Positions 1-64,000 of a DNA stretch of 64,000 nt are shown here, piece after piece. A model generated the notes under the pieces. It was given only the letters and a program-made list of their open reading frames with translations. It was not told the origin of the DNA and ran no database searches. Location of the stretch: the IMG/VR virus record IMGVR_UViG_3300033141_003979, positions 1-64,000 of that record, one strand, 5' to 3'. Each line of letters begins with the position of its first letter. The first letter of the stretch is position 1. A program made the position numbers and the translations under genes. Source of the DNA: a virus.

Positions 1-480
1 GCTATAATTGTCGCTGTAGCAGAGAGCACGCAGAACGAACTCCAATACCGCATCACAGAGCCTGTATCCTTGGCTATGGCGGCAGTATATCCCGAAGACC
101 CATACAAGGCCGTGGCTGAATTCATCCTGCACGGCAGGGGGACAACAGAATGTCACTTAGGATTTGAACGGGGTGGGCATGTCAACACTATGCATGGCAT
201 CGGGGGAGGGGTCGTAGATGTATCAAATTATGCCTATCGGCTGGGATCTCTATCATTGATGAGACCAAAGCCCAGACCGGTCCTCGGCTTAGACGAACCC
301 TTTCGTTTTGTATCGCGTGATAAAATGCATTTAGCTGGCCAGATGCTCAAACAAACGAGCAAGGAACTTGGTTTTCAAATCATTATGATAAGCCACATTG
401 CAGAACTGATTGAGGCAGCAGATAAGGTTTTTGAAGTATCTCTTTGCAAAGGAATAAGCGAAGTAAAAGAAATTTCTTAA
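1..480 (+). CDS. SbcC/Rad50 (gp46-like) ABC-ATPase, C-terminal part; 5' end lies outside the window
   Basis: Frame is open from base 1. Degenerate signature GIGGG, Walker B/D-loop LGLDEPF, H-loop IMISH. Confidence 0.8.
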   Translation, partial: AIIVAVAESTQNELQYRITEPVSLAMAAVYPEDPYKAVAEFILHGRGTTECHLGFERGGHVNTMHGIGGGVVDVSNYAYRLGSLSLMRPKPRPVLGLDEPFRFVSRDKMHLAGQMLKQTSKELGFQIIMISHIAELIEAADKVFEVSLCKGISEVKEIS

Positions 481-507
481 TTTCTCCTAAAAGAAAGAAG
501 AATTAGT

Positions 508-1253
508 ATGAGTAAATTCAAAAGGAAAGATGAAGTCCAATTATGTAAGTGCGGTTGTGGCGAAAGAACAAAGAAAAGCCAGAACTATAAAGGCTATAAT
601 AAATATATCAATGGGCATAACAGCATAGGCAAAAAAAGAGTTCTTACTAAAGAACATCGAAAACAAATATCAATTGCACAAAAGAAAAATTCTTTTTTCC
701 ATATTTATAATAAAACAAAAGAACATAGTAAAAAGGTTTCAGAAAGCAACAGAAAAAGGAAACTGTCAAAGGAAACAAAAAAAAGATTTCAGATTCTATA
801 AAATCATTAGGGGCAAATCACCCATTTAGAAGTGAAAAGTATAGAAAAAAACAATCTGAAAGAATGCTAAATGCAGGAGATTTACATCCTTCAAAAAATT
901 CTGAATTCCAAAAAATGCATTCAGAAAGAATGCTAAATGGTGGTGCTGCTCATGCCAATAGTTTTATAAAATCCCTTTCTAAACCCCAAGTTGAATTATT
1001 TGAACTTGTCAAACAAATTTATCCTAATACCATACTTAATCATCCATCATTAAATCGTTCTATTGACATAGCAATCCTTGATCAAATGATTGCCATTGAA
1101 TACGATGGAAGTCATTGGCATCAAAATAAAGAAGCAGATAAAAAGAGACAATTAGAATTAGAAACAATAGGCTGGAAATTTCTGAGATACTGTGATTATG
1201 TTCCATCAATGACTGAGCTGGAAAAGGATTTGAAATTATATGAACAAACTTAA
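508..1253 (+). pseudogene. NUMOD3/CxCGC-repeat endonuclease with DUF559/Vsr-like nuclease domain, split by a -1 frameshift at an A8 run
   Basis: ORF 508-801 (CKCGCG, NUMOD3-like motifs) joins ORF 864-1253 (DIAI..IAIEYDGSHWH) if one A is added at 777-784, reading KETKKKISDSIKS...SERMLN. Confidence 0.75.
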
Positions 1254-1995
1254 AACTGTAGCCATCATTCAAGCTCGCATGAATAGCACACGTCTTCCAG
1301 GCAAGGCCATATTACCATTAGCTAGAAACCCCGCCCTTCAGCAAATGATAGAACGAGTCCAAAAAGCCCAGGGAGTCGATCAGATCATAGTAGCAACCCC
1401 GTATGATGAAAGTAACAAGCCAATTTGGGATTTATGTAACGATATGAAAATTATACCCTGGACTGGCAGTGAGCACGATGTCCTTTATCGGGTACTTACA
1501 GCTGCTTGGGGCAATCGAGCAGACATCATTATTGACCTCACAGGAGATTGCCCGCTTATAGACCACCGGCATATTACTCGGTTAGTCAAAACTGTCAAAA
1601 ATGGCTTCAAGCCATGGAGACGAACTATTGATTATACCTCCAACATCAGTCCACGATCATGGCCAGATGGATTTGATGTACAGGTTTACAGAACAAAAGC
1701 GCTAGAAAAAGTCAGATTAGAATTCAATCCGCCACATCATGTTGGATGGAATATAGCTCAACTTCCAGAGGTTTTCAGGATTGCCAAAAATCTGACTGCC
1801 CCAGCCTTGATGCACTGGCCCGGCCTACGGCTAACCCTAGATACAAAAGAGGACTATGAAGTGCTCCAGAAAGTATTTGAATATTTTGGGGATAAGGATT
1901 TTACTGTAGAGGAGACCATTAGATTGATGGTAGGAAGACCGGAATGGCAAAAAATCAATAGAAAGGTCAGGACAAAGAGCCCGGAGGAGGGGTAA
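1240..1995 (+). CDS. SpsF/PseF-type sugar cytidylyltransferase (CMP-nonulosonate synthetase family)
   Basis: AIIQARMNSTRLPGK, GSEHDVL, TGDCPLID and RLTLDTKED motifs. Confidence 0.9.
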   Translation: MNKLKTVAIIQARMNSTRLPGKAILPLARNPALQQMIERVQKAQGVDQIIVATPYDESNKPIWDLCNDMKIIPWTGSEHDVLYRVLTAAWGNRADIIIDLTGDCPLIDHRHITRLVKTVKNGFKPWRRTIDYTSNISPRSWPDGFDVQVYRTKALEKVRLEFNPPHHVGWNIAQLPEVFRIAKNLTAPALMHWPGLRLTLDTKEDYEVLQKVFEYFGDKDFTVEETIRLMVGRPEWQKINRKVRTKSPEEG

Positions 1996-2168
1996 TGAAA
2001 AAACTATTAGTGGTGTTTATGGCAGTTTCAATTTTCGCAATAGTATCTTGCAATAGCGGTGGCGGAGGCAGCAGTAGCCCTCCTCCTGATCCTGAGCCAA
2101 TTACTGAAAAACCTTTTATCTGGGGGCAAAGCCATTGGGGTAATGCCGACTGGGAAGTAAAAAAGTAA
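1995..2168 (+). CDS. Small predicted lipoprotein (57 aa), not in the ORF track
   Basis: MKKLLVVFMAVSIFAIVS-C lipobox, Gly/Ser/Pro linker, C-terminal WGQSHWGNADW. TAATG overlap and GGAGG RBS. Confidence 0.65.
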   Translation: MKKLLVVFMAVSIFAIVSCNSGGGGSSSPPPDPEPITEKPFIWGQSHWGNADWEVKK

Positions 2169-2181
2169 AGGAGGAAAGATC

Positions 2182-2883
2182 ATGAAAAAGATCATCACAA
2201 TTTGCATTTTGTCAGTACTGTTTGCATTCAACACATCATTCGCCGAGGAAGGAGTCACAATTCCTTACAGTTTTGAAAATGGAACCATTGCAGATGCCAA
2301 TGAGGTCAATGCCGTTTTCAATGCTCTAGCCAAATCCATCAACCAAAATCTCATAGTCATGTATGATTATGGGGCACCAGAAAACACTACCAGGATATTT
2401 GCACACTCTGCCTCTCCAACAACCTTGACTTCTGTAGCTACTACCCCTGGGATGGAAACATGGGAATATTCTGATGGATCAAAAATAGAGCATTTAAAGA
2501 AAGATCATGTAGACGGCACTCTTGAAACTGGCCGCAGGATATACAACACTTCCGGAGTCCTTGTACAAGACTTAACATATTTTCCTGCAGTAATAGGAGT
2601 AGATTTAGCTGGATTGAAAGAGGCCGGCAAAATTTGGGGTAATGCCTATGTCGCCAAAAAGCCTGACAGTAGTATGTATGGAACGGAAATCAATATGTAT
2701 TCAATTATAGGCATTGAAGATGTAACGGTACCGGCAGGGACTTTTACCAATTGTACTAAGGTATTCCAAACTACTGGTAATTACAAAAACGTTGCTTGGT
2801 ATGCTGAAGGGGTGGGCATGGTCAAACGAATTGGGGTTGAAGGATTGATAGAATTACAAGAAGTTGAGTTAATTACTCCATAA
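2182..2883 (+). CDS. Secreted hypothetical protein
   Basis: Signal peptide ending SFA; EDVTVPAGTF..C motif in the C-terminal half; AGGAGG RBS. Confidence 0.7.
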   Translation: MKKIITICILSVLFAFNTSFAEEGVTIPYSFENGTIADANEVNAVFNALAKSINQNLIVMYDYGAPENTTRIFAHSASPTTLTSVATTPGMETWEYSDGSKIEHLKKDHVDGTLETGRRIYNTSGVLVQDLTYFPAVIGVDLAGLKEAGKIWGNAYVAKKPDSSMYGTEINMYSIIGIEDVTVPAGTFTNCTKVFQTTGNYKNVAWYAEGVGMVKRIGVEGLIELQEVELITP

Positions 2884-3062
2884 GACAAGAAATAGATTTC
2901 CAATGGCAAGACGTTCCCAACCAAAGCAATCTAAACAGCGATCAAAGACAAAGAAGCATCGCAGCCATGTCACAAAAAATCGTGGGAGCAATAAATGGTT
3001 AGAAGCCCGAATCGAGAGAGTGAAAAAATTATTCAAACCGAAGAAATGGGGGTGAAAATAGC

Positions 3063-4058
3063 ATGAGTAAAATCTATTCAGCAGCAGTAATCGGATGTGG
3101 ATCAATAGGGGCATTGAAACCTGGAGATATTGATTTACCTGGTGGAACGAACATACTAACTCACAGTCATGCACTGTGGAGGCACGAAAGAATAGATTTA
3201 GTTGCAGTGTGTGATATAGATCCAGAAAAGACAACCCAAGCAATGAATAAATGGGAATGCGATGCCAGAGCCAATATTAACAATCTATTTTATGCATTTA
3301 ATCCTGACATCGTAGTTATAGCAACCCCAACTGAAACTCATGCCAAAATCTTGATGGAAGTGATTGGCCACAGCCCAAAACTAATCATTGCAGAAAAGCC
3401 ATTTGGTTTAAATTTTGAACAGGCAGTAAAAATGGTCAATATATATTCAGAAATTCCAATTGCTATAGATTACATCCGCCGCTATGCCAATGGATATAAA
3501 GATATCAAAAAACAAATTGATACCGGTATATTTGGCAAAGCATTAAATTGTCGAGTACTTTATACGAGGGGACTTTTTCATGAGGGATGCCACGGCTTAG
3601 ACTTGATGCATTGGTTTTTTGGCAATATAATTGATCAATATGTTGAAGTTAGAGATATTGGTGTGGGAAAAGAACGATACATAGTAGATTTAAATGATGA
3701 CGATCCAACAGTATACGCAAATTTTGAATTCGTAGGTTGTCCAAATGTTGTATTCCACCCCTGCGATGGCCGTTGTTACGGGATCTTTGAAGTTGACATC
3801 TGCTTTGAAAAAGGCCGATTACGGTTTATTGATAACGGCCTCTATGTTGAGAAGTATCCAATCAATGAAGAAAATGAATGGGGTCACAAATCCCTTGGCT
3901 ATGGCTTGACAAGTGTCATCCGGACAGAAACCGGACTGAATACGGCCTTGTATAATCTGGTTGATAATGCTGTGAATTTCCTTGATGAAAAAGAGCCCTT
4001 GATCTGCACGGCTGAAGATGCTCTTGCAGTTCATAGGATATTAGAAGATATTACTTAA
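3063..4058 (+). CDS. Gfo/Idh/MocA family NAD(P)-dependent oxidoreductase
   Basis: VIGCGSIG Rossmann motif, IATPTETH, AEKP, GCHGLD. Confidence 0.9.
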   Translation: MSKIYSAAVIGCGSIGALKPGDIDLPGGTNILTHSHALWRHERIDLVAVCDIDPEKTTQAMNKWECDARANINNLFYAFNPDIVVIATPTETHAKILMEVIGHSPKLIIAEKPFGLNFEQAVKMVNIYSEIPIAIDYIRRYANGYKDIKKQIDTGIFGKALNCRVLYTRGLFHEGCHGLDLMHWFFGNIIDQYVEVRDIGVGKERYIVDLNDDDPTVYANFEFVGCPNVVFHPCDGRCYGIFEVDICFEKGRLRFIDNGLYVEKYPINEENEWGHKSLGYGLTSVIRTETGLNTALYNLVDNAVNFLDEKEPLICTAEDALAVHRILEDIT

Positions 4059-4123
4059 TCAGTTTTGAAACTTCAGGAATTTCTTATAATAAAACATAAT
4101 AAAGGAAATTCAAAGAGGGTAAA

Positions 4124-4353
4124 ATGGCAGAAACTCCATCAAAAAGAAGACGAAAAGGTAGAGAAGCATTTGCTCCAAATTGCGATCCTATGGAGTTTCA
4201 ACCTTATAAAAAAGGAACATGGCTCATGATTATCATTTGCAAGATTGGTTAGATGGATGGCAAGAAGCTAAAGAGTTTTTTTTTGAAAAGGAAGAAAAAG
4301 AAAAAGAATCTGAAACAATTTGTAAACATTGTGGTGCAATTATAAAGGATTAA
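4124..4353 (+). pseudogene. Small hypothetical gene with an apparent 1-nt frameshift
   Basis: MAETPSKRR... stops at 4252. The -1 frame continues HDYHLQDWLDGWQEAK...CKHCGAIIKD* to 4353, next to the following ATG. Confidence 0.45.
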
Positions 4354-4356
4354 TAA

Positions 4357-5661
4357 ATGAGTAAACTAGCCCTATTCGGCGGCCCAAAAGTCAGAGAAGA
4401 TCTTTTCCCATCACAAAATACCTTTGATCATGAAGAGATGCAGGCCGTATGGCGAGTTATGAAAGAAGGTCGCCTATCAGGCTATCGGGGAAGTTGGTGT
4501 CCTGAATTTTTCGGGGGTCCTGAAATTCAGGCTCTCGAAACCGAATGGAAGAAGAAATTCAATGTCAAACATGCCATTGCTGTAAATAGTTGCACAAGTG
4601 GTCTTCATGTTGCCTGTGGAGCAATAGGATTAACTCCAGGAAGTGAAGTCATAGTTACCCCTTATTCAATGACATGTAGTTCTACAGCTCCTATGATATA
4701 CGGCGCTATACCTGTATTTGCTGATATCGACAATTATTGTGCTCTTGATCCAAAATCAATTGAAGAAAGAATAACCCCTAATACAAAAGCTATAATTGTT
4801 GTTAGTTTATTTGGAATGCCTTATAATCCAAAAATAAATAATATAGCAAAAAAACATGGGCTTCTAATAATCGAAGATGCTGCTCAAGCAATTGGGTCAG
4901 GCCTATCTTTGGGATATGATGAAGCAAATGGGGAACATTTCATCCATGCTGGAAATCTTGGTGATATCGGAGTATATTCCTTCAATTTCGGAAAGCATAT
5001 CAATGCCGGAGAAGGTGGAATAGTAGTTACTAACAATGATGATTTGGCTTTTAGAGTTAGGCTATTTGCTAATCATGGCGAGGCAGTAATCAGCGCTATG
5101 AATCCAGAAGAGTCAAGAAATATGATATCTGAAAATATAGTTGGATTTAATATGAGAATGACAGAGTTACAAGCTGCAATTATACGAGTACAATTAAAAA
5201 AGCTTGATGGATTTATTAAAACAAGAAGAGAAAATGTTAATACATTACATAATATATTAGAACAAATACCTGCTATAACTCTGTCCCCGATCAGAGACAA
5301 TTGCACTCATAGTTATTATGTAGATTCGTATTTATGGGATAGCAAACAAGCTAAAAATTTATACAGAGATAAATTTATTGAAGCCGTAAAAGCTGAATTA
5401 ACCCCGCGGGCAGGGAGAGAAGGGGAAGGAGTCCCAATTGGTTGTGGATATATATCTCCGTTATATCTCATGCCATTATTTCAACAACAAAATCCCTTGT
5501 CGCCAAATTATAAAAAAGGTTCATGCCCTAATTGTGAAGATTTATCTTTTAATAAATTATTTTTATCGCTTTTTCATGCACCCCGAAGTACAAAAGATGA
5601 TATGAAAGATGTTGGAAAGGCTTTTCAAAAGGTCTGGGAAAATAGGAAAGAATTAAAATAA
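4357..5661 (+). CDS. DegT/DnrJ/EryC1/StrS PLP-dependent sugar aminotransferase (PseC/LegC-like)
   Basis: AVNSCTSGLH, IIEDAAQAIG, YSFNFGKHINAGEGG (PLP lysine), GFNMRMTELQAA. Confidence 0.93.
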   Translation: MSKLALFGGPKVREDLFPSQNTFDHEEMQAVWRVMKEGRLSGYRGSWCPEFFGGPEIQALETEWKKKFNVKHAIAVNSCTSGLHVACGAIGLTPGSEVIVTPYSMTCSSTAPMIYGAIPVFADIDNYCALDPKSIEERITPNTKAIIVVSLFGMPYNPKINNIAKKHGLLIIEDAAQAIGSGLSLGYDEANGEHFIHAGNLGDIGVYSFNFGKHINAGEGGIVVTNNDDLAFRVRLFANHGEAVISAMNPEESRNMISENIVGFNMRMTELQAAIIRVQLKKLDGFIKTRRENVNTLHNILEQIPAITLSPIRDNCTHSYYVDSYLWDSKQAKNLYRDKFIEAVKAELTPRAGREGEGVPIGCGYISPLYLMPLFQQQNPLSPNYKKGSCPNCEDLSFNKLFLSLFHAPRSTKDDMKDVGKAFQKVWENRKELK

Positions 5662-5665
5662 ATCC

Positions 5666-5694
5666 TTGATTTCTACCTAAAACTACTATATACT
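5666..5694 (+). promoter_or_regulatory. Sigma70-type promoter
   Basis: TTGATT (5666-5671), 17 bp spacer, TATACT (5689-5694). An equivalent promoter lies at 11173. Confidence 0.75.
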
Positions 5695-5700
5695 TATGCT

Positions 5701-5800
5701 AGATAGCAAAACGATAAATTCAAATTTCAAGCCTGAGAATCCTCATATTGCGAAGTATGAGGGCGTTATCGTTAACGCTATCTGTTCTCAGGCTTTTTTA
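5701..5800 (+). ncRNA. C4-antisense-like three-stem structured RNA, copy 1
   Basis: Closing stem 5729-5739/5785-5795, GCGA (GNRA) hairpin 5741-5762, hairpin 5763-5778, then a U-run. The 5' leader 5701-5717 is complementary to 5766-5783. Covaries with copy 2. Confidence 0.75.
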
Positions 5801-5812
5801 TTTGGAGACGAC

Positions 5813-6421
5813 ATGGGTAAGTATAGAATAGGAAAAACTACTCAAATTACAATTTTTTGTTCACAATGTAATAAGCCTAAAAAAATATATCCCTTTTTAC
5901 AAAATCAAAAACATCACTTTTGTAATAAAAAATGTCATATAAAATGGCAAACCAAAAATATGAAAGGTAAATATAGTCCTGCTTGGAAAGGCGGAAATGT
6001 TATAGCTTTTTGTTCATGGTGCAATAAACCAAAAGAAATAAATCTCTATAAAAAATACAATCAAAAATACCATTTCTGTAGTCAAGAATGTAAAAAAATA
6101 TGGATGTCAGGTGAAAATGCCCCTAGTTGGCGCGGTGGGATATCTACTACTCCATATTGTTTTATATGGTCAGATTGGGAATATAAACAATCTATCAAAG
6201 ACAGAGATAATAATGAATGTCAAAACAAAGTTGATTGTCGCAAAAATTCTAATCACCTTCCTTTATGCCTTCATCATATAGATCACAATAAACAAGAATG
6301 TAATCCTTGGGATATTATAACTGTTTGTCATAGTTGCAATGGTAGAGCAAATTTCAACATAGAATACTGGAAAGAATTTTATCAAAATATAATGACTGAA
6401 AAATATGGATATAAATATTAA
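5813..6421 (+). CDS. Free-standing HNH endonuclease with zinc-finger repeats
   Basis: Probable start ATG 5813 behind GGAG. Two C..C/FC...C repeats, WKGG/WRGG motifs, LHHIDHNKQEC...CHSCNGRAN. Confidence 0.85.
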   Translation: MGKYRIGKTTQITIFCSQCNKPKKIYPFLQNQKHHFCNKKCHIKWQTKNMKGKYSPAWKGGNVIAFCSWCNKPKEINLYKKYNQKYHFCSQECKKIWMSGENAPSWRGGISTTPYCFIWSDWEYKQSIKDRDNNECQNKVDCRKNSNHLPLCLHHIDHNKQECNPWDIITVCHSCNGRANFNIEYWKEFYQNIMTEKYGYKY

Positions 6422-6433
6422 AAAGGGAATAAT

Positions 6434-7300
6434 ATGACTATCAAATGGTGTGCTGAAATAGGAAGTAATCATAACCAAAATTTAGATAGAACAATTAAAT
6501 TGATAAAAGAGGCTAAAAAAATAGGCTGTGATTTTGTTAAGTTCCAACTTTTCAAGGGAGAGAATTTATATCACTCATCATTCGGTGCCAAGATCAATCA
6601 AATGCGAAAGTGGGAATTACCAAGCCATTTTCTTCCTGAGATAAGCCGGTGCTGCAAGGTCAATGACATCCGACTTGGCATCTCTGTTTTTGATCTTGAA
6701 GCCGTAGAAATTGCCAGCAAATATGCAGATTGCCTCAAGATCGGTAGTTATGAATTGCTTTGGCATGATTTAATCAAAACAGTTGTCAAAACAGGTAAGC
6801 CATGGATGATATCATCAGGTATGGCCGATTGGGGACAAATATCAAAGGCAATATCTCTTGTAAGACCTTGCAAGTTTGCTCAGGTGCCGATGGCAATCCT
6901 TCATTGCAACTCAAACTATCCAGCGCGCCCACAGAACTGCTGCCTTAATCAAATCTCTCTTTTGAATAAAATCTTTCCAGCAATGAAAATCGGCTGGTCA
7001 GATCACACAACTGAATCCGGAGTAATATATAAAGCCGTAGCTCTTGGGGCAAAATTTATTGAATTCCATTTTGACCTAGAAGATGGCCTTGGTTATGAAT
7101 CATCAATAGGCCATTGTTGGAAACCAGATAAGATCGGAGAAGTAATTCACAATGTAAGGATCGGAGAGATTGAAGAAGAAAGCACAGATACAGGCGAAAG
7201 CGAAGCGGCCAAGTGGAGGACAGACCCAACTGATGGGCTGAGACCATTGAAAAAATTTAGGGAAGAGTTGTTGAAAGATGAGGCAATGGAGGAGATATGA
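6434..7300 (+). CDS. NeuB/PseI family nonulosonic acid synthase; no C-terminal SAF domain seen
   Basis: AEIGSNH, VKFQ, KIGS, HCNSNYPA, GWSDHT, IEFHF. Confidence 0.92.
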   Translation: MTIKWCAEIGSNHNQNLDRTIKLIKEAKKIGCDFVKFQLFKGENLYHSSFGAKINQMRKWELPSHFLPEISRCCKVNDIRLGISVFDLEAVEIASKYADCLKIGSYELLWHDLIKTVVKTGKPWMISSGMADWGQISKAISLVRPCKFAQVPMAILHCNSNYPARPQNCCLNQISLLNKIFPAMKIGWSDHTTESGVIYKAVALGAKFIEFHFDLEDGLGYESSIGHCWKPDKIGEVIHNVRIGEIEEESTDTGESEAAKWRTDPTDGLRPLKKFREELLKDEAMEEI

Positions 7301-7509
7301 AAGGTATACTGATAGGATGCGTAATCGGTGCGATAATGTGGGCTGTTATAATTATGTGTGCTACGAGCCTACAACCTGCCACCATTGCCTTGCCGTATCG
7401 TCAGGAATGGCCTCGGAAACTGATGAGCGTTGACAGTTTGGGCATTAGCTACTGGCAAGCAAGACCGTTGGGGTTGATAATGATGATTGAAAAGGGATGT
7501 CCGAGATGA
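7297..7509 (+). CDS. Small hypothetical membrane protein
   Basis: Hydrophobic N-terminus, ATGA overlap, GGAGG RBS. Confidence 0.55.
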   Translation: MKGILIGCVIGAIMWAVIIMCATSLQPATIALPYRQEWPRKLMSVDSLGISYWQARPLGLIMMIEKGCPR

Positions 7510-7730
7510 CCAGAGGCGAGTGGCGACCAAAGCCAGGGGATGGCATAACAGACTACAACGGAATTAAGGTGGTAGAGGAAGGGATAGGCGAGAAATTGTC
7601 TGATATAGCGCTTAGTGATTACCTAAAGGTGCGAAAGCAAGTAAGACTGCTAGAAGATGAAGTTGAATTATTAAAGGCCCAGAAGCAAGAATTGATTAAT
7701 GAAATATTGAGGTTGAGAAGAGGGATATAA
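7497..7730 (+). CDS. Hypothetical coiled-coil protein
   Basis: Tightly packed ORF with a heptad-rich C-terminus. Confidence 0.55.
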   Translation: MSEMTRGEWRPKPGDGITDYNGIKVVEEGIGEKLSDIALSDYLKVRKQVRLLEDEVELLKAQKQELINEILRLRRGI

Positions 7731-7731
7731 C

Positions 7732-8859
7732 ATGAAACACTCGATAGTTTTCAAGCAGAAGGACATATATGCCAGTTTTCCCCTGCTAGGATATATAGAT
7801 GGCATTCTGACTATCGGCTTCTTCACTGCCCCGCAACCAGATCACATGGGCATCTTTGATTGGAATGTTAGGAGGTCACACGATGAAGGAGAGACATGGG
7901 AATATAGAAAATTTATGGATTTTCCTTATGACTGGCCAGCGGCATCGGCAAGAGAAAGATCAGACAGATTTACAACCACATTACCAGAGGGAACAGAAAT
8001 GATCACGGGCTCAACCGGATTCATCGGCAAAAAGAATATGGAGGACAAGTTTGAAAAAGTCCTCAGATGCAAAGGACTATTCCAGCGGACTTCAACTGAC
8101 AATTGGAAAACAGCAGTACAATGGATATGGGAAATCCCCAATGTTGACATTGTATTAACTTTTCCAAGACATCTACAAATCGATAATTTGATATTCATTC
8201 CCGCTTATGCAGTATTGGAAAATGGATTGAATAGAGCCTTTGTATGGAGATCTTCTAATGGAGGTAAAAACTGGCGACTTCACAATATGTTTCCTGATGA
8301 AATAAATGCAAATGAGATTGCCTTTGTCGAAACCGAAAGAGGCATTCTTGCCCACATCCGCAGCGATACCACCCCTTTCATTATGGAAAGTTGGTCATAC
8401 GATGGGATAACTTGGACGTATCCAACTTATATACATTATGACAAGTATTGCCTGAAAGTAGCTGGTGGGCCATCACATCTATTAAGACTACAGGATGGAA
8501 GAATATTAGATACCTATGGCTATCGTTTTAACAAGATGGGTATAAAAGCTGTCATATCAGAAGATGAGGGAGTTTCATGGATTAGTCCTACTACCCTGCG
8601 GAATGATGGCGGATATTCGAGTAGTCTGCACAAAAGAAGATGGAGAAACAAATTCAAATTGCCTCATGCCGGCAACGACGTCGGCTATCCCACATCAGTA
8701 CAATTAGGGAATGAATCAATCTTGACAGCTTACTACATTACCTGTGAAGACAGGATAACGCACATTGCTACAACAAACTGGGATATTGATGATGAAAATC
8801 AATTAGCGACTCCATCTGGCTCACCTAGCCCATCACCTGAATTTGAGGAGGAGAAATAA
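7732..8859 (+). CDS. Sialidase-like BNR/Asp-box beta-propeller protein
   Basis: Asp-boxes SHDEGETW, STDNWKT, SSNGGKNW, SYDGITW, SEDEGVSW; late GYP motif. Confidence 0.82.
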   Translation: MKHSIVFKQKDIYASFPLLGYIDGILTIGFFTAPQPDHMGIFDWNVRRSHDEGETWEYRKFMDFPYDWPAASARERSDRFTTTLPEGTEMITGSTGFIGKKNMEDKFEKVLRCKGLFQRTSTDNWKTAVQWIWEIPNVDIVLTFPRHLQIDNLIFIPAYAVLENGLNRAFVWRSSNGGKNWRLHNMFPDEINANEIAFVETERGILAHIRSDTTPFIMESWSYDGITWTYPTYIHYDKYCLKVAGGPSHLLRLQDGRILDTYGYRFNKMGIKAVISEDEGVSWISPTTLRNDGGYSSSLHKRRWRNKFKLPHAGNDVGYPTSVQLGNESILTAYYITCEDRITHIATTNWDIDDENQLATPSGSPSPSPEFEEEK

Positions 8860-9563
8860 TGAGTGAATATCGAATATACATGATTGATGGTGATCATCTT
8901 TTAGGGTGGAAAGGAAACAAGTGCAAGAACGTCCTCGAACTTGTGAAGATGTCTATTGAGTTATTGAAAGAAGAAGGATGGAAAATTGAATATAAGGAGC
9001 CAAAGACAGAGAAAGGAGAGAAATATATTACTGATGATGGTGAATGTATGTTTGACGTAGAAGTCGACAGAGTGCCTTGCAATTCTTTTCTTCATGGCAT
9101 CCGCCTTACCCTGACCTATCCGGAGCCGGAGCCAGTAGTGGATAAGTGTACAGCAAATATCGGCACTGATTGTGATATCTGTGATCGTGATAAACCATAT
9201 TGTGCTCACTACAAGATAAAAGAAAGACTTAACAAATCAGTACCCGACCCTCAAGGAGATGAAACCGAAGAAGCAGCAACCAATTATATCATACCTGGGC
9301 ATGTACCCAACCTCGACGAGGCGGAGGTGGGTCAAGACGTTCAAAGGAACAAACTACCACGGTGTCCGACTTGTGGGCAACCTGAAGCTGTAGAAATAGA
9401 CGGAAATGGCGAAATACGCATTATTCGTGACGAGCCGGAGGTGGATGAGTGGGAGAAGCTTAAAGAACTTTGTTCTGACAGTTTAGGAGTTTCTGAAATG
9501 AAGTATTTGCTTCGGGGTCTTGTGAAAGAAATTGACAAACTCAGATGTCCGAAGGGAGGATGA
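8859..9563 (+). CDS. Hypothetical Cys-containing protein
   Basis: Translationally coupled ORF with CDIC and CPTCG motifs. Confidence 0.55.
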   Translation: MSEYRIYMIDGDHLLGWKGNKCKNVLELVKMSIELLKEEGWKIEYKEPKTEKGEKYITDDGECMFDVEVDRVPCNSFLHGIRLTLTYPEPEPVVDKCTANIGTDCDICDRDKPYCAHYKIKERLNKSVPDPQGDETEEAATNYIIPGHVPNLDEAEVGQDVQRNKLPRCPTCGQPEAVEIDGNGEIRIIRDEPEVDEWEKLKELCSDSLGVSEMKYLLRGLVKEIDKLRCPKGG

Positions 9564-10553
9564 ATGAACTTCGAGTCTAAACTATTCTGGCAAGGCCGAG
9601 AAGTATTGATTTCCGGTGGCACTGGCAGTCTTGGGAAGGCAATTACAAACTTGCTTATCCAAGAAGAATATCCAATCAAAGGATTGCGCATCTTCAGCCG
9701 TGACGAACTGAAGCAATATCAAATGAGGCAAAGCCTCAAAGCCCCATTCCCAGTGGCTTTCCTGATTGGAGATATCCGCAATCGTAAACGGTTGACCAGG
9801 GCTATGGAAGGGGTCGATACATGCATTCATGCCGCAGCATTAAAACAAGTAGACACATCTGAAAGCAATCCGTGGGAATTTATTGAAACCAACATTATAG
9901 GCACACAAAATGTTCTCGATGCCTGCCTGGATTGCAAGGTTGCCAGAGCAATGTTGATAAGCACTGACAAGGCCTCTTATCCCATTAATCTATACGGCAT
10001 GACCAAAGGATGTGCTGAACGGATCTTTGTGCATGGCAATATTTATTCCGGTGGTAGAATTCCAATATTTGGTGCTTGTAGATATGGGAATGTTCTCGGT
10101 TCACGAGGGTCTGTTATCCAAGTATTTCAGGAACAAGCCCTCAATGGGCAAATAATAACCATCACCGACAGTCAAATGACTAGATTCTGGATTACTATGA
10201 AAGATGTAGCCCGCTTCATTCTTCAATCAATCGAAATCATGCAAGCAGGAGAAATATATATCCCAAAAATGCCGAGCATGAAGATCGTAGATCTAGCAAA
10301 AACTATCATTGCAGAAACAGGCACAATGGGAAAATCGAAAATTGAAGAAATTGGTGTCAGACCAGGAGAGAAATTGCATGAGACATTGGTAACCAAAGAA
10401 GAAAGCTACAAATGTGATGTCCAGGATACCTATTATTTAATCCATCCAGTCAGAGAGTGCCCACCGGAGACGGTCAGGGCTTTATTCTCATATACAAGTG
10501 ATAACAATGATTGGTGGTTAACGAAGAAAGAGTTATGGGAAATGATAAAATGA
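9564..10553 (+). CDS. UDP-GlcNAc 4,6-dehydratase (PseB/FlaA1-like)
   Basis: ISGGTGSLG, FSRDELKQ, HAAALKQV, STDKA, PINLYGMTK, RYGNVLGSRGSV, MTRFW, RPGEKLHE. Confidence 0.93.
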   Translation: MNFESKLFWQGREVLISGGTGSLGKAITNLLIQEEYPIKGLRIFSRDELKQYQMRQSLKAPFPVAFLIGDIRNRKRLTRAMEGVDTCIHAAALKQVDTSESNPWEFIETNIIGTQNVLDACLDCKVARAMLISTDKASYPINLYGMTKGCAERIFVHGNIYSGGRIPIFGACRYGNVLGSRGSVIQVFQEQALNGQIITITDSQMTRFWITMKDVARFILQSIEIMQAGEIYIPKMPSMKIVDLAKTIIAETGTMGKSKIEEIGVRPGEKLHETLVTKEESYKCDVQDTYYLIHPVRECPPETVRALFSYTSDNNDWWLTKKELWEMIK

Positions 10554-11176
10554 CATCAGCAATGTATGAAACTAAACGGCTTATTCTTGAACCATTTAGC
10601 AGGAAACATCTTGAAGGGCCTTATCGTTCATGGTTCCATGATCCTGAAGTAACAAAATACAATTCCCATGGCCTCTTCCCATATACGATTGCCAAGATGG
10701 AAGCTTTTCTTGCATCAATTGAGGCAGGTAATATGATTGTAATGGCAGTAATGGCAAAATCAAAAAAATCAACTATAGAAATTCAAAATTCAAAAATTTC
10801 TTCTGATTGTGACCAAGGATTCAATTACATTTTTTCTGAAACAAACTTAATTCACATCGGCAACATCTCCCTTCAATCTATCAACTGGATTAACCGCAGT
10901 GCCGAGTACGCAGTAATTGTGGGAGATAAATCCTACTGGGGCAAAGGCTATGCCACAGAGGCAAGCCTGCTGTTGTTTGAGCACGGCTTTAAACGATTAA
11001 ATTTACATAAAATTTGGACTGGAACAGCAAAGACAAATATTGGAATGCAGCATGTAGCAAAAAAATTAGGAATGCAGTGGGAAGGAATGTTTCGAGAAGC
11101 AATGTTTTTAAACGGTCAATATGTAGATATTCTTACATATGGGATCTTAAAAAAAGAATTTAATCAAATTTCTTGA
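10550..11176 (+). CDS. GNAT N-acetyltransferase (PseH/RimJ-like)
   Basis: Probable start 10550 (ATGA overlap). HIGNISL..INWINRSAE, YWGKGYATEA, LNLHKI. Confidence 0.85.
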   Translation: MTSAMYETKRLILEPFSRKHLEGPYRSWFHDPEVTKYNSHGLFPYTIAKMEAFLASIEAGNMIVMAVMAKSKKSTIEIQNSKISSDCDQGFNYIFSETNLIHIGNISLQSINWINRSAEYAVIVGDKSYWGKGYATEASLLLFEHGFKRLNLHKIWTGTAKTNIGMQHVAKKLGMQWEGMFREAMFLNGQYVDILTYGILKKEFNQIS

Positions 11177-11201
11177 CTTTTCCAAAAAAAAATAATATAA
11201 T
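11173..11201 (+). promoter_or_regulatory. Sigma70-type promoter
   Basis: TTGACT (11173-11178), 17 bp spacer, TATAAT (11196-11201). Confidence 0.8.
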
Positions 11202-11207
11202 TATGAT

Positions 11208-11310
11208 GAATAGTATAGCAACGATCCAAAATTTAGAGCCTGAGAGTTTTCATGTCGTGAGGCATGGAAGCGTTGTTGCTAACGCTATTCACTCTCGGGC
11301 TTTTCTTTTT
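11208..11310 (+). ncRNA. C4-antisense-like three-stem structured RNA, copy 2
   Basis: Closing stem 11237-11247/11291-11301, GTGA (GNRA) hairpin 11248-11269, hairpin 11270-11285, then a U-run. Leader 11208-11225 is complementary to 11272-11290. Confidence 0.75.
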
Positions 11311-11322
11311 GGGGAGATTGGC

Positions 11323-12219
11323 ATGAGATTCAAAAGACGGAATCTACCACTATGTGAATGTGGATGTGGATATGAAGTTAAATGGTGTCAGACAAGAAAA
11401 CAATGGAATCCATTTATTAATGGACATCAAAATAGAGGCAAAAATAATTCACAATATAGCAAGACTGGCAAATTGAGTGCTGTTTATGGCAAAGACAAAT
11501 ATGCAGAAGAAAAAGCAAAATCTAAACCACTATGTAAATGTGGATGTAAAAATAAGACTAAATGGTGCAAATCAAGAAAGAAATTTAATGAATATATCAA
11601 TGGTCATTACATTTGTATTAATAATCCAATGAATAATCCAAAATCAGTAGCGAAATTAACTGGAAAAAATAGTTGTAATTATGGGAAAACAGGCAAAAAT
11701 CACCCTGCTTATGGATCTCAAAAATCTGAAGCAAAAAGAAAGAAAACATCAAAAACATTAATAGGAAATCAGAATAGCAAAGGGACTAGAAGGAATAAAG
11801 AATTTTGTGAAAACCAAAGAAAAATAATGTTAAATGGAGGGGCAAAACATGCCAATTCGTTTAAGACACCAGAAAGTTATAAAGCCCATACAGAATATAT
11901 GCTTAATGGTGGGGCTGCATATTTAAATTCACTTATTAAATCGCCCTCTAAACCACAAGTAGAATTGTTTGAACTAATCAAACAACTATTTCCAAATGCA
12001 ATTCTTAACCATCCATCATTGAATCGTTCTATTGACATAGCAATTCCTGACAAAATGATTGCAATTGAATATGATGGATCATACTGGCATCAAGATCAAA
12101 AAGCAGATGATAAAAGGCAGAAAGAATTAGAGTCACTTGGATGGAAGTTTCTGAGATACTGTGATTATGTCCCTACTATTGATGAATTAGAAAGGGATTT
12201 AAAAGGAGCAGAAAGATGA
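11323..12219 (+). CDS. Free-standing endonuclease with CxCGC repeats, NUMOD3-like motifs and a DUF559/Vsr-like domain
   Basis: Probable start ATG 11323 behind GGGGAG. CECGCG and CKCGC; C-terminus highly similar to 864-1253. Confidence 0.82.
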   Translation: MRFKRRNLPLCECGCGYEVKWCQTRKQWNPFINGHQNRGKNNSQYSKTGKLSAVYGKDKYAEEKAKSKPLCKCGCKNKTKWCKSRKKFNEYINGHYICINNPMNNPKSVAKLTGKNSCNYGKTGKNHPAYGSQKSEAKRKKTSKTLIGNQNSKGTRRNKEFCENQRKIMLNGGAKHANSFKTPESYKAHTEYMLNGGAAYLNSLIKSPSKPQVELFELIKQLFPNAILNHPSLNRSIDIAIPDKMIAIEYDGSYWHQDQKADDKRQKELESLGWKFLRYCDYVPTIDELERDLKGAER

Positions 12220-12449
12220 AAAAGAGCAAAGCAGAAAAATTCTCTCCTTCAGATATAAAACAAGCAACTGATATGACTATAATTAACAAGATCCAATTCA
12301 TTCGTACCAAAAACAACCAAGCTTGGATGGATATCCTGCGATGTGCTATGTCGAATGCCCCAGAAGAAACAAAGGTGATAATGGCCGCCATTGCAAAAAA
12401 CGATGCAGAAATTACAGAACTGACAAAGGAATTAGCAGATGCCTTGTGA
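12216..12449 (+). CDS. Hypothetical protein
   Basis: ATGA overlap, AGGAG RBS; conserved-looking IRTKNNQAWMDILR segment. Confidence 0.65.
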   Translation: MKKSKAEKFSPSDIKQATDMTIINKIQFIRTKNNQAWMDILRCAMSNAPEETKVIMAAIAKNDAEITELTKELADAL

Positions 12450-12636
12450 ACACAAAAATACGTACTATGAAGATTGGCCTAACGGCAGATGCATTGAAAT
12501 CTGCCTTGATTACAGTATGTCTCGTCATCACTGGGAACAGGGGCAATCTGAGTGGGTAATAGTTAAAGATATTGCAGGAGCAAAAGAGCGAGTGCAGGAG
12601 TCTATCAATGAAATGAGAGACGTAGTATGTTTTTAG
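12439..12636 (+). CDS. Hypothetical protein
   Basis: Overlapping small ORF in operon orientation. Confidence 0.5.
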   Translation: MPCEHKNTYYEDWPNGRCIEICLDYSMSRHHWEQGQSEWVIVKDIAGAKERVQESINEMRDVVCF

Positions 12637-12643
12637 AAAGATA

Positions 12644-12814
12644 ATGGCCAAACTAGTCAAAGGGTATAAGTGCCCAAAGTGTGGAGGGCAGATTCGAGAA
12701 GATGAAAAAATGCAGAATAGGTATTTTTGTACCAATGCCGGAGATGCGTATGGTAAAGGTGTATGTATATTTGAAACTTATCGTAGAAGCGATTTAGTGA
12801 AGGAGGAGGAATGA
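12644..12814 (+). CDS. Small zinc-ribbon protein (56 aa), not in the ORF track
   Basis: MAKLVKGYKCPKCGG...YFC...VCIF. Confidence 0.5.
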   Translation: MAKLVKGYKCPKCGGQIREDEKMQNRYFCTNAGDAYGKGVCIFETYRRSDLVKEEE

Positions 12815-12888
12815 AACTTAAACCTGTTTATAAGATTTACATCTCTATAAATATGTTCATGAATTAGCAGAGTTATTGAGAGGAAAAA

Positions 12889-14271
12889 ATGAAAAAGAAG
12901 AACAAAACGCTGGCTAAAAATCTCAATGCATTCAAAAAAATCAATCCCCCCATGCATGGTTGGCTGATGGAACAGAAAGGGGTTAATTGGATCGATGAGA
13001 TTCGCAGCAAAAATGGGGACAAGAATTTCCTCATCCAAGAAGGCAGCAAAATCCAGCCAGCCTACAATATGAACAACCCAACAAAGCAAGCCAACAAAGG
13101 CACCAAGAACATGAGGTTGCACAAGGAAAACATTTCAATAATTGTTGGCTTTGGCCTTGGTTATCTTGCTAAAGCTATCTTAGACAAGATGGAAAAAGGA
13201 CACCATGTCCTTGTAATTGAGCCAGTAGGAGATGTAATAAAATTAGCCCTCGGCAATATTGATTTTTCCAAGGCAATCTCTAATGGAGACTTATTGATAA
13301 TTGCCCCAGGCAAACAGGAAGTTATTTTTGCTCTCCATTTTATGAGCAATCAATTCGTGATCTCAGACTGGTTCATGACGATAGACAAATATACAAACCT
13401 CAAGCCAGATGTCTACAAAGAGTTAACCGGACTTACTGCCGATATCATTAACCAGGTCATGTGCAATACAGGCACAATAGCTGGTGCCGCAGGCGGCAAG
13501 ATCGCTGACAATGACATTGCCTGCCTGCCCTATGTCATAAGGCACAGGGGTGTTGCAGAATTGAAGGACCTATACAAAGACAAACCTGCTATTCTTGTAA
13601 GTACAGGCCCATCATTGGCCAAAAACATCCACCATCTAATCGACTTAGAGGACAAGACAGTGATCATTGCAGTCGGTCAAGCATTGAGACCTCTGCTTGC
13701 CTATGGAATCCGTCCGGACTTCATCTGCACCGTAGATTTTGGAGAAGTCAATTACTGCCATTTCAAAGGGCTCATGGACAGCAACATTCCCTTAGTAACA
13801 ATCAATAGGGCTTATGCCCCATTGCTCAAGGCTTGGCAGGGACCAAAATTCATCGCAGCAACACCAGTGCCCGGCTTTGAGCACATGGCCACTGGCATAT
13901 TATCAGATAAAGGATTCCTTGAGGCCGGAGGCAGTGTGGCACATTTGGTATTCGGGTTGGCTCAACGACTTGGCTGCAATCCAATAGTCTTCGTGGGCCA
14001 GGATCTTGCTCTCGGAGAGACTTCTCATATCCCTCTGGCCGATGCCGCAGGAGAGGTGAAGATTGATGAAAGCGGGCAAATCCATTGGGAAGTGAAGGAT
14101 CACAGATGTCATCTTCATAAGAAAGATCAAACTTATTTAATGGGGCCTATTGCACAAGTACCAGGCTATTTCGGGAAGCCAGTTATGACGAATATGGGAT
14201 TAGCCAGCTTCTTATCGGTATTTGAGGCAATGGTTGAAGGGCATTTGAGGAGGAATGATGAAACGAATTAA
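12889..14271 (+). CDS. Maf (motility-associated factor, DUF115) protein glycosyltransferase, N-terminal part
   Basis: VGFGLGY, AILVSTGPSLAKNI, GIRPDFICTVD, GGSVAH, LGCNPIVFVGQDLA. Ends before the INATEGG motif. Confidence 0.88.
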   Translation: MKKKNKTLAKNLNAFKKINPPMHGWLMEQKGVNWIDEIRSKNGDKNFLIQEGSKIQPAYNMNNPTKQANKGTKNMRLHKENISIIVGFGLGYLAKAILDKMEKGHHVLVIEPVGDVIKLALGNIDFSKAISNGDLLIIAPGKQEVIFALHFMSNQFVISDWFMTIDKYTNLKPDVYKELTGLTADIINQVMCNTGTIAGAAGGKIADNDIACLPYVIRHRGVAELKDLYKDKPAILVSTGPSLAKNIHHLIDLEDKTVIIAVGQALRPLLAYGIRPDFICTVDFGEVNYCHFKGLMDSNIPLVTINRAYAPLLKAWQGPKFIAATPVPGFEHMATGILSDKGFLEAGGSVAHLVFGLAQRLGCNPIVFVGQDLALGETSHIPLADAAGEVKIDESGQIHWEVKDHRCHLHKKDQTYLMGPIAQVPGYFGKPVMTNMGLASFLSVFEAMVEGHLRRNDETN

Positions 14272-14620
14272 CTGTATCTATTATTTATATGAAAAATGTC
14301 TTCATCCAAAACAAAAGAAAAGACTTTGGTTTTTCCATCCAACATGTTATGTACCTTGCTGCACTCTTCAGAAGCCGTATGCAAAACCACCTAGATGCCC
14401 TCCCCCACCACCTCCCGCCCCGAAAATCCCAATGTGTAAGATAGTAACTCATCTAATTTTGCCCAATGAACCCTACCAAATCTTCGTCTGCCCTAAATGT
14501 GATGGAGAAAAAGAAGATAAAGACGCCGTCCCAAGTCCGATGGCAGACGGAGGAAATTACTATGGGCCTTGCCGCCTATGTGATGGGAAGGGATATATAA
14601 AGGAGAAGGTGGAGAAATGA
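14258..14620 (+). CDS. Cys/Pro-rich zinc-binding hypothetical protein inserted in maf
   Basis: CPKCDG...CRLCDGKG (DnaJ-type zinc motif), poly-Pro tract, GAGGAGG RBS. Confidence 0.6.
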   Translation: MKRINCIYYLYEKCLHPKQKKRLWFFHPTCYVPCCTLQKPYAKPPRCPPPPPPAPKIPMCKIVTHLILPNEPYQIFVCPKCDGEKEDKDAVPSPMADGGNYYGPCRLCDGKGYIKEKVEK

Positions 14621-14700
14621 AATCTAGCTTAATAGGTCTTGTTATTAGTATGCTTATGGGATTAGCAATTATTGTATTTAGCTGGTTAAAGGGAGAATAA
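14617..14700 (+). CDS. 27-aa hydrophobic peptide
   Basis: MKSSLIGLVISMLMGLAIIVFSWLKGE; ATGA overlap, GGAG RBS. Confidence 0.4.
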   Translation: MKSSLIGLVISMLMGLAIIVFSWLKGE

Positions 14701-14701
14701 T

Positions 14702-16174
14702 ATGCAGCGAGTAATTATTAACGCAACGGAAGGTGGGGCTCATATCAAAGGCACAGACCGGATGCCTCTCAAGAAAGTAATTAACAAATACTGCCAAAAA
14801 CCCATCAACAAATCGAAGGTCAAAAAGCTTCTCTCTTTGGCCAAAAATGGAGACGAACTGATTACCAAAGTTATCCCTCTGCTTGAAGATGATATCAAAG
14901 TACTAGATGAAATCTCTACCAGCAGCCGCAGAGGCCTTGCCGCTTGCCGAGGGCTCAAAACCTTAATGAGTAGATCCAATTACAGAGGTCTGCTTTCCAG
15001 AAAGAAGGAAAAGCAACTTGATTGGATGCTCAATAAAGCCAGGCAAAAGGGAGGGAAGGACTTCATAAAAACAAACCAGATATTCTATGCAAAGGCAATT
15101 GCTTCGGTCAAAAAATCTAAGCTCAAGAATGTGTTCATCTTATCTAATAAGAACTTCAAACACTCGGCTACTGCCCAGTTAGCAGCAACCAAAAACCCAC
15201 TAGTTAACGTGGCAATCTACGGTGCCAGCCGAGAGATCCAGGGTCGGCGGTTGAAAGTAAAAGAGACATTAGCACATTTCCTACGAAACAACAAAGATGC
15301 ATTGACCCGCGTAGAGCGGAATGAGCTAATTCTCAAGACGGCAAGGCGAGCATCAGAATCATTGAGGAAATCATACAAAGAAACATTAGAGTTGTTGAAG
15401 AAATATGACGGGACAAAAGACAGTAGTCTGCTGGTATCAAACGAAGTTGAGCCAATAAATCTCGACGACTCAGAAGAGTATTTTGCCGCAGGCAATTGGG
15501 CACATCCGTTGTTAGATGCAAGTAAAATTATTAAAAAAGATCCAACTGATAGAAAGGCTAATGAAATTTTAGCAAAAACATTATCAATGAGGGCACAAGC
15601 TAAAAATAAAGCCCGAAATAATGAAGTCAAAAATGCAGACAGAGAAACCCGATTGCTCCAATACAACAAACTACTCAAAGAGAGTAAGGAAATAGGCCGG
15701 AAAGAAAACAAGTTTGACGAGGCACTAACGATGCTGAAGAAGGCAGCCAAATTGATGCCGGAAGAGGAAGAGGCCCGCTGGGGAGTTGCTACTGCCTTGC
15801 ATCATGCTGGGAAGATTAAAGAGTCCTTGAAAGAATATGAAAAGTTAATCAAGGATTTTCAAGACAATTATATGTACCTCCTTGAATACGGGCAGGTGCT
15901 CCTGCGCAATAAGAAAACTCAGGAAGGCCTCAAAATAATCGGTGAGGTAATGGCAAAGACCGATGAATTTGATTACTTCCTAGCTCGACTAGGCGAGATA
16001 TATGAGCACTCTGATATGATGGAAGAAGCCTTGACAGCATACAATTCATATCTAGAAAAATTCCCATTCAACTATCAGATTTGGGTCCGAAAAGGAAATT
16101 GTCTAACTGCACTAGGTAGAAACACAATGGCAGATTGGGCATTCCGAAAGGCAAGAGAAATCAGACCGGATTAA
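14702..16174 (+). CDS. Maf C-terminal part (INATEGG motif and helical region) fused to TPR repeats
   Basis: Starts MQRVIINATEGGAHIKG, the conserved distal Maf motif. C-terminal TPR-like repeats. Confidence 0.82.
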   Translation: MQRVIINATEGGAHIKGTDRMPLKKVINKYCQKPINKSKVKKLLSLAKNGDELITKVIPLLEDDIKVLDEISTSSRRGLAACRGLKTLMSRSNYRGLLSRKKEKQLDWMLNKARQKGGKDFIKTNQIFYAKAIASVKKSKLKNVFILSNKNFKHSATAQLAATKNPLVNVAIYGASREIQGRRLKVKETLAHFLRNNKDALTRVERNELILKTARRASESLRKSYKETLELLKKYDGTKDSSLLVSNEVEPINLDDSEEYFAAGNWAHPLLDASKIIKKDPTDRKANEILAKTLSMRAQAKNKARNNEVKNADRETRLLQYNKLLKESKEIGRKENKFDEALTMLKKAAKLMPEEEEARWGVATALHHAGKIKESLKEYEKLIKDFQDNYMYLLEYGQVLLRNKKTQEGLKIIGEVMAKTDEFDYFLARLGEIYEHSDMMEEALTAYNSYLEKFPFNYQIWVRKGNCLTALGRNTMADWAFRKAREIRPD

Positions 16175-16519
16175 TCAAATCTTGGCCAGACCAGACTTGC
16201 CCGGCCATTCTATATCGTCTACCTTTGAGAAATCCTGTGGGACATCCCTAAGCTTCTGGCGATATACTTTCCAAGCACTTTTTTCTCCTGCCGTTAATGG
16301 GGCATCTGGTAATACTGTCCAATCAGTGGATTGCAATATCAAATTTCGCTCTTGCCTTTTAGCAATCCACGGATCAAGAATATCCATAGATAGTGGAGTA
16401 TTGCCCTCAGCCATCCATGCAAGGTATTTGCGACCCTCTCGATTCTCTTTAATAGGTGGAAAAATTTGCATAGTAGTCAAATCTTGAATGCTACCCTGTT
16501 TATTATGTATTTTATACAT
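16175..16519 (-). CDS. Tail fibre assembly chaperone
   Basis: YLAWMAEGNTP; RNLILQSTDWTVLPDAPL..W..YRQKLRDVPQ..IEWP. Confidence 0.85.
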   Translation of the reverse strand: MYKIHNKQGSIQDLTTMQIFPPIKENREGRKYLAWMAEGNTPLSMDILDPWIAKRQERNLILQSTDWTVLPDAPLTAGEKSAWKVYRQKLRDVPQDFSKVDDIEWPGKSGLAKI

Positions 16520-16528
16520 ATTTTTCTC

Positions 16529-17758
16529 CTATAACTCAGATTCTGCTGTCCATAGAAAAACAATATACCTGTCTGTAGCGGCGACCCCGTTGGTGCCGCC
16601 GCCTATAAAATTTCGAGTTCCTTCTGCTCCTGCTGTTCCTGCGAGCCCATCCCCTGCTTTCATCCTCACTTTTCCAGCCGTACCAGCTTCATCATATAAA
16701 ATTATACTTGGGGTACTTCTCATGTCAACAGGAAAGCCTACACTTAGCTCCATAGTATGATCTGCATCGGCAAGAGCGGTAATACGGGTGGTTTCCGTAG
16801 AGACAGCCGTTGCTGTTCCAGGAGCAATGGCTTGGTTAAAGCCTTTGCTAAAATATCTTTGACACAATGCCAATTCATTCCCTATTGATCGCATCCCATA
16901 AACAGATGCTTCAGGATTCTTCTCAAGTTGAATATTTGTAATATAGAGGAAATGACCGGTAGTAGTATCTGTCACATCCGACCAAATAAATACCCCAATA
17001 TTCTTAGCTCCTACCGTATCAATAGCAATATTATTGATAATATATTTTGCCCATACCGCAGTCACCCCTAAGTTAGTCGATACATTTTCAGCAGTCCAAT
17101 TAGCCTCCAATGTTGGAGTAACACCCTCACCATTCCAAGCAGAAATGATATCGCTTGTAACAGTATCCGCTGCTCCATCCCACGATATAACCATCGCCTT
17201 GATATTATCCAATTTAGCAACGCTCGATACTTTTGCCTGAAATGATAACGAAACTGTATCCCCTATCATATGGACACAATTTTGTTGCTCAATTACTTGA
17301 AGTATACCAAATTTCTTGTTGGCTGTTTCAACATCTAAGGCACAAGATAATAATGCCCCCGTTGGAGCTTCTGTGCCCTGTGACACATCAACAATATCAT
17401 TACCATCAGAAAGCAAAAGCCAACGATCAAGCAAATATGTATCATCGTCATTTATAGGAGTTGTAGCAGCAGTAAAAGCCGCACTCCCACTTGCTCCCCT
17501 CTGCCCAATCCGCATATCACCATTGATAATGGCATTTTTACCGGTCAAAGAATCAGGTTCAATAAATAATGCCCGCATCGCAGCCAGTAGTTGGTCTCTT
17601 GTTTCTGTTGCTGCTGTCTTGAGTGTTAACCCTGCCCCCTCAACCACCCCAGCAATCTCCTCCTGAAGGGCATTCAGGAAATTTTCTTCAACAGTTGTCC
17701 CTGGTGGTCCATCTACGAATAAATTTGCGGCATTATTTGTCCCTTCTGTTCGATGCAT
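16529..17758 (-). CDS. Tail fibre protein
   Basis: Mu-like fibre N-terminus (FLNALQEEIAGVVEGAGL), KNAIINGDMRIGQRG, ELALCQRYF. Confidence 0.85.
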   Translation of the reverse strand: MHRTEGTNNAANLFVDGPPGTTVEENFLNALQEEIAGVVEGAGLTLKTAATETRDQLLAAMRALFIEPDSLTGKNAIINGDMRIGQRGASGSAAFTAATTPINDDDTYLLDRWLLLSDGNDIVDVSQGTEAPTGALLSCALDVETANKKFGILQVIEQQNCVHMIGDTVSLSFQAKVSSVAKLDNIKAMVISWDGAADTVTSDIISAWNGEGVTPTLEANWTAENVSTNLGVTAVWAKYIINNIAIDTVGAKNIGVFIWSDVTDTTTGHFLYITNIQLEKNPEASVYGMRSIGNELALCQRYFSKGFNQAIAPGTATAVSTETTRITALADADHTMELSVGFPVDMRSTPSIILYDEAGTAGKVRMKAGDGLAGTAGAEGTRNFIGGGTNGVAATDRYIVFLWTAESEL

Positions 17759-17773
17759 TAGTCTCCCTCCTTT

Positions 17774-18367
17774 TTAAGCGACTACTGTCACTCCCCATCC
17801 CAATGAAGGATCAAATCGCCAAATGTTAGTATCGTTCTCAAGACAAGTGCTCTGTTCTGGTTCAACAAAACCAACAACCATATTGCTTGTTTGAGACGTA
17901 GTGGTTATACTCCCTGGTGAATCACTATACAAATAAACTGGCCATCCAACTCTATCATCAGCAAATGAGGTACTAAAAGCAGAATGATAAACAAGCCCCT
18001 CCCTGAGCACATTGCCGAAAGTGCTTATCACATAATCTGCTCCAGCAACCCCTAATGTTACCGGCCTTTCAGAATTTGACCCAATTACAGCGCTCCATAA
18101 TGTCCACTGCCCCGATGGGCCTCTTTCAAGAACATTACCGAAAGAACATGCCTCAGAAATTAACTGAGAATAATCAATCCATCCTTTGATTCCCTCTGAA
18201 GTTAGTCTTTGGGCATCAGGTTGCTTCCAAAAGTCCCCTGGATTAACAAATTCCGCCTCCATGATTGTAACAATCATGTCCCTTGCGTCCTGGCAGGATA
18301 CTTGCCCTGTTACATTGTCTGCAAACAAAGCTAATATTGCCGCCCTTGTTCTCTGTGTGTCTGCCAT
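17774..18367 (-). CDS. Hypothetical virion protein
   Basis: Lies between the baseplate and fibre genes; GGAGG RBS. Confidence 0.65.
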   Translation of the reverse strand: MADTQRTRAAILALFADNVTGQVSCQDARDMIVTIMEAEFVNPGDFWKQPDAQRLTSEGIKGWIDYSQLISEACSFGNVLERGPSGQWTLWSAVIGSNSERPVTLGVAGADYVISTFGNVLREGLVYHSAFSTSFADDRVGWPVYLYSDSPGSITTTSQTSNMVVGFVEPEQSTCLENDTNIWRFDPSLGWGVTVVA

Positions 18368-18385
18368 TGTAGTCCCTCCCTTTTA

Positions 18386-19150
18386 TTATGCTGGTTGTTT
18401 AAATCCTATACCAAAACCATCTGCATTAAATCCACCTCCCAAGTTAACATTAAATCCCAAACCAAATCCTTGGCTAAAACAACCTTCTAGATGACTCTCT
18501 GTTTCAGATGGCAACGAATCAAAACCTGGGCCAAATCCTATCCCATATTCAGGACCATCAAAGTCATAGATCAAAACAGTGTGCCCTGGTTTTAACTTAT
18601 TAAAGGTACAAATCATCGACTCTGTGCCAGGCAAATATGACAGTGGATCTCCTGACTCACTACTCCCGCTAAGAAAATAAACAATATTGCCACTACCAAT
18701 AGTAATTGTAATTTTCCAGTAAAATATAGTTTCTTGATCCCCGCATGGCTCTCCCGATCCCATAACACCACACCAAAATGGGCTATATTCTGTGATAGTT
18801 ATTGTCCAACCAAAAGCTGTGGCAAGCTCTATAAAGTATGCCGGATTCTGTTGACCTAATGCAATCAGTTTGCTGTGGACTGCTAGTCTCCTTTCTTGTA
18901 TTGTTTCCCCTTCTGGAGAGCATTCATCAGGCAATCCCAAATCATTTTCATGGTCAATCAATAATTCTGATGTATATCGGGTGTCCCTCTCTTGAAGCAA
19001 ATCATCTGAGCGCTCATCTACATGAGCAAATTCCTCCGCATCTCCATGCAGAAATTCAGCCGATGTTGATCCTTCATCTCTTGTCCATGCTTTGCCCTTT
19101 GGCAAAAGAGATTGTAGCTCTCTGAGATAATCAATTACTGTTTTTGCCAT
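18386..19150 (-). CDS. Baseplate protein (Mu gp48/YmfQ-like)
   Basis: LQSLLPKGKAW, ENDLGLPDEC, YFIELA, KLKPGHT; synteny. Confidence 0.88.
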   Translation of the reverse strand: MAKTVIDYLRELQSLLPKGKAWTRDEGSTSAEFLHGDAEEFAHVDERSDDLLQERDTRYTSELLIDHENDLGLPDECSPEGETIQERRLAVHSKLIALGQQNPAYFIELATAFGWTITITEYSPFWCGVMGSGEPCGDQETIFYWKITITIGSGNIVYFLSGSSESGDPLSYLPGTESMICTFNKLKPGHTVLIYDFDGPEYGIGFGPGFDSLPSETESHLEGCFSQGFGLGFNVNLGGGFNADGFGIGFKQPA

Positions 19151-20244
19151 TAGTAATCACCAAAAGTTACTGTGCCAAACGTATGAATTTGATTTGTTGC
19201 CGCCGTTGTGTCTGCTACTGGAGAGTCCAACCTATGCCTAACTTCATCGGCAGCTAAACTGATTGCTTCACTAATCCTTGATATATACAATGTTTCTCCT
19301 GGCCCCCCATCTCGCAAAACTAAATCCTCCAGATTTGCCTCTATTGCTGCTCGAACCGCGGCCGTATTAGGGGATATATCAACTTCAAAATTAACTGTTA
19401 ATGCAGTCATCTCAATCATAAACAATCCAGGCTCTGCTGTTACAGGGCACCCCACAATCTGCCCGGTTCCAGGATCTTCATGTTCCACGATGTACTCGCG
19501 TACTGTTGCTCTTTGAATGGCATTCGGAATAATAACGAGATCATCATCACAGGCAAAGGCAATCCCGATTGTCCCAATACCTTGATATAAGGGAAAAGAC
19601 CAGGACCGTGTTGCTCCTGAAACTTCCAGTGCCCAAGTCTCATAATCGAAATACGCTCCACCATGTGGTGGTTGCCTCTTTCTTGTCAAGAGTCTCTCTC
19701 GCAGATCATCATCACTTTCCTCATCCGCCCCGCCTGAGATTCCATCTGCATCAACAGTTACAGAAGTATTGACCCCTGCAATCGGGCTGACAAAGGTCAA
19801 GGTAATTCCCACATCATCATCTCCATCCTCTCCAGCCACAGAAGCAGTAAAGTCTAATGTCGCTGTGCCTCCTGCAATTGTCTCTTCATCATCTATTGTA
19901 TAAATCTGATCATCAGTAGAGAATAATTCACTGCCTGCTGGTATGACCACTCCATTAGTACCCGTTACTGTCCCACTACCTGTAGCCGCCGCGGCTGCCT
20001 TACGGGGAATGCCATACTCAGATGAATGGGCTTCAAGACCAGCCTCATCTGCCGTTGAAACAAACAACTGACGGGCCTGAAAATCTAAGTACTCATAAAG
20101 TAGATGAAAGGCTCCTGCATTCACTCGGGCAATAACAGCCAACACGGATCGCCGCAAGAGAGAGGTTGCCCCAGTAATTCTAGTTTCAAAATCTGAAGTT
20201 ATTCTATCCACAATTTCTTGCAAACTACTTCTGGTAAATGGCAT
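19150..20244 (-). CDS. Baseplate J / Mu gp47 wedge protein
   Basis: GGADEESDDDLRERLL..PPHGGAYFDYETWALEV. Confidence 0.92.
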   Translation of the reverse strand: MPFTRSSLQEIVDRITSDFETRITGATSLLRRSVLAVIARVNAGAFHLLYEYLDFQARQLFVSTADEAGLEAHSSEYGIPRKAAAAATGSGTVTGTNGVVIPAGSELFSTDDQIYTIDDEETIAGGTATLDFTASVAGEDGDDDVGITLTFVSPIAGVNTSVTVDADGISGGADEESDDDLRERLLTRKRQPPHGGAYFDYETWALEVSGATRSWSFPLYQGIGTIGIAFACDDDLVIIPNAIQRATVREYIVEHEDPGTGQIVGCPVTAEPGLFMIEMTALTVNFEVDISPNTAAVRAAIEANLEDLVLRDGGPGETLYISRISEAISLAADEVRHRLDSPVADTTAATNQIHTFGTVTFGDY

Positions 20245-20247
20245 AAT

Positions 20248-20736
20248 TTATCCCTTCAATGATTGAGCATTCCATTGTGCCGAATATTTAAATGGGACTA
20301 TAGAACCATCCGGTCTATACACCTTCACTGAAATAGCCAAAATATCAGACCCAACAGGACCTTGTCTTTCACTTTCAACATCTACCTTTTCTGCTACCCC
20401 GTCTTCTATTAACCATGCCAGTGCTTCGGTTGCGTATTCTTTTGCCCGCACCAATACGTTTTCTGTTGTCTTTTCTCTTTCTAAAAGCCATAATCTTGAT
20501 CCTATTTGGTCTCTTGCTACTTCAGGAGAGGCTAGATCACCCCACCACCCACGTCTATCTGAATTGTTTGGATCAGGCAATACATCATCTTCTTTCGCCC
20601 TGCGGTCTGAAAATAGGCTAATGATCACAGCCGTCTCAAGTCCTGCATCCGATTGAAAGTCTTGAAAAGTTGCATCGAAGACAAAATCCCCTTCCTGTAA
20701 AACATCATTCCAAACAATTTGAATATCGTTAGGCAT
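20248..20736 (-). CDS. Mu gp46-like baseplate protein
   Basis: LETAVIISLFSDRRA, RRGWWGD, IGSRLWLLEREK. Confidence 0.92.
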   Translation of the reverse strand: MPNDIQIVWNDVLQEGDFVFDATFQDFQSDAGLETAVIISLFSDRRAKEDDVLPDPNNSDRRGWWGDLASPEVARDQIGSRLWLLEREKTTENVLVRAKEYATEALAWLIEDGVAEKVDVESERQGPVGSDILAISVKVYRPDGSIVPFKYSAQWNAQSLKG

Positions 20737-21404
20737 TACTCTCCTCTAACCTTAGTGGTTGCATGAGTCGCTATAACACCAAGGACTGTTGGTACTTCTG
20801 TCTCATCTTGTACATCACCATTGTTATCATTCCCTTGTGCATGGGTATGGGTATTAAATAAAGTAATAAAATCTTCATGAACCATTTTCTTCAAGGCGGC
20901 CCAACCGGATTCACCCAGAGAAATTTTAGGACAATCAACAATATGTTCAATTGTATTGATATGGGCCTCAGAAGGAGTTGTAATAGATTTGCTGGTATCT
21001 TGTATCTCGGTTACTTTATCCCCTTTAATATCAAAAATCCGATCTCTTTTGAGGTGAATATGAAAATCCCCTGGACTTGTATCTTCATCTGTATATAGCA
21101 TTACTTCGCCTGCAACTAAATTAGTAGGGCGATAGCGGCGATCATGAACTACTAAAGCAATGCCATGATCTCGATTACCATTTAGAAAACCAATAAAAAC
21201 TTCTGCTTCATCATGTGGAAATGTTTCAAAGCCATATTCTTGAAATCGTTCTATATCACTTATCGTTTCATTACTTAATGCCGTAACTTGTATCTTTTGT
21301 GTACCTTCAGCATTTTCAACTAATCTCAATATTGCACGGCCTAACAGCAAAAATATCTTCTTTTGCAATGGAGCGATAAGTCGTTTGAAATCAGAGAGAA
21401 GCAC
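20736..21404 (-). CDS. Baseplate spike (Mu gp45/gpV-like)
   Basis: ERFQEYGF, DRRYRP.L..GEVMLY, C-terminal HTH metal motif. Confidence 0.88.
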   Translation of the reverse strand: MLLSDFKRLIAPLQKKIFLLLGRAILRLVENAEGTQKIQVTALSNETISDIERFQEYGFETFPHDEAEVFIGFLNGNRDHGIALVVHDRRYRPTNLVAGEVMLYTDEDTSPGDFHIHLKRDRIFDIKGDKVTEIQDTSKSITTPSEAHINTIEHIVDCPKISLGESGWAALKKMVHEDFITLFNTHTHAQGNDNNGDVQDETEVPTVLGVIATHATTKVRGE

Positions 21405-22508
21405 TTATTTTACCCTCGCTCTAGCTTTACTTCGCCAATCCGCCTTAGTCGTCACTGTTTCGGTTTCTTCTGCTGGTTGAGGCTCAAAGGTTTTTGGGTC
21501 TACCATCACTAACTTTGTAATTTTACCTGAACTATCATCTAGACTGAATATAACAGCCGCTATAAGCAATGTTCCATCAATTCCTAAAAAAGAATCCTTT
21601 ACTCTTGCTAAAGAATTAAGGGGCCAAACAACTCCATTTGATTGTGTCCATCCCTGTACTTCATATTCAAGCATACGAGATGTACCTTCTCTATTTGATC
21701 TTTCCCATCCAGCCCTCTTCAAACAAATCCCTTTAGTAGTTAACCCTTGAGCAAAAATAACAATCGGCCTATATCTTTCAATTACATTATCAACGACCCT
21801 CCCAACCGGTTCAGAAGAATCTCTAGTCGTTTTTTTATCTTTACCAAGCCCTTGCCCTTTAATGATATAAGTTTTGAAACGATCTTTATTTGACTGTTCA
21901 ATATTTCCTAATTTAACATTCTTCCCCAATTCTAAGGTATCATAAGTATGAGTTGTGCCAGCACGAGTCAACACTAATTTTCCATCTCCATAACTGACAA
22001 AAAGAATCCCTGTATCTTTACACAATCTTAAAATTGAATCAAAAATAGTTTCTCCTTCATTAACCTTAAATGTATTATCTGCCGTTTTAGTATTGGTCTC
22101 AGCAGCTACCGAATCATCAATCACAATATCAATATCAAATGGAGCACATAAGACTCGGATTATCTTGCCGATTGTTTGCCCATCCCATTTATTAGGAGAT
22201 TCAACAAAAGAACAATCAACAAGATCCCCTGTTTTATCTCTCCCTCCTACCTGAATTTCATGACTATTGCTATCATAAGAAATTGGAATATCTTCTACAT
22301 AACCAGTTATAATTGTCTGCCCATTAATTTCTACTGTACAAGCATCCCCTAAAGCAAATTCATATTTATCAAAACTATCCGGGAATCTAGCTGTAGTAGC
22401 AAGACCAAAAGCACCTGTAATCTGGAATAAGGATTTTTCCACCATTACACGCTTCCACCCGGTAAATACCTTACCTTCAACCTTCAATACAATTTCATTA
22501 CTACTCAC
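21405..22508 (-). CDS. Baseplate hub (Mu gp44/gpP-like)
   Basis: GRDKTGDLVDCS, YEVQGWTQ..G.VWPLN. Confidence 0.9.
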   Translation of the reverse strand: MSSNEIVLKVEGKVFTGWKRVMVEKSLFQITGAFGLATTARFPDSFDKYEFALGDACTVEINGQTIITGYVEDIPISYDSNSHEIQVGGRDKTGDLVDCSFVESPNKWDGQTIGKIIRVLCAPFDIDIVIDDSVAAETNTKTADNTFKVNEGETIFDSILRLCKDTGILFVSYGDGKLVLTRAGTTHTYDTLELGKNVKLGNIEQSNKDRFKTYIIKGQGLGKDKKTTRDSSEPVGRVVDNVIERYRPIVIFAQGLTTKGICLKRAGWERSNREGTSRMLEYEVQGWTQSNGVVWPLNSLARVKDSFLGIDGTLLIAAVIFSLDDSSGKITKLVMVDPKTFEPQPAEETETVTTKADWRSKARARVK

Positions 22509-23985
22509 TCAAAATCTCCAATTCCTTTCCTTGAGGAAGAAATCCAGGATTTTTTACCAACGGAATGTTTCTTGAAATGATTTCCGATTCCCTACCAAGA
22601 TCTTCATATTGATTATATGCCAAAGTTAAACTTGATAATATAACTGGTGGAACTTCATAATTAACTATTCTAGCTAAATCAGCCCCGACTTTAACCATAG
22701 ATTCTACAAAAACGGCCCTAAGAGATGTTAAGGCATTATAACTACCCGGATCAGCCACATTGATATTATAAGCGGCATATTCTGTATTAGCCGCATCATT
22801 ACCTAGTTTTAAAATCAAATCATCTAAAGCAGCAATCACTTCATTCAAAACCTCTATTGCACTGTCATAACTGCTATACCCAATACGAATTGCCGTTCTC
22901 GCCGCCGTGGTTATTGCAGTAACTCTTGCTATATTGATCGTTGCTTCCAAGTTTGCTGCCTGCCTTGCCCTAGTAGTTGTGCTTATTGATACTGCCTCCA
23001 AAGTACCTCCATACGGACTTGGATCATCACTTTCTCCTGTGACTTCTCCAAACCTCCTTATTGCTAATGCTGCTCTCACAGCTGACTTGCCTAAATTTTC
23101 ATCTATAACTGCCGGCTCAGACATTGTGCTGGCCTGGAAACCAGTGGTAGGAGTCTTCTCGACTTTTGCCCCAGAGAAAGGGCCTGCTGAAATCCCTCTT
23201 ACCATACTGCTGCAAGGGCCGAAAAGTTGACTGACTATTATATCACCATACATACCAGATAGGCTCAATAGCCCATTAAACATCCCAACTAGACCATTTC
23301 CCAACTCACAAGTTTGTCTTATAGTAGTGAGATTAATACCCGCCTTGGCTTCTGCCAAATGCACTAATGCTTTAGACATCATGGCAGGCCCTAACTTCTG
23401 AACCCCCCCCATTGCAGACCGCAACATAACATTGAGAGAATCAACGGCAGACATAATTGAGTTAGTAGAAAAATCAGGGGAATCAGTTGAATCATATTTC
23501 TTTCCAAACCCATCTATTGTATCACTTTGTGCATTTTTTACCGCATCATCAACTGCTTTTACAGGGATTGGGCCTGCCCAATCAAAACCAAATGGAGCTT
23601 CATGCTCTTCTGCCTTTACAAATACCATTGAGAAACGGGCAATGCCCCCTTCTCTAAATGACTCAGCAATACGAGCCTTGCCAAGCAAACTAACCATTTT
23701 TTCCCCATAAAAGGGATGAATCAGAATTCCTGGTCCGGATTTCTTCAATTCTTCAATAAGCAAATCACGATGAGCAAAATAATCCTGTTCATTTTCTGCA
23801 TTCTGAACAATGAAACCTTCTATTGAAAATTCATCTGTATCTAGCCCTAAATCTTCAACATAAACTTCATCCCGAAGCGGATATTGATGGACTACATTTC
23901 TGCGGCCAATAATTGTATCAGAAGAAACAACCTCAAACTTTGCTTTCCTAAAAGATGCTGGATGTAAATTATCTCTCCACGACAT
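22501..23985 (-). CDS. DNA circularisation protein (Mu gpN-like)
   Basis: MSWRDNLHPASFR, GRRNVVHQYP.RD..YVEDLG, GPGILIHPFYG. Confidence 0.9.
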   Translation of the reverse strand: MSWRDNLHPASFRKAKFEVVSSDTIIGRRNVVHQYPLRDEVYVEDLGLDTDEFSIEGFIVQNAENEQDYFAHRDLLIEELKKSGPGILIHPFYGEKMVSLLGKARIAESFREGGIARFSMVFVKAEEHEAPFGFDWAGPIPVKAVDDAVKNAQSDTIDGFGKKYDSTDSPDFSTNSIMSAVDSLNVMLRSAMGGVQKLGPAMMSKALVHLAEAKAGINLTTIRQTCELGNGLVGMFNGLLSLSGMYGDIIVSQLFGPCSSMVRGISAGPFSGAKVEKTPTTGFQASTMSEPAVIDENLGKSAVRAALAIRRFGEVTGESDDPSPYGGTLEAVSISTTTRARQAANLEATINIARVTAITTAARTAIRIGYSSYDSAIEVLNEVIAALDDLILKLGNDAANTEYAAYNINVADPGSYNALTSLRAVFVESMVKVGADLARIVNYEVPPVILSSLTLAYNQYEDLGRESEIISRNIPLVKNPGFLPQGKELEILSE

Positions 23986-23986
23986 T

Positions 23987-25744
23987 TTATTGCACCCCTA
24001 CAAAACCTGCTGTAGCTACATTTGGTTTAATATTTCCTCTTGATTTTATCGGCCCTATCTTAGCCATTGTCCCTTCCGCAGCCTCAACAACAACTGTTAT
24101 TAAAGTTTGAGATTTTTCTAAGGCTCGATTAACTGCTTTTTCCAAACCTTGTTGTAAGGCTCTTTCATGTGTTGCTTGTTCAAATAATTTTCTAGGAGGC
24201 CCCATCGGTTCCTTTTCTTCCTCCCATCCTAATCTCTTTTTGATAAATTTTGGCAACCACATTCCTGCTATCATATTCGTCCACTTTCTCATAATTTCTT
24301 TTATGATTATTCCAATTTCTTGCCCTAGAAATTTCCAATTCTCTCTTACCATTTTAATTACTTTTATCCATGCAAAAAAACCTGTAATAATAATGCCTGT
24401 GACTCCAAATTTCGAAGTTAAGATTTTTGTAAGAACCCCCCACCCTTTTGCCATCCAACCAAGACCTATCAATACTGGAGCAATAGCCGCGGCCAATCCC
24501 AAAAATCCTACAATTGTTAATTTGTTTATACTAGACAAACTCTCAAGCCAATCAATTACCGGCTTCAATTTATCAATAAGTTTATCAAGATATGGGATCA
24601 TTACATCACCATAAGCAGCCGCCAACTGCATAACACGATTTTTAAGCATTGATAATCGTGAAGCCATCGTTTTGTATCTAAGTTCAGCCTCTTTTGTTAA
24701 TGCAAGATTCTCTATCCACGCCTTGTTGCCTAATGCCATTGTTTTTCTAAACTTATCACCTGACCCCGATGCCCTTAACAAGGCATCTGACATCCGTATG
24801 CCCTTAAATCCCAACTCATCTAAAATAATATTAATGTTTTCCCCTTCTTTACCCATTGTTGCCAATCCTTCAATAACATCAAGAATAGCAAGCCCGGCAT
24901 TTTCTTCCCAATCTTTTTCAAACTGAGCTGTAGATTTACCAGATACCGAAGCAAAATCATCCATTTTTTGAGTACCAGTGCCAATCTCTTTATCAATCAG
25001 CCTCATGACTTTTGAGAAGGAAGTACCACCAGCCTCAGCCCTAATACCTACTGAACTCAACGAAGCAGAGAGGCTCATTATTTGTGCTTCCGTTAGCCCA
25101 ACTGTTTTACCTGCACCTGCAAGTCGCATCGCCATTTCAACAATTTCTGCTTCTGTTGTAGCTGTATTATTTCCAAGATCAACAATTGTAGATCCTAACC
25201 GTTCCATATCCCCAGCAGCCATTTCTGTAATGTTTGCAAATCGAGCAAGCTGCATAGCCGCATCTCTTGAAGTGAGATTTGTCGTTGCTCCTAGATCCGC
25301 CATGACCTTTGTAAAGCCAAGGATGTCCTGCTGTTTGATTCCTAACTGACCAGCCGCCTCAGCAATACCAAAAATTTCTTCAGTGGCAAGAGGGATTTCT
25401 AATGCCAAGGCCATCAATTCTTTTTTCAATACTGTAAATTCTTTCTCAGTAGCATCCACTGTTTTTCTTACACCAGTGAATGCACTCTCAAAATCAATAG
25501 CCGACTTGATTGCAAGTCCTCCCATTATAGTTAACGGCAAAGTCATCTTCAAGGCCATATCACGACCAACAGCCCCCATCTTCTTTCCGGCGGCGGAAAC
25601 TTTCTCACCTAACTTCTTAAACCCACGGGTAGCCTTGGCCACTGGAGCACTAAGTCTAGTAAGTGCAGTGCCAACTTTTTTAATTGGACCTGTAGCCTTA
25701 TCTATAACGCGAAAAAGAACACTGAGATCATAAGTTTTAGCCAT
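23987..25744 (-). CDS. Tail tape measure protein (TP901-type core, 585 aa)
   Basis: FESAFTGVRKTVD, AEAAGQLGI, RLGSTIVDLGNN.ATTE; position after the chaperone. Confidence 0.92.
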   Translation of the reverse strand: MAKTYDLSVLFRVIDKATGPIKKVGTALTRLSAPVAKATRGFKKLGEKVSAAGKKMGAVGRDMALKMTLPLTIMGGLAIKSAIDFESAFTGVRKTVDATEKEFTVLKKELMALALEIPLATEEIFGIAEAAGQLGIKQQDILGFTKVMADLGATTNLTSRDAAMQLARFANITEMAAGDMERLGSTIVDLGNNTATTEAEIVEMAMRLAGAGKTVGLTEAQIMSLSASLSSVGIRAEAGGTSFSKVMRLIDKEIGTGTQKMDDFASVSGKSTAQFEKDWEENAGLAILDVIEGLATMGKEGENINIILDELGFKGIRMSDALLRASGSGDKFRKTMALGNKAWIENLALTKEAELRYKTMASRLSMLKNRVMQLAAAYGDVMIPYLDKLIDKLKPVIDWLESLSSINKLTIVGFLGLAAAIAPVLIGLGWMAKGWGVLTKILTSKFGVTGIIITGFFAWIKVIKMVRENWKFLGQEIGIIIKEIMRKWTNMIAGMWLPKFIKKRLGWEEEKEPMGPPRKLFEQATHERALQQGLEKAVNRALEKSQTLITVVVEAAEGTMAKIGPIKSRGNIKPNVATAGFVGVQ

Positions 25745-25904
25745 CTATTTCACTCCCCATCCATTTAGCAACTTTACCAACTCCTTCGTTCCAAAACACG
25801 AGATCATCTATAGTCATTTCCCAGATCTCGTTAGGAGGAAACTTAAAAACATAAGCTATTCCCCAAATGACTTCCCTCCACCCGGAAGGAATTCCCCTAA
25901 AAAA
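25737..25904 (-). other. Programmed -1 frameshift site and extended chaperone segment (P2 gpE+E'-like)
   Basis: T TTT TTA slippery site at 25904-25898. The -1 frame reads ...WREVIWGIAYVFKFPPNEIWEMTIDDLVFWNE... to TAA at 25737. Confidence 0.82.
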
Positions 25905-26167
25905 GATTCCAAATCCTCCGCAAATGTCATCAAGTCTTCAAGATCCAATTCATCAACAGACGATTCCGGAAGATCGGCAATAGCAGCAATCAGAGGAATT
26001 AATTCTGCTGGTTCAACCTTCCCTTCCCTTTCCTCAAAATCTTTCGGCAATGCCCTCAGATGTTTTGCCTTGAGGCGGCCAAGTTTCAACTGACTTACCT
26101 CAACTATCCCTCCACCTTCCTTAGGCACAGGGATTGGATATTTCAGTTCAATGATTTTTTCATCCAT
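25856..26167 (-). CDS. Tail assembly chaperone (short form)
   Basis: IELKYPI, L.LGRLKAKHLR, ELDLED; lies between tube and tape measure. Confidence 0.85.
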   Translation of the reverse strand: MDEKIIELKYPIPVPKEGGGIVEVSQLKLGRLKAKHLRALPKDFEEREGKVEPAELIPLIAAIADLPESSVDELDLEDLMTFAEDLESFLGEFLPGGGKSFGE

Positions 26168-26179
26168 CTTGTTTTACCT

Positions 26180-26575
26180 CTATGTTTCACTTTTCGTCTC
26201 AGTCCAGAAAGGCCCTTCAAATATGAGTGGGGTTTCTCCCTCTCCACCAGTTATAGTAAAGTTACGAAGACAAGTTGCTTCTGCAAGAGTATATTCCTTC
26301 CCCCCACCAGCCGCTCTAAAAATAACCGTAGCTTTGCCAATAGGTATCGATGCAAAATCAGTCAACATAATGTCATCACGATCAGTCACAGTAACTTCAC
26401 AACGGGCTGTTATTGGGGTCTCAGTATAGCCATGCGGGCCACTATCCCCCATCACAGCTGCCAATTCATAATTGTGCTGTCCGCTTATGCCTATGCCACT
26501 AGCAACTGCACCAGCTTTATTTAAAAGTAAATCTCCATTGACAACTACTTCAATTCTTCCTGTTATTTTTGCCAT
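26180..26575 (-). CDS. Tail tube protein (Mu gpM-like)
   Basis: AVMGDSGPHGYTETP; follows the sheath gene. Confidence 0.85.
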   Translation of the reverse strand: MAKITGRIEVVVNGDLLLNKAGAVASGIGISGQHNYELAAVMGDSGPHGYTETPITARCEVTVTDRDDIMLTDFASIPIGKATVIFRAAGGGKEYTLAEATCLRNFTITGGEGETPLIFEGPFWTETKSET

Positions 26576-26604
26576 TGACTCAACCCTCCTTTCATCCTTT
26601 TATC

Positions 26605-28155
26605 CTACAAAATAAACTGAATGTTTGCCGCCAATACCCTGAATTGATTGATTAAATCGCTTGGAAGAAGCACATTCACACGGTTCCTGTCTGCCAAATC
26701 CCTCTCCACAACCAGATTATCAATGAATTCATCAAGATTTTCAATGAGCCCTTTATCTCTCAGTAATGTAAACAGAGCAATTGTCTCCGACCGCACTGTT
26801 TTTGGAGTAGCTACTTTGCTCCCAGGCTGGACAGGGAAAGTATCATCAGCCAATTTAAACCTCGGAATGATGAACCTGTTAACCATCCGCACTTTATACT
26901 GGTAACGGATCTCTGACAATGTTGCCAGCGTTTGAATATCCAGATAGCTAGGATCAGGCAATCCCAAAGCATTTGACTGATAGGAAGTAATACTTCGCTC
27001 AATCAATACATTACCCCCACTATCCACCCTGGAAGTTGCTATGCCATCATATAGCAAGGTATCTCTCTCAGACCGAATGAATCTATCTGCAACGGGCGGA
27101 GGCAAAATGCCTTTCAGCTTCAAAAAATGCAATGGTCTTGCCGGATCATTATTCAGATTCCAAGCTGCTACAGCTCCCCATGCCGCAGCCCATTCTTCTG
27201 ACGTATTCGGAGAATTTTCTACTCCTACAATCGTATTATGAGGACTATTACGTGCGTTGCCTGTGCTGGTTAATCCAGCATGGCTATCTACGGTTGCCGT
27301 AAACGCATGCCCTTGCAAATCCTCAAGTGGCAGGAATCTGTCATCAAGCTCTGTTTCAATCCTTGCCATATTGGCTGTTTCCCAATACGGTTGAATGATA
27401 TAATGGAATTGTTCATCCGCTATCACTGCCCATGCATCAGCAAGAGTAGGATTAGTTGCCCCTCCAGCGAATGAATCATAAAAGGATTTAACACCGGCAG
27501 CGCCCGACCCTCTCAAAAATCCTGCTACCGCAGCGCTCCATGAAAACACAGACGGAATCCCATAACCATAATAGTCTTCTTGGAAGCTGATAAAATTGCC
27601 GAGCGTGCCAGAATTGACAGCACTAAAATCCACTCTGCCATCACTTGTTCCATTTATTGCAGCTACAACTGGAAGAGTAGAGATAGCATTAACTAAAGAG
27701 ACAACAGTAGTCGCAATTGATGCCCCTGATTGATTAGAAACAATCGGCACTTCAATCTCAGTGCCATTAATCATAAAACGGTATGTATAATCCGCCGAGG
27801 CAGTTTCATCAACCATAGCCCCTGAAAAATCAAGTTTAGCTTCTGCCGCAGTCCCAGCAATTCCGCTACCCAAGGCAACAGCATATAACTCGGTGTTAGG
27901 ATTGTTCTCCTTAAACTTATTACACATACGGGCCAGAACAGAACCAGCCCCAAAATAACCATCCGCTAGATTGTCCCTTGTGATTGCCATCAGGGTATCA
28001 AACGCGGCAGTACCAGCTGTAGAAAGCTTCTGCCCGATAATCAATGCCTTATGAGGATTTTGGATAAGGCCTTTCAATGCCCTAGAATTATCAATCTCCA
28101 CATAGACCCCCGGCGTCCGGATATCTGCGGGAATATTGTTAAATGAAATCGCCAT
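26605..28155 (-). CDS. Contractile tail sheath (Mu gpL-like)
   Basis: ISFNNIPADIRTPGVYVEIDNS, DPARPL, ERDTLLYDGIAT, DLINQFRVLA. Confidence 0.95.
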   Translation of the reverse strand: MAISFNNIPADIRTPGVYVEIDNSRALKGLIQNPHKALIIGQKLSTAGTAAFDTLMAITRDNLADGYFGAGSVLARMCNKFKENNPNTELYAVALGSGIAGTAAEAKLDFSGAMVDETASADYTYRFMINGTEIEVPIVSNQSGASIATTVVSLVNAISTLPVVAAINGTSDGRVDFSAVNSGTLGNFISFQEDYYGYGIPSVFSWSAAVAGFLRGSGAAGVKSFYDSFAGGATNPTLADAWAVIADEQFHYIIQPYWETANMARIETELDDRFLPLEDLQGHAFTATVDSHAGLTSTGNARNSPHNTIVGVENSPNTSEEWAAAWGAVAAWNLNNDPARPLHFLKLKGILPPPVADRFIRSERDTLLYDGIATSRVDSGGNVLIERSITSYQSNALGLPDPSYLDIQTLATLSEIRYQYKVRMVNRFIIPRFKLADDTFPVQPGSKVATPKTVRSETIALFTLLRDKGLIENLDEFIDNLVVERDLADRNRVNVLLPSDLINQFRVLAANIQFIL

Positions 28156-28987
28156 GATGCATCCCTCCTTCTTGTTTTAATTTTTCAAGATATCTGATAC
28201 CACCGAGGCGATTCTTATTCCTTTTCTTTGCCTCAGATAATTTTCTTTTGTGCTCATCAGAAAACACCCTCCCTAAATTATACTTATTTCCACGATGAAT
28301 ATCAGCAATTAATTTTTTCGTTTCCTCGGTGTGATATTTGCCATAAAAAGAATTATCTTTTCCCATCCCTTTCCCCTTGTGTATATCAGGCAATCTCTTT
28401 CTATGTTCTTCAGAAAACTTCTTGCCATAGTGATGATTCTTTTCACCTACCATAGCAGCAGACATTTTTCTTTTTGTTTCATCGCTTGCCTTTCTTCCCT
28501 TCTGAATCCTAGATATCCCTTCCCTCCTTTCAACTGTCATTGCCTTTTTACATGACTTAGATATTTTCTTTCTTGATTCTTCAGAATGAAACTTGCCTTT
28601 GAACGGATTAGAATTATTTTTGAAATATTCCTTGAGAGTGTCAGAAATTCTTTCTCTAATTTCCTCAGAAGGAGAAACACCTTTATTCCACCCTCCGATC
28701 TCACTGTTACCATCTCCTCCATCAGTAAGATTATATCCATGAGGGGTTTTAGTATTCAAAAATTTGATATAATATTTCTCTTTCTCGCAAGCATTCTGCC
28801 AATTCTCTACTCTTTCTATCAAACAGAAAGAAAAATTATCCTCTCCGTGTTTTCTTAATGCATTATAAACAATAAGGCTTCCATCTCCTTTTGTATGTTC
28901 TGCCCATCTTCTTTCTAAATCATTGGTAATTCCAACATAGCTCTTCCCGTTTATCTTATTAACTATCTGATAAACAGCAATTGCCAT
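28139..28987 (-). CDS. GIY-YIG homing endonuclease with NUMOD3 repeats
   Basis: VYQIVNKINGKSYVGIT..LERRW.EH, EKYYIK, GYNLTDGG, repeated HSEE.(R/K)KK(I/M)S. Confidence 0.92.
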   Translation of the reverse strand: MAIAVYQIVNKINGKSYVGITNDLERRWAEHTKGDGSLIVYNALRKHGEDNFSFCLIERVENWQNACEKEKYYIKFLNTKTPHGYNLTDGGDGNSEIGGWNKGVSPSEEIRERISDTLKEYFKNNSNPFKGKFHSEESRKKISKSCKKAMTVERREGISRIQKGRKASDETKRKMSAAMVGEKNHHYGKKFSEEHRKRLPDIHKGKGMGKDNSFYGKYHTEETKKLIADIHRGNKYNLGRVFSDEHKRKLSEAKKRNKNRLGGIRYLEKLKQEGGMHHGDFI

Positions 28988-29211
28988 TAGTTATCCCTCC
29001 TTTCTACTTTTGTCTGCCTTGTAATTGTTTTTGTCGCACTAGGTGGTTTACCCCTTGTCACGCACCCGTCCCTTAATCGTCGAAGCCAATACGTGCCCGC
29101 ATAACCTACCAAGTCTCTCATTGCCCCACCAGCAGGCAATGGCTCTTTAGTTATCGGATCACGAACAAGCAATCCTTTGTTTGGTACTAAAAATGCAGCA
29201 TCTCCAGCCAT
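28987..29211 (-). CDS. DUF2635 (Mu gp38-like) small tail protein
   Basis: LVP..GL.VRDP.T.EPLP..G; YWLRRLRDGCV. Confidence 0.85.
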   Translation of the reverse strand: MAGDAAFLVPNKGLLVRDPITKEPLPAGGAMRDLVGYAGTYWLRRLRDGCVTRGKPPSATKTITRQTKVERRDN

Positions 29212-29234
29212 AATTTCTCGCCTCCTTTTATCGT

Positions 29235-29900
29235 TTAGTGTTCTGAAACTTTAAATCCCATCCCGAAGCCCCCACCAAAAGCTCCATCCCTCGGATCATC
29301 AGTAAAATCTACAATTGATTCCATATCCGGCGGATAAGTCTTCCCTAATACATCTGTCCAAAAATCATCAGTCATATCTGCAAACTGTTGCCCTGCTGGT
29401 CCAATTATAGCCCACTGCGCATATATCGAATCAAAATCATCCAAAGAATCCCTGCCTACATCAATGCCGTCATCGTCATCAATTCTGGTCACAGCCTCAA
29501 ACTCAAACTGGTACCAAAACTGGCTCCTATTTATCCCAAGCACACTTCCTCCGCCATAAGATATGAGGCTTTCCGTACCTGGAATCTGCCAGCCCAGTAA
29601 TGCTGTGAATAATTCTGTCCTGATCTCAAACAAGGAGTCATAAGCAGTTAATCCTGTCTTGTCTTTTTGTGTAGGGGCGTTATCTAACATAACAACTACA
29701 CCAAATCGTTCTGTGATTTTCTGGTTGATGCCACTGTCCAAAGTATTGGCGTTAGTTGTCTCCCCTAATTGAATCACAAAAGCCATCTCTGCCTGCAACG
29801 TTCCACTGAGGGCAAAGGCTAGTTCTGCCGCCCCTGCAATCTTGTTTTCAAAACGTGTGGAAGCTAGGCGTAATTTTAAAACAATCGGACCAAGTCTCAT
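29235..29900 (-). CDS. Tail terminator/completion protein
   Basis: Probable start 29900. TERFGVVVML, LF.ALLGW, WYQFEF; position before the sheath module. Confidence 0.75.
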   Translation of the reverse strand: MRLGPIVLKLRLASTRFENKIAGAAELAFALSGTLQAEMAFVIQLGETTNANTLDSGINQKITERFGVVVMLDNAPTQKDKTGLTAYDSLFEIRTELFTALLGWQIPGTESLISYGGGSVLGINRSQFWYQFEFEAVTRIDDDDGIDVGRDSLDDFDSIYAQWAIIGPAGQQFADMTDDFWTDVLGKTYPPDMESIVDFTDDPRDGAFGGGFGMGFKVSEH

Positions 29901-30229
29901 CCCGTAATCCTCTTTGTACTTATCGGATGCATCTCTCTCCAATAAAATTCCTGCAATAAATAAAATATTTGGACTTTTGATTCTTTTCCTTTATCATTTA
30001 TATAAAGAATCTCCCCTTCTCTAAGTATTCTCTTAACTATCCCTTTTCTAATTCTGCCATATGCAAGAAAGGAGATTTTGCTTCCAATAGTAAAAAGTTG
30101 TTCTACAAAATTAGCAAGAGCTATTTGAAAATCCCGATATTCTTCCATTAATTTCCACATATCTTCAAAGTTCTTTTCAAATTCATTATATGGAAAATCT
30201 AATTCTTTGAATATTCCTTTATATAACAT
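29897..30229 (-). CDS. AT-rich hypothetical protein
   Basis: ORF inserted between neck genes, visibly lower GC. Confidence 0.5.
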   Translation of the reverse strand: MLYKGIFKELDFPYNEFEKNFEDMWKLMEEYRDFQIALANFVEQLFTIGSKISFLAYGRIRKGIVKRILREGEILYINDKGKESKVQIFYLLQEFYWREMHPISTKRITG

Positions 30230-30234
30230 TCAAC

Positions 30235-30750
30235 CTACCCCATAATTCCCTCAAAAGATTTTGAAATCCATTCAATTGCCCCTTCTCCAATATTATCCAG
30301 GATTTCTTTTTCATGCTTTTCAACTGCCGGATTCAACCAAGGGCGGGCTTCCATTTTCGGGGTGCCAAACTCCAAAAATTCAGAATATGGGGCCCCCGCT
30401 TTTGATCCAACTTCCATCTCCATCCCTCTTACATCAAACATGATAGTTCGTATCAGCCCTCCGTAATCTATTGCCGGTGGTTCTCCAGGAGCTGATGAAT
30501 AATGTCTTTTTGCCGATTTGAGAAATCCCGTCCCACTCTTTTTGACTTTTCTCCCCTTGCTTCTCCAGTAAAATCTTTTTCCTCGTTTAGTATTACGCAT
30601 TGAAAGGATAATAGTATTGCGGATATCATTTGCTCCAATATGAAGTCTTTTTGCAATTTCACCAGGGATCTTCTCAGCTGCTTTATTAAGGTCATCCCCA
30701 ATCTTACCTAACTTCCTGTTCAATCTAGTCAATGCTTCAGATTCAATCAT
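30235..30750 (-). CDS. HK97 gp10-like neck/tail-completion protein
   Basis: SAPGEPPAID.G.L, PYSEFLEFGTPKMEARPWLNPA. Confidence 0.88.
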   Translation of the reverse strand: MIESEALTRLNRKLGKIGDDLNKAAEKIPGEIAKRLHIGANDIRNTIILSMRNTKRGKRFYWRSKGRKVKKSGTGFLKSAKRHYSSAPGEPPAIDYGGLIRTIMFDVRGMEMEVGSKAGAPYSEFLEFGTPKMEARPWLNPAVEKHEKEILDNIGEGAIEWISKSFEGIMG

Positions 30751-31193
30751 GTTGGATATCCAGTCCCTCTTTCTTCAATCTCTTCAGCATCAATTTCAAG
30801 ATATTCATCTCTTTCATTCTTATTCACTACATCATGAATACGAAATAAACGCCCCTTAACTGTAGATCCCTGCTCTAAGAATAAGTGATAATCAGATTTA
30901 AGCAAGCCTAAATCTTCCATAGAATCAAATCCTATACCAAAATCCCTGGCATAAGCCCTGCCAAGGGAAGAAATTGCCAAGCGTCTAACTTTGAAAACAT
31001 GGGTGGAATTCTCATTGATCTGCTCTCCGCGGATATATCTTGATCCAGACCCTTTGAACCTCATAGGCCTGAGTCCCATCCAAACAGTCATCAAGACATC
31101 AAAGCCCCAATCAAATCCACCATCATCATTGGCAACCTGTGTTGGCTTCCCTATCTGCACTCGTCTGCTGAGGTCTGGTGCAAGCCAGGTCAT
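30747..31193 (-). CDS. Head-tail adaptor / head closure protein
   Basis: L.RRVQI..P....DDGG, TVW, GRLFRI..V, YLEI.AEE. Confidence 0.8.
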   Translation of the reverse strand: MTWLAPDLSRRVQIGKPTQVANDDGGFDWGFDVLMTVWMGLRPMRFKGSGSRYIRGEQINENSTHVFKVRRLAISSLGRAYARDFGIGFDSMEDLGLLKSDYHLFLEQGSTVKGRLFRIHDVVNKNERDEYLEIDAEEIEERGTGYPT

Positions 31194-32899
31194 TAATTTG
31201 CCACCTCCTGCAAAAATTCATCAAATCGATCACGAGTCTTTCCCCAATGGGGAACTTCATCTGCCTCTGTCCATCCCCGGCAACTCCGCTCAGAACGAAA
31301 CTGTGACTTGTCCATGCGTCTGCGTGTGAGCGACCTTGAGTGCCTTATATCTATACTCGGGCAGTCGGCAAAATAAACTTTGTATTTGCCCTTCCTCATT
31401 TCTTTTGGTAGCCCTTTCGGGGGCGAAAAACCAAGGCTTCCTTTGAATCCATGTTCTTCAACAAATTTAACCTTCTTTCCGTAATGATCTATCAGAAAAT
31501 CCCTATAAGCACACAAGAGAGACGGAACATTCCTATGATAGAATACAGCCTTACCTGTATCCGCACATACCGACCATACAGCCCGGTCATAGTAAAAGAC
31601 ATCTTTCTTGGGTGGGGTGAAATCAAAATGAGCTGGATGATAAAGCAAGTCATGCTCAATCATAAAAATGACATCTGCTTCACTCTCTTTCAAGCCCATA
31701 AGAATTTGTTTATACATGGACAAGACGGACCTCTCTAAATCCATCACTATATTCTTACCAAAATCAATCGGCTTCTGAGATACTGAGACAATAGGGAACT
31801 TATGTGTTTCCATACACTTTACAATCTGTTTTTGACAGGTTGAAAGAATAGCCTCTCCCGCATGATTATCTGTATAATAAACTAGACCTTTTTTCAATCT
31901 ATTTGTAGATATGCCCTTTGACTTTTCATGATAATCAAACTGATCCCAACCAGGCAAAGGGCTGAATCTATCGATCATCCATGACAAGGGATATTTGGCC
32001 TTTGACCAAGAATTTCCTTTCCACATCTTCTGTGAATAGTCCCTTGCCTTCCTTACATCCTTCCCCCTCAAAGGATAAGGAAATCCAAAGTCTCCACCTT
32101 GAGTTCTAAACATATGAGCAAACCAAGTATTCTTGTTTATTACCTGCCTGCCACCGCTAAGCCAACTTTTGCATGAAATTTCTGTCCCCATCTGACCCCA
32201 AGAACCATGCCCTTCATCTAAACCCCCCAGATCCCAGTAGCGTTCTCTGTGCATCATCCAGCAGGCGCCTATTGCAGTCATCTGATCAGTGATCTTCCCT
32301 TTAGCCCAATCCCTACGGGAGTGAGAGTACTTGTGCTTGATTGCAGGCATGTCTTTTCCATACTTTGATAAGTGATTCCTGTCAAAGTAAGAAAATTTCA
32401 TATCCTTATCAAACCACATATAATCTGACTTCCTCCCCTTGCGGCGTTGCCAGATCATGATCATTTCAAATCCAGTTTGACTTTCACACTTGCTGCATTG
32501 AGTTGGCTTTGGTCCCTGGTAAGTTTTATTCCCACATGACTGACATTTCCAATCAAAAGCGTGTAGATTATACATGCGGGGAACCATTGTCCAATCATAC
32601 TTACAAGCAGTTATAAGCTTAACATCAAAGCCCTTGTCAAAGGCACAATGGGCATCACACTTCATAATGAACTTGGCCTGTGACAGTTTGGCGGCCTCAT
32701 TCGTCGCTGCCCTCTGACCTATCGATTCCCCATGATAAATCAATTTCACTCTTGGATGATCCTTGACAGCCGGCTTAGGCCAACTACCATCACAAACAGA
32801 GATGACTTCTGTATTACCCTCGACATTTTCAAGGATGTTCTCAATAGTTTGGGCTAAGAACATTTCATTTCGACTAGGGATAAGCACTGAGAGATCCAT
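31193..32899 (-). CDS. Two-domain glycosyltransferase: DxH-type GT-A (polypeptide GalNAc-T-like) plus a second GT-A-like domain
   Basis: SVLIPSRNE, KCDAHC, LGGLDEG..SWG....EISCKSWLSGG, AHMFR; inserted CxxC..CxxC ribbon. Second domain LVYYTDN..PIVSVSQKP..EHD.LY. Confidence 0.85.
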   Translation of the reverse strand: MDLSVLIPSRNEMFLAQTIENILENVEGNTEVISVCDGSWPKPAVKDHPRVKLIYHGESIGQRAATNEAAKLSQAKFIMKCDAHCAFDKGFDVKLITACKYDWTMVPRMYNLHAFDWKCQSCGNKTYQGPKPTQCSKCESQTGFEMIMIWQRRKGRKSDYMWFDKDMKFSYFDRNHLSKYGKDMPAIKHKYSHSRRDWAKGKITDQMTAIGACWMMHRERYWDLGGLDEGHGSWGQMGTEISCKSWLSGGRQVINKNTWFAHMFRTQGGDFGFPYPLRGKDVRKARDYSQKMWKGNSWSKAKYPLSWMIDRFSPLPGWDQFDYHEKSKGISTNRLKKGLVYYTDNHAGEAILSTCQKQIVKCMETHKFPIVSVSQKPIDFGKNIVMDLERSVLSMYKQILMGLKESEADVIFMIEHDLLYHPAHFDFTPPKKDVFYYDRAVWSVCADTGKAVFYHRNVPSLLCAYRDFLIDHYGKKVKFVEEHGFKGSLGFSPPKGLPKEMRKGKYKVYFADCPSIDIRHSRSLTRRRMDKSQFRSERSCRGWTEADEVPHWGKTRDRFDEFLQEVAN

Positions 32900-33009
32900 T
32901 ATCTATATTCTATATCCTTTTTCAAGAGAACTCCTGTTAGAATTGATGTCAGGCAGTTTAAATAGGGTATTTAAAGGGTATCTTAAAGTGTTTTCCATAT
33001 TTTATCTCC

Positions 33010-33294
33010 CTAATTGATAGTCACTTCTTTTTCTTCCGTAACAACCCAATCCTCTCCAGCGATGTCGCCGGTGGAAACAATCAAGGGGTGAAACTTTTTG
33101 TCCTCTTCCTTATAAACCATCAATTGATTGTCCATGATGGCAAACCTTGCATTTCTTTCTTCCCACTCTAGTCGTCTGACATGCCTGCCTTTCAATACTT
33201 CATTCATTGCATCCCCAAAATTCATCTGCGGTATCTCAGGAATATCCGCTGCCGTAGGTGACTGTTTGCCACCAGTGTTGTCTCTTTCATTCAT
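33010..33294 (-). CDS. DUF2829 / Tad2-like protein
   Basis: MNFGDA...KG..VRR.EW and S.GDI.GEDW pattern. Confidence 0.6.
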   Translation of the reverse strand: MNERDNTGGKQSPTAADIPEIPQMNFGDAMNEVLKGRHVRRLEWEERNARFAIMDNQLMVYKEEDKKFHPLIVSTGDIAGEDWVVTEEKEVTIN

Positions 33295-33311
33295 CTCTCT
33301 TTTCCTCCTGT

Positions 33312-33911
33312 TTAAAATTCATACCCTAGTAATTCAACGTCCTTACGGTAAACATTATATACAATATCTATACACTCGTCATCGTAGTAATCACGGTATG
33401 GTCCATGTTGAGAACGGTTCTTGTGAGGAAGAACTGGACTGCAATCTATTGCAGAAGCTATTATCTCCCAATCTTTTTTTATGTTTTCTATCCTTGCCAC
33501 AAAATCAACAAAAACTTGTCCTTTGAAATAAACCCTTGGATACTGATGCTCAAAATGCGGATCACATAAAATCCCTTTATCACAAAAGGTAGTTTTCATA
33601 AAATGTTGAAAAGTCTCTCCTTTGCCAATGCATGGCCTGCCCGCTTGCTGCAAAGCATAAAAGGCTGATACCATCCTGTCCCAAGGATTTCTAACAATAG
33701 TAAATTTGAATATCTTATTGACATCAGTAATAGCCAATCTATAAGTCCATAAATTCCGACAATCTCTATAAGTCATTGCCCTGAGTTTTAACAAATCCCT
33801 GTAGACAGAATGGAGGCAACACTTACGAATACCAAAAAATATGAACTTCCCTTCAGTATCAAGAACCACGGGATGCAATTGTCTAATGTGTTTTAGAAGA
33901 GTTTTCATCAA
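33312..33911 (-). CDS. Sulfotransferase family 2 protein
   Basis: FKFTIVRNPWDRMVSAF (3'-phosphate-binding motif), HFEHQ, DFVARIE, Y..DVELLGYEF. Confidence 0.85.
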   Translation of the reverse strand: MMKTLLKHIRQLHPVVLDTEGKFIFFGIRKCCLHSVYRDLLKLRAMTYRDCRNLWTYRLAITDVNKIFKFTIVRNPWDRMVSAFYALQQAGRPCIGKGETFQHFMKTTFCDKGILCDPHFEHQYPRVYFKGQVFVDFVARIENIKKDWEIIASAIDCSPVLPHKNRSQHGPYRDYYDDECIDIVYNVYRKDVELLGYEF

Positions 33912-33936
33912 ATTCTATTAATTAGCCTTATATTTT

Positions 33937-34587
33937 TTACAAACATAACTCATCAAATAACTTTTCTGCTTTTCCCCATAATTGCAATCTATTAAATCTC
34001 TCTCTCATGCCATGCATATAAGGATGCAACCCATCATCATGATCAACACTAATTACAAAATATTTAGTTCTAAAAACTCCAAATCCAAAAGATCTAAAAG
34101 GAATTGGGGGACATCTCAAATTTTCTGTATCAATCCACATTGGCCTGTTAGCCATTATCTTATCTAAGATTTTAAGCAAATATTCACGGTTTGATATTAT
34201 TGCACCAACAAATCCCGCACGCTTTCTAGCAAAGATCGGAATTCTTGAATCAAACATACATACTCTTCTATTATAGTACACTGTATTTTGCTCCCTGTTA
34301 TAAGGGCGAAATTGAAAATGTTCTTTGGGATATAATGAATCCGCCTCTGCAAATGCAACATAAGGAGTATCTGCGTTTTCTACTCCAATAAATATCTGCC
34401 TAAATATATTATGGCTAGATCGCCCTACATCTCCAACACAAATATTTTTCCCGAAACTTAACTCTTTCTGTGATACAGATATAAGAGGTAACTCTTCAAT
34501 AACTAACAAAAGATTTTTTCTGATTTTTTCTGCAAAAGATTCCTTTTCCTTATTGGCCGTATAATAAATAATAGTAAGATCTCTCAT
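33937..34587 (-). CDS. GT-A-like protein, paralogous to the C-terminal domain of 31193-32899
   Basis: LTIIYYTAN, PLISVSQK..FGKNI, AEADSLYP..HF.F.P. Confidence 0.7.
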   Translation of the reverse strand: MRDLTIIYYTANKEKESFAEKIRKNLLLVIEELPLISVSQKELSFGKNICVGDVGRSSHNIFRQIFIGVENADTPYVAFAEADSLYPKEHFQFRPYNREQNTVYYNRRVCMFDSRIPIFARKRAGFVGAIISNREYLLKILDKIMANRPMWIDTENLRCPPIPFRSFGFGVFRTKYFVISVDHDDGLHPYMHGMRERFNRLQLWGKAEKLFDELCL

Positions 34588-34610
34588 ATTCTTATTTTAA
34601 CAAAAAGCTA

Positions 34611-35315
34611 TCACCTTGGACAAATTGAACAATAATCATATTTGTTTCTTCCGCCAGGCATTGACAAATCTTTTACGAATTTAATGTGCTTTTTGCCAAA
34701 CCAATATTGTCTTAAATCAATTTCCGGGAAAGACCCAAACCCAGAAATACCATTAAGATCCTCACAACATAAACAATACCGACCCTCATAATTTATTATT
34801 AATCTTTTTACAAGCGGTTGTTTGCATTTCAGATCATTTAATGATATTGCTTCTGGATGAAAATGAGTCTTTATATGCCATCCTTTTATCTGCACTTTGG
34901 TTTTTTTAAATAAAAATCTTACAGCATTTTTTTTATTATAAGGCCTTCTATCATAAAGAGAAATAATAATTTTATTCAATATCTTGTCCAACCTACCAGC
35001 CATTTCGTCAGTTAAAAAATCTCCATTAGTCACCAGATATATAGTTTTAATCCCATTCTCTTTAAGTAATTTTATTATATCAACAATTCTTGGGTCCATC
35101 AAGGGTTCATTATAATGAGAAAGACAGACACTAGAATTAAAATCTAGTTCAATATATTGCTTTACAAACTCCTCAATCATCTCCATAGACATAAAATTTA
35201 GTTCAAACCGAGATTTAACTGCTTCCCTATCAAGGTAAGAATTTCTAATGCAGGTCGGGCAAAATCGATTACACATCGAACTCGTCTCTAAAACTATTAC
35301 AGGAGGCCTCTTCAT
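34611..35315 (-). CDS. Radical SAM protein with SPASM/twitch-like C-terminus
   Basis: CNRFCPTC, NEPLMDP, TNG, C..P...LCCED...CSIC. Confidence 0.9.
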   Translation of the reverse strand: MKRPPVIVLETSSMCNRFCPTCIRNSYLDREAVKSRFELNFMSMEMIEEFVKQYIELDFNSSVCLSHYNEPLMDPRIVDIIKLLKENGIKTIYLVTNGDFLTDEMAGRLDKILNKIIISLYDRRPYNKKNAVRFLFKKTKVQIKGWHIKTHFHPEAISLNDLKCKQPLVKRLIINYEGRYCLCCEDLNGISGFGSFPEIDLRQYWFGKKHIKFVKDLSMPGGRNKYDYCSICPR

Positions 35316-35319
35316 TCTC

Positions 35320-37314
35320 TTATTTCTTTACCCAAAAAAATGATGGAGAAGATTCATCTGTCACAAATAAATCCTTAATCCCATGAACCCGCACATAAAT
35401 ATTTACTGCATCAACAACACCTCCAACAGCTCCTCTAGTTGAAACCCAATTAAAATAATCATGCCCTGAAATTATCCCTCCTATACGAACCTTCTTTGAC
35501 CATTCAATAAGATCTTGCATTACATAATCAAATGTATGATTCCCATCAATATAAACAAAATCAAGTGATTCTGGTTCTACTTCTTTGATAGCATCCATAC
35601 TTTTCTTTACAATAAATTGAACATCATAAGGTTTAAGTATTTTCTTAGCATGATTATAAAAAGAATTATGGTTTACATCAGAAATTTCAACTTCATCTTC
35701 TCCATAACTAATATATGGATCAACAAGTTTTAATGATAAACCCGGAATATGTTTGCATATTGCTAATGCATTTATCCCACGCTTCACCCCTATTTCTGCT
35801 CCGTACTTAAATCCAAGTTCATTAAACAATGAATACAAATATCTTCTTCTATACTTCCTCACCTTTATTGGTGATATTGCCTTCCTTGATATACTACCTC
35901 GCTTTCTAAAAATAAATCGTAAATTATTCTCTCCCTCTGCCATCCCCCAATGCCGTTCAGTATCCATTACAATCCTCTCTAACCAGTGAACTTTGTATTT
36001 TTCATCAAGCACCGCCTTAATAAAAAAGAAATCTCCTGCATTTTGACGACCAAAACTTTTAATATGTTTTTGAAATACTTCATTCGAAACACAGATATTT
36101 CCACAAGCAATCCTCCCTCCAACAGGAATATGGGTTTCCCAAACATCTTTTTTTGGGTAAATAACATTTTTTATCAACTTCTTAACCATAACAACATCAA
36201 CATGAGAAGCTGATACAAGTTCTTTAACTGAAGCTACAAAATCTTTGTCTATTATGACAGAATCGTCATCTACTAAATAAACATACCTCCCTTTAACTTT
36301 GCTTCGATTAACATAAAATTGTTTATTCGCCCATCCAATACCTCTCCCTATATCATCTACTATAAATATGTGTTCAAAATCTTTATCTGTTTGAGCATTA
36401 ATAGAATCAATGCATTTCTGTAATGCTTTAGGTCTCTTGTAACATCTTGTAACAAAAGACATAAATGGAATTTCGGGAGCTTGTTTTTGTTCTGCCTGTT
36501 TATTTATATCTTTCACCATTGTATTCTCCCAAGAAGGCACCGGAGCAAATTTATCTACCAACCACTGTAAGGAGTGTTTATATCCATGACTATTTCCCGA
36601 CCAAAACTTCAAAGCAAACTCCGCAGATTTTCGCTTCTCCCCCCTGACATCTCTATAAAGTCCCGTGTCCTTCGCCCAATGGGCATACCAAGTATTGCGA
36701 TTGAGCACATACCGGCCACCAGAAAGCCAAGTCTTCAAACATACTTCCTGAGCTTCTTTGCCCATCGCCCCGTAGTTGACTTCATCCAATCCTCCAAGTT
36801 CCCAAAACCTTTCTCTATGCATGAACCAACAGGAGCCTTGAGAGGTCATCAAATCAACTATTGTCTGTCCTACTACCCGATCAGCATATTCATGCCAGTC
36901 CTTTCCTTTAAGATCCGTCTGCCTGATATACTGAAACTCATAACTTTTGTCTTCTCTTTCCCATAATTTAACATTCAATCTATATCTAACCGGAACTACA
37001 GTCCAATCATATTCACAGTTTTCAATTAACTTTATATCAAATCCCTCATCAAAAGAACAATGAGCATCACATTTCATCAAATACTTGCCCTTAGCAATCC
37101 TTGCCCCGGCATTTATCGCTTGTCGCATTCCTTCTGTTTCAGAGAAATGGACTAATGTAACATTCGGGAAGTCTCTTACCGGCGGATCAGGCCAGTAGCC
37201 ATCCAACATAACAATAACTTCAACAGCTCCTTTGGCCTTAACCAAAAGATCATCAATTGTCCTTTGCAAATATGGATCATTCCGCGCCGGTATTATGACA
37301 GACGTTATTTCCAT
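35320..37314 (-). CDS. Tri-domain protein: DxH-type GT-A, second GT2 domain, class I methyltransferase
   Basis: Probable start 37314. SVIIPARN, KCDAHC, LGGLDE..WLSGG..YAH; VYLVDDD; GAEIGV..G, DFVYIDGNH, GGIISGHDY. Confidence 0.87.
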   Translation of the reverse strand: MEITSVIIPARNDPYLQRTIDDLLVKAKGAVEVIVMLDGYWPDPPVRDFPNVTLVHFSETEGMRQAINAGARIAKGKYLMKCDAHCSFDEGFDIKLIENCEYDWTVVPVRYRLNVKLWEREDKSYEFQYIRQTDLKGKDWHEYADRVVGQTIVDLMTSQGSCWFMHRERFWELGGLDEVNYGAMGKEAQEVCLKTWLSGGRYVLNRNTWYAHWAKDTGLYRDVRGEKRKSAEFALKFWSGNSHGYKHSLQWLVDKFAPVPSWENTMVKDINKQAEQKQAPEIPFMSFVTRCYKRPKALQKCIDSINAQTDKDFEHIFIVDDIGRGIGWANKQFYVNRSKVKGRYVYLVDDDSVIIDKDFVASVKELVSASHVDVVMVKKLIKNVIYPKKDVWETHIPVGGRIACGNICVSNEVFQKHIKSFGRQNAGDFFFIKAVLDEKYKVHWLERIVMDTERHWGMAEGENNLRFIFRKRGSISRKAISPIKVRKYRRRYLYSLFNELGFKYGAEIGVKRGINALAICKHIPGLSLKLVDPYISYGEDEVEISDVNHNSFYNHAKKILKPYDVQFIVKKSMDAIKEVEPESLDFVYIDGNHTFDYVMQDLIEWSKKVRIGGIISGHDYFNWVSTRGAVGGVVDAVNIYVRVHGIKDLFVTDESSPSFFWVKK

Positions 37315-37613
37315 TATCTCCACTTCGGATGTACGGTAAAATTTATAGTCCTGCAAAGCCCCTTAAAACCACCATCTGGAAACTCAAAGTACCCCTGAAC
37401 ATAATATTCCCCTGCAACATCCAGATCACCGGCCCCTGTAACATATCTCAAATACTTTTCTTCATATACTGTAGAAGCCCATTCTACTTCAACCCCATTC
37501 TTGAGAACTTTCATTGAATAAACAGTGGCAGTATCAAGGGTAACATCTGCATTTACCTTTATTGTTATTTCGACATTTTCATCATCTACATATATTCTGT
37601 CATCAATATTCAT
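37314..37613 (-). CDS. Small beta-rich virion-associated protein
   Basis: YVT..GDLDVAGEY.VQ motif; coupled to both neighbours. Confidence 0.6.
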   Translation of the reverse strand: MNIDDRIYVDDENVEITIKVNADVTLDTATVYSMKVLKNGVEVEWASTVYEEKYLRYVTGAGDLDVAGEYYVQGYFEFPDGGFKGLCRTINFTVHPKWR

Positions 37614-39166
37614 ATTCCCCTCGATTCAAGAGCCATTCCTATTTCAAAGGACATACTTGTTTTCAAAGAAGTTTCCAAACTTATACTCTTCAATATTCCC
37701 ATCGACGGCGATGGCGATGCAGATATTGAAGGGCTCACTGAAGCTGAAATTGAAGTGCTCGGACTCAGTGATGGCGATAAACTCGGTGATAAACTCTGTG
37801 AAACCGAAGGACTCACACTTAACGATATGCTTGCTGATGGAGAAATTGAAGCTGAGATTGATGCCGAAAGGCTCGGGCTCAAACTTGCTGATGGGCTAAT
37901 TGATGGACTAATTGACAGGCTCACCGATGGAGACAGACTTGCCGATGGACTGATACTTGGGCTGATACTTGGGCTGATACTTGGAGAAATACTTGGACTC
38001 AACGACGCCGAAGGTGAAATCGACGGGCTCAGGCTCTGTGAAATACTTAGTGATATACTTGGGCTCTCTGAAGCAGACGGACTCACTGATGCTGATAGAG
38101 ACAAGCTTATTGACAGACTTATGCTTGGAGAAATGCTTGCCGAAGAGCTGACAGACGGCGAAATTGATAAGCTGATTGAAGGGCTGATTGATAGTGAAAT
38201 AGATGGTGAAATTGATGGGCTAACAGATGGGGAAACGCTAGCAGATAAACTTGACGAAATGGATGAACTTAAACTAGCAGACGGTGACGGCGATGCAGAT
38301 ATTGAAGGGCTCAATGAAGCTGAAGGACTAACAGAAGACGATGGAGATGGAGAAATCGAAGGACTAATTGATGGTGACAAACTTGCTGATGGGCTAATAG
38401 ACGCCGAGATCGATGGACTGATTGAAAGACTGATTGAAGGTGATATGCTTGGGCTCGCTGATGAAGAAATTGATGAAGAAATTGATGGACTAACAGAAGC
38501 CGAAATTGATGGACTGATCGACGGGCTTATGCTCGCCGACGGGCTAACAGATGGGGAAACTGATAGTGAAATGCTTGGACTAATTGAAGGCGATGGAGTA
38601 TGCAATTCCATAGTCCAATCATCTATATCCAACTGAATATCATCAATACCAATAATAAGAGTTTCTAGGTTTTCATCAGAGTTGGTAATACCAGGCTGAA
38701 GTGCTTTAGGTATTCTTGTTGCTGTAACCAATGGTCCAATTTCCTCGATTGTATTTCCCTCAGCATTAAATTCAGCAACAAGATTAGGAATATCATATTT
38801 ATTTTCTAAGCGATACCATGTATTTTCATTAATAGTAAACGTAGAAGTAACATGAAAGTCCCCGCCTTCGGCGTCATCATAAAACTCAGATCTAAGCTTG
38901 AATACCCCACCATCATTTTCACAAACAAAATAAGTTACAGGATCTCCATTTACATCAACTTGCTTGCCAAAATGAAAAGAGTTTCCTATACTGAGAACCC
39001 CAGTATAAAGCTTAAACTCCAAATACACATAAGATGTAAGTGTCGATACACGTATAGCTTGACGACTCCCAGCAGGCTCAGTTGCAGGCAAAGATATTTC
39101 TAAGTAATCTCCCCCCTGATTGCTTAATGGCGCAGTCCTGCAATTTGCATTGTAAGTAACAGCCAT
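37610..39166 (-). CDS. Ser/Pro-repeat protein with N-terminal beta-sandwich (LamG-like) domain
   Basis: Probable start 39166 (TAATG). TWYRLE..Y and IDDI motifs; about 300-aa S-x-S-P tract. Confidence 0.8.
   Translation of the reverse strand: MAVTYNANCRTAPLSNQGGDYLEISLPATEPAGSRQAIRVSTLTSYVYLEFKLYTGVLSIGNSFHFGKQVDVNGDPVTYFVCENDGGVFKLRSEFYDDAEGGDFHVTSTFTINENTWYRLENKYDIPNLVAEFNAEGNTIEEIGPLVTATRIPKALQPGITNSDENLETLIIGIDDIQLDIDDWTMELHTPSPSISPSISLSVSPSVSPSASISPSISPSISASVSPSISSSISSSASPSISPSISLSISPSISASISPSASLSPSISPSISPSPSSSVSPSASLSPSISASPSPSASLSSSISSSLSASVSPSVSPSISPSISLSISPSISLSISPSVSSSASISPSISLSISLSLSASVSPSASESPSISLSISQSLSPSISPSASLSPSISPSISPSISPSISPSASLSPSVSLSISPSISPSASLSPSLSASISASISPSASISLSVSPSVSQSLSPSLSPSLSPSTSISASVSPSISASPSPSMGILKSISLETSLKTSMSFEIGMALESRGI
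37700..38598 (-). repeat. Degenerate 12-nt coding repeat, (S-x-S-P)n
   Basis: Unit AGY-NNN-TCN-CCN, e.g. AGT ATT TCA CCA. Confidence 0.9.
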
Positions 39167-42100
39167 TATGGTATATCTTCCCAATAAGATTGATCTGTGT
39201 TATCACTATCCCAATCATCGTCAACCGCAGCATCGGGATCAAAAGTTTCACTAATGACGCGAGATTCAAAAGAAAAATCCATCGTCATTAGACCCATGAA
39301 CTCTGGATCTGGAGGTTCATCTGGAATCCCATCACTCTCAGTTGCATTATTAACAACAGCTCCAAGTCTTTCGCAAATCTCAACCTTCCATTTTTCTTCA
39401 CTATTTAGAATCTGAATATGAGCGAATGAAATCAAACGGATTGGATCTGATAAGTAATCATGATTCGCTGCCATGCCAGCATGATAATAGGACCGGTATC
39501 CACCAACCCTATACTGCCTACAACTAATAATCGAAGCATGTCTACCTAGTGGGGATGCACCAATATTAGGCCACCCATCATCTGCATGACTACCATCATC
39601 GAGGAACCCACAGTGACGATCACCTCCAAGTCCTATACCATTATGGGCTAACCATTGACGCACATTATACTCCCTAGCCGCACATCTCCGCCAAAAATCT
39701 GGCTTATAGATCTGAATAGTGGTTGATTCAGCAGGGATAACATCATCGACCTCTACTTTCTTTTCCCCAGCGTTCCAATACCAAACCTGTTCATTTCCAT
39801 CTATCTCATCTGCACTGAATACTTCCTCCATGACCGTTCTTGAAGCGGTGATAAGAGAGTTATCACGAGCTACAGCCCCAGGCTTTAAAGCACCCCCATC
39901 TGAATTCAAAAAGGGTTTGCGTGACCTCATCCTGGTGCCATCTACATCGTCAATGGCTTCCCATTGCGTATCCCCAACTCCTATTTCATCTAACAGTTCA
40001 ATCCAGAAACACATCCCGTCATAATCGCACCATTTATCACCCTGCCCGGCCTCTCCGTGAAAAATGGGTGTTTCTGATACAAGACAATAGTAATCAATAT
40101 TGGGGTCTGTTCGATCTGTAAATATATCTTCAACAAACGTCCTGAAGATATGACCTGCATTTATAGCCTCTTCTGGAGTACTATGTATTGAACTACCAGA
40201 TTCGTAGAAGTACATGAAGTGATTAGCCTCAACGGTATCATCATTACAAGTCTCCCAAGCAATTTTGACATAAGTATCTGTGACTTCTTCGACTAGAAAA
40301 TGCCCAACAACATCACCTTCACCATCAGCAGCCGTTCTAACCTCAACCATATCCCATCTATTGACAAAGGAAGTAAGGTCGCCTGTGTAGTTAAATATAT
40401 TATGAGTGTCAACAGAATCAATTTCCATTGAATCCTGATCATCTACTGTATTACCACCAACCAACGGCTTACTCAGTTGATTGATCACCAGCCCATAAGC
40501 AATAGTATCTAATTTACACCCCCCGAAAGTCCAATTTGGATCTCGCTTGTGGCGAATGTCAATAACGATAAACCTGATATTATCCATATCAAAGGTGTGG
40601 CAAAGTGAAGCTCGTTGAACAAGGTATCTAATATTTTCAGTTGTAGAGAAATCTTTTCCATCTGATAATGCTTGACAAAAATGGATAGTAGTTCCGCCTA
40701 TATATTTTACAAATGAATATTCACAAACAGACTCATCTGTTTCGTCCAAATACCTAATACATTGACCAGGATAAAGACCATACTTTGAAACTGTTGGAAA
40801 TCCGTAACTACCGTCTATTGTAGCCTCTGCGCTACTATCATCACCAATTACAACTTCATCATCTGACGGATAAGAGCCAGAAGTGTATTCAATTACAAGC
40901 TGATATGTACCTGTCCCATCCTGTCTTTCGTCGTGCAGTAATGTACCAACCCCATCTATCCCCCATGTCACGCCCTCTCCCTGTGTTAAATTCCCTGTAT
41001 AAGCATCATAAGTAATTTGAAACTCAGGTGGACTTGTATCAACTAAGGTAACATCAGATCCATCTGTATGTGCCCCCTCATAATTATTCCCCATATGAAG
41101 ATCTGGAAGCGGAGTCATTTCTTTGTAAACTCTCAGCGCAGTAGGAACCATATAAGCGTTTAAGGCATCGTCATAATTGCCACCACCTACACAATTAGCG
41201 TTATTTACAAGAAAATCATGGTCTGAAAATATATGGGCAGCAGGATACTTATTATATAATTCAAACTGTTGCCAGTAATTAGATAGCTGTGAACCTCGCC
41301 TTTCATAGACTATATTTCGTATAACTTGTGCTTCGTCTACAGTAGCTATCTCCGGCGATATACTCCATTCATCTCCAAGCTTCCAAACAAGATCAGGAGT
41401 TTTAGCAGACATTGAGGTAAAGACATTGTGGTCTTGCTCCTGGTGATGTTCGTCAGCACCAGCAGCAACAACCATGTCACTTCGAGTACCTGGAGCTTGG
41501 AATGTCTTACAACTTGGAAGAGTACTCCAGTAATAGGCACTTGCCCCACCCTCAAGTTCATACGCCGATTGCCAGCACCCATTCTTTTGTTCAACAAGAA
41601 TATCATAATAGTATGTTTTATTTGCAGTGAGACCTGTTATGGGAACGATTGCCGTGAAGTCTTTGGAATAGCCCTTTGGATCTGTAGCGGTTATTGCCGT
41701 GGCAGAACTTGTGTCGGTGTCTCCTGAATTGGTTTTTACGTCTCCCTCTACCGTACCATATCGTATTCTTACACTACTGGCTTCACTAATTCGTAGCCAT
41801 ATTCTAAGTTCTGTCGAAGACACACAGGCAACTAGCGGCTCATGTGTGACAAAGGCATCTCCTGTTGCCCCACTTATCACTTCTGCATAACAATCAGATA
41901 TTCTATATCCAGAAAAATCTTGCGCACTAGCTCGTATATATCCATAAGCTTCTTTTATTTGCGCCCACGACCAAGCACCATCCCCTTCTGGGTCATTTAC
42001 GGCAAGGAAATAAAAATCTGCCCATACCGCATCTCCAACTTCCCCTCCTGGACTGAACCCACTTGATTTCGGGGTGCTTGCTACTCCAAGACCTTCCTTG

Positions 42101-43998
42101 CGAATAAACGGCACACATTCGTAATGACTAGTATCATATTGCTGACCCCGCCAAAATACCCTTTTAGCTTTTGGGTCTCCCAATGTCTCATCAGGATCTT
42201 CAAAGGCAAGAAGCATTCCCGATCTGTCTGTAGAGTCGTCACTTTCTTTTTTAACTTCAACGAAGGTAAGATCACTGCTATCAGTCACAACCTCTAGTGC
42301 CCCTTCAGCATCGTCTATCCAATCGGCTGCCGTCTCCCACGTACCCGCAGCGATCATTACATTGTCTATATAAAGTTTTCGGGCGCTAACACCTAATTGT
42401 TGTAAGTTTGTAATAGAGCCACCAAAATAAAGTTTATCGAGGGTTTTTGATGCACCTTCATCCGCCTCCTGTACGGCTCCTACAACCCCATTATCCGTAA
42501 ATCGCCATCCGCAGGTGTTTGTCCCTTTACGATAAAACTCAACCCTATGCCATTCACCCGTAGCAAAAGCTACGTCGTTTCCTACTTGAACTCCATTATG
42601 TTCAAGATATATCTTCCCATCAATTGTGGTGATAACTTCTATATACTCAGAATCATCAGCGATGCGACACTGAAAAATTATTTTCTCATTATGTGTCGTT
42701 GCAAAATTGAGATAAAGCCGAAATGAACCAATTATATCAGCTGTATCAAAATTCCCATCATATTTCAGTCTTGAACGGGCTACAATGTCATCCTTATACT
42801 CAAACTCGCAGTATGTGCCAGAGCGTCCTCCGATACCAGAAGCATCTGCATCTATAGAAGAGTTAGAGCCTACGACAGAAGGAACATAAACAACATTTGA
42901 ATTGTCTGTATGTCCAGTAATATCTACGCCAGGGAGGAGGTTTATATCGGCTTCCTCAAAAGACTCCCTGAATATAATTTTATTCCCATTGGTAGGCACA
43001 TAGCCGGGGAGAACTCGTTCATCTGCTCCACCGCCAAGCCACTCGTTAGGTTCAAGAATTTGTTTTCTACAACCAAAGGTTACAAACGTTTTTCCACCAC
43101 CAGACATTATGGCTTCTTCATAAAAAGGTGAAGGACTCGGTGAAACACTAGGACTAAGTGATAGACTGATTGACGGGGATAGGCTTAGTGATATAGACGG
43201 ACTCAAACTTGCCGATGGACTAATTGATGGCGACATACTTGGTGAAATACTCAAACTAATTGATGAAGATATACTAGCTGACAGGCTCAATGACGGCGAT
43301 ATACTTGCACTAATTGATGGTGATATACTTGGACTTGGTGAACCTAGGAGGGCATTTAAGGCTATTTGATAGCCATGCCATTCTGCACCAGTAACATGCC
43401 CATCATAATCAACCGTACCAGAATACGTGTCTATATTTGCTTGTGCTTTAGATCCCATGCAGATATTACCATCCTGCCTGAATACTGCCTCGTGAGTTGT
43501 AGAGCCAGCCTCTACGGTTACATCGGCATCTGTAGCTGCTGCATTAGTCAACGCAGTAGCTACAATAATCAAAGTATCAGTTTCTGTTGTTGTTATATCA
43601 CTACATGTTGCAGTACCAGCAGCATCTATAGTATCATCGCTCTTCGCAGATGAAACATCAATAAGATCCCCTTGTCTTGTTCCTTCTATTCGGAGAATAG
43701 CCCCTCCCCAACCTCCTTGCCCACTCAAACCTGTCCAAGTATAGTTTGCCCCTTCACCTGAAGCACTAGTAATATACTTATAACAAATTACTGAAGATAA
43801 ATCTCTACCAGTAGTGGTATTCTGTTGATAGAGTTGTGTCCATCCTACCGGTATGCCAATTGCTGGAGTATCATCTCCCCTCGAAACACAGGCAATCAGT
43901 AAATCGTTGTCTTGCAGATCAGCAGGTTTATTTATAACAAAACTAGCGGCGGCAACAGTATCATTTTGTGTACTAGTTTTATATTCTGGAGATGCCAT
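39166..43998 (-). CDS. 1610-aa multidomain protein: S/P linker, LamG-like domain, PhoD-like metallophosphatase
   Basis: RIWLR and ITGLTANKTYYY (FN3-like), PDLVWKLGD, SDHDFLVNN, FIVIDIR, GGDRH. Confidence 0.75.
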   Translation of the reverse strand: MASPEYKTSTQNDTVAAASFVINKPADLQDNDLLIACVSRGDDTPAIGIPVGWTQLYQQNTTTGRDLSSVICYKYITSASGEGANYTWTGLSGQGGWGGAILRIEGTRQGDLIDVSSAKSDDTIDAAGTATCSDITTTETDTLIIVATALTNAAATDADVTVEAGSTTHEAVFRQDGNICMGSKAQANIDTYSGTVDYDGHVTGAEWHGYQIALNALLGSPSPSISPSISASISPSLSLSASISSSISLSISPSMSPSISPSASLSPSISLSLSPSISLSLSPSVSPSPSPFYEEAIMSGGGKTFVTFGCRKQILEPNEWLGGGADERVLPGYVPTNGNKIIFRESFEEADINLLPGVDITGHTDNSNVVYVPSVVGSNSSIDADASGIGGRSGTYCEFEYKDDIVARSRLKYDGNFDTADIIGSFRLYLNFATTHNEKIIFQCRIADDSEYIEVITTIDGKIYLEHNGVQVGNDVAFATGEWHRVEFYRKGTNTCGWRFTDNGVVGAVQEADEGASKTLDKLYFGGSITNLQQLGVSARKLYIDNVMIAAGTWETAADWIDDAEGALEVVTDSSDLTFVEVKKESDDSTDRSGMLLAFEDPDETLGDPKAKRVFWRGQQYDTSHYECVPFIRKEGLGVASTPKSSGFSPGGEVGDAVWADFYFLAVNDPEGDGAWSWAQIKEAYGYIRASAQDFSGYRISDCYAEVISGATGDAFVTHEPLVACVSSTELRIWLRISEASSVRIRYGTVEGDVKTNSGDTDTSSATAITATDPKGYSKDFTAIVPITGLTANKTYYYDILVEQKNGCWQSAYELEGGASAYYWSTLPSCKTFQAPGTRSDMVVAAGADEHHQEQDHNVFTSMSAKTPDLVWKLGDEWSISPEIATVDEAQVIRNIVYERRGSQLSNYWQQFELYNKYPAAHIFSDHDFLVNNANCVGGGNYDDALNAYMVPTALRVYKEMTPLPDLHMGNNYEGAHTDGSDVTLVDTSPPEFQITYDAYTGNLTQGEGVTWGIDGVGTLLHDERQDGTGTYQLVIEYTSGSYPSDDEVVIGDDSSAEATIDGSYGFPTVSKYGLYPGQCIRYLDETDESVCEYSFVKYIGGTTIHFCQALSDGKDFSTTENIRYLVQRASLCHTFDMDNIRFIVIDIRHKRDPNWTFGGCKLDTIAYGLVINQLSKPLVGGNTVDDQDSMEIDSVDTHNIFNYTGDLTSFVNRWDMVEVRTAADGEGDVVGHFLVEEVTDTYVKIAWETCNDDTVEANHFMYFYESGSSIHSTPEEAINAGHIFRTFVEDIFTDRTDPNIDYYCLVSETPIFHGEAGQGDKWCDYDGMCFWIELLDEIGVGDTQWEAIDDVDGTRMRSRKPFLNSDGGALKPGAVARDNSLITASRTVMEEVFSADEIDGNEQVWYWNAGEKKVEVDDVIPAESTTIQIYKPDFWRRCAAREYNVRQWLAHNGIGLGGDRHCGFLDDGSHADDGWPNIGASPLGRHASIISCRQYRVGGYRSYYHAGMAANHDYLSDPIRLISFAHIQILNSEEKWKVEICERLGAVVNNATESDGIPDEPPDPEFMGLMTMDFSFESRVISETFDPDAAVDDDWDSDNTDQSYWEDIP
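43128..43344 (-). repeat. (S-x-S-P)n coding repeat
   Basis: About 70-aa Ser/Pro tract. Confidence 0.9.
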
Positions 43999-44001
43999 TA
44001 G

Positions 44002-44415
44002 TTAATCATCCAAGCTAAGGTTGCAATCCCCAGCATCTAATATGAGTTGATCGTCTTCAGTAATTATAACACCGCCCGTAATAGTTCCCCCAATTAAAAA
44101 ATCCCCGTTACTAGGATCAGGATGGTTCCACAAACCAACATAAGGAATAGAAACCCCACCATTCCAATCCCCTCCAGCAGCTTGCGGAAAAGTAATTGCT
44201 GCCCCATTATCAGATGTTCCTGCTGCCCATGCGTTCCAATTTGCAGCAATCACCTGCACACGATCATAAGCATTTTCTTCAGTTATTTCATTTGAACCAT
44301 CATTTCCAGGTGTTGCTGAATGCAAAGCAATGTAGATGTCATCAGTTTCGAATCCATAATTAACTTTACCTAGTAAATGATTTAAAAATGCTTCCTGTAA
44401 ATATTCACCTAACAT
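44002..44415 (-). CDS. Phage tail/virion protein
   Basis: YL....LNHLL, YIALHSA.PG..G.NE, Y.RV, N..AITFP.A..DW. Confidence 0.75.
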   Translation of the reverse strand: MLGEYLQEAFLNHLLGKVNYGFETDDIYIALHSATPGNDGSNEITEENAYDRVQVIAANWNAWAAGTSDNGAAITFPQAAGGDWNGGVSIPYVGLWNHPDPSNGDFLIGGTITGGVIITEDDQLILDAGDCNLSLDD

Positions 44416-44424
44416 AGTATCCTC

Positions 44425-45564
44425 CTAACACCGTACCAATTCCATATCTGTTTCAAAAGCCATACTTGTTGTCAAAGACGATTCAAAAGCAATGATCTTC
44501 AATATCCTTGAAGTTGCCGGCGAAGGACTCGGCGAAGCCGACACGCTCAAGGATATTGAAGGGCTAATACTTAGCGAAATAGACGGGGAAATGCTCAGAG
44601 ATATTGATGTTGAAGGAGACAGAGAAATGCTTGCACTTGGCGATATGCTCGAACTTGGACTGACTGATGGGCTAATTGATAGACTGATACTAGGTGACAG
44701 GCTCAAGGAAATAGAAGCAGAAGGAGAGACCGAAGGGCTAATACTTAATGATATACTTGCTGATGGAGAAACCGAAGCAGATATTGATAAGCTTACCGAT
44801 GGAGAAATACTTGCACTCAAACTAGCAGACGGGCTTATACTTGCACTCGGACTGAGTGATGGAGAAACACTCGCACTAAACGATGCTGATGGAGAAATAC
44901 TTGCACTCGGACTCACAGACGGCGAAATGCTTGCGCTCAGACTTGCCGATGAAGAAACTGATGGACTGATTGATGCTGATGGACTGACCGAGGCAGAAAT
45001 ACTTGGTGAAATGCTTAGCGATATACTTGCCGATGGACTGATCGATGGACTAATACTTGCCGATGGAGAAATCGAAGGGCTTATGCTCAAACTTATGCTT
45101 GCGCTTAATGATGGAGATATACTAGCAGATGGAGATACTGAAGCTGATGGACTGATTCCGGTGATGCGTAATACCACATCCTGAACATATTCAATAGGGG
45201 CAGGACTCGGACTTGGTGATGGTGATGGGGATATTGAAAGGCTCACTGAAGCTGAAAGAGATGGAGAAAGACTTGCCGATGGGCTGATTGATGGACTAAT
45301 ACTTGGTGAAATACTAGGACTGATTGACGCCGAAATGCTCGGGCTAACACTTGAAGATATTGAAGGGCTGAGGCTTGCACTTGGTGAAATGCTTGCTGAA
45401 ATGCTTGGGCTGATTGATGGGCTCAAACTAGCTGACGGACTGATACCAGAGATACGTAATACAACATCCTGAACATACTCGGTTGTTGCTTCATCTCTCG
45501 GAATCCCTCTAGTTGGAACTCCACGTCCTGGTAACCCTCTTTTTGGTACTCCTCTAGTCCCCAT
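44425..45564 (-). CDS. Almost wholly Ser/Pro-repeat (mucin-like) protein
   Basis: N-terminal 4x RG(V/L/I)P, 2x [10 protein letters not shown], long S-x-S-P tracts. Confidence 0.8.
44520..45445 (-). repeat. (S-x-S-P)n coding repeat
   Basis: Two tracts separated by an [10 protein letters not shown] module. Confidence 0.9.
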
Positions 45565-45573
45565 ACTTAACCC

Positions 45574-47421
45574 TTATAAAGTAGAAGTCATTTTAACTTG
45601 AACATATCCCAAAGATACAAATGGTATAGTATAATTATTCCATCCAGCTCCTTCACAGGCTACTTTTGTTGCTCCGTGTCTATAATCCATATCCACGTCA
45701 TCCCCTGTAGGATCATAATTATTTTGCAATAATGTCACAGTAAAGGCGCCTGTGTTAACTACTTCAGACACCATATTTTCCCCTGCATTCAATTCAAGCC
45801 GTTCAGCATCACCAGCATTCGCTATTACCCCAGTCCCTGTCCAATGCCAAGCAAATGTACGTACATTTGTCTCAGTCACAGCTGTAACATGTCCCCAACA
45901 AGTATCCCCAGGTATTGCAGGTGAAGGAGATGGGGATATTGAAGGGCTAACTGAAGGCGATAAAGATGGACTCAATGACGGTGATATACTAGGTGAAATG
46001 CTCGGGCTGATTGAGGCTGAAGGACTATATGATGCAGAGATACTTAGTGAAATGCTCAAGCTTATTGATGGGCTTATACTCGCACTTGGACTGATTGAAG
46101 GACTTAGGCTTGCACTCAGACTCGGCGATAAAGATGGTGAAATTGAAGCTGAAGGAGTAGATGGAGAATATGATGGGCTTATACTTGCCGATGGACTATA
46201 TGATGCCGATGGAGACGAAGAAATCGAAGCCGAAATCGAAGCCGAAGGGGTATCTGGTGATGGACTTGGTGATGGTGAAATCGATGGACTAATTGATGGT
46301 GAAATTGACAAACTAATTGATGGTGAAATGCTTGCAGATGGGCTTAATGATGGACTGATTGATGCCGACAATGACGGGCTTTCTTCCACAAACTCACTTG
46401 CCCCTACATCCCATCTAGCATCCGTACCAGCAGGCCTGGCATTTCCTTCTATACTAAAAGCATAAAGTGGATCAGGGGTAGTAAAGAAATTCATAGGGTT
46501 CCATGTGCCAGAAACATCATTAACTGGCGACATGCCGCAATTGCCCTCACCTAAATTATCGACACCATCCCTAGTAGATAGACTGGCCGTAGCTAAGTAA
46601 TCAGCATCTAGTGAGGCGTCCAAATCCAAACTGTTATCCCATGCAGTAGGAATTCCTCCAGCATCTAAGTCCGCTGTATCATCGTCAGCAGCGTTCCAAT
46701 CCGAAGGTACATCAATATCAACAGCAGGAAATACATCTCCCCCTATGTCCATTCCATAGCAACTAAAAATAATACCTGTGCCATCTGTTAGAGAAGAATA
46801 AAATCCTGCACCACAATCTGCCCCAGTACAACAAATACAGCCCATTGTATATCCTGCGGCCGGAGAGAATCTAAAAGCAAGATCCTCATGCCCATAGGAG
46901 ATACAAGCATAGGCCATACTGTCTTCACCAAACATCCGAAACCCCTGCGGATTTCCACCAGAAGAAACTCCATCATAGGCAATACAATGTATAAAAAACA
47001 CGAAGTCTGCGTCTTCACATCTGAAAATATGAGCACCTGTCGAACCAGTATAACTAGCACTTATTTTAACAATTCTACTATAGAAATCCTTAACTTCAAA
47101 AACAAAAACATTTGCTCCTGTATAAACAAACGTAGCTCCAGTTGCTACAGTACCAGCAAAAGGAGTAGCACAACTTGGTGAGGATTGAATCTTTCTATAG
47201 TGTGTTGCATCTACAATAGCATCTTGGAGTGCGACAGAATCATCATGTACTTGGCTATCATAGCAGTCGAGCACAAGAATACCAAGACCGGTGATATCTA
47301 CATCTGTATCAGCTTCCCAAGTGCCTAAAACACTATAATCTGGATCTCCAGCGCCAGGCAACGAACCGTTGCCTCCAGAATCATAGGTTCAAAGATATGG
47401 TGCTTGATCCCAACAAGCCAT
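45574..47421 (-). CDS. Beta-helix-like protein with S/P tract; true start uncertain (ATG 47421 with in-frame TGA, or TTG 47361)
   Basis: ORF 45574-47361. In-frame ATG at 47421 is coupled to the upstream stop, with TGA at 47391-47389. WDVGASEF motif precedes the S/P tract. Confidence 0.75.
45920..46380 (-). repeat. (S-x-S-P)n coding repeat
   Basis: About 150-aa Ser/Pro tract. Confidence 0.9.
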
Positions 47422-48119
47422 TAGCTAATAAGCCCCTTTTTTGGTTCTAACATATTCAGCCCATCAAAAGCGCTAACAATGCGACCCTTAAGTTTATCCC
47501 AGAAATCAGTCTTACCAAGAGATCTGGACACCGCAGGAGTATAAACATCGTGCCTGTCAAACATCCTTACGGTGTTGACCCCTAGTGTGTCTAAATCAGC
47601 AAGGGGCACACAGAACCTACGTTTTTTAATAATATCCGTTGGATTCGCACCAATATCCCACGATCCCGTTATATCGTAGTAAGGCTCGCATAAGGCTTCT
47701 ATCTTTGGACGATCTAAGTCGGTCACGGGGACAATTAAAAAATGCCTTCTTTCTAGATTGGTCCACCCATGACCCTCTGCTTTATGAGCAATAATATCTC
47801 CGGGTCGTGGCCTTTTGTCGGTCTTCATATCTTCGTGAACAGAATATAGGTTAGGGTCAAATCCTGTTGGATAATCAATACTTTTGCTAACAAGTTTATT
47901 TATAAGGACAGAACCAGCTTTAGCAATATCTGGCGTTAATTTGTTATAGGGGCCGTTCGCATAGCCTTTGCCATCAGCGCATGGAAAGTTCTTGTCGTAA
48001 TAATATGGCTCGCCATTCCAGCCATGAGCGACAACAGGGAAATGATCTGTCAGGCTTTTCTCCTTCATAAGATAACGATTTTTATAGTAAGCAAATAAAG
48101 CTAATTCAAAGTTAGCCAT
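47421..48119 (-). CDS. Hypothetical protein
   Basis: 232-aa ORF in operon orientation with GAGG RBS. Confidence 0.7.
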   Translation of the reverse strand: MANFELALFAYYKNRYLMKEKSLTDHFPVVAHGWNGEPYYYDKNFPCADGKGYANGPYNKLTPDIAKAGSVLINKLVSKSIDYPTGFDPNLYSVHEDMKTDKRPRPGDIIAHKAEGHGWTNLERRHFLIVPVTDLDRPKIEALCEPYYDITGSWDIGANPTDIIKKRRFCVPLADLDTLGVNTVRMFDRHDVYTPAVSRSLGKTDFWDKLKGRIVSAFDGLNMLEPKKGLIS

Positions 48120-48138
48120 CAGTCCTCTCTTCTATAAA

Positions 48139-51100
48139 TTAAGGAGTCAAAATCATAACAACTGTATCTTCATAATCTGCCCCTAACAAAGCCGTCAAAT
48201 TCTGAATATAAAACATGTCCTTGTAATCATAGTCTTCAAATTTCCAAGGAAGATAATTTACCATATCTTCAAACAATTCATCTTGAATGTAAATTTTGGC
48301 TTGAAACATATCGGCAGCTAAAGCAGGCGAACTACTATCTATTTCATTAGATCCAACAATTACAGCATGACTAAAATCACCCATGTACCACCAAGGATTA
48401 TACTTTTCGACTGAGGCCATAAAGTCACTGACGATATCAGACGCATTACTCTGTATAGTAGCCCCTAGTTCTGGGATTATTGGGTCAAACCCATGTAGCC
48501 TGAATGGGGCTTTGGCTACCCACGAAGAATAGGACTGTGTACTATCGATATCGTGTACTTGCCTAAAATCATTAGTTGCTGTCAGATTACCCTCAGCAGG
48601 CATCGGAGAAAGCCCTTGACTATATCCCCAATCTTCCCAATCTGTATAGTTATCGTCTGTACCAGGATGCGCTGCTCTTGCAAAATTAACCCAACCAGTA
48701 GCCGCATCATTACAAGTTGTAAACCAAGCAGTAATCATATCATCATAGTAGCCCTGAACCTCTGCTTCCGTGGCCGCATCTCCCCGATAATTTGCCATTT
48801 CTATCATCGCATACATAGCAGCAACTTGCTTGACGGGGTGGAAATTACCAGACGTCCAAGTAACCCACTCAAAGAAGCCACTATCAGCTTCCCAGGTATG
48901 GTTTGCGTCATTGTCAAATAAAGCGTACATAGTATCGACTACAAAATCCCAGACATCTCCACCCCCTAATGCCTCATCCAGCTTGGCCCAGTCATCGCTT
49001 CTTTGGCAGTATTTATAAAGCCCATAAATTCTATCAGCTATATCATTCCTATTTGACCAACGCCAGCGGCGATAAGGAGATGTATTGTTACAAGTAGTTT
49101 CAAGGGAATGAGTATCATAATCAAGACAACCCCAGACATAGGCATATAAGTTACTGTCTAAAATATAGGTATCAACCAAATTACTCAAATATAATATTGT
49201 ATTTGCCTTCAGGGGCTCTTCAAGATATGGGAGTGCATCTGAAAGTGTCCTTAAAACTTCTCCATCTTTCCAAAATACTTCCTCGGGTGCAGTTGAACTT
49301 TGAGCCCAAAACATTTGCGTAGCCGGATCTAAGTGTGCATCATCATCGACTATATCCTGTACCACTGCGTTAAGAAGTGTTTTCACATTATTTCTTGACA
49401 AACCTAAGTCTGGCGGTGCCACAAACAAATCTAGAGGATCATAGGTATTGCTTGCTTCTGGTGATTCATGAGTCAAGCAGAACAGATGCCCCCAGCTTAC
49501 CCAAAAAACTTCATTTCCGGCAACCACTACAGGGCTAACAGAATCATTTGCTCCCCCGATACCGCCAGTTGTCGAACATCCGAAGCGAGTAAAGAATTTA
49601 TGCATTCCATCTGGATAAATAGTGGTTGGTGTACTGTCTATCAAAAGAGGTTTTCTGTGAGTACCGAATCCATCCCCATAAACAGTTGTGTTAAGTGCCG
49701 GTGTCTCAATATCATAGTATCCTATATCTTCACTTAGAGTCTGATAAAACCTATCATTTACCAGCGTGTAACGACCTATCTCATCTGGCCTCATTACAAA
49801 CGTAGGACTATCATCTTCATCAGCAATTTGAATGCAACTTCCATCATCTAAATCTACCTTAACAAGCCTGTCATCATGATCTAGTGGATCTGTGTAAGCC
49901 CCACCATAGGGCACAAAATAGGCATATCCATCATTACTGATTACTGGCGTGTAAAGCCCCCAGTAACCAAGATAAAGCGGAGTATAGGCTGATCCGCTCC
50001 ACAAATCTGTTCCGTCTGTAGCGTTGAAATAAAATAACGGTCTACGCTCTCCATAAGCTGTATAATATGTATTGTACTCAGAAAGGACAGTTGCAATAGC
50101 CTTATACCCGACAGGCTCAGTATCGTATAGAAGTGCGTTTGGTGCATTTTCCCCCACAAAGGAGTAATCATTTCCTGGCTTGCGTGTGACAAATATAACT
50201 ACTTTAGTGCCTCCGTCACCTTTACCATAAACAGCCATTGTGCGTTTTGTGAATACCCCCTTCATTGTAGCTGTCCATAACTCCGTACCATTTTCCCTCA
50301 AGGCATAAGCGGTATTTGCCCCTGACTGAAAAAATATCGCTGATTCTATTGGAGTCGTTTCTACTTCACCAATAGCAGCCGTACACGATATAGGGCTATC
50401 GGCTGGGTAAGTCCATAAAAGAACCCCAGTAGAAAAGTCATAAGCTTTAAAGTTGCCACCAATATTCCCTACAAAGACCTTGTTGTTATGCACCGCAGGA
50501 GTAACCCAAAGGGAGTCCCCCGTGTCAGCACTCCATATAAGATTACCAGCATCACTCAGACAATAGAGATAACCATCTGTCGAGGCAGCTAGAATACGCA
50601 GATTATTATCTTTGTCACGATCTACTGTTAATGCACTAGGGAGAGCCCCTCCACAGGGGTAAGACCAATCAGTTGTCCCGTCGGATGTATCTAAAGCGTA
50701 AACTTTACCATTCATCAAACCAATATAAACTACATCACCAACAACTACTGGTTCTGCTTCAATCTCTATTCTCTCACCCAAGAATCTGCGCCACCTAAGA
50801 TTTAAGACTCCACTATCTAATTCAAGATCATAAGGGACAAAATAATGCCTATCCATCGAACCACCACGAGTGGGCCACTCTGGTAGATAGATTTTGTAGG
50901 CTACATCATCTGATGTAGCGGCGATGGGAATAGTTATTAGCGCATCTCCATTACTTTCAATAACGTCTGTGGAATTAATGAGGCCCGTATCTGTGTCCCA
51001 CTCCTCTAATATAAAATCAGTATCCGCCATACCTGTCATGGTAAAAGTAAGGTTATTAGGATTTGTTGGGGTTATTCCAGCAGAACAATCAACAGCCCCT

Positions 51101-53319
51101 TCCTGTGCCCCTTCATGTAAACACCAACCATAATCATCATTCTGAGCATGTATATATGCTTTACCTTTTGTTACATTTTTCTGACCTATGCTATCTATCC
51201 CAGCCGGATCATCAGCATCAATGGCCACATATCCTCCATGATGAACATCCAAATCTTCTACAAAATTATAGAAGGCGGCAAGAATAGGCAAATACCCACC
51301 AGATACCTTATCTAAATGCTCTCTCCACCAATATGCCCCCATGTAAAATGGCTGATGATGAAGTCCACCACCCCATACTAGATTATGCAACCACACCCCA
51401 TCATTTGCATTTCCGTCGAGCCAATCCCCACGATCATCGCCCGTAGCTGCCGGGTCAATTCCGCTTTCACTCATTATAAAAGGTTTGCTTATTTGATCAT
51501 CTAATATATCTAATGACCACGAAATACTCCAATCGTATAAATCACTCCCACAAATGCTATTGATGGTACATTTATCATCAGCCTCGTCGGTATATTCATG
51601 AATGTTAACAACATCTAAATTGATACTAGCGACATTATTATCATAATCAGTTTGACGCCAATAGGTTACTTCCCATACTGAAGTTCCAAGAAGATGTACG
51701 TTGGCTGCGGAGTCGATTGATTTCATATAAACGGCGAAGTCATCAGCAGCAGAATACCAATCAGCATCGTTTGGATGATGCTCATTGCAAAATTCCCAAA
51801 GAAATACAGCAGTAGAGTATCCCCAACGAGCAACACAATAACGCCACCACATTTGAATATGCCATTTTGACTTAGTAGTTAAAGCTTGGTTATAGCCATC
51901 ACCTGTATCCGTCCAACTTCCATCATCCTCATCAAGATGTCTAGGAACCCAATCGTTTTTCTCAAAGATAACATACTGGAGTTTGACCCCTGCTGCTTCC
52001 GCTGCTTCCACCTGTTTATCAAAAAAGAAAGATGGCTTTTGTTCTATAACTCTATGCCTATCTGCGCTTTCGTAACGCATAATTTCTTGATCATATACTC
52101 CATCATCATCTGTATCAGCCTTAATGCTTAACTTAGCTATCCAAACTTCACCATAAGAACAGTTATCAAGGTAGAAACTCAAATAGTCCCCATACGTGGT
52201 GCCATCAGCAACTTGGTGATCAAATGTCACTACTGTTGAGTCCCAATCGGTAGTAGCAATCTCATGCCCAAAACCACCCAAAGTATTGTTGCCCCGGATA
52301 GATTCGTAAAAGAAAGCCCCTGTATAATCACATTTATCATCTCCGGCCGGGAATCCATGAGTCTTTAATGTAAATCCGTGATCTTCTCCTATATCTACAG
52401 GGCCAACTAGACCGACAATTTTATAAATAACTGTCATCTGGTAATCAGGAAAGGTATCTTCTGGACCACCATAATCAACAAAATCATGGGAATATCTCGT
52501 GTTCTCCCAAGGGCCTGTCCATATACCACAAGCACCATCCGTGACAGTAATATACCAAGACAACTCCATATCTGTATATGCTTCTTCAAAGTCCAAGGGC
52601 ATTTCAAACCCTTCGTTGCCTGAACTTTTATCTACCCGGATATAGTCTGCCCACTGATTACAATAAGCTGCTTCCGGTCCCATCCACTGGCGGTGAATAT
52701 TTGCCCCTTTACCATCAAAAGAAGTATAACCAGTTGAAGTTTCCATATCTGCCCCACCTATGGGCCAAAAAATATCTCCACTCCCACTATACTCAAAATA
52801 TCGAGTATCGGTTGCAACCTGGATAAAACCCTTTTTAGTTGGTGCTCGTGCTTCAAATGAGCCTGTGGCAGCAGAGGATGTGCCCCCTACATCTTCAGCA
52901 ACTATTGAGTATTGCCATGTACCGACCTTATCCGGTTTAAACCGAATTTTGAATGAATCGTCATCTAGTTTTTCTGTAAGATGATAATTTGATTGAGGGA
53001 AGGTCCCAGATACCTCCATGTCACGATAATAAAATCCAGGTACGTCATAAGCGACGGAATCAGGGCCAGTCATTGTGCAAGTAACAGTTACTCCTTCCTC
53101 TGGAGTCACATTTTCTGGCTGGCTACCATCTTCAACATAAACCTCATAAGGATTATCAAATGTTCCTGTGAGATCAAAAGTAAGCTCATACTTCTCATAA
53201 CAGTTAACTGGATCTGAGTTCTCCGTTACGTTTGAGATAACAGGCACAGCTCCCCAAGCTAATGTTGGAAACAACATTAGAAATGCAAATATAAATATCT
53301 TTTTCATCAGTTTTTTCAA
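48139..53319 (-). CDS. 1726-aa signal-peptide protein: DUF5060-like Ig domain, clan GH-A glycosidase, PQQ/BamB beta-propeller, helical C-terminus
   Basis: YEKYELTF..FDNPY, RFKPDKVGTWQY, YCVARWGYS..WEFCNE, NIHEY, KPFIMSESG; repeated YALD..DG...WSY motifs. Confidence 0.8.
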   Translation of the reverse strand: MKKLMKKIFIFAFLMLFPTLAWGAVPVISNVTENSDPVNCYEKYELTFDLTGTFDNPYEVYVEDGSQPENVTPEEGVTVTCTMTGPDSVAYDVPGFYYRDMEVSGTFPQSNYHLTEKLDDDSFKIRFKPDKVGTWQYSIVAEDVGGTSSAATGSFEARAPTKKGFIQVATDTRYFEYSGSGDIFWPIGGADMETSTGYTSFDGKGANIHRQWMGPEAAYCNQWADYIRVDKSSGNEGFEMPLDFEEAYTDMELSWYITVTDGACGIWTGPWENTRYSHDFVDYGGPEDTFPDYQMTVIYKIVGLVGPVDIGEDHGFTLKTHGFPAGDDKCDYTGAFFYESIRGNNTLGGFGHEIATTDWDSTVVTFDHQVADGTTYGDYLSFYLDNCSYGEVWIAKLSIKADTDDDGVYDQEIMRYESADRHRVIEQKPSFFFDKQVEAAEAAGVKLQYVIFEKNDWVPRHLDEDDGSWTDTGDGYNQALTTKSKWHIQMWWRYCVARWGYSTAVFLWEFCNEHHPNDADWYSAADDFAVYMKSIDSAANVHLLGTSVWEVTYWRQTDYDNNVASINLDVVNIHEYTDEADDKCTINSICGSDLYDWSISWSLDILDDQISKPFIMSESGIDPAATGDDRGDWLDGNANDGVWLHNLVWGGGLHHQPFYMGAYWWREHLDKVSGGYLPILAAFYNFVEDLDVHHGGYVAIDADDPAGIDSIGQKNVTKGKAYIHAQNDDYGWCLHEGAQEGAVDCSAGITPTNPNNLTFTMTGMADTDFILEEWDTDTGLINSTDVIESNGDALITIPIAATSDDVAYKIYLPEWPTRGGSMDRHYFVPYDLELDSGVLNLRWRRFLGERIEIEAEPVVVGDVVYIGLMNGKVYALDTSDGTTDWSYPCGGALPSALTVDRDKDNNLRILAASTDGYLYCLSDAGNLIWSADTGDSLWVTPAVHNNKVFVGNIGGNFKAYDFSTGVLLWTYPADSPISCTAAIGEVETTPIESAIFFQSGANTAYALRENGTELWTATMKGVFTKRTMAVYGKGDGGTKVVIFVTRKPGNDYSFVGENAPNALLYDTEPVGYKAIATVLSEYNTYYTAYGERRPLFYFNATDGTDLWSGSAYTPLYLGYWGLYTPVISNDGYAYFVPYGGAYTDPLDHDDRLVKVDLDDGSCIQIADEDDSPTFVMRPDEIGRYTLVNDRFYQTLSEDIGYYDIETPALNTTVYGDGFGTHRKPLLIDSTPTTIYPDGMHKFFTRFGCSTTGGIGGANDSVSPVVVAGNEVFWVSWGHLFCLTHESPEASNTYDPLDLFVAPPDLGLSRNNVKTLLNAVVQDIVDDDAHLDPATQMFWAQSSTAPEEVFWKDGEVLRTLSDALPYLEEPLKANTILYLSNLVDTYILDSNLYAYVWGCLDYDTHSLETTCNNTSPYRRWRWSNRNDIADRIYGLYKYCQRSDDWAKLDEALGGGDVWDFVVDTMYALFDNDANHTWEADSGFFEWVTWTSGNFHPVKQVAAMYAMIEMANYRGDAATEAEVQGYYDDMITAWFTTCNDAATGWVNFARAAHPGTDDNYTDWEDWGYSQGLSPMPAEGNLTATNDFRQVHDIDSTQSYSSWVAKAPFRLHGFDPIIPELGATIQSNASDIVSDFMASVEKYNPWWYMGDFSHAVIVGSNEIDSSSPALAADMFQAKIYIQDELFEDMVNYLPWKFEDYDYKDMFYIQNLTALLGADYEDTVVMILTP

Positions 53320-53323
53320 ATCT

Positions 53324-54019
53324 CTAATCCGTCAAATCAAGTGTACTTTCTTCTGCCCTATCTCCATCCGATCCCACATTAAGTTGGATCAGCATATTTT
53401 TCCCGTCTCCAATATTCCTATAAGTAATATCCCAATCCTCTGCCCCATTCTTTACCACACTTGTCTTGCCTGCAATGAAGGCAGAAAAAAGCCTCATCAA
53501 ATCACTGTGAGAATATGTACCTTCAATATCTTCATCCATAAATGCATCTACTACAGTTGCTGTAGTGTCAAGAAGGTCGGCATCCACAGCATCCCCTCCG
53601 AAAGTGCCATCCCCTGTATGAGAAGCACGATTAGCATCCCATATCAATGTCGATGGTGCAGTATTATAATCAGGAGCAGTTGTCCATGTCGCACGGGGGC
53701 AACCATAACATTGAATGTTTCCTGTTGAACTTTCTGGCATCATTGCTACATAATCGCCATTAGTTTCATCTGCGTCTATATCAAAAGCATAATACCCATC
53801 TTCTAATTCTGTGGGATTTGCATCAGTCACAGCAACCCCTGCCACTCCATCAATACTAACTTCTGCTGTGATCTGTGCCGCATCTCCTGCTTTTGCCGTA
53901 TGGTCTGTTTCATCAAAGCAAAATACTACCCACTTTTGACTGGCTACATTCTTTTCAAGAGCGAAAGAATGGGAGCAAAATGCAAAGATTAAAAACAATG
54001 CAAAAATTATTCTCTTCAT
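53324..54019 (-). CDS. Hypothetical protein with signal peptide
   Basis: MKRIIFALFLIFAFCSHSFA; ANPTELEDGYY.F. Confidence 0.7.
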   Translation of the reverse strand: MKRIIFALFLIFAFCSHSFALEKNVASQKWVVFCFDETDHTAKAGDAAQITAEVSIDGVAGVAVTDANPTELEDGYYAFDIDADETNGDYVAMMPESSTGNIQCYGCPRATWTTAPDYNTAPSTLIWDANRASHTGDGTFGGDAVDADLLDTTATVVDAFMDEDIEGTYSHSDLMRLFSAFIAGKTSVVKNGAEDWDITYRNIGDGKNMLIQLNVGSDGDRAEESTLDLTD

Positions 54020-54023
54020 AGTA

Positions 54024-54689
54024 CTACCTCACCATTACATCTACCGTGCGAAATAAATCCAACAATGGCCGTGCCTCAGGTGGTGGGTTCTTGCTATCTA
54101 AAACCCTCGTCGCCTGAATCGTTGCCGCCCATAATTTTATAGCATCCCGAATTGGGGCGGGCACATCAGGAGGATCAGGCCCATAGCCTGCTACATACCG
54201 AATCAAGTACCCTCCATAATCCCGTACCGTATTGGAAGGAGCAGTTACAGACTTCTTCAATACCAGTTTGCCAGGCGTTCCCTCAGTGATGACATAATAA
54301 TTGTCCGAATCATATTCTGTCTCAGTATCATCTTCATCTAATGTCGCCACCTTAGTCACAGAGATTAACGGAGGCTGAGGCAATTTGATCACCATACTTG
54401 GCCAATAATCCATCTTCATATCGATGGTCCGGGAGATCAAGGATCTACCAAGATATTCTTCGGTTGCGACACGTGCTGCCATAATGAAACCTTCCAGCAA
54501 CGAGTCCTCATCAGTCACATCAGCCAATCTGCCAAATTCTTTTAACACACCCAATGTAACAGGTTCAACAACAGGGATGGTTGAAACCGACCATACCCTA
54601 TTGCCATGACCAGGAAGGGCTTTTGTAATCAGCCTTCCAGTCTTCCTATCCAGACCGCCATAGGCTAGTTGTGCTAAATCAGTTTCCAC
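54024..54689 (-). CDS. Head-tail connector (HK97 gp6-like)
   Basis: EPVTL..LKE, AAR...EEYLGRSLI, IRYVAGYG...DVPAPIRDAI. Confidence 0.9.
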   Translation of the reverse strand: METDLAQLAYGGLDRKTGRLITKALPGHGNRVWSVSTIPVVEPVTLGVLKEFGRLADVTDEDSLLEGFIMAARVATEEYLGRSLISRTIDMKMDYWPSMVIKLPQPPLISVTKVATLDEDDTETEYDSDNYYVITEGTPGKLVLKKSVTAPSNTVRDYGGYLIRYVAGYGPDPPDVPAPIRDAIKLWAATIQATRVLDSKNPPPEARPLLDLFRTVDVMVR

Positions 54690-54700
54690 AGCCTCCTCCT

Positions 54701-55141
54701 CTACTTAGCAAGTCCAGCCCTGATCTTTTCCGCTTCCTCTTCTGTCAATCCACTTTGAGCCACTTTGATAGAAATCCCCAATGCCCTGGCCTTTTTTATG
54801 ACTTTCTTAGAAGGTATCCCAAGCTCATCAGCCAACTGATAAACCCGCGTTACTGTGGAATTTTCCTCAAGGCTTTTACCACTTACAGCTTCTGCTTCTT
54901 CTTCCGTCTTAGCAGAAACGGTTCCAGCAACTTTATTTTCTGGTACATCCTTAACCATTTTATTCTCAGGAGCTTCTGGCTCTGCCTTTCTCACTCTGAC
55001 AATCTCGGCAACCCCCATGTGTCCTATGAAAGCCTTAGCAAGGTCTTCGGTCACATCATATTCTAGATCCTTCAAAAAATACGTGACAGTAAACCCGTCA
55101 AGGCTCCCTTTGTCATCTCGGAGCATTCTAATTCTAGGCAT
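54701..55141 (-). CDS. Head-completion-region protein with C-terminal IF2 N-terminal-like domain
   Basis: RVYQLADELGIPSKKVIKKARALGISIKVAQSGLTEEEAEKIR. Confidence 0.75.
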   Translation of the reverse strand: MPRIRMLRDDKGSLDGFTVTYFLKDLEYDVTEDLAKAFIGHMGVAEIVRVRKAEPEAPENKMVKDVPENKVAGTVSAKTEEEAEAVSGKSLEENSTVTRVYQLADELGIPSKKVIKKARALGISIKVAQSGLTEEEAEKIRAGLAK

Positions 55142-55166
55142 AACAAACCTCCTATCAAATTAAAAG

Positions 55167-55817
55167 TTAAACCGCTGGCTCTTCAATCACACAAACCCCA
55201 ACGTCACTTACTGAAAATCCATTATCTATGATCGCCCAAACTCCATCCTCAACCCCAACTAAGCGAAGAAACGCTCGACTATCTGCGGAGGCGGTTAGGA
55301 TAATGGCAGACAAGGCATCTTCACTATGCCCGATGAGGCCAACCCCACTAATATTGAGGGTACTAGTTTCACCAGATGCAAAAATATGGATACTCCCAGC
55401 TTCACAATCACCCCGGATCATAAGAACTAACTCTTCTCCTTGATGAGCCGAAGGCAATCTTGCGGATGCCGCAGATTGATCATCATTAATAGAAAAAACA
55501 ATATATCCCTGCATGGATGGAAGAACAGGGGGAGATGATCCTCCCATTGCTGAAAGTTTTTCACTTGCAACATCAACAGGTCCAATGATTGACCATCGTC
55601 CCCTACCCGCCAGAAAATTAAACATTCGAGCAGCAGAAATAGTCTCATCATTCATAAAAAACTCAAAACCTTCTTCACAACTAAAATAGCCGACGCTATT
55701 TCCCATCAACTCGCCGCCAGACCAAAGAGTACAGGCACCATCACTTCCAATATGATGGGTATCTCCTGGCCTTTGGCGAAATACATCTGTCTGATATGTT
55801 ATATCTTCGGTTGCCAT
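55167..55817 (-). CDS. Capsid-accessory protein, paralog 3
   Basis: TYQTDVFRQ..., LPS..GYIVFS, GEEL, AS..S.AFLRL..G.WAII. Confidence 0.7.
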   Translation of the reverse strand: MATEDITYQTDVFRQRPGDTHHIGSDGACTLWSGGELMGNSVGYFSCEEGFEFFMNDETISAARMFNFLAGRGRWSIIGPVDVASEKLSAMGGSSPPVLPSMQGYIVFSINDDQSAASARLPSAHQGEELVLMIRGDCEAGSIHIFASGETSTLNISGVGLIGHSEDALSAIILTASADSRAFLRLVGVEDGVWAIIDNGFSVSDVGVCVIEEPAV

Positions 55818-55841
55818 AACACAAAGCCTCCTATCTAAAAA

Positions 55842-56495
55842 TTAAACTCCCTGAGTCACTATACTTCCTCCATCTCCCATTTCTCCGCCTTGATTTACAA
55901 TTGCCCATGTGCCATCTTCAGGACAAACAAGTCGAAGAAAAGCCGCACTAGCAACAGATGCTGTCATAAGAAGGCTTGTCAATTGCCCCTCATCACTCAT
56001 CCCTATTACTATTGGGCTAGCAAGAACGGAGTCAGAAAAATGCATAGTAAGCGCAGTAGAATCCCCTGTCCCCCTCATCTGGATGACTAATTCTTCTCCC
56101 TTATATCCACGAGCTAAACGGCAAGACAGCTGATGATTGTTCTCCGTCTGAACCATCGAAAGAAAAAAGTATCCTATACGAGAAGGCAAAATTGGCGGTT
56201 GTGAATCAGCCGGGGCTCCAGCAGATAAAGTCGTGCCTGACAAAATCAATACAGACCACTGATTTCTGCCTGTCAGATAGTTCCTCATAACCTGAGCGGT
56301 GACAAAATCTTCTCGAACCCCAAAATTGAAATCTGATAAACAACTCATCGTTGTACTATCAGTGCAATTTATCATCCCTCCAGATTCTACAACAAGGGCA
56401 CCAGATGTCGCAACAGTATATCCACTTACCGTCCTTCCATCCCCATCAGATACCCGCTGATAAACTTTAGTTGTGTATGTATTGTCTTGTGCCAT
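55842..56495 (-). CDS. Capsid-accessory protein, paralog 2
   Basis: Probable start 56495 (MAQDNTYTTKVYQ); same motifs as its neighbours. Confidence 0.7.
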   Translation of the reverse strand: MAQDNTYTTKVYQRVSDGDGRTVSGYTVATSGALVVESGGMINCTDSTTMSCLSDFNFGVREDFVTAQVMRNYLTGRNQWSVLILSGTTLSAGAPADSQPPILPSRIGYFFLSMVQTENNHQLSCRLARGYKGEELVIQMRGTGDSTALTMHFSDSVLASPIVIGMSDEGQLTSLLMTASVASAAFLRLVCPEDGTWAIVNQGGEMGDGGSIVTQGV

Positions 56496-56509
56496 AAGTC
56501 CCTCCCTTT

Positions 56510-57175
56510 TTACACTAGTTTTCGTTCTACCACTTGATTGCCAGTTCCCGTTGCCTGAGTATTGCCTATAATAGCCCAACAACCAGCATCGATCCCAAGC
56601 AAACGGACAAAGGCACGAGACGCAGCAGAAGCATATAGCAAAAGGCTGCTAAGTTGATCACCTGATGTTCCCATTATACTGACACCAGTGAAGTTTTTTG
56701 CACTGTCAAAAGATGAACAACGAAGTATCATACTAACCCCATCGCCTGCCTCTCCTCTAAGAATTATACATAATTCTTCACCCGAATACGCTGAATGAAG
56801 ATTTGCAGAATAGGCATCATCGTTTGCCAAAGAAAATACAATGAATCCTGTCCGAGATGGAGTAACCGGGGCTGCATTGACCCCATTAAAAGAAGTAATA
56901 TTTGGCCCCATTGTTGCTGAAATTTCACCAGCCGCCGAATTAACAACAACTGACCATCTCCCTTTGCCCATCAATGCGTTCCGCATCCGATCAGTAAAAA
57001 AAGTCTCCCCGGCAAGAAAGAAATCAAAAGCAGCAGAACAAGCCATTGACCCTCCGCTGAGGCCCGTTATTGCCCCATCGGATTCAACAGTAAGATCTCC
57101 ACTACTTCCAATTTCTAAATCATTTCCTCCGTGGGGCTGATACACATTTGTTTGATAAGTATCATCTTGAGGCAT
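56510..57175 (-). CDS. Capsid-accessory protein, paralog 1
   Basis: MPQDDTYQTNVYQ; same motifs; GGAGGAGG RBS. Confidence 0.7.
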   Translation of the reverse strand: MPQDDTYQTNVYQPHGGNDLEIGSSGDLTVESDGAITGLSGGSMACSAAFDFFLAGETFFTDRMRNALMGKGRWSVVVNSAAGEISATMGPNITSFNGVNAAPVTPSRTGFIVFSLANDDAYSANLHSAYSGEELCIILRGEAGDGVSMILRCSSFDSAKNFTGVSIMGTSGDQLSSLLLYASAASRAFVRLLGIDAGCWAIIGNTQATGTGNQVVERKLV

Positions 57176-57202
57176 AACAATCCTCCTCCTTTATTCAGGT
57201 TA

Positions 57203-57224
57203 GGTTAGGGCCGAAGCCCTAACC
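57203..57224 (-). promoter_or_regulatory. cUUCGg tetraloop hairpin (mRNA stabiliser or weak terminator)
   Basis: GGTTAGGGC-TTCG-GCCCTAACC on the minus strand, 9-bp perfect stem, no U-tract. Confidence 0.65.
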
Positions 57225-57241
57225 ATCCCATTATTTCGTTC

Positions 57242-57844
57242 CTAAACAACCCCTAATGTCGTATCATGTTTGACAAAGTTAATCGGCCAATCGGCCTCTA
57301 ACCCCTGAATGGCATAACAGGCAACTGTAACCCCGTCAACATTTCCAGCATTACTCACTGAAAGTAAATTACGGACCCATCGTTTCTTGCCTATATAACC
57401 CGCAGCATATACACGAGACATGGCATCAGAAATTGAAGCTACCTGAACTCCCCATGCTCCCCATGTCCCTGATGCTGGGCCACCACCCTCTGAACCAGTC
57501 TGCATCAATGCATAAGAAGCGCTTAAATAATCTGACCACTGCCCACTATGGGTTACATCAATAAGCATATGTGAGGCTTGGCAATTTGCCCATATAACAG
57601 TCCCTGCATCATTGCTTTCCCCATGCTCCATCCGAATCCAAAAACCGGAATCGAAATCCATGCTTATATCGCCAGATGCTTCCCCGGATGCTTCATTCCA
57701 AGCAAAAAGAAAAGTTAATGTCTCATACCCCATCATATCAACTGTGGCCCCTGTAACAGTTGCCGCTGCCGCAGGTTCATAAACCTGTGGACTCATGTGT
57801 TCAAAAAATCTAAAGTTTGAATAACCATCTCGTACTCCACCCAT
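57242..57844 (-). CDS. Capsid decoration-like protein, copy 2
   Basis: Probable start 57844 (MGGVRDGYSNFRFFE); paralog of 57925-58524. Confidence 0.72.
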   Translation of the reverse strand: MGGVRDGYSNFRFFEHMSPQVYEPAAAATVTGATVDMMGYETLTFLFAWNEASGEASGDISMDFDSGFWIRMEHGESNDAGTVIWANCQASHMLIDVTHSGQWSDYLSASYALMQTGSEGGGPASGTWGAWGVQVASISDAMSRVYAAGYIGKKRWVRNLLSVSNAGNVDGVTVACYAIQGLEADWPINFVKHDTTLGVV

Positions 57845-57924
57845 AATATAGTCCTCCTTATCTTCTCTTTGAGACAGGCTGAAGACTTTTTCCAACCTGC
57901 CTCATTTCAATTAAAAATTGCCTG

Positions 57925-58524
57925 TTATCCAACATTGCGTTCAAAGTTAACAGGCCAATCAGCTTCTTTGCCAAGTATTGCAATTCCAGCAAGAGCGACC
58001 GTACTTGTATCACCAGCATTACTAACTGACACTACAAGCCGTACCCATCTCTCACTACCAATATAACCTGCCGCAAAAGCCTGAGATTCCCAATAACTCT
58101 GCAAATCTGCACTCACTCCACCAAGGCAGAAGAATGTACCAGCGGTCAATCCAGAACCAGCATTGCTCACATTCAGGACTCCCATACTTCCACTTATAAA
58201 TCCTGAAGTATTCGCTCCAGCAGCAGCTCCACTTAATCGCAAATCAACGAGAATGTGTTCCGCAGAGCAATTTGCCCATATAACAGTGCCGGCGACATTA
58301 CTTGCTCCATGCTGCATCCGAATCCAAGCACAAGAAGTTACGGAAATCTGTGCAGAAGCTTCTCTTGATCCTTCCCCACCATGAACAACAAAGGTTACTG
58401 TTTCATATCCTTGCCTATCAACAGTTGCCCCAGTCAAGCTAGCAAAAGTTGTTCCATCATAAGTTGATGGTGCAAGGGCTTCAAAGAACTTGAAATTACT
58501 GAAACCGTCTCTTACTCCACCCAT
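57925..58524 (-). CDS. Capsid decoration-like protein, copy 1
   Basis: TGATVDRQGYETVTF, GYIGSERWVRL; immediately after the capsid gene. Confidence 0.75.
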   Translation of the reverse strand: MGGVRDGFSNFKFFEALAPSTYDGTTFASLTGATVDRQGYETVTFVVHGGEGSREASAQISVTSCAWIRMQHGASNVAGTVIWANCSAEHILVDLRLSGAAAGANTSGFISGSMGVLNVSNAGSGLTAGTFFCLGGVSADLQSYWESQAFAAGYIGSERWVRLVVSVSNAGDTSTVALAGIAILGKEADWPVNFERNVG

Positions 58525-58576
58525 AATATTGCCTCCTTATCTTGTATAATTGGTTGCATTATCTGCATAACCAAAA

Positions 58577-60049
58577 CTATACGGCAATATTGCCAAGTTT
58601 AATTGCTTGATAGTTGACGACATCGCCACCAACTCGCTTCCGGGTATAGAACTCAACCATCGGTTTAACGGTAAATGGATCTCTTTGAATGGTGACTCCA
58701 AGACGATCAACGATCATATAAGCCTCTGTCCAATCGGCTAATGCCACAGCTCTAATACCAGCAGCAACAGCAGGCATCGTAGTACTCATTCGCACCGGCA
58801 GGCCCAAGATGGTACTTGTTGCATCGTCCTGAAAACCAGGCTTCCAAATATAGCGCCCTGCACCATCTTTAAGATACATTGCATCAGCCACAGTGCCCCT
58901 GTTCATTACCCAAGTGCCTCGATTCAAATACTGCTCAACCAGGCTATACTTGACTGCAATAAATCCATCGGCGGTAAGGGCCGCAGCGGCTCGCATATTG
59001 GTTCGTTCTATGGCACCCCACTGATCAACTCCAGCGGTGGTATAATTGTTGTAGGTATTAAAGCCTCTAGGCTTACCTACCCCATCGCCAGTAACAAATG
59101 CAACTCCCTCACCTCTGATAAAGCGGCTAGCTACCTTATCAGCCAACCAGTTTTCAATGTTAATCCCTGAGTCCTCAAGCAATGTCTGACTTGCCCTCGG
59201 CTTGGCATACATCACATGAACCGGAATGCGTTTCTTATAAAGCTGAGGAGTTGTAGTCTCTGCTCCTGCTTCAGTCTCGCCTTCCCATCCCCAACCGGCC
59301 TCATCGAAATCAACCATGAACTCGATGGCGCCTGTAGTAATAGATTCCACCGTAGCAAGCTGACGAATGGGATCAACCTCATACAGCCGCTTGGTAATAC
59401 GAGAACTCATATAAGGAGTAACGGTATATCCACCATCAGGATCGATGGCGACCGTCAGGGCCTTAACATTTGTAGGATCAAGCAGCCTTTCATCCTTACG
59501 GAGAAAGGAAATAAGTGCTTTGCGATATGCTCGAAATGCCTCTACATCGGGTTTTATCGCATCTTCTTGATCTGATGTAACCCCAACCCCATCCTTTTGA
59601 ACCACTAAGGCATTAAACTGAAAATCCCTGGCATCCTTCTGTTCCTGAGCAATTGCATCTGCCGACTGTGCCCCGCCCAACGGGACTCGCTTCATGGCTG
59701 CCTCAACGGCATCAATCCGCTTGGTCGCCAACTCATCCAACTTCGCCATAATGTCAGTCTCGACCTTAGCATTAGCATCTGCAATGTCCTTGGCATTCTT
59801 TACATCCAATGCATCCTGCCGGGTTGTAATGTCTTCGGTTAATTTTACGGCCTGTGCTTTGACAAGAACATCCATTCCGTTGTCTTTCTCATCGACCAAC
59901 TTCTTCAAATCTTCATGAGCCTTGCGAAGTTCATCATAATTGGCCTTGGTGTTTTCGCCCAGTTTTTCAATCTCTGCTTTAACAAGCTTTACAACCTCAG
60001 GCTCTTTGGCTCCGCCTGCATCTTTCGTCAAATACTTATCCATAACCAA
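58577..60049 (-). CDS. HK97-family major capsid protein
   Basis: Coiled-coil delta domain, DGGYTV, GW.GE, SQTLLEDS..NIENWL, F..GDGVGKPRG, RDPFT.KP.V.FY..KRVGG. Confidence 0.96.
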   Translation of the reverse strand: MVMDKYLTKDAGGAKEPEVVKLVKAEIEKLGENTKANYDELRKAHEDLKKLVDEKDNGMDVLVKAQAVKLTEDITTRQDALDVKNAKDIADANAKVETDIMAKLDELATKRIDAVEAAMKRVPLGGAQSADAIAQEQKDARDFQFNALVVQKDGVGVTSDQEDAIKPDVEAFRAYRKALISFLRKDERLLDPTNVKALTVAIDPDGGYTVTPYMSSRITKRLYEVDPIRQLATVESITTGAIEFMVDFDEAGWGWEGETEAGAETTTPQLYKKRIPVHVMYAKPRASQTLLEDSGINIENWLADKVASRFIRGEGVAFVTGDGVGKPRGFNTYNNYTTAGVDQWGAIERTNMRAAAALTADGFIAVKYSLVEQYLNRGTWVMNRGTVADAMYLKDGAGRYIWKPGFQDDATSTILGLPVRMSTTMPAVAAGIRAVALADWTEAYMIVDRLGVTIQRDPFTVKPMVEFYTRKRVGGDVVNYQAIKLGNIAV

Positions 60050-60085
60050 ATCCTCCCTTTTCCAACTTACTATTAATTGATATGC

Positions 60086-60763
60086 CTAAAATTCTGAGTT
60101 AGCTTTCTTCAGGCTCTCCAGTATCATCGAAAGCCCATCCATATCCACCGTCCCTGAATCCCTCAAGGCCGTCTTGTGCCGACTAAGGAAAATTTGAGCA
60201 TCGGTCTTGGAATATCCTGATTCCCTCAAAAGCTTTTCCAGATCTCGCTCAGTCTCAGCCTGTTGTAATTGTTCCTTGAACTCCTGTTCCTTAACCGCAG
60301 TAACCTGTGCACGAAGATTGGCCCCGAATGTTACAGGACTAATTTCCCACAATTCTACTTCTTTCAAATAGTTCACCTTTTTCTTTTCGTCTACTTCACG
60401 TTGAACTGTGTCGTAGCCAATACTCAATCCCCTGAGAGCTCCTATTTTCATTAACTCAAACGTCGTATTACCATCTTGAGTTTTCATGGCAAGCTGGCCA
60501 GTGACCTTGAGCCCTCGCTTATCTTCTTTCAGCTCAGTCCATACTCCGATGGGACGACGGGCATCATGTTGATACAGCATAGCAATGCCAGTACCATTGC
60601 GCCCGCCATTATTAAGGGTCTTTAAAAAGGCTCCTGACACGATGATATCTCCATGGCTGTCTGGCTTACCACCGAACATGCTGCCATATCCTTTGAAGAT
60701 TCCAGAATCTTCAACATCATCTGCTTTCAGTTCAAAAGGGACATTCAAAATTTTCTTTTCCAT
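60086..60763 (-). CDS. HK97-family prohead protease
   Basis: FKGYGS.F, MLYQHD..RPIGVW, GLSIGY, LWEISPVTFGAN. Confidence 0.95.
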   Translation of the reverse strand: MEKKILNVPFELKADDVEDSGIFKGYGSMFGGKPDSHGDIIVSGAFLKTLNNGGRNGTGIAMLYQHDARRPIGVWTELKEDKRGLKVTGQLAMKTQDGNTTFELMKIGALRGLSIGYDTVQREVDEKKKVNYLKEVELWEISPVTFGANLRAQVTAVKEQEFKEQLQQAETERDLEKLLRESGYSKTDAQIFLSRHKTALRDSGTVDMDGLSMILESLKKANSEF

Positions 60764-60790
60764 GATCTTATCCTCCCATCTTGGAGTGGG

Positions 60791-60925
60791 ATAGGGTGAA
60801 TAGTTATTTTTCTAAAGCAGGGCAAAGAAAAAGGCAGCAAATATGAGAAGTATGGTCCCATACTGACCGCCTTGTATTCTTTCTTGCGTCTGCTTTAGAT
60901 TCGTCAATCCTTAGCAGAACCCTAT
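60791..60925 (-). ncRNA. Candidate structured RNA upstream of the protease/capsid genes
   Basis: Nested inverted repeats: 60791-60797/60919-60925, 60811-60820/60890-60899 and inner stems. Confidence 0.55.
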
Positions 60926-60935
60926 TTATCAATTA

Positions 60936-61049
60936 TTATATTATAGATCTATATTTCTCATCAAAATTTCTATCCCATTTTATCATTAAGCACCATAATA
61001 ATCCTATACCGATTATTATCCCCACACAAACCCCCTGTATAAAAAACAT
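60936..61049 (-). CDS. 37-aa single-TM peptide, not in the ORF track
   Basis: MFFIQGVCVGIIIGIGLLWCLMIKWDRNFDEKYRSII; AGGAG RBS. Confidence 0.45.
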   Translation of the reverse strand: MFFIQGVCVGIIIGIGLLWCLMIKWDRNFDEKYRSII

Positions 61050-61072
61050 TATTTACTCACTCCTTCCCATAA

Positions 61073-61270
61073 TCAACGTTCAAAAACAATATCATTACCT
61101 TGGTTCTTTAATGGTTTTAAATGCCGATTATTGCCATAGGCAATCTCTACTGGAATCCCTTTCAAAAATGCCTTGCAATTATTAACTTCTGTCAATTCTG
61201 TTCCATCCGGCTGTATAACGCCTATATAATGTTTGCACTTTCTTGTAAAACATCTTGGTTCTGCAATCAT
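61073..61270 (-). CDS. Small Cys/His protein, candidate immunity protein for the MuF toxin
   Basis: C....CKHY, CKAF.KGIP.EI.YG...H..P..NQGNDIVFE; ATGA-type overlap with muF. Confidence 0.65.
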   Translation of the reverse strand: MIAEPRCFTRKCKHYIGVIQPDGTELTEVNNCKAFLKGIPVEIAYGNNRHLKPLKNQGNDIVFER

Positions 61271-62745
61271 TTAATTTTTCCTAATAATTTCTCAAATACC
61301 TCTTCTAATTCTTTTGGCAACATTCTTCTTTTATATAATGGAGATGTAATAGCCGTAAAACATTCAGCAAGAGCCTCATTTTTATTGGATGCACTATAAA
61401 TACTTACATTATTTTCAAACCATTCTTTGGCTAAATGCTGATATTCTATTCCATCAAAAGTAGCTTTTTTATTCCAAAATTTTGTAAATCGTTTTGATAT
61501 ATTAGGAATATTTTCTAAATGGTGACTAAGTTCATGGCGCAAAGTAGTTTTAAAATCTCTACTAACAAGAAATTTTCTTTTGCCGATAAATAAAGAAGGA
61601 CTAAGTCTTTCAGTTAAATCGGGTATTGCCAATTTAATTCTATTAAATCTTGTATCATATTCACCAAGAAATCCTCTTTTTATTGATTTTTTCAATCCTC
61701 TACCTTTAAAGAAATCAATTCCTTGAATTTTTTCCTTATTTAATTGCTTTGTTAAATATGGAAATTTAATCTTTAGTCTTTCCAATTCTTCAAGAGTGGG
61801 ATTTAGTGCATTGTCAATAAAACTTTTTTCAGTTTCCCATCCATATTTTCCACCTAATTGCCCAATATTATTAATTCCTAAAGATTTAAATCTTTCTTCC
61901 GCCTCTTGAATAGTTGAAGTAGGCAGAAATCCTTCCTCCGGCTCATAAGGTTTCATCGGCTCAGACCGCCGGACAGTATGATACATTAAAACACATCGAC
62001 ACAACACAGTATTATCAGCCCCGCCGGCAGGATCGCCAGGATATTCCATCGGCATCCCGTCAACAATAAAGACAGCATCTTGGGCAATCCTATCACCATC
62101 AACATCAGCATGGGTATCTCGTGTACGTTTATCCATTGTAGCCAACCACTCTTTTTCCATCTCAACCCGAGTACTGGCCACCGCCACATCCACACTTTTA
62201 ACAGCCCCTGTATGTGTCTCGGTCGCTGCAATCACCCTCGCCCTGTAAGGAGTCGCAATCCTGCCGGTCCTGACTATCCGCTTGGCAATCTCCCGATGGC
62301 TTTCTCCCTCAGCCATTCCGTGATAGATAACATTTGCTAAAACTTTCTTTGTCGTCTTCTGCACTTTCGTAATCTGCTGAGCTGCCGTTGTATTAGCCCA
62401 ACGATTTAGCTCTGCCCAAAACTCATTTTCCGGCCCCTTGGTTTCGGGCACAACTAAACCTTTGATCTTACTGTCCTCAAAGATGCGGAAAGTCTTCTTA
62501 CTAAACACTGTTCCTGTCCTATGATATTGATTCCATAACTGTATTTCTAATCGTTCACGCTCTTTATTCACCGCATGATCAACCCCATCCAATATCCCTT
62601 GCCTAACCAGTTTGGCAGTATTCAGGTATTGCCGGTTTAGGATAGGCTTTAATCTTTTAGCGTATATATTTTCTAGTCTTACCATTTGCCTTGTCATCTC
62701 AGCGTGATAACGCCTGCGAGCTATTTTATTGGTTATGTTGATCAT
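61267..62745 (-). CDS. MuF (SPP1 gp7-like) minor head protein with C-terminal zincin metallopeptidase domain
   Basis: RARVIAATETH, KEWLAT.D.RTR.TH, PGDP..G.....CRC; then RHELSH and SIYS..N..EALAECF. Confidence 0.85.
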   Translation of the reverse strand: MINITNKIARRRYHAEMTRQMVRLENIYAKRLKPILNRQYLNTAKLVRQGILDGVDHAVNKERERLEIQLWNQYHRTGTVFSKKTFRIFEDSKIKGLVVPETKGPENEFWAELNRWANTTAAQQITKVQKTTKKVLANVIYHGMAEGESHREIAKRIVRTGRIATPYRARVIAATETHTGAVKSVDVAVASTRVEMEKEWLATMDKRTRDTHADVDGDRIAQDAVFIVDGMPMEYPGDPAGGADNTVLCRCVLMYHTVRRSEPMKPYEPEEGFLPTSTIQEAEERFKSLGINNIGQLGGKYGWETEKSFIDNALNPTLEELERLKIKFPYLTKQLNKEKIQGIDFFKGRGLKKSIKRGFLGEYDTRFNRIKLAIPDLTERLSPSLFIGKRKFLVSRDFKTTLRHELSHHLENIPNISKRFTKFWNKKATFDGIEYQHLAKEWFENNVSIYSASNKNEALAECFTAITSPLYKRRMLPKELEEVFEKLLGKIK

Positions 62746-64000
62746 TCTTGATTAGCTTTATCCAACTCTTCCTGCACTAACCAAGCTGGAGTCGGCACCC
62801 CAAGCATATCCTCAATCTCTTCAACATTATACCCTTGATCCAATAATTGCCGGTATGTCTTTTTCTCCTCTTCCTCTTCCTCAATTTCTTCCTCCTCTTC
62901 CTCTTCAATCCCCGCCGCTTCAATAGGAATTTTCGATGCCTCGATAAATATCATCGACCCAGGATCATCCGAAGGCTCATACTTATCTTTACCCACCAGC
63001 TCTCTCTTTTCATCCAATGTCAAAAAGTCTGAAGTCCGTGCCCGATCCCATAACATATCCCGTTTGACTGCCAAGGCAGGTACATCGTCTAATATATAAT
63101 CAAGAAACATCTCACTATCTTTTTCAAATAACCAATTATTCAATTCTCCTTTCAGATAATTGAGCCAGAAGAAAATGGTGTTTTCCCAGAAGGCCAACCT
63201 CGCCTCTTTGTAATTAGCAAATGTTGCCTCACCTGGAATACCTATTAGCATCGGTGGCACCCCATATCCCATTGCAATCTTACGCATCAAGCGGTGGTCA
63301 CCCTCATTGAAATCCAAATCCGCCGGAGTCCACCCATAAGGGGTTACCGTAGTTCCTTTATCCCCTGTAATGATAATGTCCCTTCCAACATTCTCAGGCC
63401 CAGCCCTCTCCTCAAGAGTCCTCTCAAGGCTATCAAACTGATCTACCCCTAACTGCCCAACTAAGGTATAAACCATTCCTGGCCGACCCTGCTGATCGAT
63501 CAAGGACTTATTCCATTGTGTCGCTGCATTGCTTGTATCAACCTCCCTTGCTGCGGCCTCAGTCGCCGCCGCTCCCCACCAATCATCTAATGGGTGAAAT
63601 GTTTTCAGATGTAATATATCACTCTGTAAAGTTACAGGGTCAACTTCATACTCAACTTTCCTTCCCTGAACCTTATATATGTACTTACCAACCTGCCCTG
63701 TCACAGAATTAGTTCCTATCTCAAACCTATCCGGCCTCAAGGTATACAATTCACGAAGTTGTCCACTATTCGGACCTGTCCCCAATTTAATCCGTTCCAA
63801 AAAACCATTGCCACTCATAACCAAAAAAGCCGCAGCCCTGAGAATCACATACTCCAAGCTCTCAGTCGGGTTTGGTCTCTTCAATACCTCCACTACATCT
63901 CCTTCTTGCTCTTCCTCCCGGCCACCACCAGAAAGCTTCCGAAACTGCTTCCAAGGGACTGACGCCACGCTTTGTGCCACTTCCCTTATAGCCGTAAAGG
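62742..64000 (-). CDS. HK97-type portal protein, 5' end outside the window
   Basis: L.RPNP, GNGF, LRPDR, ILHLKTFHPLDDWWG, IAMGYGVPP.LIG..ATFANYKEAR. Confidence 0.93.
   Translation of the reverse strand, partial: FTAIREVAQSVASVPWKQFRKLSGGGREEEQEGDVVEVLKRPNPTESLEYVILRAAAFLVMSGNGFLERIKLGTGPNSGQLRELYTLRPDRFEIGTNSVTGQVGKYIYKVQGRKVEYEVDPVTLQSDILHLKTFHPLDDWWGAAATEAAAREVDTSNAATQWNKSLIDQQGRPGMVYTLVGQLGVDQFDSLERTLEERAGPENVGRDIIITGDKGTTVTPYGWTPADLDFNEGDHRLMRKIAMGYGVPPMLIGIPGEATFANYKEARLAFWENTIFFWLNYLKGELNNWLFEKDSEMFLDYILDDVPALAVKRDMLWDRARTSDFLTLDEKRELVGKDKYEPSDDPGSMIFIEASKIPIEAAGIEEEEEEEIEEEEEEKKTYRQLLDQGYNVEEIEDMLGVPTPAWLVQEELDKANQE

Follow-up and report, generated by a model that had tools for sequence, protein, structure and literature searches.

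We identified a 23-kb block of genes in a complete, uncultured 110-kb phage genome (IMG/VR record IMGVR_UViG_3300033141_003979) and interpret it, with a probability of roughly 60%, as a cassette for fibres and their glycosylation that entered a myovirus with a Mu-like baseplate between its connector and head-completion genes. The block encodes four proteins with long serine tracts and two enzymes that resemble eukaryotic polypeptide GalNAc-transferases. The phage probably glycosylates these four proteins, as judged from gene content and enzyme relationships. The detailed analysis covered positions 1–64,000 of the record, a stretch of 64,000 nucleotides that we call the window. Its features are listed in Table 1.

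Table 1. Coordinates and assignments of features in the window.
Feature	Position	Strand	Assignment and composition
Pse/Leg-type nonulosonate genes, Maf and TPR protein	1240–16174	+	Family matches; predicted separate, lineage-wide system
Head-completion protein	30747–31193	-	PF05521, E 1.8e-12; downstream boundary of the insert
GT568 (lead enzyme)	31193–32899	-	GT27-like GT-A domain, aa 1–320; C-terminal nucleotide-sugar-transferase-fold domain, aa 334–568
Tad2-like/DUF2829 protein, 94 aa	33010–33294	-	PF11195, E 1.9e-6
Sulfotransferase	33312–33911	-	Carbohydrate-sulfotransferase family (Sulfotransfer_2), PF03567, E 2.9e-11
GT216	33937–34587	-	Stand-alone nucleotide-diphospho-sugar-transferase fold (GT-A-like), homologous to the GT568 C-domain
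Radical SAM/SPASM protein	34611–35315	-	PF04055, E 2e-11; PF13186 weak
GT678	35320–37356	-	GT27-like GT-A domain, second GT2 domain and Methyltransf_24; PF00535 in two stretches, PF13578
p99, 99 aa	37314–37613	-	Ig-like beta-sandwich; AF2 pLDDT 85
Tract protein A	37610–39184	-	192-aa head domain; 311-aa tract, aa 193–503, 157 Ser; ~20-aa C-terminal peptide
Tract protein B, 1610 aa	39166–43998	-	214-aa head domain; tract aa 215–295, 37 Ser; long C-terminal part
Gp80-like protein, 137 aa	44002–44415	-	PF23140, E 7.2e-21; homologue of podophage GP4 fibre I gp80 (virion protein)
Tract protein C	44425–45564	-	Short basic N-terminus; tracts aa 35–125 and 133–355 (42 and 109 Ser); ~25-aa C-terminal beta-strand-like peptide
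Tract protein D	45574–47361	-	320-aa head domain; tract aa 321–485, 77 Ser; 110-aa C-terminal domain
232-aa protein	47421–48119	-	One homologue, in L041
p1726, 1726 aa	48139–53319	-	DUF5060 Ig-like domain and PQQ-type beta-propeller; PF16586, PF13360, PF13570
p231, 231 aa	53324–54019	-	Signal-peptide-like N-terminus, hydrophobic segment aa 3–22
Head-tail connector (gp6-like)	54024–54689	-	PF05135, E 6.7e-5; upstream boundary of the insert

Insert boundaries and accessory genes

A previous sequence-only reading of the window had placed about 23 kb of co-oriented genes between a connector and a head-closure gene, two genes that are usually neighbours. Family searches identified both boundary genes at these positions, and all 15 ORFs between them lie on the minus strand. 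The connector has homologues at 62–64% identity in loci L005–L009. The connector and head-completion genes adjoin in eight related phage contigs (IMG/VR L005, L006, L008, L010, L011, L013/L014 and L016/L017), and we therefore regard the 23 kb as an insertion relative to these kin. The two genes also adjoin in a complete 64.5-kb relative (G032), which contains no GT568 relative, insert genes or tracts. In L047, the gene order is the same as here, and the block leads directly into head-completion and tail genes. Intergenic gaps in the insert range from -43 to +110 nt and are mostly 25 nt or less; the stop codon of GT568 shares 1 nt with the start of the head-completion gene. The insert has no excess of consensus promoter or terminator sites over shuffled sequence.

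The insert carries several genes besides the glycosyltransferases and tract proteins. The claimed methyltransferase, sulfotransferase and radical SAM enzyme agree with matches to PF13578, PF03567 and PF04055, respectively. Sulfotransferase homologues occur at just 2 of 161 other enzyme loci (L039 and L118). The radical SAM gene (GC 0.318) has a homologue at none of the 161, and its NCBIfam maturase matches were all below threshold. From these distributions, both appear to be rare accessories, with sulfation specific to this phage. The Tad2-like/DUF2829 gene recurs directly upstream of the lead glycosyltransferase at 11/81 viral and 5/80 MAG loci. The 232-aa protein has no family match in Pfam, PHROGs or NCBIfam, and p231 has no Pfam match and only a weak PHROG match. 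Like p231, p1726 has a signal-peptide-like N-terminus (hydrophobic segment aa 4–29); the earlier account did not mention either N-terminus.

Two further genes may encode components of virion fibres. The Gp80-like protein matched the head protein family phrog_240 (E 2.6e-14) and, over its full length, PDB entry 8jou_a, a 'virion-associated phage protein' (E 0.0017). Homologues of p99 are confined to loci of the enzyme family (L012, L047, L059, L124, L161 and L299), and its Foldseek matches to Ig domains of phage baseplates and connectors are weak and generic (E 2e-3 and above).

GT27-like enzymes and Ser-tract proteins

Five GT-type domains had been proposed for the insert. We recovered two paralogous GT-A domains and three further nucleotide-sugar-transferase-fold domains, in enzymes that Pfam labels only as Glycos_transf_2. 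A profile of 21 GT568-family members retrieved GalNAc-T1 and T2 as its best PDB sequences (E 1e-8), and the alignment to GalNAc-T1 spans the DAHC and WG..E..W..GG..H.FR motifs. Residues D82, A83, H84, W234, G235, E240, W246, G249, G250, H262 and R265 of GT568 are invariant in all 21 members. D82-A83-H84, a DxH metal-binding motif in place of DxD, aligns with DAHC of GalNAc-T1 and is shared by GT678. The family also has the WGGE-type Gal/GalNAc-T motif, aligned to the GalNAc-T1 stretch, followed by a GHVFR sequence whose His we take to be the third metal ligand.

Structure comparison pointed the same way. With the AF2 model of GT568 (pLDDT 88), the top ~50 Foldseek rows were all GalNAc-Ts except K4 chondroitin polymerase (best E 5e-15). 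An exhaustive VIA structure search returned GalNAc-T1 at Z 26.0 (rmsd 2.8 Å, 267 aa) and TgGalNAc-T3 at Z 24.0, the next-ranked GT-A enzymes reached Z 18.2 at most, and polysaccharide GT2s scored 6–8 Z units lower than GT27. The GT-A domain contains an inserted CxxC...CxxC zinc ribbon. Residues 334–568 matched nucleotidyl- and glycosyl-transferase folds (IspD and GlmU, Z ~12), so GT568 has no C-terminal ricin-type lectin domain. The N-domain of GT678 is 39% identical to GT568 residues 4–320 (E 3e-71) and lacks the zinc ribbon. The Atlas structure of GT216 has TM 0.65–0.76 to GT2 clusters, the nearest being viral clusters annotated 'glycosyltransferase', and GT216 homologues occur at 30/81 viral and 41/80 MAG loci. 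GT568 and GT678 contain no hydrophobic 19-mer, indicating that they are not type II membrane proteins. A tblastn search with GT568 at E 1e-5 found no match in 50,697 GenBank phage records. By both sequence and modelled fold, the best match for the two paralogous GT-A domains is to eukaryotic polypeptide GalNAc-transferases (GT27). A GT27-like fold by itself does not prove that GT568 uses a protein acceptor.

The presumed acceptors had been described as four proteins with hundreds of serines in (S-x-S-P)n tracts. The four proteins and the abundance of serine (422 tract serines in total) stand, and the pattern is more exactly a strictly alternating (Ser-x)n, where x is P, I, L, A or V and Pro recurs every 4–6 residues. 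The likely ATG start of tract protein A overlaps the stop codon of the upstream gene. The C-terminal part of tract protein B gave a weak PhoD/purple-acid-phosphatase-like fn3 signal; the protein has no sequence match in the PDB, and its Atlas lead scores just 0.77. Tract protein C is 41% Ser. The head domain of tract protein D is common to 8 other tract proteins and is closed by a WD(I/V)GA-type motif also found in L001; one TGA separates this ORF from an in-frame upstream ATG. Head domains of tract proteins elsewhere include Laminin_G_3, Gly_rich_2, F5/8-type-C and beta-helix folds.

Tract serines are encoded by a mixture of TCN and AGY codons. The 49 copies of the peptide SPSIS are encoded by 43 distinct DNA sequences, and Tandem Repeats Finder detected only weak repeats. 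Because the Ser codons are scrambled in this way, selection appears to act on the tract as protein. Across 160 distinct tract proteins, Ser makes up 50.6% and Pro 16.7% of residues, with 26,865 SxS and 3,292 SS occurrences.

Pairing of enzymes and tracts across genomes

We defined the cassette by three components lying within ~10 kb: a GT568-type enzyme, a paralogue of the GT678 type and one or more (Ser-x)n proteins encoded in the same orientation. All three are present in the window. The enzyme family was found in 513 IMG/VR contigs and 124 MAG contigs, and the GT678-type paralogue is present at 74/81 viral and 69/80 MAG loci. A Ser tract of at least 30 aa lies within 10 kb of the enzyme at 64/81 IMG/VR loci versus 2/32 control loci, which are related phage loci and not a random sample (Fisher p 4e-13). 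Tracts of at least 100 aa occur at 59/81 viral, 46/80 MAG and 0/32 control loci. Where the enzyme has full flanks, a tract was found at 21/21 viral and 26/28 MAG loci. Nearly all tract ORFs (166/167) are co-oriented with the enzyme gene, at a median distance of ~1–2 kb.

The pairing also holds when tracts are the starting point. Scanning DNA for the pattern yielded five loci whose tracts truly alternate. In three of these the enzymes lie within the fetched stretch itself; in another, from a complete 43-kb genome, the enzyme is encoded outside that stretch (E 3e-226). The remaining locus, a 6.9-kb fragment, is uninformative, so the tract-to-enzyme count of 4/4 rests on four records. None of 115 tract-less loci from the scan carried the enzymes. 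S/P-tract genes and glycosyltransferases, which the sequence-only reading had expected to travel together, therefore co-occur in both directions rather than at random, and both are gone from the 64.5-kb relative. The GalNAc-T-like enzymes, the two-way pairing and the absence of both from insert-less relatives support the idea that they form one functional module.

This pattern bears on two other explanations. The tracts could be unglycosylated flexible linkers, with the glycosyltransferases acting on host envelope glycans, polysaccharide or phage DNA. Polyserine linkers occur in bacterial glycanases, which are carbohydrate-active enzymes (PMC2386152), and GT2-type enzymes, the only label Pfam gives here, often build polysaccharides. 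We consider this explanation improbable, however, given the two-way pairing and joint loss, the preference of the structure matches for protein-acceptor GT27 over polysaccharide GT2s, and the soluble character of the enzymes, which have no membrane segments. Known phage DNA glucosyltransferases have folds that differ from those of these enzymes. Alternatively, the enzymes could glycosylate capsid or tail proteins, with the tract proteins as bystanders travelling with the cassette. Mycobacteriophage glycosyltransferases do modify capsid and tail-tube proteins, as summarized in PMC12363180 (citing Freeman et al. 2023). In the phage genome, however, Ser tracts are found only in the four insert proteins and one 94-aa ORF outside the window; a search directed at tracts, as distinct from scattered glycosylation sites, found none in the capsid, the sheath or any further structural ORF. 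This explanation also leaves the co-orientation and adjacency of tract and enzyme genes unaccounted for, and we regard it as very improbable.

The plus-strand arm of the window was correctly described as holding a nonulosonate pathway and a Maf: it encodes CTP_transf_3, Gfo/Idh/MocA, DegT, NeuB, PseB-like and GNAT proteins and a Maf/MptE-like protein (NCBIfam PseD-like, E 8.9e-27) with a TPR partner. The same reading had this arm cap the Ser-tract O-glycans, making both arms one system. Both arms do share this genome, Maf-family enzymes place nonulosonates on flagellin Ser/Thr, and the enzyme family has a PseB-like gene nearby at 8/81 viral loci and a DegT gene at 10/81. However, the Pse/Leg-type genes and Maf are syntenic in insert-less relatives (L318–L322 and G032) that all lack the enzyme family, no Maf above cut-off was found in 22 other phage records carrying that family, and neither NeuB nor Maf lies within 10 kb of the enzyme at any of the 81 viral loci. 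The expected co-occurrence of maf with tract genes did not hold either, as Maf is found without the cassette and the cassette without Maf. We give capping by this arm little credence. By its distribution across genomes, the nonulosonate/Maf arm is best read as a separate system with a different target, evolutionarily independent of the Ser-tract cassette.

Proposed mechanism and comparison with known systems

We propose that, late in infection, the structural operon would also yield four soluble proteins, in each of which a long (Ser-x)n stalk joins a globular head to a short C-terminal peptide. In the host cytoplasm, the two soluble paralogous GT-A enzymes, with their Mn-binding DxH and Gal/GalNAc-T-type motifs, would add the first sugar to stalk serines. 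The three further nucleotide-sugar-transferase-fold domains may extend the glycan, and in this phage the SAM methyltransferase and PAPS-type sulfotransferase may decorate it. Such modification would turn the stalks into stiff, extended, mucin-like structures that resist proteases. They would probably sit at the neck, alongside the Gp80-like fibre protein and the Ig-like p99, and present the N-terminal head domains.

The placement of the tract proteins on the phage's own appendages, as first suggested, is a weaker conclusion than their glycosylation. Their position in the structural operon, the Gp80/8jou homologue, the lectin-like and beta-helix heads and the lack of signal peptides or hydrophobic segments point to it, but searches of PHROGs and the PDB gave no match to a known virion protein. 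The last result would also fit glycosylated stalks that are not virion parts but work inside or on the infected cell, in surface display, as a matrix or in release. Two Patescibacteria (CPR) chromosomes (L186 and L187) carry the cassette among cellular sugar-nucleotide genes followed by TatC, and the cassette is therefore not intrinsically a virion system; the signal-peptide-like N-termini of p231 and p1726 are also compatible with a role in the cell. We nevertheless consider such a role unlikely for this phage, because the tract proteins themselves have no signal peptides, phage cassettes are embedded and co-oriented in head/neck/tail operons, and the tract genes flank a gene for a Gp80-like virion fibre protein.

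We compared the proposed fibre cassette to known glycosylation systems. Eukaryotic GT27 enzymes (GalNAc-T1, 8v9q/1xhb; T2, 4d0z; Toxoplasma T3, 8uhv) share the GT-A domain, DxH, Gal/GalNAc-T-type motif and downstream His, and the presumed acceptors here are likewise long Ser/Pro-rich tracts in stalk-like proteins. The phage enzyme is only 15–20% identical to GT27, has a second nucleotide-sugar-transferase-fold domain and a zinc ribbon instead of a ricin-type lectin domain, and is predicted to be soluble and cytoplasmic, whereas GT27 enzymes are type II Golgi membrane proteins. Phage tracts also differ from eukaryotic mucins in their strict Ser-x alternation and near absence of Thr.

The Gram-positive serine-rich repeat proteins (SRRPs; GspB, Fap1 and PsrP, with GtfA/GtfB and the accessory Sec system) and staphylococcal SD-repeat proteins contain long dipeptide-type Ser repeats and likewise have dedicated glycosyltransferases encoded next to them. 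SRRPs and SD-repeat proteins share with our model a cytoplasmic modification and an architecture of binding head and stalk. Their glycosyltransferases are of GT-B/GT4 types. SRRP systems carry signal peptides, LPXTG anchors and SecA2/Y2, but Pfam searches of all insert proteins found no GtfA/GtfB pair, SecA2/SecY2/Asp or LPXTG anchor, and the tract proteins have no N-terminal hydrophobic segment. In staphylococcal SD-repeat proteins, every second residue is a Ser modified by SdgA/SdgB (PMC3794999).

Virion glycosylation by phage enzymes is described for mycobacteriophages Che8, Corndog and Myrna (Freeman et al. 2023, as reported in PMC12363180 and PMC12691614). Those glycosyltransferases are encoded near structural genes and target the phage's own virion proteins, as we predict here. 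According to these reports the substrates are capsid and tail-tube proteins, whereas the enzymes here would act on distinct fibre-like proteins whose tracts span hundreds of residues. We found no homologues of the Che8, Corndog or Myrna enzymes, GT568 having no match in GenBank phage records, and the hosts here are uncultured. Neck fibres are known from Anabaena myophage A-1(L) (PMC10966104), and in podophage GP4 a 15-mer Ig-like adaptor carries the fibres (cited in PMC11445570). Such modules combine fibre genes at the connector/neck with a small adaptor of Ig-like fold, and their distal domains bind carbohydrate; the counterparts here would be the Gp80-family protein and p99. As those sources present them, the A-1(L) and GP4 fibres form chains of folded beads, or trimers, and lack Ser tracts and glycosylation enzymes, and neck attachment in our phage is predicted from its genes. 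Finally, the plus-strand arm resembles Maf/PseD-type flagellin glycosylation in its Pse/Leg-type genes, Maf/MptE-like protein and TPR partner, but is phage-borne.

We found no publication describing a cassette of a GT27-like enzyme with (Ser-x)n proteins. Hundreds of uncultured phages, and ultra-small bacteria as well, carry the same pairing, and this phage therefore probably sugar-coats its tract proteins. More tentatively, and with less than even confidence, we suggest that phages and ultra-small bacteria with the cassette may possess a genuine mucin-type system of their own, outside the eukaryotes, in which soluble GT27-like enzymes densely O-glycosylate (Ser-x)n stalks of several hundred residues, here those of methylated, sulfated neck fibres. 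The enzyme family might then represent a prokaryotic or viral sister, or the source, of the eukaryotic polypeptide GalNAc-transferases.

Insertion at the connector junction

The window spans the initial 64 kb of a complete 109,770-bp virus record that has direct terminal repeats. The phage is a myovirus, with portal, prohead protease, HK97-type capsid, sheath, tape measure and Mu-type baseplate genes. No close relative was found among GenBank phages, and the closest capsid there (Azospirillum phage Cd) is 39.5% identical. Fifteen minus-strand ORFs, separated by -43 to +110 nt, lie between the gp6-like connector gene and the head-completion gene. These two genes adjoin in eight related IMG/VR contigs (connectors 47-64% identical), and the related phage L007 has other cargo behind its connector, among it a pectate-lyase-like protein of 757 aa. 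This marks the junction as a site for cargo and the 23 kb as an insertion, which bears out the sequence-only reading that about 23 kb of co-oriented genes splits the connector from the head-closure gene. The site appears to be a hot spot at which fibre or spike cargo is taken up.

The insert is not uniform in composition. One block (sulfotransferase, GT216, radical SAM, GT678 and p99 genes) has 32-37% GC, compared with 42-45% for the insert genes flanking it and 39.6% for the genome. This low GC suggests a sub-block that was acquired separately. A scan of promoters and terminators found no excess over shuffled sequences. Outside the insert, three tandem paralogues between the capsid region and the connector, present in one or two copies in relatives, may be head decoration proteins. 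An ORF beside the sheath gene begins, by eye, like a GIY-YIG homing endonuclease.

Features of the window and of related loci
Position	Strand	Feature
864-1253		free-standing nuclease, DUF559-type
1240-16174	+	cytidylyltransferase, Gfo/Idh/MocA, DegT, NeuB, BNR, PseB-like, GNAT, Maf/PseD-like, TPR
11173-12219		free-standing nuclease, DUF559-type
16529-18367		distal tail-fibre genes
26605-28155		sheath
28139-28987	-	282-aa ORF between sheath and tail-terminator-side genes
30747-31193		head-completion gene
31193-32899	-	GT568, lead glycosyltransferase
33010-33294	-	Tad2-like/DUF2829 protein, 94 aa
33312-37613	-	low-GC block
33937-34587	-	GT216, 216 aa
35320-37356	-	GT678, 678 aa
37314-37613	-	p99, 99 aa
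37610-37680, 44425-44500		C-terminal repeats of tract proteins
39166-43998	-	1610-aa tract protein
47332-47424	-	in-frame ATG (MACWDQAPYL) upstream of 595-aa tract protein D, overlapping preceding stop
47421-48119	-	p232
48139-53319	-	p1726, 1726 aa
53324-54019	-	protein with signal-peptide-like N-terminus
54024-54689		gp6-like connector
55167-57175	-	three tandem paralogues, 216-246 aa, 11-12% Ser
58577-60049		HK97-type capsid
L007:9098-17425		other cargo behind connector
L186:18998-20434		tract protein to TatC, Patescibacteria
L187:16245-17638		tract protein to TatC, Patescibacteria

Glycosyltransferases and accessory enzymes

Pfam detected GT2 alone in the glycosyltransferase regions of GT568, the 568-aa lead enzyme, and GT678. 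When a profile of 21 GT568 relatives was compared with all PDB sequences, the best matches were mouse and human GalNAc-T1 and T2 (E 1e-8). The alignment spans the DAHC (DxH) motif and a WG..E..W..GG..H.FR stretch, whose residues are invariant in the GT568 family, as are the four Cys of its inserted zinc ribbon. The AF2 model of GT568 (pLDDT 88) was searched with Foldseek, and all but one of the best ~50 matches listed were GalNAc-Ts, the other being K4 chondroitin polymerase. Exhaustive structure alignment against 48,161 chains gave Z 26.0 for GalNAc-T1 (2.8 Å over 267 aa) and 24.0 for Toxoplasma GalNAc-T3; other GT-A enzymes scored at most 18.2. Unlike GT27 enzymes as defined, the phage enzyme has neither a lectin domain nor a membrane anchor, and it is not a GT27 member in that sense. 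We refer to it as GT27-like.

The N-domain of GT678 is a 39%-identical paralogue of the GT568 N-domain that lacks the zinc ribbon, and it is followed by a second GT2 domain and a Methyltransf_24 domain. The GT568 C-domain and GT216 both have a nucleotide-diphospho-sugar-transferase fold. These assignments give two domains each in GT568 and GT678 and one in GT216, so the earlier count of five GT-type domains stands. The methyltransferase, sulfotransferase and radical SAM enzyme noted earlier were likewise recovered, as Methyltransf_24, Sulfotransfer_2 and a small radical SAM/SPASM protein. Of 161 other loci, 2 have a homologue of the sulfotransferase and none has one of the radical SAM protein; both genes are rare add-ons to the cassette. 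No hydrophobic segments were found in the insert enzymes or tract proteins.

Of the 81 viral loci, 11 encode a Tad2-like/DUF2829 protein directly upstream of the lead enzyme, as do 5 of the 80 MAG loci. This protein may work with the cassette by binding a nucleotide or nucleotide sugar, or it may be a passenger, namely an anti-Thoeris sponge.

Pairing of the enzyme family with serine tracts

Four insert proteins contain tracts in which every second residue is Ser and the remainder are P, I, L, A or V. In total, 422 of 871 tract residues are Ser, confirming the four Ser-rich proteins of the sequence-only reading and adding their strict alternation. The Ser codons intermix TCN and AGY, SPSIS has 43 distinct DNA encodings across its 49 occurrences, and Tandem Repeats Finder returned weak arrays only. 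The periodicity is under selection at the protein level. Plus-strand ORFs lying inside the tracts do not extend beyond them and are by-products of the repeat. Upstream of tract protein D, one TGA separates an in-frame ATG from the ORF; a start at a weak TTG, read-through or recoding could apply there.

The GT27-like family is large, with more than 6,300 word-index matches. It comprises 361 clusters (50% identity, E <=1e-30) and 513 IMG/VR contigs, and it also occurs in 124 species-representative MAG contigs. The MAG bins are mostly Patescibacteria/DPANN, and many of these contigs are likely mis-binned phage contigs. We compared loci carrying the enzyme with control loci from related phages.

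Alternating tracts near the GT27-like enzyme (viral loci, +/-10 kb) and in controls
Loci	Number	Tract at least 30 aa	Tract at least 100 aa	Full-flank loci with tract
Viral	81	64	59	21/21
MAG	80	53	46	26/28
Control, related phages	32	2	0	

The difference between viral and control loci for tracts of at least 30 aa was significant (Fisher p 4e-13), and 166 of 167 tract ORFs were co-oriented with the enzyme gene. The reverse test scanned for SPSxSPSxS with a TCN-only DNA pattern. It returned 120 viral loci, mostly chance matches, of which five held true alternating tracts, so that the test starting from tracts is a small one. Of these, three have the enzymes within the fetched stretch, one has the enzyme at another place in its complete 43-kb genome (E 3e-226), and the last is a fragment of 6.9 kb. 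The enzymes are absent from all 115 loci that lack a tract. A complete 64.5-kb relative (G032) contains no enzyme, insert gene or tract, and locus L047 repeats the window's gene order (tract, tract, p99, GT678, GT216, Tad2-like, GT568, head-completion, tail genes). Pairing in both directions and joint absence thus argue against a random distribution of tract genes and glycosyltransferases, which had been raised as a challenge to the proposal.

These results support the model of a putative phage-encoded system that O-glycosylates the phage's own Ser-tract proteins, a model that we consider well supported by inference from the pairing and the GT27-like enzymes.

Tract proteins and a second putative glycosylation system

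The 160 distinct tract proteins typically begin with a globular domain of ~200 aa, continue into a long tract and end in a short piece (median 26 aa). Clustering of the flanking domains by sequence gave 130 groups. The heads that could be identified are Laminin_G_3 (9), Gly_rich_2 (6), F5/8-type-C (3) and beta-helix (2), all domains of adhesin or receptor-binding type. In the C-terminal pieces, two or three short beta-strand-like repeats are common, and these are candidate trimerisation or docking elements. The unit is ~10 aa in two to three copies, for example SLETSLKTSMSFE or the KP.ITFT type, and occurs in the window and in L001, L039, L058, L077 and L100.

One gene lying among the tract genes encodes a 137-aa member of the GP4 fibre I (Gp80) family (E 7e-21), which aligns along its whole length with a virion chain of PDB 8jou. 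p99 is an Ig-like sandwich present solely in loci with the cassette. A word-index search found one relative, and a local iterative HMM over the fetched loci found seven (six distinct and a duplicate contig). Structure matches to its model were weak and generically Ig-like (best E 2e-3), some of them phage baseplate and connector proteins, and they count as a lead at most. In GP4 and A-1(L), fibres can sit on the neck via small adaptors (PMC11445570, PMC10966104). With the Gp80-family gene and p99 beside them, the tract proteins would most likely be fibres of the neck or head.

Some observations weigh against placing the tract proteins on the virion. The 53324-54019 product and p1726 (DUF5060 and a PQQ-type beta-propeller) are the sole insert proteins with signal-peptide-like N-termini, and both look secreted. 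Such N-termini directly behind the connector are odd because they imply export rather than particle assembly. In two Patescibacteria chromosomes (L186, L187) the cassette lies among cellular genes beside TatC. There, the gene for a giant Ser-tract protein precedes one or two 66-70-aa ORFs, with TatC coming next, and the two tract proteins have a conserved C-terminal motif of ~40 aa in common. This arrangement hints at Tat export after cytoplasmic modification. The proposal that the tract proteins are virion appendages is plausible.

PHROGs gave no match for the tract-protein heads, p99, p232, p1726 or GT216. A PDB sequence search gave no match for the 1610-aa tract protein and noise only for p99. 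A PhoD-like identity for the 1610-aa protein (Atlas score 0.77, below a meaningful score) was rejected.

The second part of the original proposal, that nonulosonates may cap the tracts, found no comparative support. The plus-strand nonulosonate/Maf arm is conserved in this phage lineage: it is present in identical order in relatives L318-L322, ending against distal tail-fibre genes, and occurs also in G032, which lacks the insert. In the 22 other phage records that carry the GT27-like family, no Maf scored above the cut-off. The arm is therefore a second, independent putative glycosylation system of this phage. In the window it converges on the distal tail-fibre genes, and the tail fibre next to it stands out as a candidate Maf target. 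The arm is broken up by several free-standing nucleases. In L319-L321, Maf lies within a 970-aa ORF without a separate TPR gene, possibly a Maf-TPR fusion.

The putative cassette system would resemble mucin-type O-glycosylation and the Gram-positive SRRP and SD-repeat systems (PMC3794999) in its working, but the SRRP export and enzyme genes are all missing from it. Its purpose would be similar to that of mycobacteriophage virion glycosylation (PMC12363180, PMC12691614). A tblastn search with GT568 found no match among GenBank phage records, which leaves no cultured example or host to draw on. In literature searches that covered few subscription journals, we found no description of the cassette, or of GT27-like enzymes in phages or Patescibacteria.

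The window itself adds the cassette as junction cargo, the rare sulfotransferase and radical SAM add-ons, and the independent Maf/nonulosonate system. If the model is correct, mucin-like glycoprotein fibres would be made by a large and unstudied set of environmental phages, using relatives of the enzymes that initiate animal mucin glycosylation, and virion glycosylation would extend far past actinobacteriophages. The family would also be a source of O-glycosyltransferases that are soluble and cytoplasmic, act on peptides and take simple repeats as acceptors, attractive for bacterial glycoengineering, and would raise the question of GT27 kinship across viruses, Patescibacteria and eukaryotes.
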